From Isurus oxyrinchus (Eukaryota), in assembly GCA_026770705.1 (NCBI GenBank), contig JANJGN010000034.1:11284001-11348000 (forward strand): a stretch of 64,000 bases of DNA. The letters are read 5' to 3'. The notes beneath the pieces were generated by a model. The model ran no database searches. It saw only the letters and a program-made list of their open reading frames with translations, and was not told the origin of the DNA. This document shows, piece after piece, positions 1 to 64,000 of this stretch. Both the position numbers and the translations under genes were made by a program. How positions within the stretch are numbered: the stretch's first letter is position 1; each line of letters starts with the position of its first letter.

Positions 1-915
1 AGAAATTTGTATGACTAATGATAAACTTTTTAACGAGGGAAAAGACTGCTGATCCCAGAAGCATATAATACCAGTAATACTTCTATTACTTAAAGATTTC
101 AAATACTATTAACAACAACACAAAAAACCTTAAGCACACAAGATTAAAGTTGCAGAGTTAAAACAGTTTTACAAAACATCCTTTTTTCCACCACCCCCAA
201 AAGCACCCGCTTCGTCAGAACACTCAAGTGAACTCCTTGGCAACAGCTCCCATATAGATTTAAACTATTAAAATCCTTTGCTATTACCCAATCCATAAAC
301 AGCTGTCATGTTAGTAAAGGGACATGACAAGACTTCTCAATCTCTTCCATTGCTGGGAAATCCAATAATGTTCAGGAAACAAACTGTTGTCTGAGATAAA
401 GACTTTTCTGGTCCCACTGGCTGATTGTTTCAGGTTTCACAGCTTTTCTCAGCAGAGTTGGTCTCAGGGCTTACACCCAACAAACCCTTCCCCATACACA
501 TAGCCACGACTACTCATCTAAACATGTTTCCTTAAATATCTTATTTTTACCTTTCATCTTAGCTCTCATTGTTCTCAAAGGCCTCTTTGAACTCATTTTT
601 TTCCAAACTATGAAAATTTTTCATGTTTACCTATTGCCTCTACTTTCGTGTCAAATATAATTGAGTAGTTTACCCTTGTTTGCTTATGAACTCTTTGTAA
701 ACTGTTAAAGTCCCTTTTCACTTCTTTGAAATCCAACAGCTGATAAGTCAAGACGCGATGTATCTCATAATGCAAATTGTAAATCCACTTCACTAGCGTA
801 TTCAAATGTGAGACATGTCCTGCTGGTTTCTCAAGTCCCAGTTCACTTTCCTGTAACGACATAGCGTCAACATCCACATTTCTACACCGCACATTTACCT
901 GGATGATACCATGGA
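1..915 (-). mobile_element. Copy 1 of the Gypsy remnant, with ~0.8 kb internal deletion
   Basis: 1-794 matches 40472-41265; 799 onward matches 42065 onward. Confidence 0.7.
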
Positions 916-3904
916 ATAAATGGTTGAATTATGGAGATAATGTGATCTTCCATTTCATGAGATTTGGAAGCTGGTGAAAGATCTGAATGAGAAGTTTAAT
1001 GTGTTAAGCGGATTCCCTGCACGGAGAATCAAGGTTACCAAGACATAGTCTAAATTTTGAACTTGTTTCGAGGGCGTTGTTCATATGTGGCTCATCGCTA
1101 GTGCATCAGAAGCTATTAATGGTCTTCGAATTAAAGCACTGAGTTGAACAACAGAGCAGAGGTGTGGCTGGAGGCCATAATGTTTCACCGTCATAGGCTG
1201 CAGGAGGCTTAGAGGGAAGGGCTCAGTGATCAAAGTAACAAAGTGAGACATCTGAAAATGATTACAGCATTGGTATTGCTCTGTCAGACAGGAAATCCAG
1301 CTTCCAGAAAGAGAGACAGTGAGGGATGATGCGAAAATGAATGGTGCTTATCATTACTTTCTAGAGTGATCCGAGAGTAATTCGGCAGCTTCGGTGTGGG
1401 AATGTGATGCTTGATGTATCCCACTAAGATTTGGTTAAGTATAGCTCACCCAGTTGTGTGCAGAAACAATAATGGCAATTCCCTGATGAAATAGAGACAG
1501 GTGTCATTGCAAGGGGGACAACCCGAATTAGAAACAGCAAAGTTATTCCTGGAAACAGTAGATTAAACCTGTGGATAAGTTATTGGTTGAATACATTGCC
1601 AACTGCAGATGTTTCACGATGAATTGAAAGGAAGAGGTCAGCCAGCTGACACATTGAAAGCAGCTTCGTCAATGAAAAGCAGACAGATTTTTTTTTGTTT
1701 CCAGAGGAAATCAATAAGGGAAGTGGGGAGCAATTTGTAAGTGTGTGATGAAGACAATCGACGTCGGGAATCCAGTTCATAGGTGGCACTGTATATCAAT
1801 AGCAAGAATTATGTGAAGGGAGTGGTTTACTGATCTCAGAATGGGACTGACATCAGAGAAGGGAAGCCAAACTGAGCTTAGATGCAGACTCAAATCATAA
1901 ACGCAAGCAATCGCTCATTAGAGATTGGGAAACGATACTTAATGGTGCATTATGCTGGTGGCAGTTTAAAAATATATATAAAGGAGACGGAGCGAAATCT
2001 ACTGTAACAGCATGTTCATGGATTTGTTGTCCTCCTGCTGTAGCGAATCGCGAGCCAACAATGCCCTGGAAGTCAGCAAGAAGGTTACCGTCTGTGGAAG
2101 CAAAATGGAAATAATTTTGATTCTAAGCATGTACAAGCAATATTTGATGAAATGCCTTACTGTCGGGAAATAGCATCACTTTATTATTTTTTCGTAGCAG
2201 CAGTCTAAGCTGCTGCAAGGGTGAAATGTATCGATGATACATAATATTATATAACCCACCAGAATCCACTGGAAAACAAGATATGATGTGTGTCCAGAAA
2301 ATATAATTACTTGAATGCTGGAAATTGGTAACAATTGGATTTGTTTCTTGAGCAATGCACATTTGGAGTTCATGCCTGATAGAGGATTATTCAATGTTAT
2401 TTTAAACCATGTGTATGAAAATTGTTCTCCAATGATGTTGCTCAGGTGCGGATTCGTTGGCATAACAATAGAGTCTAGGGACAGTGCATGACAGGAACCG
2501 GTTTGCACAAACACAGGTACAGTTTACACCATGGGTTGCAGGTTAATCAGGAGCATAAATATTGAATTTCCTACTCTCCCCATCTTCAATGTCAGATACA
2601 TGGTAGAGCTGCTGTCATGCCAGTAACAACATGTCATATTTTCAAACTTCCGAATATGATATTTATTCAGTGTGGAATCGTTTGGAACTGCACTTTCTTT
2701 CCAAGATGGTCAATATGTCCTGCAGAGGTTGGCCGCCAAAGCTCAGCAGGCCTGATAAGTGGATTCAGAAACTGCCACGCTATCTCGTGATGCCAAAACG
2801 ATAAAGTCCAGACTAGGAGATTTCACCCACCTACACCCTAAGACCATCGGAAGGACATTTTGAATTAAATTTGCCTTTATTAAATAAAGTCAGCGATGGC
2901 ATCAACCCTTCTCATGATGAATGTCTTCCAACAAGAAACCAGGTTATGGATAATTAAACCAACACCATATTTGATAAGGGGAGCTGTGAGAAGTCAAATG
3001 TTGGGTAGACATGTCTGCTCTGGCGTCATCTTTAAGTATTGTGTGCTGAGCTACAGGATCAGCAGAAAGGGCAGGACCATAATGTCTGCAGACTGTAAAA
3101 CTATAAGGTCTTCAAGCCTGTTCCTTTTCAGGAACACCAACACTGAAAACTGATGTTCTGGTAAAGAGACTAGAAGCAACTACCTTCGTGCCCTGAAAAC
3201 AGTCAATCTCTTCGATAGAATCCTGATAACTACCTCAGCACGTGACTCCGGCTGTTGAACTTAGTTTCAGAGCCTGAGGAGAATATACTTCATCTGATGT
3301 TTTAAAATGTACATTGTTCATCGTCATGACCACGGATCATGGAACTAAATTACTTACGACATGTTGAAATTTTCAGCAACACTTGATTTTTTTTAATGGA
3401 CCCACAAACATAAATTGGCTAGTACTGTAATGCCACCATTTGCCGGAAAATTCCGATGTGGATTGCACTTGTACAAATAGTCCAAAAGACAGAATATTGC
3501 ACCTAATCAATGTTTTCCAGAATAGGGCAGTCACGTCAATCATGAATTAATCATTTTCTTTACAACTTTTAAAAGAGCACTAGGCACTTCAATTGCACAT
3601 TCTCTGAGTGCATATTTGCATGTAAATGTGTGAGTAAAGGCTATAATGTTAGATTGAGCGTGAAAATAAGCAATTATCTTTATTTAAACGCACAATCAGG
3701 AGGCTACCGGTTATTCAACTTGTCCACACTTTCAAGGGATAATAAACACGTGTCTTTCCTTCAAAATTTTACTGATTACAGACAACTGGGAAGGGAGCAG
3801 AGATTTCCCTGCTTCTCTCGGTCACACTGTCCGTAACAGCCTCCGCCCACATCCCACCAGCTCATGTCATGCTTCCCAAGGCGCGGGACAAATTGAAGCT
3901 AACT

Positions 3905-3947
3905 TCACCCATATCTTTGGTGTTCATTACGTGGCATGGGCTTATCA
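3905..3947 (-). CDS. Candidate terminal coding exon (S)DKPMPRNEHQRYG*
   Basis: ctcttgattccag| acceptor read in phase 2, stop at 3905-3907, AATAAA on minus strand at 3679-3684. Other acceptors cannot be excluded. Confidence 0.4.
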
Positions 3948-4680
3948 CTGGAATCAAGAGTGATCACGAATCTGGAGCATTAATACTGTTACCTTAAATC
4001 AGCTTTCTCAGTTTGTGCTTTGTTTGCATTTTGCAAGGGAGTCTTAAGTTTTTGGCCCAGAGCAACAACATTTTACATAACTAGCCAAAGATAAACACTC
4101 AGTTCACAATATAATCAAACTACAGGTGTTATTCTCAACTGCACACCCCGATTTCAACATCCTCAGTGGCAAGTGTTTAAACTGGACTCACGAGATAGGG
4201 TCATTTGTGAGCCAGCAGAGAAAACAATTGCCATAAAATTATTATTATTTTGTTGTAAAGCCTGACTAGTTCAGTAATGCCCTTAGTGGCAAATAGCATT
4301 TCACGCCATTCACTCTATATCAAGTTATAAGTTTTGGCAACCACTGAATACTATGAGGACACCTGGAGATCACAATTGAACACTGCCTTGTCATGTGATA
4401 TTCCTGCCTTGTGAAGAAATGAGGAGACATGACGCTGTGGATACTGAAAGGAAGGCTCCCCTTTGAGGGAGAAAGTGGATCAATGAGACAGAGTTTTAAA
4501 ATAAGGGTCATAATCAGTGCAGCCACGAACTTATTAAATAGTGGAGGAGATTTGAAGGAGCCGAATGGATTTCTCAGGCTCCTGATTCGTCTGCACGTTT
4601 GTTCTTAAATGGAAAATCCTACATTCCGTTTGCTTTTTTAAAAGATGGCAGATGACGTGTGAAATGTTCTTTCAACATAC

Positions 4681-4724
4681 CTCATCAATTCACTGTAAAC
4701 CGACCGATCGTGCACTTGTAATCC
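4681..4724 (-). CDS. Gene A cytoplasmic exon 4 GLQVHDRSVYSELM (second ITAM tyrosine)
   Basis: ttttaacag| ... AG|GTATGT, 44 nt, phase 0-2; completes YMGL-x7-YSEL. Confidence 0.85.
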
Positions 4725-4854
4725 CTGTTAAAATTAATAATATATTTGTTTTTTTAGTGAACAACAATAGAGTGCGTTAAAAGAGAACTGAGGTGAAATA
4801 TAGGATAAATAGTCAGTGAATGAAATAAAAGAATGCACAAAAAAATATCCTGAC

Positions 4855-4896
4855 CATATAAGTAGAGTCTTCCTCAAGTGGTTTTGTAGCTTGCTC
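4855..4896 (-). CDS. Gene A cytoplasmic exon 3 EQATKPLEEDSTYM (first ITAM tyrosine)
   Basis: tttttacag| ... ATG|GTCAGG, 42 nt, phase 0-0. Confidence 0.85.
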
Positions 4897-5372
4897 CTGT
4901 AAAAATGCAATTTGAAAAACGATGTATAAGCAGGTACACAAGAAATCCATGTGATTACTTCATAATTTAGAACGATTAGAATGTCATATATCCCACAATA
5001 AAAGTTATACCAATTTCCCTAAAATAACTAGCCCCAAATTAAATTTCAGGGGTGAATGTTCATTACTAGCACGTGGTGAAAGAGGAGCAACAGCGCACAG
5101 AATATTCATTTCACTCAGCACTCGGTTATCATGACTGTGGTAAAATTGAAAATTGACGCCAATATTCCATGCTGCAACAGAAGCATTGTTTGATAATCTT
5201 ATAAAAACAGGAACCAGTCCACTAACCGAGTAAGGCAAAGAACACCGAAACCCCTACCCTAGTCTAACTTATTGCCAAATCGAGTTTACTCCGACTGCAT
5301 GAACATTGATATTGTTATCCTCACTGGAATGAACTCGCCAATGTGACCATGTTTTAATACAATTGTACCAAC

Positions 5373-5437
5373 CTTTTGTTTTCTTGGAATATTTTCGTAG
5401 GCTGATGCTGAATTCTCCCCTATTGCAGCAGGGCTGC
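5373..5437 (-). CDS. Gene A cytoplasmic exon 2 SPAAIGENSASAYENIPRKQK (YEN motif)
   Basis: ttctcacag| ... AAG|GTTGGT, 65 nt, phase 1-0. Confidence 0.85.
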
Positions 5438-6808
5438 CTGTGAGAATGCAAAACAGTTAATCACATCTCCACATATAATCACAGAATCATACAATGACAG
5501 AGCACAATCGGAGGTCCTTTAGCCCACCATGCCAGTATCAGCTCTTTGAAGGTGAAATACAATTAATCCCATTCCTCAAACATTTTCGTACACCCTTGTA
5601 AGTTTCCTTAACGTACATATCCAATGTCCTTGTCCAACTGATATTCAATATGATTCCAACAAATGTTTATGTTATGCAACCCGATCATAGCAATTCGCTG
5701 CCTAAATAAAAATTTACACCTCACGCAGCCGTCTTTTTGGGAACTAGATTTCATTTTTACCACCTATGGCTGCTTACAGTTTCTCCTAATTTCCTCTATC
5801 ACGATATTTCCCGATTTTGAACACCTCTGTAAAATCTCCCATCAGCCTCCCTGCTGTAAGGAGAATAAGCCGAGCTACTCCCATTCCTCCACGGAGCTAC
5901 TTCTGTAAATCTGCAGTACACTCTCCTCAAGACAGTAACATTAGTCCTGAATCATTGCACCATGTACATGCCAATAGAGTGAGAACGGTTGCTTCATGTT
6001 CTGAGGAATTGCAGCTTTTGTTTCTTAGTTTTCTCTTTCTGTTTACTGGGGTGGACTCCGTTCGTGCTAATTTAATGATTACTTGAGTTGTAGGGTCAAT
6101 TTTACGAACTAAGGGTACACTTGGAACAGCCGTAATCAAGGAATGAAAATTGGTGGGAATCTAGTTCTACGTTTTTCAATATAACGCAGAAGAGATATCA
6201 AATCGGCTGCTGGTTCGCCATCATCTATTCTACATTAGAGAGATGGGCGCAATTGTCCTAGGTATTTCATCATGTGGGTGTTCCTGAAGCTGACAGATTC
6301 ACACTTTGAGCACCCAAGTAGCAGAAAACACAATGGTTAGTTCCAGGCAAAACCTTTGTCTCACCGTCAGCTCTGTATGTGCACACAAATCTATTCGGTT
6401 TTGAACTTTCACGAGGAATGTACAACTCACTGTAAAATGAAGCTTTCACATGAAAATAGATACAGAAGCATATATTGGATGTTATTGGTGTCAACGTATT
6501 TTCAGTCAGATATAATTTGCATGAACGATTGCTTCTTTTCACCATTCACAAGTTAGTGAAACCTATATTAAACAGAATGTTGAGCGATAGACATGTTGAT
6601 CCGAACTTCTTTTAAAATAGCATTTAGCTGTTAGGCAATTGTGCGTAAAAGTGCTCAACAAGAACAAGTTTATCTACATTGATGTGCAAACTTAAAGATT
6701 CATAAATCTGCCCGATGTATGCTTATTTGAATGAACTTCAACTCATAAAGCACTATTGACCCCTGCAACCATACATTCAACATGGAAATGCTAAAGTATT
6801 TCACTTAC

Positions 6809-6864
6809 TATTTTCTGTTGGACTAATGTTCGTTGCAATTTGCCCTTGCGTTGGTTGTTGCATC
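6809..6864 (-). CDS. Gene A cytoplasmic exon 1 MQQPTQGQIATNISPTEN
   Basis: tttctttag| ... |GTAAGT, 56 nt, phase 2-1, joins TM exon and Cyt2 in frame. Confidence 0.85.
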
Positions 6865-7029
6865 CTAAAGAAATGTAGTGCAACATAATAAAATAAACAT
6901 TTTCAGGACGATATAATATTGCAATCATGATCTGCAACAGAAATCCTATTTGATAATGTCTTATTATTAGTGAAAAATATTTTCCTAACTGGAAGGAACA
7001 AATTTCATCATGCTGGGCAACATCGACAT

Positions 7030-7165
7030 TATTTTATTCTTTTATGGGACGTGGGCGTCGTTAGCTGAGCCAGCATTTTTTATTGCCTATCCCTAATTGC
7101 CCTTGAGAAGACGGTTGTGAGCCGTCTTCCTGTGCCGCTGCTGTCCATATGGCGTAGGAGCACCT
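7030..7165 (-). mobile_element. CR1/SINE 3-prime tail fragment in the TM-Cyt1 intron
   Basis: gccagcattttttattgcctatccctaattgcccttgag tail motif. Confidence 0.75.
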
Positions 7166-7448
7166 AAAACAGTTTGAGTATTTGGAAGATGCAAAACTAA
7201 GGAACTGCATCAGCAACAGTAGTGGAGCGTTATCATACAAGAGTGGGGAACTAACAGTAGGTGATTTTTGTCAATCAGAAATATAAACGATTATTATTGA
7301 CTGTGTAAACCTGACTTATAAGTATATAGACTTGGACAGAGACATAAACATATTTTGAAACAACCTTTCGCGCATTTCCTTTGATTCAATTCATCAGGCT
7401 ACAGACAAACTACTAAAGGTGCAGATAACATTTACATAGACTATTTAC

Positions 7449-7572
7449 CAGCATACTTTCTTTTTGATCAGCCACGCGCTTATCCCGCTGATCATTCCCA
7501 GAATAAGTAGAACAACAATCACGATGCCTGCTTTGTGACCACTGCCTAATTCAGTGGTGGAGGAATGTTGTC
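7449..7572 (-). CDS. Gene A transmembrane exon QHSSTTELGSGHKAGIVIVVLLILGMISGISAWLIKKKVC(W)
   Basis: Acceptor gcattttcag|, donor |GTAAAT, 124 nt open, phase 1-2; ~22-aa hydrophobic segment with AGIVI motif followed by KKK. Confidence 0.9.
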
Positions 7573-8100
7573 CTGAAAATGCAATAAGAACAGATATTGA
7601 AATTAATATCAAATGCCGGAATCAATTAAACTCCTGTAGCAATGGGCCGGAATTTAAACACATTTTGCCATAGCGCTTGATTGCTGCTAAATTTCAACAT
7701 TCCAAGGAATAAAAATGGCCATCACAGTGTTCCTTCGAGCCAATGTGACACGTCATTTAAATACAAGCCTCTGCAGCTGCAAGGACAACCAGGTAATTCA
7801 GTTTTATGCTCTTGATCTCAAAATATTTTAAAAATTTCTCTCTACAGCTCTTAATGGGCCAATCAAGTCCTGAGCATCAAGGAATGCAATCCTGACTGTT
7901 GGCCGTGTTGTCTTCCAATTTTTCAGGAAGCGTTTCGTTTGATTCCCAAAAATATTAATTCCTTTCCTCAACTGAAGCCTACATTTCACATCTTGTCAAC
8001 TTCCATTTTCTTGTGCCTTGAAACCAGGTGGATTTCCCTTGGCAATCCCCTTCTGTTTCTCATCTACCTCATGCATCAGTGGCAACATGCCAAAATATAT

Positions 8101-8329
8101 AGCTAAATTTTATGGGGCGCTGTGGTCCCCATACCCAGGAGTGAATAAATCGGGAACCAGCCAATCCGCACTTCTGGCCCCTGCATGGAAATTCCTATGC
8201 CGAGCAGACAATTGAGGGATAAGAGCGGCGTTGGGGTGGGAGAGGGGCTGAAGTGGACAAGCCACTGTCGGGAGAGGAACAGGGAGACGGAAGACCTGCC
8301 GGTCCCGCCAACGCGCTATAAAATTGGCC
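8101..8329. mobile_element. Probable MITE with imperfect terminal inverted repeats
   Basis: agctaaattttatggggcg ... cgcgctataaaattggcc flank a GC-rich core. Confidence 0.45.
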
Positions 8330-8955
8330 ACATCTACATTCTTGAAAACAGGGTGCTAGTCATTTGCCCATCGTCAAAATGGATGCAGAAACTGGCTGCA
8401 TTAAATCTATTCCTCAGGGAAATGTTCACTGTGTAATGGACAAAGTCTCAATGGGCCAAACTCCGCCACTTTAGGACGAGGAAAGTGTGCTTTCTAACTC
8501 AAGTTACCCGGGAAAGGCAACATTTCTCAAAACTTTGACAATCCGGAAAAGCAAGCCGTTCCCGCTGCTACCATGCAGTGCCTCCGTGAATGGTACTTTC
8601 CACTAACAAGATGCTGCCTCAGCCCAAAAAGAATGCTCTGCCTATCACACAACTGAGCACCGCCATGCATCAATTGCAGTGCCGTTGTGATGCCATCTGA
8701 ATAAACCGTATGTCCCAGTGATTGGCTGATCGAATCAAGGAGCGTGTTATATTGGTTGTGCATAAGAGTGTTAAACGTTAAAAACAATGGTAAAAGTAGA
8801 GCCTAGGGAACAGATACTGGTATCTTGAAGCAGCATAACCTAATATGGCCAAACTGAAACCTAAATATAATTTTGATATGCACAGTACGTCTTTAATCTG
8901 GAAAACTGTAATAGCAATGCTTTTTATTCCGACGATGCATTTGGCAACAACTCAC

Positions 8956-9021
8956 TTTGCACATCCTCTTGTGTGTTGAGTTTCTCTGGGCCACTGACTA
9001 AATCCAAGTGACCCTGTCCTC
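8956..9021 (-). CDS. Gene A probable stalk exon GQGHLDLVSGPEKLNTQEDVQ (phase 1-1)
   Basis: Donor A|GTGAGT; acceptor is canonical in copy 2 (ctcctttag) but AG is changed to TG here, with an in-frame AG 3 nt downstream. Confidence 0.6.
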
Positions 9022-11029
9022 CAAAAGGAGAGCAGCGCTAACACAGAACAACTGAACCCACAAATGATAACGTGTATGGCGGTAAAGTGGCATTAGTGTA
9101 GCAGAATTGAGTTCCCACAGCTATATACATTCTTACAGCAATGAGTGGCTCTCCCTCTTTAGTGTACTGGAGACCGACAATCTATAGGCAAGCGAGGGAA
9201 TTCATGCCTTTGATGATTAAGACTACAGCCCTATATCTGCGAAATGCTGAGTCAAGCACAGTGGTTTGCTTATTGAAGCCACGCTCTAATTGCACCAAGC
9301 AAAGAAAGGGGGAAAACAGCCCAGTAATAATTATTTTTATATATATATTTGGTCACTCAAAGATCAAACGTAAGATTTTTCCCACAAGAAAATCAGCGCT
9401 TCTAATTTGAGGAGAAATATTTGTCGAAGCATGTCAGAAATAGTTATTTTTAAAATAGCATTGGTGTATGTAATTGGGAAATCATTGCATGAGCAAAATT
9501 TATTTCTATTTTTGCTTCGCAGTCTTCAAACTGAGCCTGTTACTGCATAAATAACAGATGTTTATGTATTTCGGTAATAAAATGTCAGAGACTCTCCATG
9601 CACATGGAACCCGATTACCGAGTCTCTGCTCATTCTTACAATCTTCAACAGTTCACCTCTTCGCAAAGTTCATATTCAAGTAAATATTAATGATGTCACA
9701 TGCTTTCGGGAAAAAAAACATCTAAGTTTAGCGAAGTCGCGGATTTTCGGCAGCCAAAGCACAATTTAAATAAATTCACAAGTAAACACCAGAATTGTGA
9801 AATTGAACCTGGGAGGGACGTAAACCAGGTAATATTATATATATTTCCAGTTACAAGCCTCGCACTAAATTCAGGTCAATTTAAGTATATGAAATTCATT
9901 ATTGAACGTGGTGAATAACAAGAGAGAAATGCAACACCGCCCAGCATGCATCCTTGTCCGGTCTAATATCCCTCGCTAATTATTGGCGCACAAACATTTT
10001 AGGATAAGTCGATGTCTACATGATAAATATCCGAAATATGAATGCATGTTAACAATTGTGTTTTAGCTTGTTACAGTCTATATCTATTCTGGTTGTGGTT
10101 GACTTGCAGTAACACAGCACAAGTCTGAACCATCCCTGCTTAATTCAGTTTTTATTTGTAATAAAAAACTTGCAAATACCAGTCAGCATGAATAGAGAAA
10201 AGATATAATCCTGCATGATCAATCTGGATGAAGCTACTTGTGAAAAACCTTGGAAAGGGCAATGCAGAGCGTTTCTTCGAACTGTAAGCAAGATTTCAGA
10301 AAAGTGTCAGTCAGAAGCAGAAGAGTTAATTACAAGCATCGGGGCTACGGGCCCTGGGTTACCAAAAGAATTAAACAGGCTGCAACGTTCAACAATGTAC
10401 GCTGACATTTTTTGAAACATGCAAGGAAGAAGACAATTCGGCCCAAGGTGCCTTGCAGACTCATTCAACTGTCCATCCAAATTGCCTCACTCCCTTGATC
10501 CTGCTCAAGGTGACCTTAAAATGTATATTCAATTCATTTACGGAAAAATAACATTGCATTTGTTTTCATCACACTAAGACGGAACACTCCAGACTTCTGC
10601 AATTTTCTGCAAAGAAAATGATTCTCATCTCCCCTAGCTGTTTCGCCAATTATCGTAAATCTGCATTGTCAAGTTGCCTATTCTCCAACCAGTTTCCCCT
10701 CATTCACTCTATCAAGCCCGGCATAATTTTGTAACCTCTACTTTACCTCATTCACAGGAAATCCGAAATTCTTTTGAGTGTGCACACCCCTGAAGTTACT
10801 CATCCCATATATCATTCTGTTAAGTGCCCCCTCCTACCTCCACAAAAGATCAGCGTACTTCGCAACGTATGGTGCAGTGAAAGGACATATAAATGTCAAG
10901 TGTAAAGTACTGAATGTAGGAAGACAAAGATAAATGGATGAACATGCCCTGCAAAGTATGTTGGTGCAAAACGATTAGCATCGAATTAGCGTAGTGAATG
11001 CAATAAAGTTGAATTTTCGCAGGAAGAAC

Positions 11030-11570
11030 ACGACAGTAGGTAAAAAATCAAAGGTAAAATTCAAAAGGAGTTTCGGGAGCAGAAAGGCCTGAGGTATATG
11101 TATGCATAAGTCATTGAATATGACAGGATCAGTTGAGTGAGTGGTTAGTAAATATACCTAGGCTTTATTAATGACGGCATTGAGTTATGTTAAACTTGTA
11201 TAGTACACTGGACCTGCCTCAGCTGCAGTATTGCGTCCAATTTGAACGCACTACACTTAAGGAAAGACCTGAAGGCGTTTGAGTGTGTGCAGGTAAGTTT
11301 CAAGAAATGGTTGCAGTGTTGAGAAATTTCAATTATCTTGAAAGTTTCAACAGGTTAGGACTTACAGGGAGAATAGAAGTTGAGAACTGGTTGGATTAGA
11401 GGGAGAAAATCATGGGGCACTGAAAAGCGTAGACCGTGAAAAATGCTCACATTAGTGGAAGGATTGAGGACAAAAGAAGCATCGAAGACATGAGGAAAAA
11501 CTTTGTCAAGCAGCTAGCGGTTGAGATCTGGAATGCTTGACCAGAGATTGGGCGGAGGGAGGTTCAATCG
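11030..11570 (+). mobile_element. Degenerate CR1 LINE fragment (second family)
   Basis: Similarity to CR1 ORF2 C-terminus (LYxTLxxPQLxYCVQF). Related relics at about 4400-4600 (+), 5480-5930 (-), 10440-10900 (-), 30060-30430 (+), 37250-37780. Confidence 0.65.
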
Positions 11571-11799
11571 AGCCACGTGGTAACGACATTGGAATTGTAT
11601 TTCAGAAGCCCAGGCGAACTGTATGACGTAGTGAGTTCAAATTCTACCGTGGCAGCCAGAGAAATTTTAATTCAACAAATAAATTTGTAATTGAAATCTA
11701 GGGTCAGTCATGGTGACTATGAAAGCATCATCAATTTTCTTAAAAACCCATTTGCTTCACTCATTTTTATTCGGGAAGGAAATCTGCAACCCTGCCCTC

Positions 11800-12620
11800 G
11801 CTAACATGCCCACGTTTAATCGGGGTATCTGTTCTACAATGAAAGCCAGTCCAGCAAGCATCCAGTTCACTCAAAGATCTGTGGCGTCTGCGGGTGCGTT
11901 AAGATATACGAGTCATGAAAGCTTCCTGGGTATCTAGCACAAACATGTCGGGTCTGCCTTCTGTGATCACAAATAAGCTGGGCGTTCAGAAACTGAAATT
12001 CTTTCCAGTTGATGAATTTCACAGGCGGCTGACAGGGAACTCAGAGGGCTACATGTGTGCAGCAGATGGCGCCCTGCACTTGTGGGTAACCACATATTGA
12101 TGTGAATACAACAGCTCTGGCAGCCTGGCTTTTGCAACCATCGTGGAGCTTACAGGTGAGCTCTATTGAAAAAGGTATCTGCCAAATGTAATATTTCCCA
12201 CATGACCCATTGGAGCCCTGGAATTATCTGCTGGCAAAAAAAGTGAAGCGAAGCTGTTACCTGCAAAGCCAGCTGCATGGGATGCCCTCCAACTCCTTGC
12301 AGCATCAGTTGTTCCCGGAGAAGGTGGCAAAAGTGAACTACCAAGTTGCTGGACAACCGAAGGCGACTGCAGCATTGTCATCTCTACATTCCCGTATATC
12401 TGCGGAGATTTCTGTATACCAGTGTTGGGCCACTGGTGTTCAATGAATTATCCTCTCTTTGGGAGCACCTTGGATTCTTGGGACGCCGCTGCTTCTTGTA
12501 GCTCATGTCGCTGCACTCTCTGGGCCTGTATGAAACGCCAATGGGCCCTTCTTCTCCTCATTGCATTAGAACGATAATCAAGGCCGGTTGCCTGCATCCG
12601 GCATTCTGCACTTTCAATTG
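11800..12620 (-). mobile_element. PIF/Harbinger DDE transposase remnant
   Basis: RLRLSSNLVVHFCHLL..GVGGHPMQLALQVTASLHFF and FINWKEFQFLNAQLICDHRRQTRHVCARYPGSFHDSYIL match HARBI1-type motifs. Duplicate at about 53090-53910. Confidence 0.88.
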
Positions 12621-13083
12621 TCTCTGTCAATGAATGCATTTCAGAATTTACTGAAACTTTTCCTTCACAGGTTTCCTTCCACCTCTGGGCCAGGAGGCCA
12701 ATGCAAAGACTTTGGCCTGAACTCCCTCTGGATGTGCATCCTCAGGCCTCCCCTTGAAAGTGTCGAACATACTGGGGGACCACAAGTGGCCAATCCTGCC
12801 CTTCAGACATGACTGTGCATGACTACGACCATGTGCGAGAACCCTGTCATGAAGAGGTATTAATGTCTATAGTGTCACTGGAAAATATGTTAAAATTACA
12901 ATTAGTGCAATCTGCATCTACATGTGTGCCTAAGCGTATGTCTGCGTGTGTCCTAACTTGGTTAACGCCAGCTAGTCTGAGTGATTTGATGCATGGTAGC
13001 TCAAGATGTTAATTGGATAAATAGGTGAAAGGCAATTTTCGATTAGCATTTGTTGAATAAACCATTCAAAAGAATGGTTAAAA

Positions 13084-13675
13084 TCTTACAACCAGATGGG
13101 AGATGCCAAGCAATGCGTTTATATTACGAATAAAATCGATGCAATGAAAGGATTATCGTTTAGAGAGGTAAAATTAAAAACCTAGCAACACAATAAAAAC
13201 TCTGCGTTCAAAGCAAATGCTAGGTATATACAGAAAGAAGTTTGTATCTATAAGTCAGAGGCATTTAAGATCTAACCAGCCTGTAAACCAACAACTGTGT
13301 CTGCAAAGGAAGCAGATTGAAAGGATCCTCACATTGAATTCTTAAGATCAAATGTGCTTTGTCTGATGTCTGTTTGAATTCTCTGCATTATTAGTGCCAT
13401 GGTGAAGTTTTACCTGGAAGTGAATAATGTTGGATTTCTTTAAAAGATATTGTGCGAGTCATTTGTGGAAACGTATATGCACTTAATTTGTTGTTAACTT
13501 AATAAACGTTTAATTTAGTTTTATACAAAAAAACCTCTTTAGGCCTGGTGGTTTTATTCCTGATTTCAGAGCTGCATTTCAAACACACGAATTAGAAACA
13601 TAGGTCATGACAGTTGTTCAAGTATCCTTATGGGATTTAAACAACTCAGCCTTTAGCAACTGCCGTGTCATAACA
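13084..13675 (+). mobile_element. Probable solo LTR
   Basis: Starts tcttacaacc, ends tcataaca, internal TATA-like and AATAAA (13501). Duplicate at 54374-54965. No clear TSD. Confidence 0.5.
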
Positions 13676-15279
13676 AATTCCCATCAGTGAATTGTCAGCA
13701 GGCCTCCCTGAGACTGAACACTCTATGCAGAGAACATATCCTTGTCATAATGGCAACAGGATAAGCATTGTGCTTTGTAATCCAGGACCACTTAACTGGG
13801 ATTAGTGAGGCTTGGAGTGTGCACGTAAACTGTGCAGAAGCCGTGGTCCTTGAATGATTCAACCGCCAAGCACTTCCATATGCCTTTTGGAGGAACAGAT
13901 GGCTAAACAAACCAACTCAAATGTAGCTCCAAAACTCAATGGATTCTCGAATGAATGCACACCCATTAGTCAAGGAGCAATAATCAATGGATATTTAACC
14001 CTAAAAGCCAGGTCTCAGCTGGGTCTTGTTATCCATGGCTTGAACAAACAATTAATAGGGTTTCCCATCCCTCCGCCCAAAGGATTATCCCTGACCTCCT
14101 CCCAGACACCTCTCATATCGAGATTTTCACATTTGTTTTTCAACTGAGTCCTTACTGAGTAAAGAAAAAGATGATTATTCTGACGCTTGTGATTACGAAC
14201 GACATCCACCAACCTCCACCTGCCAAACACCAGGTCCCTCTGTCCTCCTGCATAGCCACTGCCTCCTAATTCCACACCATCGTGTGACCAGCGTATCTTC
14301 CATTATTACCCTTCACCCCAATATAGTTCATACGGATATCCATTTTCTACTTCACCCCACAATTTCCTACAATGTTCATATCCCGACGTTCGTTGTTAGT
14401 GTGACCCCTTCCCTTCTCGAGGCAACAGACAACGTTACTTTCCGAAATCCCCACCCTCCACCATGAGACCATCCAATTACCTGCTGGAAATGCCTTACTT
14501 GAACATGGCTCTGCCCTCTGTATCCCAGTAGAATGCCCTGAAATCCCAGGACCAAATAGCTGAGATGAATAATCACATCCTGCCCACGATTCCCAGAATG
14601 ACAGCCATTGCCCATCGAAGCCTTTCCTGATGCAAGACCGGGACCAATACTTATGTCACACGTAGGGACCTTTAGCAAGGCCTGGGCACAGTGGCCACAT
14701 CCCCTGGACAGTCTCTTAAACTTGTCCCCTGAACAATTTTACACCCTTCCCCAGGCAATCTCTTAAACTTGCCCCTCATGGACGCTCATTCACCCTTTCC
14801 CTCTGGTCCACCTGCAACCCCTCTTCCCCAAGCCCTGCCACCATCATACACTTCACCCTTTGTCGGGCCCCCTATGCCCAGCCTTGGTGCAGTTTGTGCG
14901 ATAGGCACCTGAAATATCTCAATAACACTGTACAAGTTAGATGAAAGCATCGCCTACTAGCCTTTCAATTGTGAACGCAGTGAGAGATCGCCATTTCCAT
15001 GCTAGATATTTCCAGTCGTAAAACAGAACGACCAATTAGCCGCTTTTAGGGAACTTCGTTTGGACGGGGAACGTGATTTCAGCATGTTGACCTTTTAGTA
15101 AGCATTCATGACATTCTAATGAATGCAGATGGGCATCCCCCACATTGCTAATCCGGAAACCCGACCTGCCTTTAAGCTGCCTGCAATGTTGGCAGAAGAA
15201 AATCCCAAATTTTTTGCCTGCTGTCGGGAAACTGTTCTTGGCCTGTGACTGAGAAGCTGTGGGATCAGTAAGGCAAGGA

Positions 15280-15900
15280 GATGGCCCCAGGATCTAGTGA
15301 TGTTGCCCAGGATCTAGTGATGTTGCCCTGGATCTAGTGATGTTGCCCTGCACTCACAATGCCGAGGTGTTGAACATGGCCAGAAGGCCATGTTTGGACA
15401 ATGTGTAAGAAGTCTCCAAAAAGTGACCCTGAAGAGGGAGTGAGAGCTTGTGGCAAAGATTGTGAATGCCCAAAGCATCTCACCTCAGACCTGGCAGTTG
15501 TGCCAATAAAGATTTAATGACCTCGCTTTGGGCAAGGTGGGCAAATGGATTAGCACACAGGGTCTGGTAATCAAAACAATTGACACCACACATCGCTTCA
15601 GGCACCAGGTCCTGACATTCAGGGGTCATTCCTAACATCCTTACATCGACATCTCAACCAAACACATCTCAAAGCCATACCAGCTACCCACATGGTAGAC
15701 ACAGCCCCATATACTTCCAGAGATTCAGCTACTGCACACATCACACACACATTTAATGATGCCCTGGCCTCTCTCCTGCAGGAGAATACATTCACAACAG
15801 CTGCGAACGCCAGTGGACCAGAAGAGGACCAGTCCAAATGCAGTCCATCAGTGCTAAGAGGGGATTTACATTCGGAGCATTGGCAGAATTGCTACTGAAC
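15280..15900 (+). mobile_element. Harbinger Myb/SANT-like partner gene remnant (two exons)
   Basis: APGSSDVAL ... RE*ELVAKIVNAQSISPQTWQLCQ*RFNDL and second exon HNSCERQWTRRG fit the trihelix Myb/SANT pattern. Duplicate at about 56570-57180. Confidence 0.75.
15286..15350. repeat. 20-bp tandem repeat cccaggatctagtgatgttg x3 (x2 in copy 2 at about 56576-56620)
   Basis: Directly visible. Confidence 0.95.
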
Positions 15901-18549
15901 CAGTGGCATTTGGCGCAGAGTATGCCATCCTAAATGATGGTTAGTTGTTGCCTTGTGCACTTTGCCCACTAACTTCCTACTCCCACTCTGAAAGGTGACA
16001 TGAAATTAAAACTTGCAAATTTAGTTACCATGGACAATACAGCCTCCTTTCTCTTATCCTTACTAACCTCCCCCAATAGTTTTCATCATCCAAAAACTGT
16101 CAGCTGCTCAGCACCTTCACAGAGAATAAGATTTGAAGAGGAAACACAGTCACTGAACCAAATGGTCGCAGCCACCAGCCCAGATATTTGCACACTTGCA
16201 TAACTGAGAGGCTAGTTTCAGAATCAGAATCTGCAAGTACTAAGTCATTAGGCATGCTTGGGCTGCAGCCAGGACAGGGTATAGGTGAGCTCCTGTGCCC
16301 TCTCATGATGCCCATGACACCTCCATCGCTCATTCATAACCCCATGACCCCTCATATCTACCAGGCTCCGCATACACTGTGCATAACCACTCATCCAGTA
16401 TCCACTATGTGCAGAGCACATGAGACAAGTGATGCCAAACGAAAAGACTTTCAAATGCACTACAAAAAAATTGCATCTCTTACATGCACAGAAAATGTCA
16501 ACCAAACGTGCATCCATTCATAATCCAGAGATAAAACTTCAGTCCTAATGGCGGAAAGAAATCTCTTAAGTGGTCATTAAGTTGTGAAATTAAACAACCA
16601 CCCATTCAAAAAAAATGCATTAAAGAAACTGAAACCAATGGCATGAGCATAAAACAGTCAGTTCGCTTCACAGCTGTGTCAACAGATCCCCTGATGAGCT
16701 CAGTGGTTTCTGAAACTCAGCCAAGTATTCCTAATGGGCTCAGCTGCAAAAAACAGACTATTACAGCGGAAAAGAATTATCACTTTTGAAGTAAAAGGAA
16801 TGGATGGAGAGGTTTTCTTCTCAAAATTTCAGTTTAGACCAGGAACAAATGGACAGATTTTTTTCAATCTTCAGATCACAAAAAACAGGCTCCCCCTCTC
16901 ACATTTTTACATGTTTTTGAACGCATAAGTACAATTTCCGCAATGAAAATATACCCTAATGCATCTCAATACGTAACCAGTTCTGGTCAATGTAATTCTC
17001 AACTTATCTTTTAAGGGCAGATAGTTCTGATCAATCATTGTATTAAAAACATAATTAAAGCGATAGAAAAACCATGAACACACACTTACACGGGTACACC
17101 GTCGTTAAAAGCACATATTATCTTACACCATCTAAACATGTTTGAACATATGTGTCAAAACGCTCAGGACTCCAGAGTAGTATTTCCCCCATGATTGTGA
17201 AATCCTCTGCGGAGCCATGAACGGCATCGCCTTGGAAAGGTTGCCCTAAATGCATCAACATTGTACGGGGCTTTCAAAGGTACACACCTCCAGCAACAAC
17301 AACAACACCGCCCCCCCCCCCCCACCCCCGCTCACCCTCGCCCCGCAATGGAATCAGAACAGTTGCGAGTACAAGGTACAGGGTCGCTTTCCTGTGCCGG
17401 CAAAAGCTGCTGACAATGGGAATGGGGCGGGTATCTTAGAATCCGGCCCCACCCACCAATTTTATAGACCTTCTGACTCGGTATGAAGGCACAAAAAGCC
17501 AGCCCCATGTGTGTGAATCTGTGTTTAAAACCTTGCGATGAGCCCTAGTGGACAAAATAATCTGCATTGTGAAATGTTGTTCAGGGAAGCCTCAAGTTAC
17601 AAGATATATTCAATAACCTGTATAAAAGGTTTGGTAAGTAATCATGGGGCCTGGTACACTATGTAACACCAGAATTGGTTGATGCTGTCTATGGATTTGG
17701 GTAATGTTGTTTGTAGCATCGAACCCAGCCTATGTGAAACTACCGCCCTACTGCGGTCTGACACTACTCTCCTGTTTTACACAGTACTTTCCAAATACGG
17801 ACCCACAACAAATTGGAGGTCAGTCACTCCACCTCTACTGCAATTATAGTATTAGTCGTCCATTCAGATAAAAAACGTGCCTCCACTATATACAGGGGAC
17901 CAATTTGTGAGCAGCAAATGCAGTAGACTAAATTTAAAGATGTGTAAGTGAATCGCTGTCTCCCTTGGAATGCATAATTGAGTCCTTGGAAGGTAAAGAG
18001 GGGGAGATAAAGGGGCAACCGATAGGCCTTCTCCAATTCCATGCAAAGGAGTGAGATGTTGGGCGCGTTGGAAGACTGGACCAAGACGTAATGGAGGGAA
18101 ATGTTCCTATGGAATGCTGACAGGAGACGTGATGGACTATTAAAGTGAAGCTTGGGATTTAGGAAGATAATTAGCATAAAAGTTTCCTGCTAGTATGAAA
18201 TGCTTTAAAATGCAACATGAAATAAAATGACAAATAGATTTCACCATTAATGTGTTTCCCATTCACCGATATCAAAGTGGAAGTCTTCATTTGGAAATAT
18301 GCATGGAAGAAGGCTATGGAAAACAGTTCAAGGGTTAAAACAATTTGATAGTTCGATACTTCATAGCATCAAATTAACAGTTATTTGTGAGTGCAACAAG
18401 TGCAATGTTACCCCCAATTCTATCAACAAAACTAACAGGACCAAAGAGCTGCACTTTCTTTCTATTCATACAGTTAACTATTAAATAACTTGACCTTTGC
18501 ATGGGTGAAATATAAGTTAATGAAATAGGATTCAGAAATGTGTACTTAC

Positions 18550-18809
18550 TTATTACAACTTTTTGTTTGGTTGAGGTGTTGTTCCTTTTTGTTAATCCGT
18601 TTTAGGGGCTGAGAGGTATGTGTTCCAGCGCCATTCAAAGTAATGCTAGAAATGATGAGTTGTTGCCCTTTTTGCTGCAGAGAGGCATTGTTGATACACT
18701 ATTCTAATTCTGCAGGGAGGTTTGAGGCCATAGAACACGAGAAATTAATGGTTTTTCAAAAAGATAAGCGGACAAATCAGAGTCTATGGATATGTTTGGG
18801 AGATTGGGT
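18550..18809 (-). pseudogene. Gene A IgC2 B-type exon, disabled
   Basis: PNLPNISIDSDLSAYL / TINFSCSMASNLPAELE*CINNASLQQKGQQLIISSITLNGAGTHTSQP / GLTKRNNTSTKQKVVI|GTAAGT; CEACAM B-domain pattern; Trp to TAG, second Cys to Ser, -1 and +1 frameshifts. Confidence 0.88.
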
Positions 18810-19004
18810 CTAAGTAAAATAAGTGCGAAATATATTTTAATAACATTATGCTAAAATGAAAAGCAGCAGTGGAGTATACATTTATGGCAATCACCAACAT
18901 CAGAGAACCTACGCATCCTTGTGTTTTATGCACTCCATCATGCAAACATAAGTCAATAAGTTGTGCCATTTTCCCCGGTGCTCACTGGTGGGATCCAATG
19001 TCAG

Positions 19005-20930
19005 TTTTTTATTATTTCGTTCATGGGAGGTTTCAATTACTGCCAGGCCAGCATTTATTGCCCATCCCTAGTTGCCCTTGATAAGGTGTTGGTGAGCTGC
19101 CTTCCTGGGACACTGCAATCCACATAGAGCACGTGTACCCACAGTGTATTTGAGAGGGTTGGGTGTGGTGGTGGGCTGGTGTTTCCAAGATTTTCTTCCA
19201 GCAGTAGTTGAATTTCCAAGTCAGGGTGGTATGTGGCTTTAGGTTGGGGGTTAGAAGGGTGGTGGCGATGGTGGACGTCCTGGTGGTTCTCTTCCCACTT
19301 GTCTGCTGCCCTTCTCCTCCGAGATAGTCGGGGTCCTGGGTTTGGGATGGGCTGTCTAAGAAGCATTGGTCAGCTCCTGCAGTGCAAGTTGCAGATGCAT
19401 CGACATTGCTGCTACTATGCGTCGGAGGTGGAAGGAGTAAATGTTTGTGGATGAGCTGCCAATCAAGTAAGTTGCTTCGTCCTGGATGGTGTTGAATTTC
19501 ATGAGTGTTGTGGGAGCTGCATTCATCCAGGCAAGTGGGGAGTATTCCATCACACTCCTGACTTGTGCCTTGTAGGTGGTGTACAGCCTTTGGGGAGTCA
19601 GCAGCTGAGTTACTCGTCACAGAATTCCCAGCCTCTTACCTGCTCTTGTCACCATGCTATTTATATGGCTAATCCAGTTCAGGTTATGGACAATGCTAAT
19701 CCCGAGGTTATTGGCAGTGTGGGATTCAGTGATGGTAATGACTTTCAATGTCATGAGGCAGTGAATAGATTTTCCCTTTTTGGAGAGGTTCCTAACAATT
19801 GTGTGGCACGAATGTTACTTGCTACTTGCCAGCCCAAACCTGGATATTGTCATGGTCTTGCTGCATTTGGACATGGATTGCTTCAGCGTCCGAAGGGTCA
19901 CAAATGGTACTGAATTTTGACAATCATCAGTGAACATACCTCCTTCTGACCTTATAATGGGAGGAAGATCATTTATGAAGAAATTGACGATGGATTGGGG
20001 GAGGGGATTATCCCGATGAACCCACGCAGCGATGTCCCAGAGCTGATATGATTGATCTCCAACAACTAGAGCCAACTTCCTTTGTGCGAGGTAAGACCCC
20101 CACCAGCTGACAGCTATCCTCCTCTTATCCATTGGTTTTACTATTGCAAAGGCTCCTTGAAGCCACATTCGGTCGAATGCAGCCTTGATGTCAAGGGCAG
20201 TCACTCACACCTCAACTCTGGAGTTCAGATCTTCTGCCGATGTTTGAACCAAGGCTGCAATTGTTCAAACCATTACAGGAACTGAGCGATTTTTGTGGAT
20301 CCCAAAGTTGGCATTGGTGAGTTGGTTATTTCGAAGCAAGTGTTGCTTGATAGCACTGCTGGTGATCCCCTACACCACTTTTCTGACTGTAGGGAGAAAA
20401 CTGTTAGCGCAGTAATTGGCTGGGTTGGATTTCTAATGCTTTTTGTGCAGCGAACGTACCTGGGCAAATTTCCACAATGGCGGGTAATGCCAGTGCTGTA
20501 GAAGCCAATGCTGCAGCTGTACTGGAACAGCATGGCTAGGGTCGCAGCAATTTGAGAAACATAAGTCTTCAGTTCTGTTGCCACAATATTGTCAGGGCCC
20601 AAAGCCTTTGCAGTATCCAATGCCTTGAGCTGTTTGTTGATATCTCATGTAGTGAACGGAATTGACTGAAGACTGGCACGTGTAATGCTGGGGAACTCCG
20701 GCAAGGCCGAGATGGATCATCTTGGCACTTATGGCTGGAGATTGTTCCAAAAGCCTCAGCCTTATCTTTTGCATTCACGTGTTGGTCTTCCCCATCATTT
20801 CGAATGGGGATTTTTGTGGAGCCTCCTCCTCCAATGAGTGGTTTAGTTGTCCACTACCATTCACAATTGGATGTGGCAGGACTGCAGAGCTTAGATCTGA
20901 TCCGTTGATTATGGAATTCTTTAGCTCTGC
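19005..20930 (-). mobile_element. CR1-clade LINE, 5-prime truncated ORF2 (RT) remnant
   Basis: ALDIKAAFDRMWLQG, FINDLPPIIRSEGGMFTDDC, AKALGPDNI, MEYSPLAWMNAAPTTL; 3-prime tail gggcaataaatgctggcc. Confidence 0.92.
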
Positions 20931-20964
20931 CAGGTTAGCAATGATGGCACCAGAATTGAACCTG

Positions 20965-21350
20965 GGGAGATTGTGGTGCAGTACCATTAACACTGTATTC
21001 GTAATTCAAAGGCCCAGCATAAGGCCCTGGGGACATGGGTTCAACTGCTACCACAATATCTAATGGACTTTAAATTAAATTAATAAATCTGGAATATAAT
21101 GCTAGTCTCAGTAATGGTGACTAACCAGGGCAACTATCAGTCATAGACAGATAATCAAGCTGGTTCACTAATGTCCTTTGGGGTAGGAAATCTGTGGTCC
21201 CTAACACTTATGGCTTCCAAACACACAGATATGTGGTTGACTCTCAACTGCCTTCTGAAGTGGCCTTGTACGCCATTCAGTTCAAGGGCAATAAGGGATG
21301 GGCGGCAAATGCTGGCCTTGCCAGTGACACCCACATTCCATGATTTTTTT
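20965..21350 (+). mobile_element. tRNA-derived SINE with CR1-type 3-prime tail
   Basis: A/B-box-like head (gtggtgcagt..gggttcaact) and tail gggatgggcggcaaatgctggccttgccagtgacacccacattcc shared with the adjacent LINE. Duplicate at about 62225-62610; truncated relative at about 11575-11790. Confidence 0.75.
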
Positions 21351-22143
21351 AAAAATAAATGCCAAGGTCTCCTGAATCTGATGATTTCTAATCACGTTTG
21401 TTGAATACATATGTACATTTGGAGTTCAGGGATGGAGAGGATATGATTCCTGCTGTGAGCTGCAATTTTAAAATGTGAGATCTGTACAAACCTGCTGGGC
21501 ACATACAGCAGTATGGTTGCATCAAAATGTATTGTTCTGAGAAAAAATATCTATTAAAATTTGAGTTGGACAATTATGATTCTTTCCCTCAAACCAGTCT
21601 GAAGTTCATCTTTTATCGGATTTAAAAATAAACTTACTAACTTCATTGAAAATATTCGTAATGAAACCCGAATTTTCACTGAAGCATCACACAACCGTTC
21701 AAATACTACGTACAGTAAACTCGTATGCGTTACATCATCTGGTGTTCCCGCTCGTAGAATTAAGATTGAGCCGTTATGTCTAATGGCTTCTGGGATCATA
21801 CCACAATAAGTTCATCACCCCCAAAAGTTAATTCATTTAAGATTAGTCTGTAAACAAAGAAGTGTATAGCCAACAAATACTGTTCAATACTATCAATTAT
21901 CAATGAACATATATTGTATGGTGAGTTCTGTCTCAAAAACATCTAAGTATTTCGAGTATACTTATTTAAATAAATAATCTCTGAGGCAATATTCCTTGGC
22001 AATGTAAAAGTGTTGAGCTATTAGTTTACATGTTTCAGTAAATAATCCTTATATGCAAACAATCATTTATTTCCCTTTTCCAATCTGAAATGTAGCAGGT
22101 ATGGTGATAAGTTACAAAAATAATGATCTGTTGGAGCACCTGC

Positions 22144-22437
22144 AGCTACCATTTAGATTGGTTCGGTCACTTGTTACTCTGCAAAAGGAGTTGAATGCTT
22201 GGCACTTGAATCGTCCATCAGACCTAATCACTAGTGATATATAGTGAGAAATATAGTGAGAGTTCTATTACCACCACTTAGATCAAAGCTGCTATCCGTA
22301 ATAATAGCGCGATTATCCTCAAGCCACTGATATGAAACTGCAATGCCTGATACGATGCATGTCAGATGTCAATACGGTGTCATTGTATTTGACTGTGTTG
22401 GTGACATTGGTGATAATATTAGGTTTATAAACAGGTT
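22144..22437 (-). pseudogene. Gene A IgC2 A-type exon, frameshifted
   Basis: tttgacag|EPVYKPNIITNVTNTVKYNDTV / LTCIVSGIAVSYQWLEDNRAIITDSSFDLSGGNRTLTI / SLVIRSDGRFKCQAFNSF..SDRTNLNGS; matches the CEACAM A-domain pattern; two frameshifts, a 12-bp tandem duplication and a degenerate donor. Confidence 0.88.
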
Positions 22438-25149
22438 CTGTCAAAACACAGGAAAGTAGGTATCAGACCTTAAAAGTAAATTTGGAGGATGGTGGATTTA
22501 GCTCCAAGTTCTAAAGGCAGCATTTCATTTTGAATTTTCATCTGTTGTTTCCTTTCGGTAATAATTCCTGTGATGCTGGTGTTAATAATTCTACGATCTT
22601 TATCCCCACCCCACTACCCCCACGCAACCCCCACCTCCCCCTCACCACACGTGCCCCGCACACCCACACCCTCCGCCCCCAACGAGGTAAACCTGTCTCC
22701 TTGAATTTATTGCTCACTTAGAATATCAACTTAAATAAATTTCCAATCATGAAAGGAACATAGCCTACTAAACCAATTACAGACTCGGTCCTAAAATAAA
22801 ATGTCCTCTCCCCGAAGACCTCGAACCTAATGTATTTATTTGAAGATAGAACATGCGTAGAGGTATCTTATAGCAGACTGAACTGTTGTGGAGTTTCCCT
22901 AAATCAGCTCTTCGGATTCTAACTTCGACTCCTAGGATATTTTGATCATGTATGTGGGCTCGCGGGAGAATATAGATTGGGGACTGCAACTCTTGTGCAC
23001 TTAGTTAATACATGTTTTAAATCAAAGCCAAATATATATTACAGCTAATACATGAGACATATAGATGATAACTAAATCAAATCATATCATCTCAATAATA
23101 TTTAAGGGAAATACATTTTAACCCACCATAATCAGCAGTTTTTTTTTTGCATAAAAAACAAATATCAATTAAAGGTAATCATACGCACAAACCATTGTAA
23201 TTACTCAAGATTCTGGAGTGTCTTTGTCTCAAATATAGGGAATCCAAGCTTAGACTGATACTCATTCTATGGCTGCAAAGAAGGCCAAAAGATTGTTGAC
23301 CTATGGGCAACAATACCATCTGTCTGTTTATAAACATCGCAGCTGAACACAAAAAGGCTTTTGTTATTCATTGGTGTTTGTGATTCCAAAAGAAAAAGCA
23401 GTGAATGAAAATAAGCTATTTATCGGATCAATGTCATTGGTGAGTGTAGATAAGAGACATTTACAGACTAAATGGAAACATTTTGGTTGGCAGCCTTTCA
23501 AATAGTAGAGAGACAATCCAAAGGCTTTTTTGGTTATCTTTGGACTTGAGATCCTCGCAACGATTCATGTAGTGTATCCATGCTATAATATCAAGCTATA
23601 TGCCTAATTGCTTTCCTCTATTAATGTTAATTAGTGCGTCTTAAATTTGCAATAATTGTGTCAGGTTTGTCACACGGTGAACTTAAACCGGGCAAGATCT
23701 ATCTGTTGATCCCTGAGATTCAGACTGCGCAGCAGAGACCTGGACTCCAGTAATATAACATTCTGCCCTTCTCATCATTCTCAAAATAAGAGCCAAACTA
23801 CTCACTGCAATAAAAAAAGTTTCTCCTCATAATACTTTTGTTTATTTTATTGATTACTTTAAAGTGGTGTCCTCACGTTCTCGATCCATTTCTACTGGGA
23901 ATAGGTTCTCCCTAACTACTCTATCCAAACCCCTCACTATTCTGATACCTCCATGGAGCAGTTCCACTGTTGAGAAACCTACAGCTGGAATTTTAGCTTG
24001 ATGGCGCAGCTGGGCTGAGTGCCAGTCAGAAATCGGGCTCCAGAGGCTCTTGATGTTTCTCACTGCTCGCTCAGCCTCTCCGTAGCTTGGAAACGGACAG
24101 GCAACTGCTGACAAGAGCGATCCCATTGAGCTTGGCAAATTTTCTAAAGTGCTCATGGAAGGATTGTGGTCTGCAGTGAGACGGTTTTATCTGGAAACCC
24201 ATGTGTGTAAAGTATGGCCAGCAGCATCTTGCACGGTTTCGTCCATCACCTCATAAACACAGGGCGGGACTGGTGGACTAATAGACTGCAACAAGGCGGC
24301 AGCAGCCCGCCGTTCGCATGTAGGGTGTTGAAAGGAAGACACAGGGGTCCGCCCCTATGTCGTCAGTGGCCAGCCTGCCCCCTGCCTCTCACTCCAGCGC
24401 GTTTATGGGCCGGCAGCTACTGCAACGCCAACTGGGGAATTAGCAAATTAACTTTTTCAACACTTCTTTCGCGCGACCGCCGTGCACCAGGGCTGTGCTG
24501 GAGAGCGCTACCTCGAAACAGGAAGTGCTAAATGTTACCCGCGCTGCGGCAAGGCCATAGAGACCGAGCATTTAACGTCTGAGCTGTGCACTCGCTGCCC
24601 CTCCCCAGCCACCAGTGAGCACAAAGGAAGTCACTATTGTCACAAGCATAGCAAGGTGCTATTCCGTGTCGGGGGCCACCCCACACTCCGTCATATCACC
24701 TCTGAACCAGCATTTTGAAAATGACACAGGCACTGCTCCAACATGGGCCACTGGACGTATTCAGGTTTCTGGGCAGTTCAACTTCCACAAAGTCACAGAT
24801 TCTTGAAATTCTCCATCCCTGATGGTGTCTGAATAAATCAACACCGAGACCGTGAGTACCGATCCACCCGATAATAGGAAGCCCGTGCAGTGTCCATTCT
24901 CCAGGTGTTCTTCAAAAGCAGGAAAGCGGAAAATTGTGATATTTGAACAACTTGTTTGGAAAAGGTCAGGACACCGGAACATTACACACAAAAATGCCAA
25001 AGACACGAGATATTACTCCCAGATCAAGAACTGGCACGTTGCATGGTGCTGCGCCATCCCAGTTAAGTGGGACCGCTGATTGTCTCCCGCTCCAGCAATG
25101 TCTCAAGTTTGAAAAGGTTAAATGGCACTAAGTCCGAGTCACCTCTTAA

Positions 25150-25470
25150 TCTCCGTGAGCCCCTTCTGTCCCCTGAAATCACTGCGATCCTCCAATTCTG
25201 GTCTCTGAATTACCCCGAACATTAATCACTCTTTCACGGTCGGACATTGCTGTTCACCTGCCTCAGTCCTAAATTCAAGAAATCCGATCCTGAACATTTC
25301 CACTTCTCTACCTCTCCCTGTTCAATAAGCAGCTTAAAACCGTTCCCTTTCACCGAGGTAACAGTCACTTGTCCTCTTTTTTTGCCCGGTGTCAAATTGA
25401 ATTTAGTAACAGCGCTAAGAAGCAGCTCGTGACGCTGTGTTAGGTTAAAGGCCTATATAATTGTTAGGTT
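25150..25470 (+). mobile_element. L2-type LINE 3-prime end
   Basis: LRSSNSGL..CLSPK remnants and tail gttaaaggcctatataattgttaggttgt. Confidence 0.65.
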
Positions 25471-25729
25471 GTCTCGTTTTGTTTACTGGCCCTGTGTTAT
25501 TGAAAGGATGACCTTAAATCGCCACTGGGTGGAATTTCTCCCTGAGCCGGCAGCACAAATCGGGTGCGGTCACTTTGGCCGTCCATTAAAGCCCGTCGCC
25601 GTACCCCACGGCTCTTCCCCACACTCTGAATATCGGACCCCTCTCCGGCTTAGATCTGGTTTCCCGTTCCTATTTAGATCATTTGACCTCCTGGCGAGCA
25701 GGAGGCTAACGGAAGACGGCCGGCGACAG

Positions 25730-26065
25730 GGAAGTAATGCGATAAAGGCCGCAGACTCCCTCTACGTTCAACTGCGGCAGCAACACTGGGTGCTCAGCTC
25801 TGAATGGACGGAGGTCAAGTCCGATGTTTATCGTCCCTCCCTATTCCAACGACAGACTGACCGATACCTTTCTCCCTGAATACTCAGTTCCTATACCCCG
25901 CCTCAGTCGACGGCTCCACTGGGTTTGCGGGGGGTGGGGGAGTTGGTGGGGGCGGGGGGGCTGGGGGGGTGGGGCGATGGGGACGGATGGGTGGAAATGC
26001 TTTGCCTCCGACTGTCACATTTATCTGAATGTTTTCTTTCAAGGTACTTAAACCCTGGGGATCAG
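25730..26065 (-). pseudogene. Gene A IgV-like N exon, disrupted
   Basis: Acceptor ctttccttag| then ADPQGLSTLKENIQINVTVGGKAF, a ~70-bp C-rich insertion, then VEPSTEAGYRN*VFREKGIGQ (conserved Trp changed to TGA); aligns with gene B N exons. Lower boundary uncertain. Confidence 0.75.
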
Positions 26066-26231
26066 CTAAGGAAAGGTAATCACATCAGTGAAGCGAAGCG
26101 GCCAAACTCGACACGGCATTTTCATTTCTAAACTGATAATTCCTGTTATATTTTAACCTGATTCTCTGACAAGCTCTTTTTGTCTTCCTTCTCTATCTTT
26201 AAAAGAAATCATAGGAGAAATTGATACTCAC

Positions 26232-26283
26232 CTTTATCCATTAATAAGCAAAGAGCGACCACAGTTAAAAGGGGTCTGATCAA
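26232..26283 (-). pseudogene. Gene A leader exon, (M to L)IRPLLTVVALCLLMDK, start codon mutated to TTG
   Basis: 52-nt hydrophobic exon ending G|GTGAGT (phase 1); same length and position as the gene B leader, which has ATG where this has TTG. Confidence 0.8.
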
Positions 26284-26319
26284 CCCAAGAAAACCTCGCC
26301 CACTGTCACACTCTCGGTA

Positions 26320-26405
26320 CAACTCGGTGACTGACCCGCACTTCCTGGTGTGCAGAGCAGATCAGGTCAATCATTGGCTAAAGCTGCAAAGCTGATTGGA
26401 CCGAG
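26320..26405 (-). promoter_or_regulatory. Gene A proximal promoter: CCAAT box (ctgattggaccg 26392-26403) and ETS-type site (acttcctg 26340-26347)
   Basis: Immediately upstream of the leader and alignable to 39700-39780 upstream of gene B. Confidence 0.55.
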
Positions 26406-26472
26406 TGCTTTTAACCCGACTGGAAACCTCACTTCACAGAAAAGCAGCTGCATATACATTCGAAATTAGGCT

Positions 26473-26606
26473 TGGCCTAAATAGCCAAGTGGTTATGGTG
26501 CTGGGTTTGTAACCTCAAGAGTTCAAATCTCACAATGGCAAACTATGAAACAATGTAACTTCATCTGAATAGGAACAGATGGAAACGTGTTTGTCGAAAG
26601 AGTTAC
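26473..26606 (+). mobile_element. Short tRNA-derived SINE
   Basis: A box TAGCCAAGTGG, B box GAGTTCAAATC, anticodon-loop-like TTGTAAC, unique 3-prime tail. Confidence 0.6.
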
Positions 26607-27599
26607 TTCAGAAATTATTGAAAATATGCAACGAAGTCGGTTTATTGTTAGTTGAGCAATTAAAACATTTCTCCAGGAATTAAAACATTAAAACATTTTA
26701 AAAAAAATCTCCGGGAATGTATTGCTAAAAGGTGAGTTTCAACTGGAAATGATTATTCCCTGGCCTACAATTTTAATCTAATTGGATAGTCCATTCAAAG
26801 GTTCCCGCTGATTGGCCTCCTTCTATAGTGGTGGGGGACGGCGGGGGAGGAGGAAGGTGCATGGTGTCATTTATTCATTATGTTTTGCGGCTTAGTTGTC
26901 AACATTCTCGCTGTGAGCCGGTACGTTGTGGGTGCCATTTCCCACTCCCGCTGTCCGCCACTGTTATGTGGCCTGCAGTCCTTCCAGTTCTCCACACGGG
27001 TCACGACTGTGAAAATAAACAGAAAGAGACATACATTCGTGTTCAGATGCTGTGCTTTTGGCATTGCTGTTCCCCGCCACCACCCCCCACCCACCCCCGA
27101 CCCCCACAGCCCCACACACCCCACCCATACCCCGCCGGCCGAGTTATCATACCAACAATGAATGCTCCTTCGGGAGGCAATTAAAATCGACCGCAGATTA
27201 GAAGAAGCATGAATTCTTGGCAGTTTGGCAACATGTCAATCAGAGGATATCTGGGAGCTTCAATCGAACATTTGGCCGAACATTTCACAAGCAAACATGT
27301 CGGCAGCAGATCATCCATGACGTGGCACATCCGGAGTTCAATGTTCAGGTGCAGGAAGGGTAGGGGATGAGGTAGGACTGACCAAGGGTAGGCCCACAGA
27401 TTACTGACTTTCTGTTTCCGTGTGAAACCTATACTTGGTCCTACATATTATATAAAAATTTTACGAAGCTGTCTTATTACAGAGAGCATATTTGTCCTTG
27501 CACTCGCTCTCTGAAAAACCACACTCAGTTTAGTCACTCTTCTTGTCATGCGTTTGTGCCCTTCGTATTGCATTGCGCATTGTATCCAAATAATCGTTC

Positions 27600-28400
27600 A
27601 GCAGTATCGAAGTTGAGTATTGCTAAAAAATTGACATGCAATCAAATCTTTTCCTCTTCCACTCATCTGAATAGCTCGCAAAAATTGTAATGCGGGAACA
27701 ACAATTTATACTGCATGAGCAGAGAGTGTTGAATGGTTGGCAATAGGATTCTGATTAATGGAGTTGTTGCCATGGAGAATGCAGCATGGGACAGTTAGCT
27801 GCTCAGCTTTGTTAAAATTAAAGCCAGGCAGGACGACTCTGATTAGTGTAGATGTTGCCCTGGGTAATGAAGCAGCGAATGAATTTTCCATAAACATATC
27901 TTTGGATGCAAGAAGGTGCAACATGTGAAAATGTTCATTTTGGTTGCAAAGGACAGGAGCCTGTGAGTGAATATATGTGAGCTCTAGGAGACACAAGTGA
28001 GCCACACTGCCACCTGACCGATAATGTTAAATTGCATTTCAGCATAATTCTTCGCACAATCAGGATTATTTGGCAGCTGTTGTCCTAACGTGGACCTTCG
28101 CCCTAAGTTGGACACAATATTTTGAGAGTTTTGCAAGCAAAGCCTGATTGGGGATAGTCAGTACCTTCCTTCCCTGTTGTGAACAGCCGAAGGGACATGC
28201 TGTTTGATACGACCTTCCAAATGCTGGGATGTATCGCCGTTGTACCTGACAATACACTGGCACTGAAATTCAAAGACCACATGGCCAATTGGTGAGTTAG
28301 GCCAAAAGCCTTTTTGGCTTGATGGCAACGTCCTTTTAGTGGAGATTGCCACCCGGAACCTAATGCATAGGAGCAGTGTGCTATGCCTAGCTTCGTTTAT
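27600..28400 (-). mobile_element. Penelope-like element 3-prime part (GIY-YIG endonuclease remnant plus terminal region)
   Basis: VVFEFQCQCIVRYNGDTSQHLEGRIKQHVP and HLCLLELTYIHSQAPVLCNQNE match the PLE GIY-YIG domain. Confidence 0.82.
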
Positions 28401-28479
28401 TTTATTGTGACATCGTACCCTTCCAGGGCAATCTGAAGTAGACTGGGCACTTTTCAGGACTGAATGTGGCAGCCTAAGG

Positions 28480-28960
28480 CCCACTACTGAGTTTGTACAA
28501 TATGCAGCAAAGGATAATTCGTTCAGGGGACATATTGTTCCACAGGATGACTTTGCTGTGCATGGCACATTGAGTCATTAAAACTGAACTGAGCTCAGTT
28601 ATACACCCGTGAAGCCATAAATATTCACACACAGGACAATGCCCATTGTTTAACAAAGGAAGCTGCCCTGGCATTGCTTCTTTGCAACTAAACAAAACTT
28701 ATGGAACAGTCATTGGGCAACACATTGACCAATCAGCATCGACCTGCCTGGATTGATTTTGAACAAAGCTGGACGGTTAGTTTCTTGCTGCATTCACCAT
28801 AGCAAGACTTCTGGCAATCAGAGTCCACTTGCCAATAAATCTGAATGATCTTCTCTTACAGTATAAATTGTTGTTTCCCTATTTCAATAGGAACCGTCTT
28901 GGGAGCAATCCTGATGCAAGGCTAACGGAAAGCATTGAGACCATGTGTCTACTTCCAGAA
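28480..28960 (+). mobile_element. Second Penelope-like 3-prime end in opposite orientation
   Basis: Inverted homology to 27600-27990 (cctgcctgg, aacaaagctg, gctgcattc, cagtataaattgttgtt). Confidence 0.7.
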
Positions 28961-31674
28961 GTACATTGTATTATAGCTTCCTGCTCGGAAATTAAGGATG
29001 CAAGTTGTCCGTAAATTAGGCACCCCTATTACTGAGCAATCCGATCACTGGTCTATACTGACAAGTTGCTCACGTTTCCATTTACTTGAAAAGTTTGTAA
29101 AATGCTAATCTGCCTCTCAATCCCAGTAAGTGAAATTTCAGATGTCGAAGTAACTGATGAAACATTTTAAAATGCGTATATTTTGAGGTGTCATGATTGA
29201 ATTGCTTAATTGAGCCTTTTTCTGTTGTGCTTCTTTGTTCAACCTTTAATTCAACTTTTCTCAACATCTCCCAAGTGCACGACTTGAGTTTCCATTTTCC
29301 TCCAATGTTTAGATCTTGGGAGATCACTTTGGATTCTGCAGTCTCTGATACCTAATTTCCCAATTTGCATTGACTCTGCTCAATCACCTAAAGTGATGAT
29401 ATTTGCAGGGAAACTGTGGTCTAACACACAGTACTGTACATTGAATAGTAAAGGCCACCAAGAGAGATTCAGTAAATTTCCCTTCAGCCCACCCAGTCTT
29501 CAGTGACCACTGTGAGTCACAGTTACTCATTAAAACTCTCTCCCTCACGAGGCACTTTAGCTCATCACTTTCGAAATCCAACGCCTCTTCTCCTGAGTAG
29601 CTTTAGTTCACAGGGTTGAAAATTCTGCAATCCGAACACAAATTACTGACATACTTCCAGCTCTTTTGCAGATGGTTAGTTCACTAAATTGGCACTGCTG
29701 TGCATTACTACAAACTTAGTCTACCAGTTGCACTGAGCTATAAATGGTTTCCAAGGTTTCTCTGCGCCCTAGCTGCCTCACACAGGACCAGCAACATTCC
29801 ACGACCATCTGAGCTCCCAGTTCTTCTCTGAACCTGAACTGCCTGGAGTCTGCTCAGTGTTCTGAAGCATCATTTGACTACATCAACTGTTTGAAAGGGG
29901 CACTGCAGTTCAGTTCTGATCATGTAAGATGATATGAGATTACATGCTGCATGATTTCTGGATAATGAGTGACCAGGCCTCACCATCACCTGAACCGAAT
30001 GAAGTGAAAAATGATGAGGACTTCAGTTACATGTTTAGATTGCAGATTGTCTGCTTGCCCTCCTGGGAGACAAAACATCTGATATCGGTAACATGATAGA
30101 TAAGCATAAATATCATGAAGTGTATGGACAGAGTTTTTTAGCGAGAGGCTGTTTCCTTTGATGGAAGCATCGAGAAACACAGGACACTGATTTATAGGGA
30201 ATGGGGAATGAGGAGACGCTTCTTTCATTAGTGGGTCGTTAGGATGCAGAATACACTGCCAGAGACTATGATGGAGGCACATTCAATCATGGCTTTAAGA
30301 AGGCTTTTGTGCCAAAAAGGAAAACATATGGGGAAAGGGTAGCGTAGTGGCATCACATGCAATTCTGTCACAGAGAGGTGGCACAGATATGGCAGGTTGA
30401 ATGGTCTCGCTCTATGCTACAAATATTCAATGATTCACGGAGGAATTTCAACGTGAATCGAAGGAAGAGCAAGTACGGTATTAAGCAACATACCCCCTTA
30501 CGTTAGTGAGGAAATTGCCTCCATATAACAATGTTCCACCTCCCCTCCCTCCAGCACCCCCTGCAAAACCAAACAACATGTGTTGCAATACAGAGAATCG
30601 ATCTTGGTTGGTCCGTTTTTTTTTTCAATTCCACCAATAACTTATGCCTTTGTTCACAAATCGCAAGCCGTGCAAACTCTGTTTCTAACTGCCTCTGTTG
30701 AATAGAAAGCTCTCATTTTACTTGTGCATCTAATGCTTGAATGCGGTTAGTCAGAAGGAAGTCCAAATGTTGCAGCCACTTGTACGGCAAAAGTGGCTCT
30801 GCAAACAGATATTTTTCACTTCTTATCTCACGATGTCACCTTTCCGCGGATGGAGTAATAATTAGTCAGAACCTTTCAGAATACTGACATGGTTCTCAGA
30901 AATTGGACCTTTCAAAATTACACTCACTGGTCTTATACTTATTGAGCGGGGAAGTATTGTTTCATGAGTAGCTGACAGCGGTGCACAATCCAAAGGGAAG
31001 ACTCATTAGACCATCCTGTTTGACATTTATCCTGCAGCCACGAGATTATCGCGATTTCATGACCATGTTATTTTACTGCGGTGAAATGAATTGCTCCTAA
31101 ATCAGGCAACGTGAGCAGCAACATTGTTCGTTTCCTGGGACTTTTCATGTGGATAGAAGCAACACAAAATCATTCGAAGCCAATTTTCAGTCCCTCGTAT
31201 TTTGTGCAACATTGTCAGGAGTGGCCAATTATCTGACGGGCAGGAAATGGTGACTGGGGTATATACACATTGAGGAGTTTTCTGCTCGTCAGTACTTAAA
31301 AAAATAGAACTTGCCTAAGGCGGATGGAGACGGCAAAGCAGCCAGTATGCCATGAAGTGCAATAACACTAGTGGAGGAAAAGGTGGAAGGTATGGCTCAC
31401 CATTGTTTGGAAGCTGCTTTCAGAAGCGATGCAATATAATACGTAGAATTTAAGCTCTTAGCAGCTAAGTTGACCGATCAGGGCCGTGCCAGCTTCCATG
31501 GTCCGAATGAAAGCCCTCCCACACTTTTTCACCTAAACCTTATCAACAATCTCCACCATATACTTGGCCAGCTTCTCCCTAAATTAATCGATACTGCTTG
31601 ACTCAACACTCCCTGTTGCCAAGTCCCATAATCTACGCATTCTCTAGTTGTACAGCTTTGACCTGAATTCCTTC

Positions 31675-31970
31675 TCTCTTCAGTCACCGTGCTGCAAGAA
31701 ACGGGTTGGCAACCATGGATTTGAATGAATCACATTGTTTCTCAAAGTGCTGCAGTGGTTTGCCATTGCCTTCTGCAACATGGCTCAACAAGACAGTCTC
31801 CCGCTCCGACGGACTGCTGCGTGGCGTGTTGGAAAGGGTTAACAGGATACTAATGAACCTGCCTGCCCACCACATGAACACACCATCTATTGCCATCACG
31901 ACTTGGAGTGAGATTTGAACCAGGGCCTTCTGGCTCAGAAGCAGGGTCACTTACAAGCATGCAACAAGCC
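31675..31970 (-). mobile_element. Degenerate tRNA-derived SINE
   Basis: B-box ggttcaaatctc on minus strand (gagatttgaacc) with upstream tRNA-like head. Confidence 0.55.
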
Positions 31971-33834
31971 TTCCGCTCAAATGCAAAACTGGGCATATTT
32001 GTTTCGAGATTATACTTAGGGCTCCAAAATTTGATTCGTCCTAAAGTGGAAGCATATTCTCCAGGCTTACACTTTCAAATGCCTTCAACATTTTAAGGAC
32101 ATCAGGAAAATGCCGCGGCCTATTTAGCCTTTCTAGATATTTAACACCTCTCAGTTTCGGTATCATGCTAGTAAATTCTGCACATTACAGTCTTAGGATT
32201 TAAATTTGTAATTCGATTATTAGGAAAAGTAGTGACAGCTACGCAAGTCCAACAATTATCCAAGTTTCGAATTCTGGCAATTATTTAAGTTGCTCATATC
32301 ATCATTCAGAGAGGGGCTGAAATGGCCACCTCTTTAAAGTGCAGATGGCGTATTGCATCATAGATTACAAAACAGTGACACTGAATGTTCAGACTCAAAT
32401 CGTTCATTGTTTCAGCCGAACTTGGCAGGTTTAGGGGAAGTGCTCCAACTGCTGACTTATCAATGTGAAACTGCAGGGCCAAAGGAAAGACCGAAGACAT
32501 GGAGGGAAAGAGCAACCTCTTGTATCTGAGAGCAACATGTTCCTGAGGCAGGGGGCCAGAACAAATTGAAACACTTAAACCAAACTTTAGGCACGAGGCA
32601 CCAGTTGATTTATGCTCTGCTTCCCAATAATTATTCATTTTAGCACTTTCAGTATAACACCTTGTAGAGACAAAATGTGCACTGAAGCAGAGACAGGTTT
32701 AGAGTTTGTGAGAGAGAGGCAACGAGACAAAGCGAAAGAAAAAGAAAGAGTCTCACTGTGGTTGAGATATGGACAGTGTGAGAGATAGGGAGGGAGTGGC
32801 AGAGGGACGCACTAAGTGAAAATTGAGGAAAGGTTGCAGGACGGGGGCATGGGGTGGTGGTGGCAGCAGAGAAGGGGACAGGGAAGGGTGTCAAACTATT
32901 AGGAGAAATTAAATATATTTCTTTATTATACGTAAATCTCCAGACAGCCATTACTGCTAAACATATTAACTGTTGAACCTTGCCAGGTGAACATTGCACA
33001 GCCTTGACAGCCAGGCTCGAGGCAAAGGTTGGCATAAATTAGATTAAGTGCTCCTCTCTCAGATAAGGAAGGGGCAAAATGGTGTTGACTAAGATATGGG
33101 AAGATGAACAATGGACAAAGAGGGGGCTTTGATGAAACACAAACAGTCTTGAGTTGCAAGAATCAAGGTTCATGTATATGTGCCTTAATTCTGATTGGAT
33201 AGCAAATATATATATACATGCTTTAGAATAATTGGAAAGGAAAATCGCATGTTTATGCACTCAATAGGATAGAGATAGTATGGAATCAATGTTGGTGGTT
33301 ATGAATTGGATGTCTTCAAATGAGCTCAAATATATTATGATAAGAAAAAGTACAAAAGCAATGAAATGTAATTGATCTGGGATCTTGGTCTCAATTCTTA
33401 GGCATGATTGCGCCCCCTTGCACATCTTTGAATAATGCTGGTTCAATGAAGCCTGAGTCTCGTGTGGTCATTGCGGCATCAGAGAGTGCAACATCCCCTC
33501 TTCACAAAAAAAGAAACGAGAGAGGCAAATGGACAATTGGATTCATTGAAGTGAAGGATGGGGGGAACAGTTCTTTTCACACTAATTATGTGTTAAGGTA
33601 GAATGGCTCCTGCAGCAACATCAGTCTCCTCCCTTAAGTTGTTTCCGTTCTCCATTGATTATCCTGTACTTGGAAGAGAGAGGCAATATTTAAAAGAGGC
33701 TCATTGTCATTCATAAGGCCGGAGAAAACGTAGCCAGATCTAACAAGATTACTGCTGCTGATGCCTTGAGTTTTCTTTAAGGTTTCTTTCAGAGCTTCTA
33801 ACAGCTATAAATAATCGGGAAACATTTACTCCTT

Positions 33835-34580
33835 TTTTTTCAATTCATCCACGGGGTGTGAAGTTCGCTGACTGGGCTATCACTTAATGCCCATCCCTAA
33901 TTGCAATTCAGATGGTGGTGGTGAGATGATATTTTGAACCGCTGCACTCCCTGTGGTGTAGGCACAACCACAGTGCTGTTAGGAAGGGAGTTCCAGGATT
34001 TTGACTCAGCGACAGTGAAGGAACGGCCGATATATTTCCAAGTCAGGTTGTTGAGTGGCTTGGAGGGGAACTTCCAGGTGGTGGTGCTCCCATGTGTCTG
34101 CTGCCCTTGTCCTGCTAGATGGTAGTGGTTGTGGGTTTGGAAGTTGATGTCCAAGGAGTATTCTGAATTTTTAAAGTGTACCTTGTGCATGGTACACACT
34201 TCTGCCACTGTGCGTCGGTGGTGGAGGGAATGAATGTTTGTGGATGGGATGCCAATTAAGCTGGCTGCTTTTTCCTGGATGGTGTCAAGCTTCTTGCTTC
34301 TTGTGGGAGCTGCGCTCATCCAGGCCAGTGGGGAGTATTCCACCAGCAGGGCATTGATTTTGGGGGAATCAGTGATGCTAATGTCATTGAACATCAAGAG
34401 CGATTGTTCGATTCTCTATTTTTGGAAATGTCATTGGCTGGTGTTTGTGTGGTGGGAATGTTATCGGCTAGTCGTCATCCCAAGCCAGGATATTGTCCAG
34501 GTCTGGCTGCATTTGGACATGGAGTGCGTCAGCATCTGTGGAATCGTGAATGGTGCTGGGCATTGTGCAATCATATGCAA
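33835..34580 (-). mobile_element. CR1-clade LINE 3-prime fragment
   Basis: VEYSPLAWMSAAPT..KLDTIQEKAASLIG..SKSWNSLPNSTV; same family as 19005-20930. Confidence 0.9.
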
Positions 34581-35992
34581 ATCATTCATATTTTACTATC
34601 ATGCATGGATTCTATGTCCTGTTTAATAATTCATTACTTCTCTCTGTTTCCTATGCTCAGAATACCAGTCGTCAAACCCCATAGCATAAATTCATGAAAC
34701 ATGCACCTTTATATCACATAAATACATAGTTCTATACATATTTTAACAAAAGCATGAAAAATTATGAATGGATATATTCGGCACCTGGAGATAATAATCC
34801 TTATCCAACATAGGCATGCTGGGTCAATAATGATGCATGGTGTAGGGTGCGGCAGATGCTGATGTTTATCTGTGAGTTGAAGTTTCACAGGATGGAGGAT
34901 ATGAGACTGTGATGGAGAGAAAATGAGCTTACACATCAAATTTGGGGTGGAGTTTGGCACCGGTTACAGCCTTGCAACAATAGCTGGGAAAATGGGGATC
35001 TAAAGGCTACAGAGGTTTCCACCTGAAGGTGTTCCATTTATCCTGATTCTCCGCTTCCTGGCCAATGGCCTTAATCTACCTACTGATTCACTAAAGGCAG
35101 CTGCATCTCATTCATGGTTTAATGTTCAACAAACAATGTGACATCACAGAAATAGAGGAGAGTCGTGGTGGTTGGCACAGAGGGAGAGATGGATGTTTAG
35201 AGCAAGTTGGTGGAAACAGATCCGATATCAAGGAATTTTGCCTCCAGAAGATAACAGGTACATGAGGTAAAGTTGCACAGGAATAGTTCAGTGGTTTAAC
35301 TGAAAGGCGGTAGATGGAGAGAATAGCCATATCTGCAAGTTCGCTGCCTTGATTTGGATCTCTTCTAGAGTTACTAAGGAATAGCAGTCCCACTGAGTTC
35401 AAAACTTAAGAATGATAGTTTTTTTGACTATACTGAAGAATGCAAACTGGCTGCAGAACCATACACGGTGCTCCATGACCAGGGAAAGACAGCTTGCTCT
35501 TCATCCGCCCAGGGCAGCTTCAGTGTTGCAGTCGGAATGCAAGCTGCAGCAGGGAGACATAAGTTGGGAGTCGGCTTAAATAGAGAAATGTATGTGATGT
35601 GTATCCATGTTCGGCATCTCTAGAGAGGAATGGGAATATCAATATGGGTGCTAGATTGCAGTTGCGGGTAGGGATTTTGGGGTTTTCTTGTGGGAAGTTA
35701 TTGCTAACATTAGTGTTGAAAATTAGAACATCCAAACTCAATAATGTTAAACTGGCAGCTGGAGTGAACTAGAGAGGCAGGAAAGGAATATGTTGAATAG
35801 GTGGTGAGACTCACTGATGTGATGACTTGCGACAAGGAATGATCGGAGATCTAACAGGAACTTCAAGGCAAGAAGAAATGCAAAGCATCGGTAATAAAGA
35901 CAAAATACGACGCATGCGCAGAACGTGAATCAAAAACAAAAAAATGCTGGAAAAACGCAGCAGGTCTGAAAGCATCTGTGGAGAGCGAGACC

Positions 35993-36028
35993 GAGTTAAC
36001 GTTTCGAGTCCATGTGACTCTACTTCAG
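35993..36028 (-). ncRNA. Minimal hammerhead ribozyme relic in a Penelope-associated repeat (about 35930-36030)
   Basis: Minus strand CTGAAGT-A-GAGTC-acatg-GACTC-GAAAC-GTTAAC-TC: core boxes, perfect stem II, palindromic stem III; one core mismatch to CUGANGA. Confidence 0.6.
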
Positions 36029-38848
36029 ATCTACTAGCATGGGGAGTGTTTGGTTCCGTGGAAAAGTGGTTGGAAAAAGCGGTCAGTGAAACCAATGGTC
36101 GAAACATTTGTGACCAACATGAACTCCTCGAACTTATAATTAGCATAAAAATTTCGAAGGCTGTTGTTTCCAGCACAATTTGATTCCTAAAATGTCATGA
36201 ATCAGTCAAATTGTCTCTTAACCATTGGTTTCATGAAGGAATAATTGCGGTTTGCTCTTCCATGTCAATATTTGTGAAATTCTGAATGCTACTCGATTGC
36301 ACAATGAATTCACCTGTCTGAACTCTTACATTCCAGAATATTTCCGCCCATCCAACGCCCCGCTGGGTTCTGTCACATTTCCTCTATTGGAACAAAGGAT
36401 TCATTTATCAATCACACAATGCTGAGTGCAGTGAGACCCAGCAGACTAAAGCAGCAGGGTTAATATTTGATTAAGTTTGCATTTTGGACGACGAACGATT
36501 GCATATTTAAAACAGTAGGGAAAATCTATTTAAATGAAAGAACGTCCATGAATATTCCGGCTTTCCTTTCATACCCAACAATTAATTCATTTTGCTTCCA
36601 TTTTTTTCTTTAGTTTCCAGTTCCTTCTTTCACTCAGTCGGAAGTTGCAACTTCCCTAACATTATTCCTGCATTTTTTTGAAGGGGCTAAGAAGGTACTT
36701 CATGTTTTACTTCCTCGGGAACTTTCACACAAGCTATTAATCCCTTAAGGAGAACTGAGAGTTTCATTTCATCTCAAGCTGCATTAAACATAACAACAAT
36801 GGTTAAAAAAAGCTATATCAATGCACCATTACCATGCGCCAAAATTTGTCTTGCTCCATTTGCCAATAAATGTGCAGTTCAACAAAGATCCATTTTGTTC
36901 TAAATTACTTCCAAGAGTGAATTTGCACAAACGGCAGCTAAAATCCACATGCAAATGCGTTTGCAGTTTATTCTGAACTCATCTGTTTCATGATTTCCCT
37001 ATGGTGGAAACACTAAATTCTGAAACAAATTAGACAGGCTTCTCAAAGCCTATTTAGGGAACTATGTTCCGGTCCCTCAACTTAAATGTCACAATTAGTG
37101 TGGGGTGAGGAGGGGATGTGGGGGTGTGGGCGGAGGGCTGGAGAGAGAGTCGGGGAGGCGTGGGGTGCAAATGTTGGTTTGAAAGCGTTCAGTTCAGCCA
37201 CAAAGGCATTAGTTGTCATGGGAACAAGAACTTCAAAATCAATGAATTGATGTAAATATACAGATTAAGACATTGGCCACAAACTATGGCGATGGTCTAC
37301 AATGTGGAAAGATGTGAGGCTGTTTCGAGGGCTCAAGGAAAGAAAAAAATGGCTTACTTTACAAAATTCGAGGGACATGTGGACAGAAGAAAAGCCATTC
37401 CGTCCCGCAGACCTGTTTCACCATTCAATGGGAGCATGGTGCATTTAGTCATAGAATTTTACAGACAGAAAAGAGGCCCTTGGGCCCATCTTGTCCACGC
37501 CAGCCATCAAGCTCCTCTATAATCTAATCCCATTTTCCAGCACTTGGCCCGTAGCCTTGTGTGCTGTGATGTTTGAAGTATTCATCTAAATACTTCTGAA
37601 ATGTTCATAGAGTTCCTCCCTCTACCAGACCCTCAGGAAGTGAGTTCCAGGTATCCTCCAAACTCTGGTGATTTTTTTCCCTCAAATTCCCTCCAAATCT
37701 CCTGCTCCTTACCTTAAACCTTTGGCCAATGGCTATTGACCCTGCCACTAAGGGCAAAGGTTTATTCCTGTCTCGCCTATCAGCGTCGAGATAACATGTA
37801 ACCTTAGGGCACTAAAAGCTTCTGCACGAATGTTGGAAATGATGAAAGTCAAAAAAGAAATGAACTCTCCTGAAACCAATTCCACGAATACTGGCCAAGG
37901 AAATGAAAGGGGTTTGCCTTGGAATGAAGAGCATATAAAGGGGGTTTATATTAGAGTTTCAGTTATGTCATGATTTTGTGCCTTATTCAATGGTCGCCAC
38001 CCGTTTGGATGCAAATTCATGGTCCAATCGCCTTTCTGATAACATGTCCTGTTATGCACTGCCTTCCCCTGTCCTCTCCCACTCACCAATACCCAAATGG
38101 AACGCTGTCCCCTCCCCTACTCCCATTACCAGTGAACTCCATAGCTCCCATCACCAGACCCCTCTGCACTGATCTCACCAGTCCCTCTGACACGCACATC
38201 ACATAGCCTGCACCACACTCCAGCCTTAGTTCCAATTCCTCGCTCCTCTCAGAATTCCATCCACAAAACTCATCCTCCTTGACTAGTTTGCCCAGTCCTG
38301 TCACCCACTCCGATCACTTTTTCACATCCCCAGTCTAATCAACTTACACCTCTCCCACTCTGATCCCTTTAGGATCTCACAAGCAGGAAGCTAATGGGAG
38401 ATAGCTGCCAACAAGAAAGAAGCGTGAATTAGAGAGTGGACTTGTAGGCTTGCTTGGTGTCTCACCAAGAAGTGTCGAGGTTTGTGTGGTTGAGGATATA
38501 GCATTTATTGTTAACACACAACTATATACATATCTCCAAGGTATAGCCCAAGGTATAGCTGTTTTCATGCAGACGGCTCTCAGACTCTCTACACACTGTA
38601 TACTATCATGTGACACTCTACAATCTGGGCAGTATTGCTCTCTAGTCCCATATTAACTCCTGCATGCCCAACTACACTTATACTAAATTGAATTCGTCAA
38701 TGTTCATGAGTGACATTGGGTGCACAGCTCTGGGTGGGCAGTTATCAGACTCGGCAGCCTCCCTGCACTCCTCCAGTCCTCCCCATGCGTAAACTGCATT
38801 GCTGATTGTGGTGTCTTCGCGCAAGCGCAGAGCGAAACGCCATATCAC

Positions 38849-39151
38849 TTGCCAGGGAAATTCTTTCGATTGTTTGCGCTCTTGTGGGCGCAGTGTAATC
38901 TCCACCGTCCCACACTGTCAAGGGCTTCAGTAGGAGTGATCCGTTAGGCATGAGCAAGGCTGTATTGAATTGTATTTTCTTAATTGTGAAGCTGGACAGA
39001 CCGTTCCACACCAAGAATTTTGTCTTCCCGAAGTACCACAACCAAACCTTCACACCATCTGAGGGTTTAACTGAAAGAAAAATGCGTTTCCTCCGACGGT
39101 CCCATTAATCCGATTGTTTCCTGTCAGAGACAGTAAAACCCTGGGGCACAG
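38849..39151 (-). pseudogene. Gene B IgV-like N2 exon, disabled
   Basis: VPQGFTV / TGNNRINGTVGGNAFF / SVKPSDGVKVWLWYFGKTKFLVWNG..LMPNGSLLLKPLTVWDGGDYT; acceptor AG changed to AT; frameshifts. Confidence 0.82.
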
Positions 39152-39204
39152 ATGAGGAAAATAAACCCGTAATGAGAAAGGCGGTCACACTCGGCACATC
39201 GTTG

Positions 39205-39457
39205 GCTTTTCTGTAACGATGTTGATAGTGTAATCTCCACTGTCCGAACCTCTCACTGAATTCAGCAGGAGGGACCCGTAAGATAGGAATAACTCAGCAC
39301 GTTCATAGCGTTCAATAGTTCTACCAGAGCCTGCATGGAGCCACTTCGCGATGCTTTTGTCCCCGAATTGCCATCTCCCATTCCGCACCACAGCTGACGG
39401 CTCCACCCGAAAAATCTACAGCGTTTCCTCCCACGGTCGCTTTAATCCGACTGTGTA
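39205..39457 (-). pseudogene. Gene B IgV-like N1 exon (Cys-less, CEACAM N-type), frameshifted and 3-prime truncated
   Basis: ctcctcag|VHSRIKATVGGNAVDFS / VEPSAVVRNGRWQFGDKSIAKWLHAGSGRTIERYERAELFLSYGSLLLNSVRGSDSGDYTINIV; GSLLL..DSGxY V-set signature; +1 frameshift. Confidence 0.85.
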
Positions 39458-39616
39458 CTGAGGAGAGAAATCCAAAATAATAAAAGCGGTCAAACTCCAC
39501 ACAACATACACTTTTCGAAAGTGATAATAATAACATCCACTGATTTGCCCTGAGAATCTCGTGCTGTCGTTCTTCTCCAAACCTTAGCAAGAGAGATACG
39601 AGAAAGTGATCCTCAC

Positions 39617-39668
39617 CCACAGGTATCAATAAATAAACATGTCCCGCGCTAAGTGTCAGTCTCCACAT
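39617..39668 (-). pseudogene. Gene B leader exon MWRLTLSAGHVYLLIPV
   Basis: ATG at 39666-39668, 52 nt, G|GTGAGG donor (phase 1); homologous to gene A leader. Confidence 0.75.
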
Positions 39669-39699
39669 CCCGAGAGAAACGCGCAAGTCCCTATTACAC

Positions 39700-39780
39700 T
39701 CGGTGACCGATCCGCTCTCCCGCTGTACAGGGCAGATCAATTTAATCGTTTACTGAAGTAGCAATACTGATTGGACCGTG
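39700..39780 (-). promoter_or_regulatory. Gene B proximal promoter with CCAAT box (ctgattggaccg 39767-39778)
   Basis: Identical 12-mer at similar distance from the leader as in gene A. Confidence 0.5.
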
Positions 39781-40144
39781 GCTTGTTCATCTGTGCAGAA
39801 ACTCATTCACAGATGCTGAACATTTATGTGCTGGGCATGGTTGACATCCGAAGAAAATCTACAGCGTTTCCTCCCACCGAGTGCTGGTCACTTGCCTGGC
39901 ACCTCATTCTACGGAGAGGGAGCTGCTATAATCCAGTAATATATTCGAAATATTGATGCGCGTGGCGTTTCTTTTAGTGCTCAGTCGCTATTTTTTGTTT
40001 TGGCAGAGTAACATTGGAGAGTGGGTGCAGACACGATGGAGCGAGTGTCCTCCTTGTGTACCGTTAAAACTCCGTGATTCTGTGACTGAGATATTCATTC
40101 AAGAACAGAAAGTTACGACCTTCCCGACTGAAGCACTAAGGAAC

Positions 40145-40405
40145 CTCCGTGAGCTGCTTATATCCCCTGAGATTACTGCGTTCCTCCAATTCCCATCTCT
40201 GGTACATCCCAGATTTTAAGCACTCTACAATGGTGAACCTGCTGCTCAGTTCCCTCAGTCCTAAACTCTGGGAATCTGCTCCCGAACTTTTCCACCTCTC
40301 TACCTGTATGTACTCAAGACCCTCCCTAAAAACTTCCCCTTTGACCAATGTTTTAGACAACTGTCCTAATGTCTTCTGCTTTTGCCCGGGTTCAAAATTA
40401 ATTAC
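40145..40405 (+). mobile_element. L2-type LINE 3-prime end, adjoining the Gypsy LTR
   Basis: LRSSNSHLWYIPDFKHSTM..LSPKLWES..LKTSPL. Confidence 0.7.
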
Positions 40406-40422
40406 GTAACAGGACTACGAAC

Positions 40423-42180
40423 TGTTACGACCGGAGCCGATGTAATTTACTGAGCAAACCAATCCCCAGTGAGAAATTTGTATGACTGATGATAAACTTT
40501 TTAACGAGGGAATAGACGGCCGATCCCAGAAACACAGAATACCAGTAACACTTCTATTACTTAAAGATTTAAAATACTGTTAACAACAAGAAAAAAAACC
40601 TTAAGCACCCAAGATTAAAGTTGCAGAGTTAAAACAATTTTACAAAACATCCTTCCTCCCACCACCCCCCCAAAGCACACGCTTCGTCAGAACACTCAAG
40701 TGAACTCCTTGGCAACAGCTCCCATATAGATTTAAACTATTAAAATCCTTTGCTATTACCCAATCCATGAACTGCAGTCACGTTAGTAAAGAGACAGGAC
40801 AAGACTTCTCATTCTCTTCCATTGCTGGGAAATCCAATAAAGTTCAGGAAACAAACTGTTGTCTGAGATAAAGACTTTTCTGGTCCCACTGACTGATTGT
40901 TTCAGGTTTCACAGCTTTTCTCAGCAGAGTTGGTCTCAGGGCTTACACGCAACAAACCCTTCCCCATACACATAGCCACGACTACTCATCTAAACATGTT
41001 TCCTTAAATATCTTTTTTTTTACCTTTCATCTTAGCTCTCATTGCTCTCAAACGCCTCTTTGAACTCATTTTTTTCCAAACTATGAAAATTTTTCATGTT
41101 TACCTATTGCCTCTACTTCCGTGTCAAATATAATTGAGTAGTTTACCCTTGTTTGCTTATGAACTCTTTGTAAACTGTTAAAGTCCCTTTCCACTTCTTT
41201 GAAATCCAACAGCTGATAAGTCAAGACGCGATGTATCTCATAATGCAAATTGGAAATCCACTTCATTGGCGCCCCACATTACAAATGCATGTGTCTAGCG
41301 AAATTACACTTCTTTCTCTCAACTCCCAAGAAAAATTGCCTATATGAACAACTTAATTAANNNNNNNNNNNNNNNNNNNNNNNNNNNNNNNNNNNNNNNN
41401 NNNNNNNNNNNNNNNNNNNNNNNNNNNNNNNNNNNNNNNNNNNNNNNNNNNNNNNNNNNNNNNNNNNNNNNNNNNNNNNNNNNNNNNNNNNNNNNNNNNN
41501 NNNNNNNNNNNNNNNNNNNNNNNNNNNNNNTTGACAGGATATCATCATACTCCCTTACAATTAAAGACAATCACGTTCATCGTCTTAGCTCCCTCAAGGT
41601 AAAAAATCTGAAACGTTTATTTCAAAAAGACGTTTTCATTTGATCAACTCACTTCGTATTACTTCCTATTCATATCTAAATAAAAAATACTGTTACACTA
41701 GGGTGCTCATGCATCAACCATGAATAAATAAACAATTGTTTTGTAAGAATAAAGTTCATTCCAATCCATTCACAATTTACCAACATCCAAGCAATTTTGA
41801 ATGTTAGCTCTTGGCAGCGCATCTGCAATTAAATTCTCTCGCCCAACCACGAGCATCATTTTTAAATTGAACATTTGTAATAACAAATTCCACCAGAACA
41901 GTCTGGTGTCTTGGTCTCGAAACTCTTTCAGAAACTACAAAGGATTATAGTTAGCATATAAACCTGTCTCTGAAGTTTTGTTTGCACATACACATTGAAA
42001 TGATACAAAGCTAAACCCAAACTTAAAGTCTCCTTTTCTAGAGCTGAGTGTTTCTTCTGATGCATATTCAAATGTGAGACATGTCCTGTTGGTTTCTCAA
42101 GTCCCAGTTCACTTTCCTGTAATGACATAGCGTCAACATCCACATTTCTACACCGCACATTTACCTGGATGATACCATGG
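40423..42180 (-). mobile_element. Degenerate Gypsy LTR retrotransposon (LTR end plus pol RNase H remnant), spans the gap
   Basis: HQKKHSALEKETLSLGLALYHFNVYV resembles the Gypsy RNase H motif (YSxxEKExLAxxxALxHF); LTR-like terminus tgttacgacc at 40423. Confidence 0.75.
41361..41530. other. Assembly gap (170 N)
   Basis: Run of n characters. Confidence 1.
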
Positions 42181-45100
42181 AATAAATGGTTGAATTATGG
42201 AGATTATGTGATCTTCCATTTCATGAGCTTTGGAAGCTGGTGGAAGATCTGAATGAGAAGTTTAATATTATAAGCGGACCTAGTTGATAGAGAAAAAAAA
42301 TTGCCTCTGCACGGAGGATCAAGGTTACCAAGACATCGTCTAAATTTTGAAGTTGCTTCGAGGGGAATGAGCGTTTTTCATATGTTGCTCATCGCTAGTG
42401 CACCAGAAGCTATTAACGGTCTTCTAATTAAAGTACTGAGTTGAACAACAGAGCAGAGGTGTGGCTGGAGGCCATAATGTTTCACCGTCATAGGCTGCAG
42501 GAGGCTTAGAGGAAAGGGCTCAGTGATCAAAGTAACAAAGTGTGACATCTGAAAATGATTACGGCATTGGTATTGCTCTGTCAGACAGGAAAACCGACTT
42601 CCAGAAAGAGAGACAGTGATGGATGATGCGAAAATGAATGGTGCTTATCATTACTTTCTAGAGTGATCCGAGAGTAATTCGGCAGCTTCGGTGCGGGAAT
42701 GTGATGCTTGATGTATCCCACTGAGATTTGGTTAAGTATAGCTCAACCAGTTGTGTGCAAAAACAATAATGGCAATTCCCTGATGAAATAGAGACAGGTG
42801 TCATTGCAAGGGGGACAACCCGAATTAGAAACAGCAAAGTTATTCCTGGAAACATTAGATTAAACGTGTGGATAAGTTATTGGTTGAATACATTGCCAAC
42901 TGCAGATGTTTCACGATGAATTGAAAGGAAGAGGTAAGCCAGCTGACACATTGAAAGCGGCTTCGTCAATGAAAAGCAGACAGATTTTTTTCTGTTTCCA
43001 GAGGAAATCAATAAGGGAAGTGGGGAGCAATTTGTAAGTGTGTGATGAAGACAATCGACGTCGGGAATCCAGTTCATAGGTGGCACTGTATATCAATAGC
43101 AGGAATTATGTGAAGGGAGTGGTTTACTGATCTCAGAATGGGACTGACTTCAGAGGAGGGAAGGCAAACTGAGCTTAGATGCAGACTAAAATCATAAACG
43201 CAAGCAATCGCTCATTAGAGACTGGGAAACGATATTTAATGGTGCATTATGCTGGTGGCAGTTTAAAAATATATATAAAGGAGACGGAGAGAAGTCTACT
43301 GTAACAGCATCCTCATGGATTTGTTGTCCTCCTGCTGTAGCGAATCGCGAGCCAACAATGCCCTGGAAGTCAGCAAGAAGTTACGGTCTGTGGAAGCAAA
43401 ATGGAAATAATTTTGATTCTAAGCATGTACAAACAATATTTGGTGAAATGCATTACTTTCGGGAAATAGCATCACTTTATTATTTTTCGTAGCAGCATTC
43501 TAAGCTGCTGCAAGGGTGAAGTCTATTGATGATGCGTCATATTATATAACCCACCAGAATCCACTTGGAAACAAGATATGATGTGTGTCCAGAAAATATA
43601 ATTACTTGAATGCTGGAAATTAGTAACAATTGGATTTGTTTCTTCAGCAATGCACAGTTGGAGTTCATGCCTGATAGAGGATCATTCAATGTTATTTTAA
43701 ACAATGTGTTTGAAAATTGATCTCCAATGATGTTGCTCAGGTGCGGATTCGTTGGCATAACAATAGAGTCTAGGGACAGCGCATGACAGGAACTGGTTTG
43801 CACAAACACAGGTACGGTTTACACCGTGGGTTGCAGGTTAATCAAGAGCATAAACATTGAATTTCCTACTCTCCCCATCTTCAATGTCAGATACATGGTA
43901 GAGCTGCTGTCATGCCAGTAACAACATATCATATTTTCAAACATCCGAATATGATATTTACTCAGTGTGGAATCATTTGGAACTGCACTTTCTTTCCAAG
44001 CCAAGATGGTCAATATGTCCTGCAGAGGTTGGCCGCCAAAGCTCAGCAAGCCTGATAAGTGGATTCAGAAACTGCCACGCTATCTCGTGATGCCAAAACG
44101 ATAAAGTCCAGACTAGGAGATTTCACCCACCTACACCCTAAGACCATCGAAAGGACATTTTGAATTAAAATTGCCTTTATTAAATAAAGTCAGCGATGGC
44201 ATCAACCCTACTCATGATGAACGTCTTCCAACAAGAAACCAGGTTATGGATAATTTAACCAACACCATATTTGGAAAGGGGAGCTGTGAGAAGTCAAATG
44301 TTGGGGGTAGACATGTCTGTTCTGGCTTCATCTTTAAGTATTGTGTGCTGAGCCACAGGATCAGCAGAAAGGGCAGGACGTTAATGTCTGCAGACTGTAA
44401 AACTATAAGGTCTTCAAGCCTGTTCCTTTTCAGGAACACCAACACTGAAAACTGATGTTCTGGTAAAGAGACTAGAAGCATTCGTGCCCTGAAAAAAGTC
44501 AATCTCTTCGATAGAATCCTGATAACCACCTCAGCACGTGACTCCGGCTGTTGAACTTAGTTTCAGGGCCTGAGGAGAATATACTTCATCTGATTTTTTA
44601 AAAAGTACATTATTCATATTCATGACCACTGATCATGGAACCAAATTACTTACGACATGTTGAAATTTTCAGTAACAATTGTTTTTTTTTAATTGCCCCA
44701 CAAACATAAATTGGCTGGTACTGTAATGCCACCATTTGCCGGAAAATTCCGATGTGGATTGCACTTGTCCAAATAGTCCAAAAGACAGAATATTGCACCT
44801 AATCAATGTTTTCCAGAATAGGGCAGTCACGTCAATCATGAATTAATCATTTTCTTTATAACTTTTAGAAGAGCACTAGGCACTTCAATTGCACATTCTC
44901 TGAGCGCATATTTGCATGTAAATGTGTGAGTAAAGGCTATAATGTTAGATTGAGCGTGAAAATAAGCAATTATCTTTATTTAAACGCACAATCAGGAGGC
45001 TACCGGTTATTCAACTTGTCCACACTTTCAAGGGATAATAAACACGTGTCTTTCCTTCAAAGTTTTACTGATTACAGACAACTGGGAAGGGAGCAGAGAT

Positions 45101-45976
45101 TTCCCTGCTTCTCTCGGTCACACTGTCCGTAACAGCCTCCGCCCACATCCCACCAGCTCATGTCATGCTTCCCAAGGCGCGGGACAAATTGAAGCTAACT
45201 TCACCCAGATCTTTGGTGTTCATTACGTGGCATGGGCTTATCACTGGAATCAAGAGTGATCACGAATCTGGAGCATTAATACTGTTACCTTAAATCAGCT
45301 TTCTCAGTTTGTGCTTTGTTTGCATTTTGCAAGGGAGTCTTAAGTTTTTGGCCCACAGCAACAACATTTTGCATAACTAGCCAAAGATAAACACTCAGTT
45401 CACAATATAATCAAACTACAGGTGTTATTCTCAACCGCACACCCCGAGTTCAACCTCCTCAGTGGCAAGTGTTTAAACTGGACTCACGAGATAGGGTCAT
45501 TTGTGAGCCAGCAGAGAAAACAATTGCCATAAAATTATTATTATTTTGTTGTAAAGCCTGACTAGTTCAGTAATGCCCTTAGTGGCAAATAGCATTTCAC
45601 GCCATTCACTCTATATCAAGTTATAAGTTTTGGCAACCACTGAATACTATGAGGACACCTGGAGATCACAATTGAACACTGCCTTGTCATGTGATATTCC
45701 TGCCTTGTGAAGAAATGAGGAGACAAGACGCTGTGGATACTGAAAGGAAGGCTCCCCTTTGAGGGAGAAAGTGGATCAATGAGACAGAGTTTTAAAATAA
45801 GGGTCATAATCAGTGCAGCCACGAACTTATTAAATAGTGGAGGAGATTGAAAGGAGCCGAATGGATTTCTCAGGCTCCTGATTCGTCTGCACGTTTGTTC
45901 TTAAATGGAAAATCCTACATTCCGTTTGCTTTTTTAAAAGATGGCAGATGACGTGTGAAATGTTCTTTCAACATAC

Positions 45977-46020
45977 CTCATCAAGTCACTGTAAACCGAC
46001 CGATCGTGCACTTGTAATCC
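45977..46020 (-). CDS. Copy 2 cytoplasmic exon 4 GLQVHDRSVYSDLM
   Basis: 44 nt, intact AG/GT; single E to D change keeps YxxL. Confidence 0.85.
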
Positions 46021-46150
46021 CTGTTAAAATTAATAATATATTTGTTTTTTTAGTGAACAACAATAGAGTGCGTTAAAAGAGAACTGAGGTGAAATATAGG
46101 ATAAATAGTCAGTAAATGAAATAAAAGAATGCACAAAATAATATCCTGAC

Positions 46151-46192
46151 CATATAAGTAGAGTCTTCCTCAAGTGGTTTTGTAGCTTGCTC
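46151..46192 (-). CDS. Copy 2 cytoplasmic exon 3 EQATKPLEEDSTYM
   Basis: 42 nt, identical to copy 1. Confidence 0.85.
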
Positions 46193-46668
46193 CTGTAAAA
46201 ATGCAATTTGGAAAACGAAATATGAGCAGGTACACAAGATTTCCATGTAATTACTTCATAATTTAGAACGATTAGAATGTCATATATCCCACAATAAAAG
46301 TTATACCAATTTCCCTAAAATAACTAGCCCCAAATTAAATTTCAAGGGTGAATGTTCATTACTAACACGTGGTGAAAGAGGAGCAACAGCGTACAGAATA
46401 TTCATTTCACTCAGCACTCGGTTATCATGACTGTAGTAAAATTGAAAATTGACGCCAATATTCCATGCTGCAACAGGAGCATTGTTTGATAATCTTATAA
46501 AAACAGGAACCAGTCCACTAACCGAGTAAGGCAAAGAACACCGAAACCCCTACCCTAGTCTGACTTATTGCCGAATCGAGTTTACTCCGATTGCATGAAC
46601 AATGACATTGTTATCCTCACTGGAATGAACTCGCCAATGTGACCATGTTTTAATACAATTGTACCAAC

Positions 46669-46733
46669 CTTTTGCTTTCTTGGAATATTTTCGTAGGCCG
46701 ATGCCGAATTCTCCCCTATTGCAGCAGGGCTGC
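46669..46733 (-). CDS. Copy 2 cytoplasmic exon 2 SPAAIGENSASAYENIPRKQK
   Basis: 65 nt, intact AG/GT; three differences from copy 1, all synonymous. Confidence 0.87.
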
Positions 46734-48106
46734 CTGTGAGAATGAAAAACAGTTAATCACATCTCCACATATAATCGCAGAAGCATACAATGACAGAGCA
46801 CAATCGGAGGTCTTTTAGCCCACCATGCCAGTATCAGCTCTTTGAAGGTGAAATACAATTAATCCCATTCCTCAAACATTTTCGCACACCCTTGTAAGTA
46901 AGCTTCCTTAACGTGCATATCCAACGTCCTTGTCAAACTGATATTCAATATGATTCCAACAGATGTTCATGTTATGCAACCCTATCATAGCAATTCGCTG
47001 CCTAAATATAAATTTACGCCTCACGCAGCTGTCTTTTTGGGAACTAGATTTCATTTTTACCTCATATGGCTGCTTACAGTTTCTCCTAATTTCCTCTATC
47101 ACGATATTTCGCGATTTTGAACACCTCTGTAAAATCTCCCATCAGCCTCCCTGCTTTAAGGAGAATAAGCCCAGCTACTCCCATTCCTCCACGGAGCTAC
47201 TTCTGTAAATCTGCAGTACACACTCCTCAAGACAGTAACATTAGTCCTGAATCATTGAACCATGTACATGCCAATAGAGTGAGAACGGTTGCTTCATGTT
47301 CTGAGGAATTGCAGCTTTTGTTTCTTAGTTTTCTCTTTCTGTTTACTGGGGTGGACTCCGTTCGTGCTAATTTAATGATTACTTGAGTTGTAGGGTCAAT
47401 TTTACGAACTAAGGGTACACGTGGAACAGCCGTAATCAAGGAATGAAAATTGGTGGGAATCTAGTTCTACTTTTTCAATATAACGCAGAAGAGATATCAA
47501 ATCGGCTGCTGGTTCACCATCATCTGTTCTACATTAGAGAGATGCGCGGAATTGTCCTAGGTATTTCATCATGTGGGTGTTCCTGAAGCTGACAGATTCA
47601 CACTTTGAGCACCCAAGTAGCAGAAAACACAATGGTTAGTTCCAGGCAAAACCTTTGTCTCACCGTCAGCTCTGTATGTGTACATAAATCTATTCGGTTT
47701 TGAACTTTCACGAGGAATGTACAACTCACTGTAAAACGAAGCATTCGCATGAAAATAGATACAGAAGCATATATTGGATGTTATTGGTGTCAACGTATTT
47801 TCAGTCAGATATAATTTGCACGAACGATTGCTTCTTTTCACCATTCACAAGTTAGTGAAACCTATATGAAACAGAATGTTGAGCGATAGCCATGTTGATC
47901 TGAACTTTTTTTCAAATAGTGTTTAGTGCTGGGCAATTGTGCGTAAAAGTGCTCAACAAGAACAAGTTTATCTAAATTGATGTGCAAACTTAAAGATTCA
48001 TAAATCTGCCCGATGTATGCTTATTTGAATGAACTTCAACTCATAAAGCACTATTGACCCCTGCAACCTGACATTCAACATGGAAATGCTAAAGTATTTC
48101 ACTTAC

Positions 48107-48162
48107 TATTTTCTGTTGGATTAATGTTTGTAGCATTTTGCCCTTGCGTTGGTTGTTGCATC
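48107..48162 (-). CDS. Copy 2 cytoplasmic exon 1 MQQPTQGQNATNINPTEN
   Basis: 56 nt, intact AG/GT, phase 2-1. Confidence 0.85.
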
Positions 48163-48747
48163 CTAAAGAAATGTAGTGCAACATAATAAAATAAACATTT
48201 TCAGGACGATATAATATTGCAATCATGATCTGCAACAGAAATCCTATTTGTTAATGTCTTATTATTAGTGAAAAATATCTTCCTAACTGGAAGGAACAAA
48301 TTTCATTCATGCTGGGCAACATCGATATTCCTTTATTCTTTTGCCGGACGTGGGCGTCGCTGGCTGTGCCAGCATTTTTTATTGCCTATCCCTAATTGCC
48401 CTTGAGAAGACGGTGGTGAGCCGTCTTCCTGTGCCGCTGCTGTCCATATGGCGTAGGAGCACCTAAAACAGTTTGAGTATTTGGAAGATGCAAAACTGAG
48501 TAACTGCATCAGCAACAGTAGTGGGGTGTTATCATACCAGAGTGGGGAACTAACAGTAGGTGATTTTTGTCAATCAGAAATATAAACGATTATTATTGAC
48601 TGTGTAAACCTGACTTATAAGTATATAGACTTGGACAGACACATAAACATATTTTGAAACAACCTTTCACGCATTTCCTTTGATTCAATTCATCAGGCTA
48701 CAGACAAACTACTAAAGGTGCAGATGACATTTACATAGACTATTTAC

Positions 48748-48871
48748 CAGCATGCTTTCTTTTTGATCAGCCACGCGCATATCCCGCCGATCGTTCCCAG
48801 AATAAGTAGAACAGCAATCACGATGCCTGCTTTGTGACCACTGCCTAATTCAGTGGTGGAGGAATGTTGTC
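48748..48871 (-). CDS. Copy 2 transmembrane exon QHSSTTELGSGHKAGIVIAVLLILGTIGGICAWLIKKKAC(W)
   Basis: Open 124-nt exon with intact splice sites. Confidence 0.9.
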
Positions 48872-50256
48872 CTGAAAATGCATTAAGAACAGATATTGAA
48901 ATTAATATCAAATGCCGGAATCAATTAAACTCCTGTAGCAATGGGCCGGTATTTAAACACATTTTGCCGTAGCGCTTGATTGCTGCTAAATTTCAACAAT
49001 CCAAGGAATAAAAATGGCCATCACAGAGTTCTTTCGAGCCAATGTGACACGTCATTTAAATACAAGCCTCTGCACCTGCAAGGGCAACCAGGTAATTGAG
49101 TCTTTACGTTCTTGATCCCAAAATATTTTAAAAAATTTTCTCTACAGCTCTTAATGGGCCAAACACGTGCTGAGCTCAATGAATTCAATCCCGACTGTTG
49201 GCCGTGTTGTCTTCCAATTTTTCAGGAAGCGTTTCGTTTGATTCCCAAAAATATTAATTCCTTTCCTCAACTGAAGCCTACATTTCACATCTTGTCAACT
49301 TTCTTTTTCTTGTGTCTTGAAACCAGTTGGATTTCCCTTGGTAGTCCCCTTCTGTTTCTCATCTACCTGATGCATCAGTGGCAACATGCCAAAATATATA
49401 GCTAGATTTTATGGGGCGCTGTGGTCCCCATACCCAGGAGCGAATAAATTGGGAACCAGCCAATCCGCACTGCTGGCCCCTGCATGGAATTTCCTATGCC
49501 GAGCAGACAGATTGAGGGATAAGTGCGATGTTGGGGTGGGAGAGGGGCTGAAGTGGACAAGCCAGTGTTGGTAGAGGAACAGGGAGACGGAAGACCTGCC
49601 GGTCCCTCCAATGCGCTATAAAATTGGCCATATCTAATGTCTTGAAAACAGGGTGCTAGCCATTTGCCCATCGTCAAAATGGATGCAGAAACAGACCGCA
49701 TTAAATCTATTCCTCAGGGAAATGTTCACTGTGTAATGGACAAAGTCTCAATGTGCCAAACGCCACCACTTTTGGACGAGGAAAGTGCACTTTCTAACTC
49801 AAGTTACCCGGGATAGGCAACATTTCTCAAAACTTTGACCACCCGTAAAAGCAAGCCGTTTCTCGCTGCTACCATGCAGTGTCTCCGTGAATGGTATTTT
49901 CCACTAACAAGATGCTGCCTCAGCCCAAAAAGAATGCTCTGCCTATCACACAACTGAGCACCGCCATGCATCAATTGTAGTGCCGTTGTGATGCCATGTG
50001 TGTAGGCCGTATGTCCCAGTGATTGGCTGATCGAATCAAGCAGCGTGTTATATTGGTTGTTCATAAGAGTGTTAAACGTTAAACACAAAGGTAAAAGTAC
50101 AGCCTAGGCAACAGATACTGGTATCTTGAAGTAGCATAACCTAATATGGCCAAACTGAAACCTAAATATAGTTTTGATATGCACAGTACGTCTTTAATCT
50201 GGAAATCTGTAATAGCAATGCTTGTTATTCCGACGATGCATTTGGCAACAACTCAC

Positions 50257-50322
50257 TTTGCACATCCTCTTGTGTGTTGAGTTTCTCTGGGCCACTGACT
50301 AAATCCAAGTGACCCTGTCCTC
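50257..50322 (-). CDS. Copy 2 probable stalk exon
   Basis: Canonical ctcctttag| acceptor and |GTGAGT donor, 66 nt, phase 1-1, coding sequence identical to copy 1. Confidence 0.65.
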
Positions 50323-53300
50323 CTAAAGGAGAGCAGCACTAACACAGAACAACTGAACCCACAAATGATAACGTGTATGGCGGTAAAGTGGGATTAGTGT
50401 CGCAGAATTGAGTTCCCACAGCTATATACATTCTTACAGCAATGAATGGCTCTCCCTCTTTAGTGTACTGGAGATGGACAGTGTATAGGCAAGCGAGGGA
50501 ATTCATGCCTTTGATTTTTAAGACTACAGCCCTGTATCTGCGAAATGCTGAATCAAGCACAGTGGTTTGCCTATTGAAGCCACGCTCTAATTGCACCAAG
50601 CAAAGCAAGGGGGAAAACAGCCCAGTAATAATTATTTTTATATATATATTTGGTCACTCAAAGATCAAACGTATGATTTTTCCCACAAGAAAATCAGCGC
50701 TTCTAATTTGAGGAGAAATATTTGTTGAAGCATGTCAGAAATAGTTATTTTTAAAATAGCATTGGTGTATGTAATTGGGAAATCATTGCATGAGCAAAAT
50801 TTATTTCTATTTATGCTTCGCAGTCTTCAAACTGAGCCTGTTACTGCATAAATAACAGATGTTTATGCATTTAGTAGTAAAATGTCAGAGCCTCTCCATG
50901 CACATGGAACCCGATTACCGAGTCTCTGCTCATTCTTACAAACGTCACCAGTTCACCTCTTCGCAATGTTCATATTCAAGTTAATATTAATGATGCCGCA
51001 TACTTTCAGAAAAAAAAACATCTAAGTTTAGCGAGGTTCCGGATTTTCGGCAGCCATAGCACAATTTAAATAAATTCACAAGTAAACACCAGAATTGTGA
51101 AATTGAACCTGGGAGGGACGTAAACCAGGTAATATTATATACATTTCCAGTTACAAGCCTCGCACTAAATTCAGGTCCATTTAAGTATATGAAATTCATT
51201 ATTGAACGTGGTGAATAACAAGAGAGAAATGCAACACCGCCCAGCATGCCTCCTTGTCCGGTCTAATAAACCTCGCTAATAATTGGCGCACTAACGTTTT
51301 AGGATAAGTCGATGTCTACATGTTAAATATCCGAAATATGAGTGCATGTTAACAGTTGTGTTTTAGCTTGTTACAGTCTATATCTATTCTGGTTGTGGTT
51401 GACTTGCAGTAACACAGCACAAGTTTGAACCATCCCTGCTTAATTCAGTTTTTATTTGTAATAAAAAACTTGCAAATACCAGTCAGCATGAATAGAGAAA
51501 AGATATAATCCTGCATGATCAATCTGGATGAAGCTACTTGTGAAAAACCTTGGAAAGGGCAATGCAGAGCGTTTCCTCGAACTGTAAGCAAGATTTCAGA
51601 AAAGTGTCAGTCAGAAGCAGAAGAGTTAATTACAAGCATCGGGGCTACGGGCCCTGGGTTACCAAAAGAATTAAACAGGCTGCAACGTTCAACAATGTAC
51701 GCTGACATTTTTTGAAACATGCAAGAAAGAAGACAATTCGGCCCAAGGTGCCTTGCAGACTCATTCAACTGTCCATCCAAATTGCCTCACTCCCTTGATC
51801 CTGCTCAAGGTGACCTTAAAATGTATATTCAATTCATTTACGGAAAAATAATATTGCATTTGTTTTCATCACACTAAGACATAACACTCCAGACTTCTGC
51901 AATTTTCTGCAAAGAAAATGATTCTCATCACCCCTACCTGTTTCGCCAATTATCTTAAATCTGCATTGTCTAGTTGCCTATTCTCCAACCAGTTTCCCTT
52001 CATTCACTCTATCAAGCCCGGCATTATTTTGTAACCTCTACTTTACCTCATTCACAGGAAATCCGAAATTCTTTTGAGTGTGCACACCCCTGAAATTACT
52101 CATCCCATATATCATTCTGTTAGGTGCCCCCTCCTACCTCCACAAAACATCAGCGTACTTCGCAACGTATGGTGCAGTGAAAGGACATATAAATGTCAAG
52201 TGTAAAGTACTGAATGTAGGAAGACAAAGATAAGTGGATGAACATGCCCTGCAAAGTATGTTGGTGCAAAACGATTAGCATCGAATTAGCGTAGTGAATG
52301 CAATAAAATTGAATTTTCGCAGGAAGAACACGACAGTAGGTAAAAAAAATCAAAGGTAAAATTCAAAAGGAGTTTCGGGAGCCGAAAGGCCTGAGGTATA
52401 TGTATGCAAAAGTCATTGAATATGACAGGATCAGTTGAGTGAGTGGTTAGTAAATATACCATATCCTAGGCTTTATTAATGACGGCATTGAGTTATGTTA
52501 ACCTTGTATAGTAACTGGACCTGCCTCAGCTGCAGTATTGCGTCCAATTTGAACGCACAACACTTAAGGAAAGACCTGAAGGCATTAGAGTGTGTGCAGG
52601 TAAGTTTCAAGAAATGGTTGCAGTGTCGAGAAATTTCAATTATCTTGAAAGTTTCAACAGGTTAGGACTTACAGGGAGAATAGAAGTTGAGAGCTGGTTT
52701 GATTAGACGGAGAAAAATCATGGGGCATTGAAAAGCGTAGACAGTGAAAAATCCTCCCATTAGTGGAAGGATTGAGGACATGAGGAAAAACTTTGTCAAG
52801 CAGCTAGTGGTTGAGATCTGGAATGCATGACCAGACATTGGGCGGAGGGAGGTTCAATCGAGCCACGTGGTAACGACATTGGAATTGTATTTCAGAAGCC
52901 CAGGAGAACTGTATGACGTAGCGAGTTCAAATTCCACCGTGGCAGCCAGAGAAATTTTAATTCAACAAATAAATTTGTAATTGAAATCTAGGGTCAGTCA
53001 TGGTGACTATGAAATCATCATCAATTTTCTGAAAAACCCATTTGCTTCACTCATTTTTATTAGGGAAGGAAATCTGCAACCCTGCCCTAGCTAACAGGCC
53101 CACATTTACTCGGTGTATCCCTTCTACCATGAAAGCCAGTCCAGCAAGCATCCAGTTCACTCAAAGATCTGTGGCGTCTGCGGGTGCGATAAGATGTACA
53201 AGTCATGAAAGCTTCCTGGGTATCTAGCATAAATATGTAGGGTCTGCCTTCTGTGATCACAAATAAGCTGGGCGTTCAGAAACTGAAATCCTTTCCAATT

Positions 53301-56300
53301 GATGAATCTCACAGGCGGCTGACAGGGAACTCAGAGGGCTACATGTGTGCAGCAGATGGCGCCCTGCACTTGTGGGAAACCACATATTGTTGAGAATACA
53401 ACAACTCTGGCAGCCTGGCTTTTGCAACCATCGTGGAGCTTACAGGTGAGCTCTATTGAAAACGGTATCTGCCAAATGTAATATTTCCCACATGACCCAT
53501 TGGAGCCCTGGAATTTTCTGCTGGCAAAAAAAGTGAAGCGAAGCTGTTACCTTCAAAGCCAGCTGCATGGGATGCCCTCCAACTCCTTGCAGCATCAGTT
53601 GTTCACGGAGAAGGTGGCAAAAGTGAACTACCAAGTTGCTGGACAAGCGAAGGCGACTGCAGCATTGTGATCTGTACATCCCCGTATATCTGCGGAGATT
53701 TCTGTATACCAGTGTTGGGCCACTGGTGTTCAATGAATTATCCTCTCTTTGGGAGCACCTTGGATTCTTGGGACGCCGCTGCTTCTTGTAGCTCATGTCG
53801 CTGCACTCTCTGGGCCTGCACCAAACGCCAATGGGCCCTTCTTCTCCTCATTGTATTAGAGCTATAATCAAGGCCGGTTGCCTGCACCTGGCATTCTGCA
53901 CTTTCAATTGTCTCTGTCAATGAATGTATTTCAGAATTTACTGAAACTTTTCCTTCACAGGTTTCCTTCCACCTCTGGGCCAGGAGGCCAATGCAAAGAC
54001 TTTGGCCTGAACTCCCTCTGGGTGTGCACCCTCAGGCCTCCCCTTGAAAGTGTCGAACATCCTGGAGGACCACAAGTGGCCGATCCTGCCCTTCAGACAT
54101 GACTGTGCATGACTACGACCATGTGCGAGAACCCTGTCATGAAGAGGTATTAATGTCTATAGTGTCACTGGAAAATATTTTAAAATTACAATTAGTGCGA
54201 TCTGCATCTACATGAGTGCCTAAGCGTGTGTCTGCGTGTGTCCTAACTTGGTTAATGCCAGCTAGTCTGAGTGTTTTGATGCATGGTAGCTCAAGATGTT
54301 AATTGGATAAATAGGTGAAAGGCAATTTTCGATTAGCATTTGTTGAATAAACCATTCAAAAGAATGGATAAAATCTTACACCTAGATGGGAGATGCCAAG
54401 CAATGCGTTTATATTACTAATAAAATCGATGCAATGAAAGGATTATCGTTTAGAGAGGTAAAATTAAAAACCTAGCAACACAATAAAAACTCTGCATTCA
54501 AAGCGGATGCTAGGTATATACAGAAAGAAGTTTGTATCTATAAGTCAGAGGCATTTAAGATCTAACCAGCCTGTAAGCCAACAACTGTTTCTGCAAAGGA
54601 GGCAGATTGAAAGGATCCTATCTTTGAATTCTTAAGATCAAATGTGCTTTGCCTGATGTCTGTTTGAAGTCTCTGCATTATTAGTGCCATGTTGAAGATT
54701 TACCTGGAAGCGAATAATGTTGGATTTGTTTAAAAGATATTGTGCGAGTAATTTGTGGAAACTTATATGCACTTAATTTGTTGTTAATTTAATAAACGTT
54801 TAATTTAGTTTTATACATAAAAACCTCTTTAGGCCTGGTGGTTTTATTCCTGATTTCAGAGCTGCATTTCAAACACACGAATTAGGACCATAGGTCATGA
54901 CCGTTGTTCAAGTATCCTTATGGGATTTAAACAGCTCAGCCTTTAGCAACTGCCGTGTCATAACAAATTCCCATCAGTGAATTGTCAGCAGGCCTCCCTG
55001 AGACTGAACACTCTATGCAGAGAACATATCCTTGTCATAATGGCAACAGGATAAGCATTGTGCTTTGTAATCCAGGACCACTTAACTGGGATTAGTGAGG
55101 CTTGGAGTGTGCACGTAAACTGCATGGATGCCGTGGTCCTTGAATGATTCAAACGCCATCCACTTCCATATGCCTTTTGGAGGAACAGATGGCTAAACAA
55201 ACCAACTCAAAAGTAGCTCCAAAACTCAATGGATTCTCGAATGAATGCGCACCCATTAGTCAAGGAGCAATAATCAATGGATATTTAACCCTAAAAGCCA
55301 GGTCTCAGCTCGGTCTTGTTCTCCTTGTATTGAACAAACAATTAATAGGGTTTCCCATCCGTCCACCCAAAGGATTATCCCTGACCTCCTCCCAGACACC
55401 TCTCATATCGAGATTTTCACGTTTGTTTTTCAACTGAGTCCTTACTGACTAAAGATATAGATGATTTTTCTAACGCTTGTGAATACGAACGACATCTACC
55501 AACCTCCACCTGCCAACCACCAGGTCCCTCTGTCCTCCTGCATAGCCACTGCCTCCTAATTCCACACCGTCGTGTGACCAGCGTATCTTCCGTTATTACC
55601 CTTCACCCCATTATAGTTCATATGGACATCCATTTTCTACTTCACCCCACAATTTCCTACAATGTTCATATCCCGACGTTCGTTGTTAGTGTGACCCCTT
55701 CCCTTCTCGAGGCAACAGACAACGTTACTTTCCGAAACCCCCACCCTCCACCATGAGACCATCCAATTACCTGCTGGAAATGCCTTCCTTGAACATGGCT
55801 CTGCCCTCTGTATCCCAGTAGAATGCCCTGAAATCCCAGGACCAAATAGCTGAGATGAATAGTCACATCCTGCCCACGATTCCCAGAATGACAGCCATTG
55901 CCCATCGAAGCCTTTCCTGATGCAAGACCGGGACCAATACTTATGTCACACGTAGGGACCTTTACCAAGGCCTGGGCACAGTGGCCACATCCCCTGGACA
56001 GTCTCTTAAACTTGTCCCCTGAACAATGTTACACCCTTCCCCAGGCAATCTCTTAAACTTGCTCCTCATGGACGCTCATTCACCCTTTCCCTCTGGTCCA
56101 CCTGCAACCCCTCTTCCCCAAGCCCTGCCACCATCGTACACTTCTCCCTTTGTCGGGCCCCCTATGCCCAGCCTTGGTGCAGTTTGTGCGATAGGCACCT
56201 GAAATATCTCAATAACACTGTACAAGTTAGATGAAAGCATCGCCTACTAGCCTTTCAATTGTGAACGCAGTGAGAGATCGCCATTTCCATGCTAGATATT

Positions 56301-59300
56301 TCCAGTCGTAAAACAGAACGACCAATTAGCCGCTTTTAGGGAACTTCGTTTGGACGGGGAACGTGATTTCAGCATGTTGACCTTTTAGTAAGCATTCATG
56401 ACATTCTAATGAAAGCAGATGGGCATCCCCCACATTGCTAATCCGGAAACCCGACCTGCCTTTAAGCTGCCTGCAATGTTGGGAGAAGAAAATCCCAAAT
56501 TTTTTGCCTGCTGTCGGGAAACTGTTCTTGGCCTGTGACTGAGAAGCTGTGGGATCAGTAAGGCAAGGAAATGGCCCCAGGATCTAGTGATGTTGCCCAG
56601 GATCTAGTGATGTTGTCCTGCACTCACAATGCCGAGGTGTTGAACATGGCCAGAAGGCCATGTTTGGACAATGTGTAAGAAGTCTCCAAAAAGTGACCCT
56701 GAGGAGGGAGTGAGAGCTTGTGGCAAGGATGGTGAATGCCCAAAGCATCTCACCTCAGACCTGGCAGTAGTGCCGATAATGATTTAATGACCTCGCTTTG
56801 GGCAAGGTGGGCAAATGGATTAGCACACAGGGTCTGGTAACCACATCAATGGACACCACACATCGCTTCAGGCACCACTTCCTGACATTCAGGGGTCATT
56901 CCTAACATCCTTACATCGACATCTCAACCAAACGCACCTCAAAGCCATACCAGCTACCCACATGGTAGACACGGCCACAATATACTTCCAGCGATTCAGC
57001 TACTGCACACATCACACACACATTTAATGATGCCCTGGCCTCTCTCCTGCAGGAGAATACATTCACAACAGCTGCGAACGCCAGTGGACCAGAAGAGGAC
57101 CAGTCCAAATGCAGTCCATCAGTGCTAAGGGGGGATTTACTTTCGGAACGTTGGCAGAATTGCTACTGAACCAGTGGCATTTGGCGCAGTGTATGCCATC
57201 CTAGATGATGGTTAGTTGTTGCCTTGTGCACTTTGCCCACTAACTTCCTACTCCCACCCTTAAAGGTGACATGAAATCAAAACTTGCAAATTTAGTTACC
57301 ATGGACAATACAGCCTCCTTTCTCTTATCCTTACTAACCGCCCCCAATAGTTTTCATAATCCACAAGCTGTCAGTTGCTCAGCCCCTTCACAGAGAATAA
57401 GCTTTGAAGAGGAAACACAGTCACTGAACCAAACGGTCACAGCCACCAGCCCGGATATTTGCACACTTGCATAACTTCGAGGCTAGTTTCAGAATCAGAA
57501 TCTGCATGTGCTAAGTCATTAGGCATGCTTGGGCTGCAGCCAGGACAGGGTATAGGTGAGCTCCTTTGCCCTCTCATGATGCCCATGACACCTCCGTTGC
57601 CCATTCATAACCCCATGACCCCTCATATCTACCAGGCTCCGCATACACTGTGCATAACCATTCATCCAGTATCCACTATGTGCAGAGCACATGAGACAAG
57701 TGATGCCAAACGAAAAGACTTTCAAATGCACTACAAAAAAATTACATCTCTTACAAGCACAGAAAATGTCAACCAAACGTGCATCCATTCATAATCCAGA
57801 GATAAAACTTCAGTCCTAATGGCATAAAGAAATCTCTTAAGTGGTCATTAAGTTGTGAAATTAAACAACCACCCATTCAAAAAAAAAACGCATTAAAGAA
57901 ACTGAAACCAATGGCATGAGCATAAAACAGTCAGTTCGCTTCACAGCTGTGTCAAGAGATCCCCTGATGAGCTCAGTGGTTTCTGAAACTCAGCCAAGTA
58001 TTCCTAATGGGCTCAGCTGCAAAAACAGACTATTACAGCGGAAAACAATTATCACTTTTGAAGTAAAAGGATTGGATGGAGTGGTTTTCTTCTCAAAATT
58101 TCAGTTTAGACCAGGAACAAATGGCCAGATTTTTTTCAATCTTCAGATCACAAAAAACAGGCTCCCCCTCTCACATTTTTACATGTTTTTGAACGCATAA
58201 GTACAATTCCCGCAATGAAAATATACCCTAATGCATCTCAATACGTAACAAGTTCTGGTCAATGTAATTCTCAACTTATCTTTAAAGGGCAGATATTCCT
58301 GATCAATCATTGTATTAAAAACATAATTAAAGCGATAGAAAAACCATGAACACACACTTACACGGGTACACCGTCTTTAAAAGCACATATTATCTTACAC
58401 CATCTAAACATGTTTGAACATATGTGTCAAAACGCTCAGTACTCCAGAGTAGTATTTCCCCCATGATTGCGAAATCCTCTGCGGAGCCATGAACGGCATC
58501 TCCTCGGAAAGGTTGGCCTAAATGCATCAACACTGTACGGGGCTTTCAAAGGTCCACCCCTCCAGCAACACCAACAACACCCCCCACCCCCCCCCCCCCC
58601 CCCTCGCCCCCCTCGCCCCGCAATGGAACCAGAATAGTTGCGAGTACAAGGTGCAGGGTTGCTATCCTGTGCCGGCAAAAGCTGCTGACAATGGGAATGG
58701 GGCGGGTATCTTAGAATCCGGCCCCGCCCGCCAATTTTATAGACCTTCTGACTCGGTACGACGGCACAAATAACCAGCCCCATGTGTATGAATTTGTGTT
58801 TAAAACCTTGCGATGAGACTAGTGGACAAAATAATCCGCGTTGTGAAATGTTGCTCAGGGAAGCCTCAAGTTACAAGATATATTCAATAACCTGTATAAA
58901 AGGTTTGGTAAGTAATCATGGGGCCTGGTACACTATGTAACACCAGAATTGGTTGATGCTGTCTATGGATTTGGGTAATGTTGTTTGTAGCATCGAACCC
59001 AGCCTATGTGAAACTACCACCCTACTGCGGTCTGACACTACTCTTCTGATTTACACAGTACTTTCCAAATACGGACCCACAACAACTTTGAGGTCAGTCA
59101 CTCCACCTCGACTGCAATTATAGTATTAGTCGTCCATTCAGATAAAAAACGTGCCTCCACTATATACAGGGGACCAATTTGTGAGCAGCAAATGCAGTAG
59201 ACTAAATTTAAAGATGTGTAAGTGAATCGCTGTCTCCCTTGGAATGCATAATTAGGTCCTTGGAAGGTAAAGAGGGGGGAGATAAAGGGGCAACCGATAG

Positions 59301-59809
59301 GCCTTCTCTAATTCCATGCAAAGGAGTGAGTTGTTGGGCGCGTTGGAAGACTGGACCAAGACGTAATGGAGGGAAATGTTCCTATGGAATGCTGACAGGA
59401 GACGTGATGGACTATTAAAGTGAAGCTTGCGATTTAGGAAGGTAATTAGCATAAAAGTTTCCTGCTAGTATGAAATGCTTTAAAATGCAACATGAAATAA
59501 AATGACAAATATATTTCACCATTCACAGATATCAAAGTGGAAGTCTTCATTTGGAAATATGCATGGAAGAAGGCCATGGAAAACAGTTCAAGGGTTAAAA
59601 CAATTTGATGGTTCGATACTTCATAGCATCAAATTAACAGTTGTTTGTGAGTGCAACAAGTGCGATGTTACCCCCAATTCTATCAACAAAACTAACAGGA
59701 CCAAAGAGCTGCACTTTCTTTCTATTCATACAATTAACTACTAAATAACTTGACCTTTGCATGGGTGAAATATAAGTTAATGAAATAAGATTCAGAAATG
59801 TGTACTTAC

Positions 59810-60069
59810 CTATTACAACTTTTTGTTTCGTTGAGGCGCTGTTCCTTTTTGTTAATCCGTTAAAAGGCTGAGAGGTATATGTTGCAGCGCCATTCAAAGT
59901 AATGCTGGAAATGATGAGTTGTTGCCCTTTTTGCTGCAGAGAGGCATTGTTGATAAACTATTCCAATTCTGCAGGTTGGTTTGAATCCATAGAACATGAG
60001 AAAGTAATGGTTTTTCCAAAAAGGTAAGCGGACAAATCAGGGTCTATGGATATGTTAGGGAGATCGGGT
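59810..60069 (-). pseudogene. Copy 2 IgC2 B-type exon, disabled
   Basis: PDLPNISIDPDLSAYLFGKTITFSCSMDSNQPAELE*FINNASLQQKGQQLIISSITLNGAATYTSQPFNGLTKRNSASTKQKVVI|GTAAGT; TAG stop and Cys to Ser shared with copy 1. Confidence 0.9.
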
Positions 60070-60264
60070 CTATGTAAAATAAGTGCACAAATATATTTTA
60101 ATAACATTATGCTAAAATGAAAAGCAGCAGTGGACTATACATTTGCGGCAATCACCAACATCAGAGAAACTACGCACCCTTGTGTTTTATGCAGTCCATC
60201 ATGCAAACTTAAGTCAATAAGTTGTGCCATTTTCCCCGGTGCTCACTGGTGGGATCCAATGTCA

Positions 60265-62190
60265 GTTTTTTATTATTTCGTTCATGGGAGGTTTCAATCA
60301 CTGCCAGGCCAACATTTATTGCCCATCCCAAGTTACCCTTGATAAGGTGTTGGTGAGCTGCCTTCCTGAGACACTGCAATCCACGTAGAGCACGTGTACC
60401 CACAGTGTATTTGAGAGGGTTGGGTGTGGTGGTGGGCTGGTGTTTCCAAGATTTTCTCCCAGCAATAGTTGAATTTCCAAGTCAAGGGGATGTGTGGCTT
60501 TAGGTTGGGGGGTGGAGGGGTGGTGGCGATGGTGGACGTCCTGGTGGTTGTCTTCCCACTTGTCTGCTGCCCTTCTCCTCCGAGATAGTCGGGGTCCTGG
60601 GTTTGGGATCGGCTGTCTAAGAAGCATTGGTCAGCTCCTGCAGTGCAAGTTGTAGATGGATACACATTGCTGCTACTATGCGTCGGTGGTGGAAGGAGTA
60701 AATGTTTCTGGATGATGTGCCAATCAAGTAAGTTGCTTCGTCCTGGATGGCATTGAGTTTCATGAGTGTTGTGGGAGCTGCATTCATCCAGGCAAGTGGG
60801 GAGTATTCCATCACACTCCTGACTTGTGCCTGGTAGATGGTGTACAGCCTTTGGGGAGTCAGCAGCTGAGTTACTCGTCACAGAATTCCCAGCCTCTTAA
60901 CTGCTCTTGTCACCATGCTATTTATATGGCTAATCCAGTTCAGGTTATGGTCAATGCTAATCCCGAGGTTATTGGCAGTGTGGGATTTTTGATGGTAATG
61001 ACTTTCATTGTCATGAGGCAGTGAATAGATTTTCCCTTTTTGGAGAGGTTCCTAATAATTGTGTGGCACGAATGTTACTTGCTACTTGCCAGCCCAAACC
61101 TGGATATTGTCATGGTCTTACTGCATTTGGACATGCACTGCTTCAGCGTCCGAAGGGTCACGAATGGTGCTGAATTTTGACAATCATCAGTGAACATCCC
61201 TCCTTCTGACCTTATAATGGGAGGAAGATCATTTATGAAGAAATTGACGAAGGACTGGGGGAGGGGATTATCCCGATGAACCCATGCAGTGATGTCCCAG
61301 AGCTGATATGATTGACCTCCAGCAAGTAGAGCCAACTTCCTTTGTGCTAGATATGACCCCCACCAGCGGAGAGCTATCCTCCTCTTATGCATTGATTTTA
61401 CTATTGCAAAGGTTCCTTGAAGCCACATTCGGTCGAATGCAGCCTGGATGTCAAGGGCAGTCACTCACACCTCACCTCTGGAGTTCAGATCTTCTGCCGA
61501 TCTTTGAACCATTCTGCAATGGTTCAAACCATTACAGGAACTGAGCGATTTTTGTGGATCCCAAAGTTGGCATTGGTGAGCTGGTTATTTCGAAGCAAGT
61601 GTTGCTTGATAGCACTGCTGGTGATCCCCTACATCACTTTTCTGACTGTAGGGAGAAAACAGTTAGCGCAGTAATTGGCTGGGTTGGATTTCTAATGCTT
61701 TTTGTGCAGCGAATGTACCTGGGCAATTTACCACAATGGCGGGTAATGCCAGTGCTGTAGAAGCCAATGCTGCAGCTGTACTGGAACAGCATGGCTAGGG
61801 TCGCAGCAATTTGAGAAACATAAGTCTTCAGTTCTGTTGCCGGAATATTGTCAGGGCCCAAAGCATTTGCAGTATTCAGTGCCTTGAGCTGTTTGTTGAT
61901 ATCTCATGTAGTGAACCGAATTGGCTGAAGACTGGCACCTGTAATGCTGGGGAACTCCGGCGAGGCCGAGATGGATCACCTTGGCACTTATGGCTGGAGA
62001 TTGGTCCAAAAGCCTCAGCCTTATCTTTTGCATTCACGTGTTCGTCTTCCCCATCATTGCGGATGGGGATTTTTGTGGAGCCTCCTCCTCCAATGAGTGG
62101 TTTAGTTGTCCACTACCATTCACAATTGGATGTGGCAGGACTGCAGAGCTTAGATCTGATCCGTTGATTATGGAATTCTTTAGCTCTGCC
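60265..62190 (-). mobile_element. CR1-clade LINE remnant (copy 2)
   Basis: Duplicate of 19005-20930. Confidence 0.92.
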
Positions 62191-63425
62191 AGGTTAGCAA
62201 TGGTGGCACCAGAATTGAACCTGGGGAAATTCAGGTGCAGTACCATTAACACTGTATTCGTAATTCAAAGGCCCAGGATAAGGCCCTGGGGACATGGGTT
62301 CAATTGCTACCACAATATCTAATGGACTTTAAATTAAATTAATAAATCTGGAATATAATGCTAGTCTCAGTAATGGTGACTAACCAGGGCAACTATCATT
62401 CATAGACAGATAATCAAGCTGGTTCACTAATGTCCTTTGGGGTAGGAAATCTGCGGTCCCTAACACTTATGGCTTCCAAACACACAGAAATGTGGTTGAC
62501 TCTCAACTGCCTTCTGAAGTGGCCTAGTAAGCCATTCAGTTCAAGGGCAATAAGGGATGGGCGGCAAATGCTGGCCTTGCCAGTGACACCCACATTCCAT
62601 GATTTTTTAAAACATAAAAGCCAAGGTCTCCTGATTCTGATGATTTCTAATCACTTTTGTTGAATACATATGTACATTTGGAGATCAGGGATGGAGAGGA
62701 TATGATTCCTGCTGTGAGCTGCAATTTTAAAATGTGAGATCTGTACAAACCTGCTGGGCACATATAGCAGTATGGTTGCATCAAAATGTATTGTTCTGAG
62801 AAAAAATATCTATTAAAATTTGAGTTGGACAATTATGATTCTTTCCCTCAAACCAGTCTGAATTTCATCTTTTATCGGATTTAAAAATAAACTAATTAAC
62901 TTCATTGAAAATACTTTAACTTTATTTATTTAACTTTATTGAAAATGAAACCCGAATTTTCACTGAAGAATCACACAACTGTTCAAATACTACGTACAAT
63001 AAACTCGTATGTGTTACATCATCTGGTGTTCCCGCTCATAGAATTAAGATTGAGCCGTTATGTCTAATGGCTTCTGGGATCATACCACAATAGGTTATCA
63101 CCCCCGAAAGTTAATTCATTTAAGATTAGTCTGTAAACAAAGAAGTGTATAGCCAACAAAAACTGTTCCAATACTATCAATTATCAGTGAACATAAATTT
63201 TATGATGAGTTCTGTCTCAAAAACATCTAAGTATTTCGAGTATACTTATTTACATAAATAATCTGAGGCAATTTTCCTTGGCAATGTAAATGTGATGAGC
63301 TATTTGTTTACATGTTTCAGTAAATAATCCTTATATGCAAACAATCATTTATTTCCCTTTTTCAATCTGAAATGTAGCAGGTATGGTGATAAGTTACAAA
63401 AGTAATGATCTGTTGGAGCACCTGC

Positions 63426-63719
63426 AGCTACCATTTAGATTGTATAGGTCACTTTTTACTCTGCTAAAGGAGTTGAATGCATAGAACTTGAATCGTCCAT
63501 CAGACCTAATCACTAGTGATATATAGTGAGAGATATAGTGAGAGTTCTATTACCACCACTTAGATCAAAGCTGCTATCCGTAATAATAGCACGATTATCC
63601 TCAAGCCACTGAAATGAAACTGCAATGCCTGATACGATGCATGTCAGATGTCAATACGGTGTCATTGTATTTGACTGTGTTGGTGACACTGGTGATAATA
63701 TTAGGTTTGTAAACAGGTT
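63426..63719 (-). pseudogene. Copy 2 IgC2 A-type exon, frameshifted
   Basis: Same frameshifts and 12-bp duplication as 22144-22437; additionally second Cys changed to Phe (RFKFYAFNSFSRVKSDLYNLNGS). Confidence 0.87.
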
Positions 63720-64000
63720 CTGTCAAAATACAGGAAAGTAGTTATCAGAACTTAAAAGTAAGTTTGGAGGATGGTGGATTTAGCTCCAAGTTCTAAAGGC
63801 AGCATTTCATTTTGAATTTTCATCTGTTGTTTCCTTTCGGTAATAATTCCTGTGATGCTGGTGTTAATAATTCTACGATCTTTATCCCCACCCCACTACC
63901 CCCACGCAACCCCCACCTCCCCCTCACCACACGTGCCCCGCACACCCACACCCTCCACCCCCAACGAGGTAAACCTGTCTCCTTGAATATATTGCTCACT

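Follow-up and report, generated by a model that had tools for sequence, protein, structure and literature searches.

DAP12, FcR-gamma and CD3-zeta are small proteins with an ITAM in which a phase-0 intron interrupts the first YxxL, and what defines the DAP12/FcR-gamma type is an acidic residue in the transmembrane (TM) helix together with an extracellular Cys dimer. The transmembrane adaptor proteins or TRAPs (LAT, NTAL, PAG, LAX and GAPT) have a short extracellular part, a single TM helix and a tail with several tyrosine motifs (PMC4861716). Then there are the N-only, ITAM-bearing CEACAM receptors of the CEACAM3/CEACAM4 type, among them human CEACAM3, dog CEACAM24/25 and great white shark XP_041032829.1. 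ITAM-bearing CEACAMs are recognized by an ITAM split in phase 0 and by a YxN in cytoplasmic exon 2 (PMC2832619, PMC5112662), and their loci by LIPE as synteny marker (PMC5112662, PMC3628338). In the open-access literature we found no report of an ITAM-bearing CEACAM without an N domain, nor any study of shark CEACAM clusters at the level of genes.

The window analyzed here, a stretch of 64,000 nucleotides from Isurus oxyrinchus, contains two of six tandem copies, W1 to W6, each of 41 kb, in a shark CEACAM cluster. By its sequence the locus belongs to the CEACAM family, having a leader, a Cys-free IgV-like N exon, IgC-like A and B exons in phase 1 and a TM exon. Pfam finds V-set (weakly, below the cut-off) and Ig_3 in its domains, whose best solved-structure matches are to CEACAM1 (E 5e-4), and the LIPE synteny comes from HSL_N matches located at C34:12.44-12.46 Mb, some 0.5 Mb beyond the analyzed cluster; querying a word index with the intact N domain gave no matches. 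Both tail features are present too, the phase-0 intron within the first YxxL and the YxN in cytoplasmic exon 2, within a set of five cytoplasmic exons (the last of one or two residues) as against four in mammals. Three paralogs in the cluster are intact, with an L-N-A-B-TM-Cyt layout. The parent gene of the W copies, represented by P7 and P8, has the CEACAM3-like leader-N-TM-ITAM layout, and the great white models read leader-N(1,4,5,6)-TM-ITAM. The intact N-domain exon and leader of functional ITAM CEACAM receptors are there in P7 and P8 and missing from all six W copies. The W copies thus share family, leader, TM and tail with the CEACAM3/CEACAM4 type but have neither an N exon nor a signal-peptide start, and so no ligand-binding domain. 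By the criterion of PMC2832619, with N deleted and the first ATG gone, they would be filed as pseudogenes.

All the features described here lie on the reverse strand. The initial annotation had read the A and B exons as disabled in both window copies, and they are. The A exon (22144..22437) has lost its donor (GT to GC) and gained insertions of 3, 1 and 14 nt; the B exon (18550..18813) has an acceptor turned from AG to AC, an in-frame stop (TGG to TAG) and two 1-nt indels. By sequence comparison their dead counterparts in W2, the second copy, span 59810..63719 (B at 59,810-60,073, A at 63,426-63,719). The A donor change and the B stop are common to 8/8 related copies, so A and B were, on this comparison, inactivated early, ahead of the subfamily's radiation. 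N-bearing relatives skip both exons: an RNA contig joins N to TM, and the great white models have this layout. Those eight copies carry nine copy-specific lesions in A and B. Apparent new stops, one in A and four in B, proved on inspection to be artefacts of gap placement or consensus codons, leaving two real new indels.

The leader and the N exon had likewise been called disabled. For the leader (26232..26283) this holds: its first codon is TTG in both window copies, indeed in 6/6 W copies, where P7 and P8 have ATG. Its phase-1 donor is intact, and an in-frame ATG (MDK) lies at 26,241 in a weak context, with T at -3. Great white models begin with a leader of this type. Just upstream, 26340..26400 is the likely promoter, with two elements that we take to be CCAAT boxes and another that we take to be ETS-like, all kept in the six W copies and P7. 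For N the reading has to change. The N-like exon at 26,065 (25700..26065, with only an approximate 3' end) is an old pseudo-exon that keeps its acceptor but not its frame, broken in P7 and P8 as well and unused in great white models. The working N exon is gone altogether, removed with a second leader by a 1.85-kb deletion whose junction lies at 24996..24997 and whose breakpoint, compared with P7, is identical in all six W copies. Further upstream sits an orphan leader (39617..39668), and behind it, at ~38,850-39,460, lie two N exons with frameshifts.

The signalling half had been described as open, from a stalk exon through TM to Cyt1-4. TM and Cyt1-4 are indeed free of stops, frameshifts and splice loss in both copies, but the separate stalk exon dissolves: in RNA contigs and in great white models, TM directly follows N or the leader. 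Two stalk candidates were rejected, one at 10,238-10,281 because nothing in the three intact paralogs corresponds to it, the other, at 21,640-21,848, because it is intron sequence that is closed in them. The TM exon (7449..7572, phase 1-2) encodes a short stalk, the hydrophobic helix and KKKVC, and its phase-1 start fits the phase-1 end of the leader, as had been predicted. Behind it come Cyt1 (6809..6864), Cyt2 with YENI, the YxN (5373..5437), Cyt3 with the first ITAM tyrosine and the phase-0 split (4855..4896) and Cyt4 with the rest of the ITAM (4681..4724), all of them spliced in RNA contigs. The motifs first noted (KKKVCW, YEN and the ITAM) are all present, the last two as YENI and YxxL-x7-YxxL, and the W tails retain every invariant family residue. 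In W2 the open TM exon (48,748-48,871), Cyt1-4 and likely last exon occupy 43381..48871, again by sequence comparison. The likely true last exon, with the start of its coding part and the stop at 2085..2091 and a 3' UTR continuing downstream, has an acceptor at 2,092 that is kept in 15/15 matches and yields the C-terminus of great white models; it lies outside the stretches compared with RNA contigs. A terminal exon at 3,905-3,947 was rejected since its acceptor AG occurs in only 7 of the 12 copies listed; RNA covered it in none of the four runs compared, which alone proves nothing.

Lacking a stalk exon, and with a last exon that begins at 2,091, the predicted product has 115 aa from the ATG at 26,241 (exon arithmetic would give 129 aa were the TTG the start) instead of the 150-170 aa first proposed. 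It would have a 19-residue N-terminus, a strongly hydrophobic helix and KKK plus Cys on the inner side. The suggestion had been of a LAT/DAP12-like adaptor, and it is the LAT half that survives: like the TRAPs, the predicted product has a short extracellular part, one TM helix, a juxtamembrane Cys and several tyrosine motifs, a Grb2-type YxN among them. It would not be homologous to them, being CEACAM-derived, with an ITAM, three tyrosines only and a single Cys. That Cys, a candidate palmitoylation site, is a legacy of the receptor, and of 11 aligned relatives only 2 have it. With DAP12 and its kind the product would share small size and the split ITAM, but its helix has no acidic residue and there is no extracellular Cys, so no means by which it might pair with a receptor is known. 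Is anything of this sort modelled elsewhere? No N-less model is found among the great white cluster members listed. Basking shark XP_078389779.1 (127 aa, uncharacterized), the only tail-only match among the best 150 representatives, is an Ig-less TM-ITAM model of the same family; unlike the W product, it is an automatic model without a spliced leader, its ATG lying in the intron that precedes TM in the intact-type gene.

The predicted leader-to-TM junction does occur in RNA. One contig, from one run of one sample (X7), joins the donor of the 26,232 leader directly to the TM exon, with canonical splice sites, W-specific bases on both flanks and 27/27 loose letters matching that leader. Its first letter lies exactly 30 letters ahead of the point at which spliced and unspliced forms part, where a genuine branch of a 31-mer graph would put it. 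Its depth is low (10.5), and its 3' half has P8-type bases, making it a mosaic relative to this assembly. Among the four runs compared over the TM exon X7 is the only one with this junction; X6 and X8 list no such contig and X10 has nothing on the TM exon, none of which is proof of absence. W-type Cyt1-4 are spliced in X8, a second run from the same sample. None of the listed runs bearing matching contigs is recorded as RNA, and five DNA-like runs (X1-X5) were left out. The idea that exon skipping made the product is thus half right: leader is spliced to TM, but no skipping newly evolved, since N was deleted when the gene was already leaving out A and B.

Does selection keep the tails open? 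On substitutions, the W copies look neutral. Variable sites among them number 20/374 in tail exons against 213/3668 in introns (p=0.82), and the N:S count of 12:6 (omega ~0.74) is the ratio of dead A plus B (25:13). Relative to neutral, the rate of amino-acid change is 0.83 on W branches and 0.46 on N-bearing ones, a difference that is not significant (one-sided p=0.10). P8 and its great white counterpart, compared as proteins only, differ at 2/109 tail residues, whereas W copies differ from one another at up to 10. None of the 12 W-crown changes falls in a tyrosine motif (P ~0.28), and functional family tails are poorly conserved outside their motifs (32% mean column identity), so a high omega is compatible with function. 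Lesions say something else. Across the eight related copies with A and B, none was observed in the tails against ~9 expected, beyond chance; among the six W tails there are none (stop, frameshift or splice) against 3.2-3.7 expected (P 0.02-0.04), which becomes P ~0.2 when the two copies that first drew attention are set aside. The direct control is small, only two new lesions in A plus B among W copies. Siblings P0 and Q, N-less or N-broken, do carry tail lesions. The test of erosion set at the start is therefore split: intronic rates and sibling lesions speak against an adaptor, the clean W tails for one. The early caveat that a functional paralog may have homogenized the tails fits as well, divergence of W from P7 falling from 9.4% upstream to 4.6% from just upstream of TM.

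On balance we lean toward the view that the W copies are a transcribed, in-frame by-product of a deletion, under relaxed constraint, rather than a selected adaptor. The parent was a CEACAM3-like leader-N-TM-ITAM receptor in which A and B were already dead and skipped. The ancestor of the six copies lost its working N exon in the 1.85-kb deletion, and the first leader ATG became TTG; the leader was then spliced straight to TM, as seen once. Translation would begin at the ATG at 26,241 and end in the last exon, so that nonsense-mediated decay would be escaped, and the protein would presumably insert N-out/C-in without a signal peptide. The tail would have stayed open mainly through selection until recently, given ~7% summed divergence since the functional paralog split, and would now be near-neutral. 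A rival reading, which we hold only tentatively, makes the N-less 115-aa product a working LAT-like adaptor, selected and amplified six-fold, that would recruit Grb2 through YEN and Syk through the ITAM downstream of other receptors, or serve as a sink. The exact junction with W-specific bases on either side, the splicing of W-type Cyt1-4 in the second run, the lesion-free tails with their invariant residues and the match to the TRAP description (PMC4861716) are what such an adaptor would lead one to expect; the intronic substitution rate, a lesion deficit that fades after ascertainment beside so small a control, a junction in 1/4 runs, the missing great white model and motifs and Cys that are inherited, not new, pull the other way.

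Less likely still, the W copies would be effectively silent pseudogenes that make no protein, the leader-TM contig being rare mis-splicing or in part an assembly mosaic. A single shallow contig with a P8-type 3' half, the weak ATG context and the sibling runs X6 and X8 are in keeping with this, but canonical sites with W-specific flanks, a start that fits the graph branch and the W-type Cyt exons spliced in X8 speak against silence. It is very improbable that the W tails are used with the 39,617 leader, which keeps its ATG and donor in all W units and is compatible in phase, or by trans- or long-range splicing from P7 or P8, where N is intact: the hydrophobic core of that leader is degenerate and varies non-synonymously, P0 has exactly this layout and a broken tail, and the only N-to-TM contig, from X6, has a TM of P8 type.

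What would it mean? Should the protein not be functional, the cluster still shows that sharks arrived a second time at the CEACAM3-like N-only ITAM layout, through the silencing of A and B, and that in a young duplicate an open signalling half is weak evidence of function. It is possible, if doubtful, that one deletion of 1.85 kb made a selected, transcribed, signal-peptide-free LAT-like ITAM/Grb2 adaptor, amplified six-fold, out of a CEACAM3-like pathogen receptor. If so, a receptor would have given rise to a transmembrane adaptor whose parent gene is still adjacent. And if its product works, one genome would show every stage between a full Ig receptor (L-N-A-B-TM-ITAM) and a receptor-less adaptor, with the N-only receptor in the middle, and thereby a testable route for the origin of small signalling adaptors.

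The anatomy of the two genes in the window, a dead ectodomain followed by an open signaling tail, is real; they are N-less because a single deletion struck an N-only receptor. A 41.3-kb tandem repeat inside the window (C34 11,284,001–11,348,000), 95.7% identical over 22 kb, belongs to a cluster for which CEACAM-like models from the great white shark are the nearest named proteins. CEACAM1 is the top solved-structure match for the cluster's N (binding) domain, and LIPE, which PMC5112662 and PMC3628338 treat as a marker for CEACAM synteny, lies on the window's own contig, JANJGN010000034.1 (C34), at 12.44 Mb. The 4.98-Gb genome has 13 matches to the transmembrane (TM) exon, every one of them inside the 11.27–11.81 Mb interval of C34; exons were mapped over C34 11.244–11.908 Mb. 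The window's subfamily comprises nine TM copies: the N-bearing P8 (TM exon at C34 11,584,614) and P7 (11,538,952), the N-less tandem copies W1–W6, of which the window contains W1 and W2, and P0 (11,267,394), an N-less or N-broken sibling. Independent W copies may number fewer than six, since some W pairs differ by less than 1% and a stretch of Ns lies between W2 and W1.

Three near-identical genes, I1–I3, have an intact layout of leader, N, A, B, TM and cytoplasmic (Cyt) exons with an ITAM. Their region (C34 11,656,000–11,843,000) is a 73.6-kb triplication in which A, B and tail are identical or nearly so and the N domains differ at several residues, the pattern expected of diversifying selection on a binding domain. 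Cyt4 (C34 11,803,482–11,803,541) is 60 nt in the intact genes versus 44 nt in other copies, shifting the last-exon frame after the ITAM; the longer form is also in a basking shark model. An oppositely oriented CEACAM (C34 11,875,700–11,906,800, + strand), with repeated A/B exons and an N exon 95% identical to that of the ITAM gene, may be the inhibitory member of a receptor pair; its tail lies outside the region analyzed.

The parent gene can be recognized in relatives. Great white models begin with the same type of leader as that at 26,283 in the window and continue with 1, 4, 5 or 6 N domains (4, 5 and 6 being judged by length), then TM and tail; A and B are absent from both model sequences read. 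In sequencing run X6, a contig joins the end of an N exon straight to a TM exon carrying five differences diagnostic of P8, and sharks, rays and bichir have relatives of 221–240 aa that match a full leader-N-TM-ITAM query. These three lines of evidence indicate that the skipping of pseudo-N, A and B is inherited. It also has precedents of its kind: PMC2110893 describes N-only ITAM CEACAMs in dog, and PMC2832619 in mammals generally. P8 itself (C34 11,601,100–11,609,800) has four tandem leader-N cassettes of 2.27-kb period, three with intact leaders, ahead of a single TM-ITAM tail. Great white models read such cassettes as 4–6 consecutive N domains; each could alternatively serve as a first exon pair.

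A and B were dead before these copies diverged, because a GT>GC change in the A donor and an in-frame B stop are common to all eight copies having both exons; subfamily copies are 7–9% apart. Intact N exons are found in P7 (one) and P8 (four). Relative to P7, all six W copies lack 1.85 kb at a single breakpoint (window 24,996/24,997), a deletion that cost them the functional N exon along with a second leader. What the initial annotation regarded as the gene's N, at 26,065, is an older pseudo-exon, broken also in P7 and P8. The leader at 26,283 starts with TTG in 6/6 W copies and with ATG in P7 and P8. The dead B exon (18,550–18,813) differs by ~9% between two W lineages versus 3.6% in flanking introns, an excess that may reflect local conversion or hypermutation.

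Splice evidence was drawn from five (X6–X10) of ten listed runs, none of the ten being on record as RNA; X6, X7 and X8 are one sample. The joints TM–Cyt1, Cyt1–2, Cyt2–3 and Cyt3–4 are present in spliced form, so the runs contain transcripts of the CEACAM family. One of the four runs checked for the TM exon (X7) gave a leader–TM contig, 203 nt long at depth 10.5. Its 27 loose letters 5' of TM equal window 26,234–26,260, the MDK allele, which W1, W2, W3 and W6 carry and P7 and P8 lack. The contig enters TM with W-type bases; from the TM end into Cyt1 it is P8-type, which makes it a mosaic relative to the assembly. Either the assembler merged sequences over 59 identical nt, or the allele is recombinant. 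An X8 contig is spliced from Cyt1 to Cyt4, its Cyt2 one letter off W1 and fitting W5/W6 only. The proposed leader-to-TM junction has thus been observed directly, once, in one run of one sample, which gives no expression level.

Over the whole eight-copy history, which includes N-bearing genes, the tail has been selected: the eight A/B-bearing copies have no tail lesions against ~9 expected (P ~1e-4), and their A/B exons have nine copy-specific ones. For the W tails the evidence is close to even. They carry no lesions against 3.2–3.7 expected (P 0.02–0.04; 0.18–0.23 once the path linking the two copies behind the original finding is omitted), and the direct control, A+B, has two new lesions among W copies. 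Neutral drift, to which a birth-and-death cluster gives a higher prior, fits the W substitutions: variable sites number 20/374 in exons (a count taking in the originally annotated 3,905–3,947 segment) versus 213/3668 in introns (p=0.82). TM–Cyt4 has 12 non-synonymous and 6 synonymous changes (omega ~0.74, p=0.60 versus neutrality), and dead A+B 25:13. Between P7 and P8, exons are the more conserved, differing at 16/374 sites versus 354/3650 for introns (p=0.0002), although synonymous sites are also low. Amino-acid change proceeds at 0.83 of neutral along W branches, compared with 0.46 along P branches (p=0.10); 2/109 tail residues differ between P8 and its great white counterpart, and 0–10 among W copies. 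W–P7 divergence is 9.4% and, around window 8,000, falls to 4.6%, so W and a copy with an N exon exchanged tails not long before the W copies radiated. P0 has lost the Cyt1 donor and second ITAM tyrosine; in Q, another N-less or N-broken sibling, it is the Cyt2 donor and the first tyrosine of the ITAM that are gone. Of the signs that the initial annotation held to count against its reading, then, a near-intronic rate is seen in W tails and lesions in P0 and Q; no W tail has one.

The predicted product runs from an ATG at 26,241 through TM and Cyt1–4 to a last exon at 2,091, placed there because its acceptor is kept in 15/15 matches and great white C-termini agree. A stop in the last exon is not expected to cause decay; the W stop lies there, so decay of the W transcript is not expected. 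The protein would have 115 aa, not the 150–170 first proposed, and includes the proposed Cys, YEN and ITAM, in the order KKKVC, YENI, ITAM C-terminal to a helix whose best hydrophobic 19-mer is residues 20–38 (mean hydropathy 2.67). Positive charges past the helix suggest an N-out topology. DAP12-like adaptors have an acidic TM residue and an extracellular Cys; the predicted product has neither, and the DAP12 likeness falls away.

No paper on an N-less ITAM CEACAM or on shark CEACAM gene structure came up in searches of open-access literature, and the best 150 of 249 representatives included no tail-only protein except a basking shark model, which begins within an intron. I1–I3 keep an in-frame intronic ATG 15 codons 5' of TM (C34 11,665,601, 11,739,208 and 11,812,794); it is at this ATG that the basking shark model, XP_078389779.1, starts, which would make for another potential Ig-less isoform.

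In an alignment of 11 relatives, residues of YEN and the ITAM vary little or not at all and the juxtamembrane Cys is present in two; judged by this alignment, all three elements of the W product are inherited. The predicted protein fits the transmembrane adaptor protein (TRAP) type as characterized in PMC4861716, and it might work as an adaptor, doubtful as that seems to us.

Follow-up and report, generated by a model that had tools for sequence, protein, structure and literature searches.

The window, a 64,000-nt stretch of contig C34, carries on its minus strand five small exons that together encode the membrane-spanning and cytoplasmic tail of a receptor. These comprise an intact 124-nt transmembrane (TM) exon at positions 7449 to 7572 (phase 1 to 2) and four cytoplasmic exons: C1 (56 nt, intact, 6809 to 6864, phase 2 to 1); C2 (65 nt, 5373 to 5437, phase 1 to 0), which contains a YxN motif; C3 (42 nt, 4855 to 4896, phase 0 to 0), which encodes acidic residues and the first tyrosine of an ITAM; and C4 (44 nt, 4681 to 4724, phase 0 to 2), which encodes the remainder of the ITAM. 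Each exon was flanked by AG at the 5' end and GT at the 3' end, and the intron phases read from the window (1, TM, 2, C1, 1, C2, 0, C3, 0, C4, 2) gave a single reading frame. The boundaries, phases and translation were those of the original prediction, and the ITAM and YxN motifs that it had proposed were read from the exons with canonical spacing. The product runs from a hydrophobic helix through basic residues and a YEN in the second cytoplasmic exon to the ITAM, a docking motif for Syk/ZAP70. This motif has the form DxxYxxL-x7-YxxL, with the D at -3, and the phase-0 intron between C3 and C4 splits the first YxxL, matching the pattern D/ExxYxxL/I-x6-8-YxxL/I with a phase-0 split; it also fits the ITAM consensus given in excerpts of PMC2832619 and PMC5112662.

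The tail would be completed by a terminal exon, predicted to start on the minus strand at 2085 to 2091 behind a conserved acceptor, which finishes one codon and adds one codon before the stop, giving four cytoplasmic exons, the second with the YxN, followed by a predicted two-codon terminal exon. This acceptor was kept in five of the six diverged copies listed, and the predicted ends coincided with the C termini of RefSeq models P0011, P0001 and P0012. The pair of 42- and 44-nt exons, together with the donor, was also present in a distant paralog at C34:10,940,696. Within C2, 18 nt from its start, a second acceptor in the same frame would yield a 47-nt exon. Inspection of the long open reading frames of the window detected none of the tail exons, and Pfam returned generic Ig matches with no ITAM family match. 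A strict splice scan missed three of four known control exons and was therefore loosened; its scores rest on rough splice frequencies. A loose split-ITAM signature occurred 14 times in a 1.4-Mb region around the window compared with a mean of 1.2 (range, 0 to 5) in 20 shuffles, an excess which was taken as supporting evidence only because the 14 occurrences are paralogs and hence not independent.

Splicing was examined with sequencing runs, of which 16 were listed, all guessed to be RNA and none on record as such, and four were compared with the tail of an intact paralog, L099. Spliced contigs from two of the four runs, both of one study, joined TM to C1, C1 to C2, C2 to C3 and C3 to C4 with GT-AG ends, these joints including the homologs of the window TM and C1 junctions, and a third run from another study joined C2 to C3. 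Run X4 contained none of the four junctions, which counts as no evidence of absence. Three of the L099 joints fell at the predicted boundaries, while the C1-C2 joint used the in-frame acceptor 18 nt further on, producing the 47-nt form of C2 that is also used by RefSeq model P0012. The predicted junctions were thus borne out at four homologous positions in this paralog, one of them at a shifted acceptor. A single contig from run X5 carried the letters of the window-type C1-C2 junction with the 65-nt exon; the eight genomic copies that have these letters, six of them headless and two of them sister units that retain an N exon, are all possible sources of the contig. As the contigs diverge by about 2 to 5% from the genome analysed, they may derive from a relative.

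With an intact N exon as query, 18 proteins were recovered from 532 candidates, and all 18 carried shark names, in agreement with the cartilaginous fish source that had been proposed from the letters of the sequence. Among 17 proteins that were read, six had an ITAM tail, five had the tail of the partner gene described below and six had a short tail or none. The models compared were P0011, P0001, P0012 and P0009 of white shark, P0002 and P0014 of basking shark, and also P0007 and P0016. ITAM-tail models were found in four species (white shark, basking shark, catshark and sevengill), in all of which the ITAM and YxN tyrosines were preserved. Identity to the window tail reached 98 of 111 residues in P0001 and 95 of 111 in P0011, a white shark model named 'CEACAM4-like' which, like P0016, has an N-TM-ITAM structure. 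These models have the same exon-derived tail as the window and possess the N domains that the window copy lacks. The tail type, first described as hidden and lineage-specific, is therefore neither, since the automated RefSeq annotation of four further shark species contains it; the proteins are listed there under unreviewed automated names, without analysis of motifs or pairing.

A search with the DNA of the window tail gave 15 matches, none of them outside the segment of contig C34 from 11.245 to 11.804 Mb. Eight of the copies were of the window type; six of these were headless, and the other two were sister units in which the leader-N (L-N) cassettes are intact and the A/B exons broken. Four older copies, at 11.245, 11.257, 11.264 and 11.627 Mb, were damaged or partial. 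In three genes, with N exons at C34:11.696, 11.769 and 11.843 Mb, every exon of an L-N-A-B-A-B-TM-C1-C4 series was open and had canonical splice sites, and the gene model at 11.769 Mb was open throughout its 598 residues. The existence of a tandem cluster with intact paralogs was accordingly upheld, by these three genes and by the 41.3-kb repeat described below. An intact N exon with splice sites was present in five neighbouring genes of the window type or with five Ig domains. Two further, more distant ITAM genes lie at C34 11.21 and 10.93 Mb; splice and ITAM scans did not resolve the cytoplasmic tails of distant genes at C34:10.84-10.88 and 10.95-10.98 Mb. A CD48-like gene was observed close to the cluster.

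The intact paralogs were also used for assignment to a family, with the ranks of PDB matches serving as a proxy for a family tree with CD2/SLAM, HEPACAM and nectin references. The best PDB matches of the A exon were the A domains of CEACAM5 and CEACAM1, and those of the B exon were the B domains of CEACAM5/1/6. For the cysteine-free N exon, mouse CEACAM1 was the best PDB match, at a weak level (9e-5 versus 0.03 for CD2), and CEACAMs filled the first seven rows when a profile of ten N exons was used. These genes have alternating A/B IgC domains in the order A-B-A-B and a cysteine-free IgV-like N domain closest in sequence to CEACAM N domains, with one domain per exon and phase-1 introns linking leader, N, IgC and TM. 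LIPE (C34:12.44 Mb) and XRCC1 (16.65 Mb) were located 0.47 and 4.7 Mb, respectively, beyond the cluster; TMEM145, searched for on contig C34, was not found, so that two of three locus markers were present. All three are CEACAM-locus markers in the excerpted text of PMC3628338, and LIPE and XRCC1 also in that of PMC5112662. The ranks of the A, B and N exons and the LIPE synteny supported the assignment to CEACAM made in the original prediction, and the cluster is very likely of this family.

The copy in the window differs from its intact neighbours upstream of the tail. The window covers one and a half periods of a 41.3-kb tandem repeat, one period extending from 796 to 42062 (796-22718 matches 42062-64000 at 95.7%), and a second headless tail copy lies on the minus strand at 45977 to 48871 (TM, 48871-48748; C1, 48162-48107; C2, 46733-46669; C3, 46192-46151; C4, 46020-45977). 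The IgC B exon (18546 to 18809, minus strand) has an altered start, two frameshifts and a stop codon, and the IgC A exon (22146 to 22440, minus strand) has two frameshifts and a donor changed from GT to GC; both the stop and the GC are common to all eight window-type copies. A leader remnant without a start codon (26283-26232) and a degenerate N exon remnant occupy 25760 to 26283 on the minus strand. The stretch from 38860 to 39668 on the same strand holds a leader-like exon of 52 nt that is open (39668-39617) and, after it, two N exon remnants that carry frameshifts and have no proper donors. All three N remnants of the unit are degenerate. Comparison with the sister unit at 11.536 Mb indicated that the window lacks 1.85 kb containing an intact leader and N exon, with the deletion junction at 24996 to 24997; the sister unit keeps this segment at C34:11,558,413-11,560,265. 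The segment was missing from all six of the 41-kb units. Assembly artefact was ruled out as a source of these units, which differ by 0.8 to 3.9% in their introns in the pairs compared.

An intact N exon with splice sites is the criterion separating gene from pseudogene in the excerpts of PMC2832619 and PMC5112662, and in the window copy the intact cassette is deleted and the remnants are frameshifted. By the criterion of PMC2832619, as excerpted, the six headless copies are likely to be pseudogenes. As the deletion removed the ligand-binding N exon before the 41-kb unit was amplified, the window copy is very probably a pseudogene. The proposal that this copy encodes a receptor was not supported, every upstream Ig exon in the unit being broken and the intact leader-N cassette deleted; nor, with six headless copies among the eight of the window type, was that of a recent tandem expansion of receptors. 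As all eight copies have the GC donor and the B exon stop, the N-only form seen in P0011 was likely in place in their common ancestor. We infer that the window copy arose from an N-only receptor in which N was joined directly to TM, as in human CEACAM3/4.

A different type of gene faces these ITAM genes. This partner begins on the plus strand at C34:11,875,710, while the ITAM genes extend on the minus strand up to 11,843,203, placing the two types in opposite orientation and head-to-head. Its exons encode N, four A/B pairs, TM, cytoplasmic exons of 53 and 44 nt and a terminal exon in which two tyrosine motifs, VVYAQP and TDYAEL, occur; the B exon of the first A/B pair contains a stop in this assembly. 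The 53-nt first cytoplasmic exon is common to the partner and the ITAM gene at 11.21 Mb. Neither VVYAQP nor TDYAEL fits the strict ITIM or strict ITSM of PMC2832619 as excerpted. The two-tyrosine terminal exon was nevertheless kept, without matching the strict consensus, in 5 of the 17 shark proteins, from four species, and the partner tail type occurs in both white shark and basking shark models. Of the ITIM-bearing partner that had been anticipated, the head-to-head gene of inhibitory type was found, but its motifs fall outside the strict consensus. Position and conservation, set beside these noncanonical motifs, indicate that the partner is likely an inhibitory-type gene.

Sequence exchange between the two types of gene was detected at their 5' ends. 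The partner and the nearest ITAM gene share a 678-bp leader-intron-N block that is 96.2% identical and stops at the N donor, whereas outside this block the nearest alignable introns are 70 to 76% identical and the TM exons are unrelated (53%). Apart from a second tract covering one A exon (98%), gene conversion was restricted to the leader/N region. In a tree of 32 N domains (two exact duplicates were dropped; P0005, P0006, P0010, P0013, P0015 and P0018 were unused; five N domains of P0003, P0007 and P0008 were missed by the extraction), the partner N was sister to an ITAM N of the same species in all three species for which both types were sampled (support values of 95/89, 96/97 and 97/90). 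The 96% leader-N block and the same-species grouping of N domains in three species indicated concerted evolution of paired receptors. Between the partner and its white shark ortholog, 88 of 105 residues were identical in N compared with 349 of 353 in IgC (Fisher p about 1e-8), and 109 of 113 were identical in the tail. Values of dN/dS exceeded 1 in 32 of 36 nonindependent paralog N pairs; when nine paralogous N exons were pooled, the ratio of nonsynonymous to synonymous changes was 43:9, a nonsignificant excess (p = 0.13). Enrichment of changes on the C-C'' and F-G segments of N was borderline (17 of 27; p = 0.05). Three of the four indicators listed in the excerpted text of PMC13278318 (decoy candidates, arrangement and conversion) are present here, and for the fourth, dN/dS, the pooled p value is 0.13. 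Overall, these results indicated that the cluster is probably a paired receptor system.

The same data bear on a reading in which the intact ITAM genes and the partner encode CEACAM-like molecules of adhesion or epithelial signalling, without a role as pathogen decoys, and in which recombination homogenised their N exons as a side effect of the inverted arrangement. The noncanonical partner motifs and a paralog dN/dS not significantly above 1 are consistent with this reading, as is the statement, in excerpts of PMC13278318, that humans and mice are the only species for which pathogens binding CEACAMs are known. However, the conversion tract stops at the N exon donor, the N domains of orthologs diverge far faster than the IgC domains or the tail and the tyrosines of the ITAM and YxN motifs are preserved in four shark species, and we consider this reading unlikely. 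Two loci would fit a variant that goes beyond a mammal-like pair and in which diversity arises at the 5' end: four tandem L-N cassettes, three with their own open leader, precede one tail at C34:11.60 Mb, and two L-N cassettes precede another at 11.22 Mb. Such cassettes could act as alternative first exons on one TM-ITAM tail, forming a variable repertoire of innate decoys fed by conversion from the CEACAM1-like gene, with the headless tails expressed as ectodomain-less ITAM modules; this seems rather improbable.

The intact tails of the headless copies could also be ascribed to function. The window copy would in that case be a headless ITAM adaptor in which the open leader at 39668-39617 is spliced to TM, a small membrane protein nearly devoid of ectodomain that lends its ITAM to other receptors or competes for Syk. 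The leader is open, has a GT donor and is in phase with TM, the five tail exons are intact in all eight window-type copies, including all six headless ones, and one contig contains the window-type C1-C2 junction. In pairwise comparisons of headless copies, however, the tail exons differed by 0.6 to 4.2% compared with 0.8 to 3.9% for the introns, and the differences were mostly amino acid changing; one pair, for example, had 13 differences in 331 nt of tail, with 8 residue changes, compared with 61 in 1897 nt of intron. This comparison of exon with intron divergence gave no sign of selection acting on the headless tails. At the intron rate, only 0.2 to 0.9 frameshifts would be expected in 331 nt. 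As the exons drift at the intron rate and so few frameshifts are expected, the intactness of these tails requires no selection. Furthermore, the splice would have to jump 32 kb and five broken Ig exons, and the TM helix has neither the charged residue nor the cysteine pair that ITAM adaptors use. A headless adaptor is thus a quite improbable account of the window copy.

Derivation of the genes from another Ig family resembling CEACAM (CD2/SLAM, HEPACAM or nectin) was also considered. A cysteine-free IgV domain would also fit CD2/CD48, the N domain has a weak match to 2B4 and a CD48-like gene is nearby; the N-domain model is a confident IgV fold (pLDDT 93), and a fold search with it gave TIGIT, PD-L1 and CD48, with no CEACAM among the rows shown, a generic IgV result that does not discriminate families. 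The correspondence of the A and B exons with their respective CEACAM5/1/6 domains, the placing of CEACAMs first by the N profile and the LIPE synteny argue against another family, which is very unlikely. Long-range splicing, in which upstream intact L-N cassettes reach the window tail and the tails are alternative constant regions for shared variable exons, is hardly credible, for although all genes between 11.25 and 11.84 Mb have the same orientation, all Ig exons there are phase 1-1 and four tandem L-N cassettes precede the tail at 11.60 Mb, some 268 kb, with six complete tails in it, separate the window TM exon from the closest intact N exon on its upstream side, and no junction supports such splicing.

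The best explanation of the locus is that the window contains the TM-ITAM tail of a shark CEACAM, this copy being likely a pseudogene, and that its neighbours are paired on/off receptors (probability of roughly 0.78). By analogy with the systems described in excerpts of PMC11646289, PMC5112662 and PMC13278318, the intact ITAM genes would likely encode decoys, of an activating or endocytic kind, for microbes that use the CEACAM1-like receptor. An adhesin by which a microbe attaches to that receptor would, on this analogy, also bind and cluster the ITAM receptors. Src-family kinases could then phosphorylate the ITAM and YxN tyrosines, and the motifs suggest that Syk/ZAP70-type kinases and Grb2-type adaptors would dock and lead to uptake of the microbe. 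Exchange of sequence by gene conversion within the head-to-head pair would preserve the match of the binding domains despite fast interspecies divergence.

Similar arrangements are known in other vertebrates, and the comparisons made here are with the excerpted text of the papers cited. The marsupial receptors related to CEACAM1 that bear an ITAM, together with their CEACAM1 partners (PMC2832619), share with the shark genes a canonical ITAM, a YxN in cytoplasmic exon 2, the phase-0 split of the first YxxL, four motif-bearing cytoplasmic exons and a pair similarity that is highest over the leader and N exon; some of the activating and inhibitory genes also share the first cytoplasmic exon, as seen with the shark 53-nt exon. 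The shark genes differ in having a predicted tiny fifth cytoplasmic exon and noncanonical partner motifs. Human CEACAM3/CEACAM1 (PMC11646289, PMC5112662) likewise combine an N-only activating receptor with a multidomain inhibitory receptor of similar N domain, and fast interspecies change is confined to N; in contrast, the ITAM-like motif of human CEACAM3 has no acidic residue (PMC2832619), ITAM forms with five Ig domains or with several N domains also occur in sharks and N is missing from the window copy. No orthology is implied by this likeness. The Xenopus group 1/2 ceacam genes (PMC5112662) resemble the shark cluster in their position near lipe, the placing of ITIM and ITAM genes on opposite strands, the confinement of conversion tracts to the leader and N exon and the combination of YxN with ITAM. 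Group 1 N domains of Xenopus are said in that paper to be closest to fish CEACAMs. Xenopus differs in being an amphibian and in the positive selection reported for it (PMC5112662), which in the shark is only suggestive.

Paired ITIM/ITAM CEACAMs with gene conversion have been described for mammals, Xenopus and some reptiles. For cartilaginous fish, the excerpts of PMC3628338 and PMC4079198 report CEACAMs from skate ESTs only, and a literature search that covered few subscription journals found no study of shark CEACAM pairs among the papers listed. The present results suggest that sharks have on/off CEACAM pairs as in mammals and frogs. The window copy provides an example of birth-and-death evolution, in which a headless gene was amplified six times. 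If the reading of its neighbours is correct, the pairing design, comprising a split ITAM, a YxN in cytoplasmic exon 2, an inverted partner and conversion of the N exon, is also present in sharks, and hence either dates to the root of the jawed vertebrates or recurs from the same exon kit. It would also predict the existence of shark microbes that bind CEACAMs.

Cytoplasmic exon C4 was found to be 60 nt long in the three five-Ig ITAM genes of the contig carrying the window (C34:11,656,416, 11,729,954 and 11,803,541), owing to a 16-nt insertion located directly past the ITAM, and the frame of the last exon is shifted. The same 16-nt insertion is also present in the white shark automated RefSeq model P0012.

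A different arrangement was observed at C34:11,601,105-11,609,860, where four leader-N cassettes of 2.3 kb each lie in tandem. All of the N exons are intact, three of the four cassettes have their own open leader, and a single window-type TM-ITAM tail is placed after the fourth. Another white shark RefSeq model, P0001, has the same tail as this locus and bears five N domains in series. At C34:11,210,160-11,224,240 lies an older ITAM gene that has two N cassettes but lacks IgC. Its tail is orthologous to that of basking shark model P0002, and the first of its cytoplasmic exons, 53 nt long, has almost the same sequence as the first cytoplasmic exon of the CEACAM1-like, inhibitory-type partner gene.

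Within the repeat unit of the window, the degenerate sequences at window 19033-20900, 33897-34700 and 60200-62300 are presumably remnants of LINE-like retroelements. Comparison with the sister unit at 11.536 Mb placed a second deletion, of ∼2.2 kb, at window 23957. The intron upstream of the TM exon contains a 20-nt unit present in three tandem copies (window 15285-15345).

Another, distant CEACAM-like group, with an N identity of ∼40%, occupies C34:10,843,900-10,984,600. One N-A-TM gene of this group has the same 42- and 44-nt exon pair encoding a split ITAM, and another reads as N-(A-B)x3-TM up to the TM exon. A broken CEACAM-like remnant consisting of leader and N exons was present on a separate chromosome-scale contig (C1:148,361,700-148,363,620).

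Other Ig-type genes were also detected on C34. A V-C2-TM gene at C34:11,149,100-11,152,430, the V exon of which has CD48 as its best match, has a second, oppositely oriented copy at C34:11,078,348. Two related terminal exons, at C34:10,810,460 (plus strand) and 11,168,365 (minus strand), each carry an ITIM-like and an ITSM-like motif and have I-set Ig exons nearby; these terminal exons possibly belong to Siglec/CD22- or FcRL-like genes.
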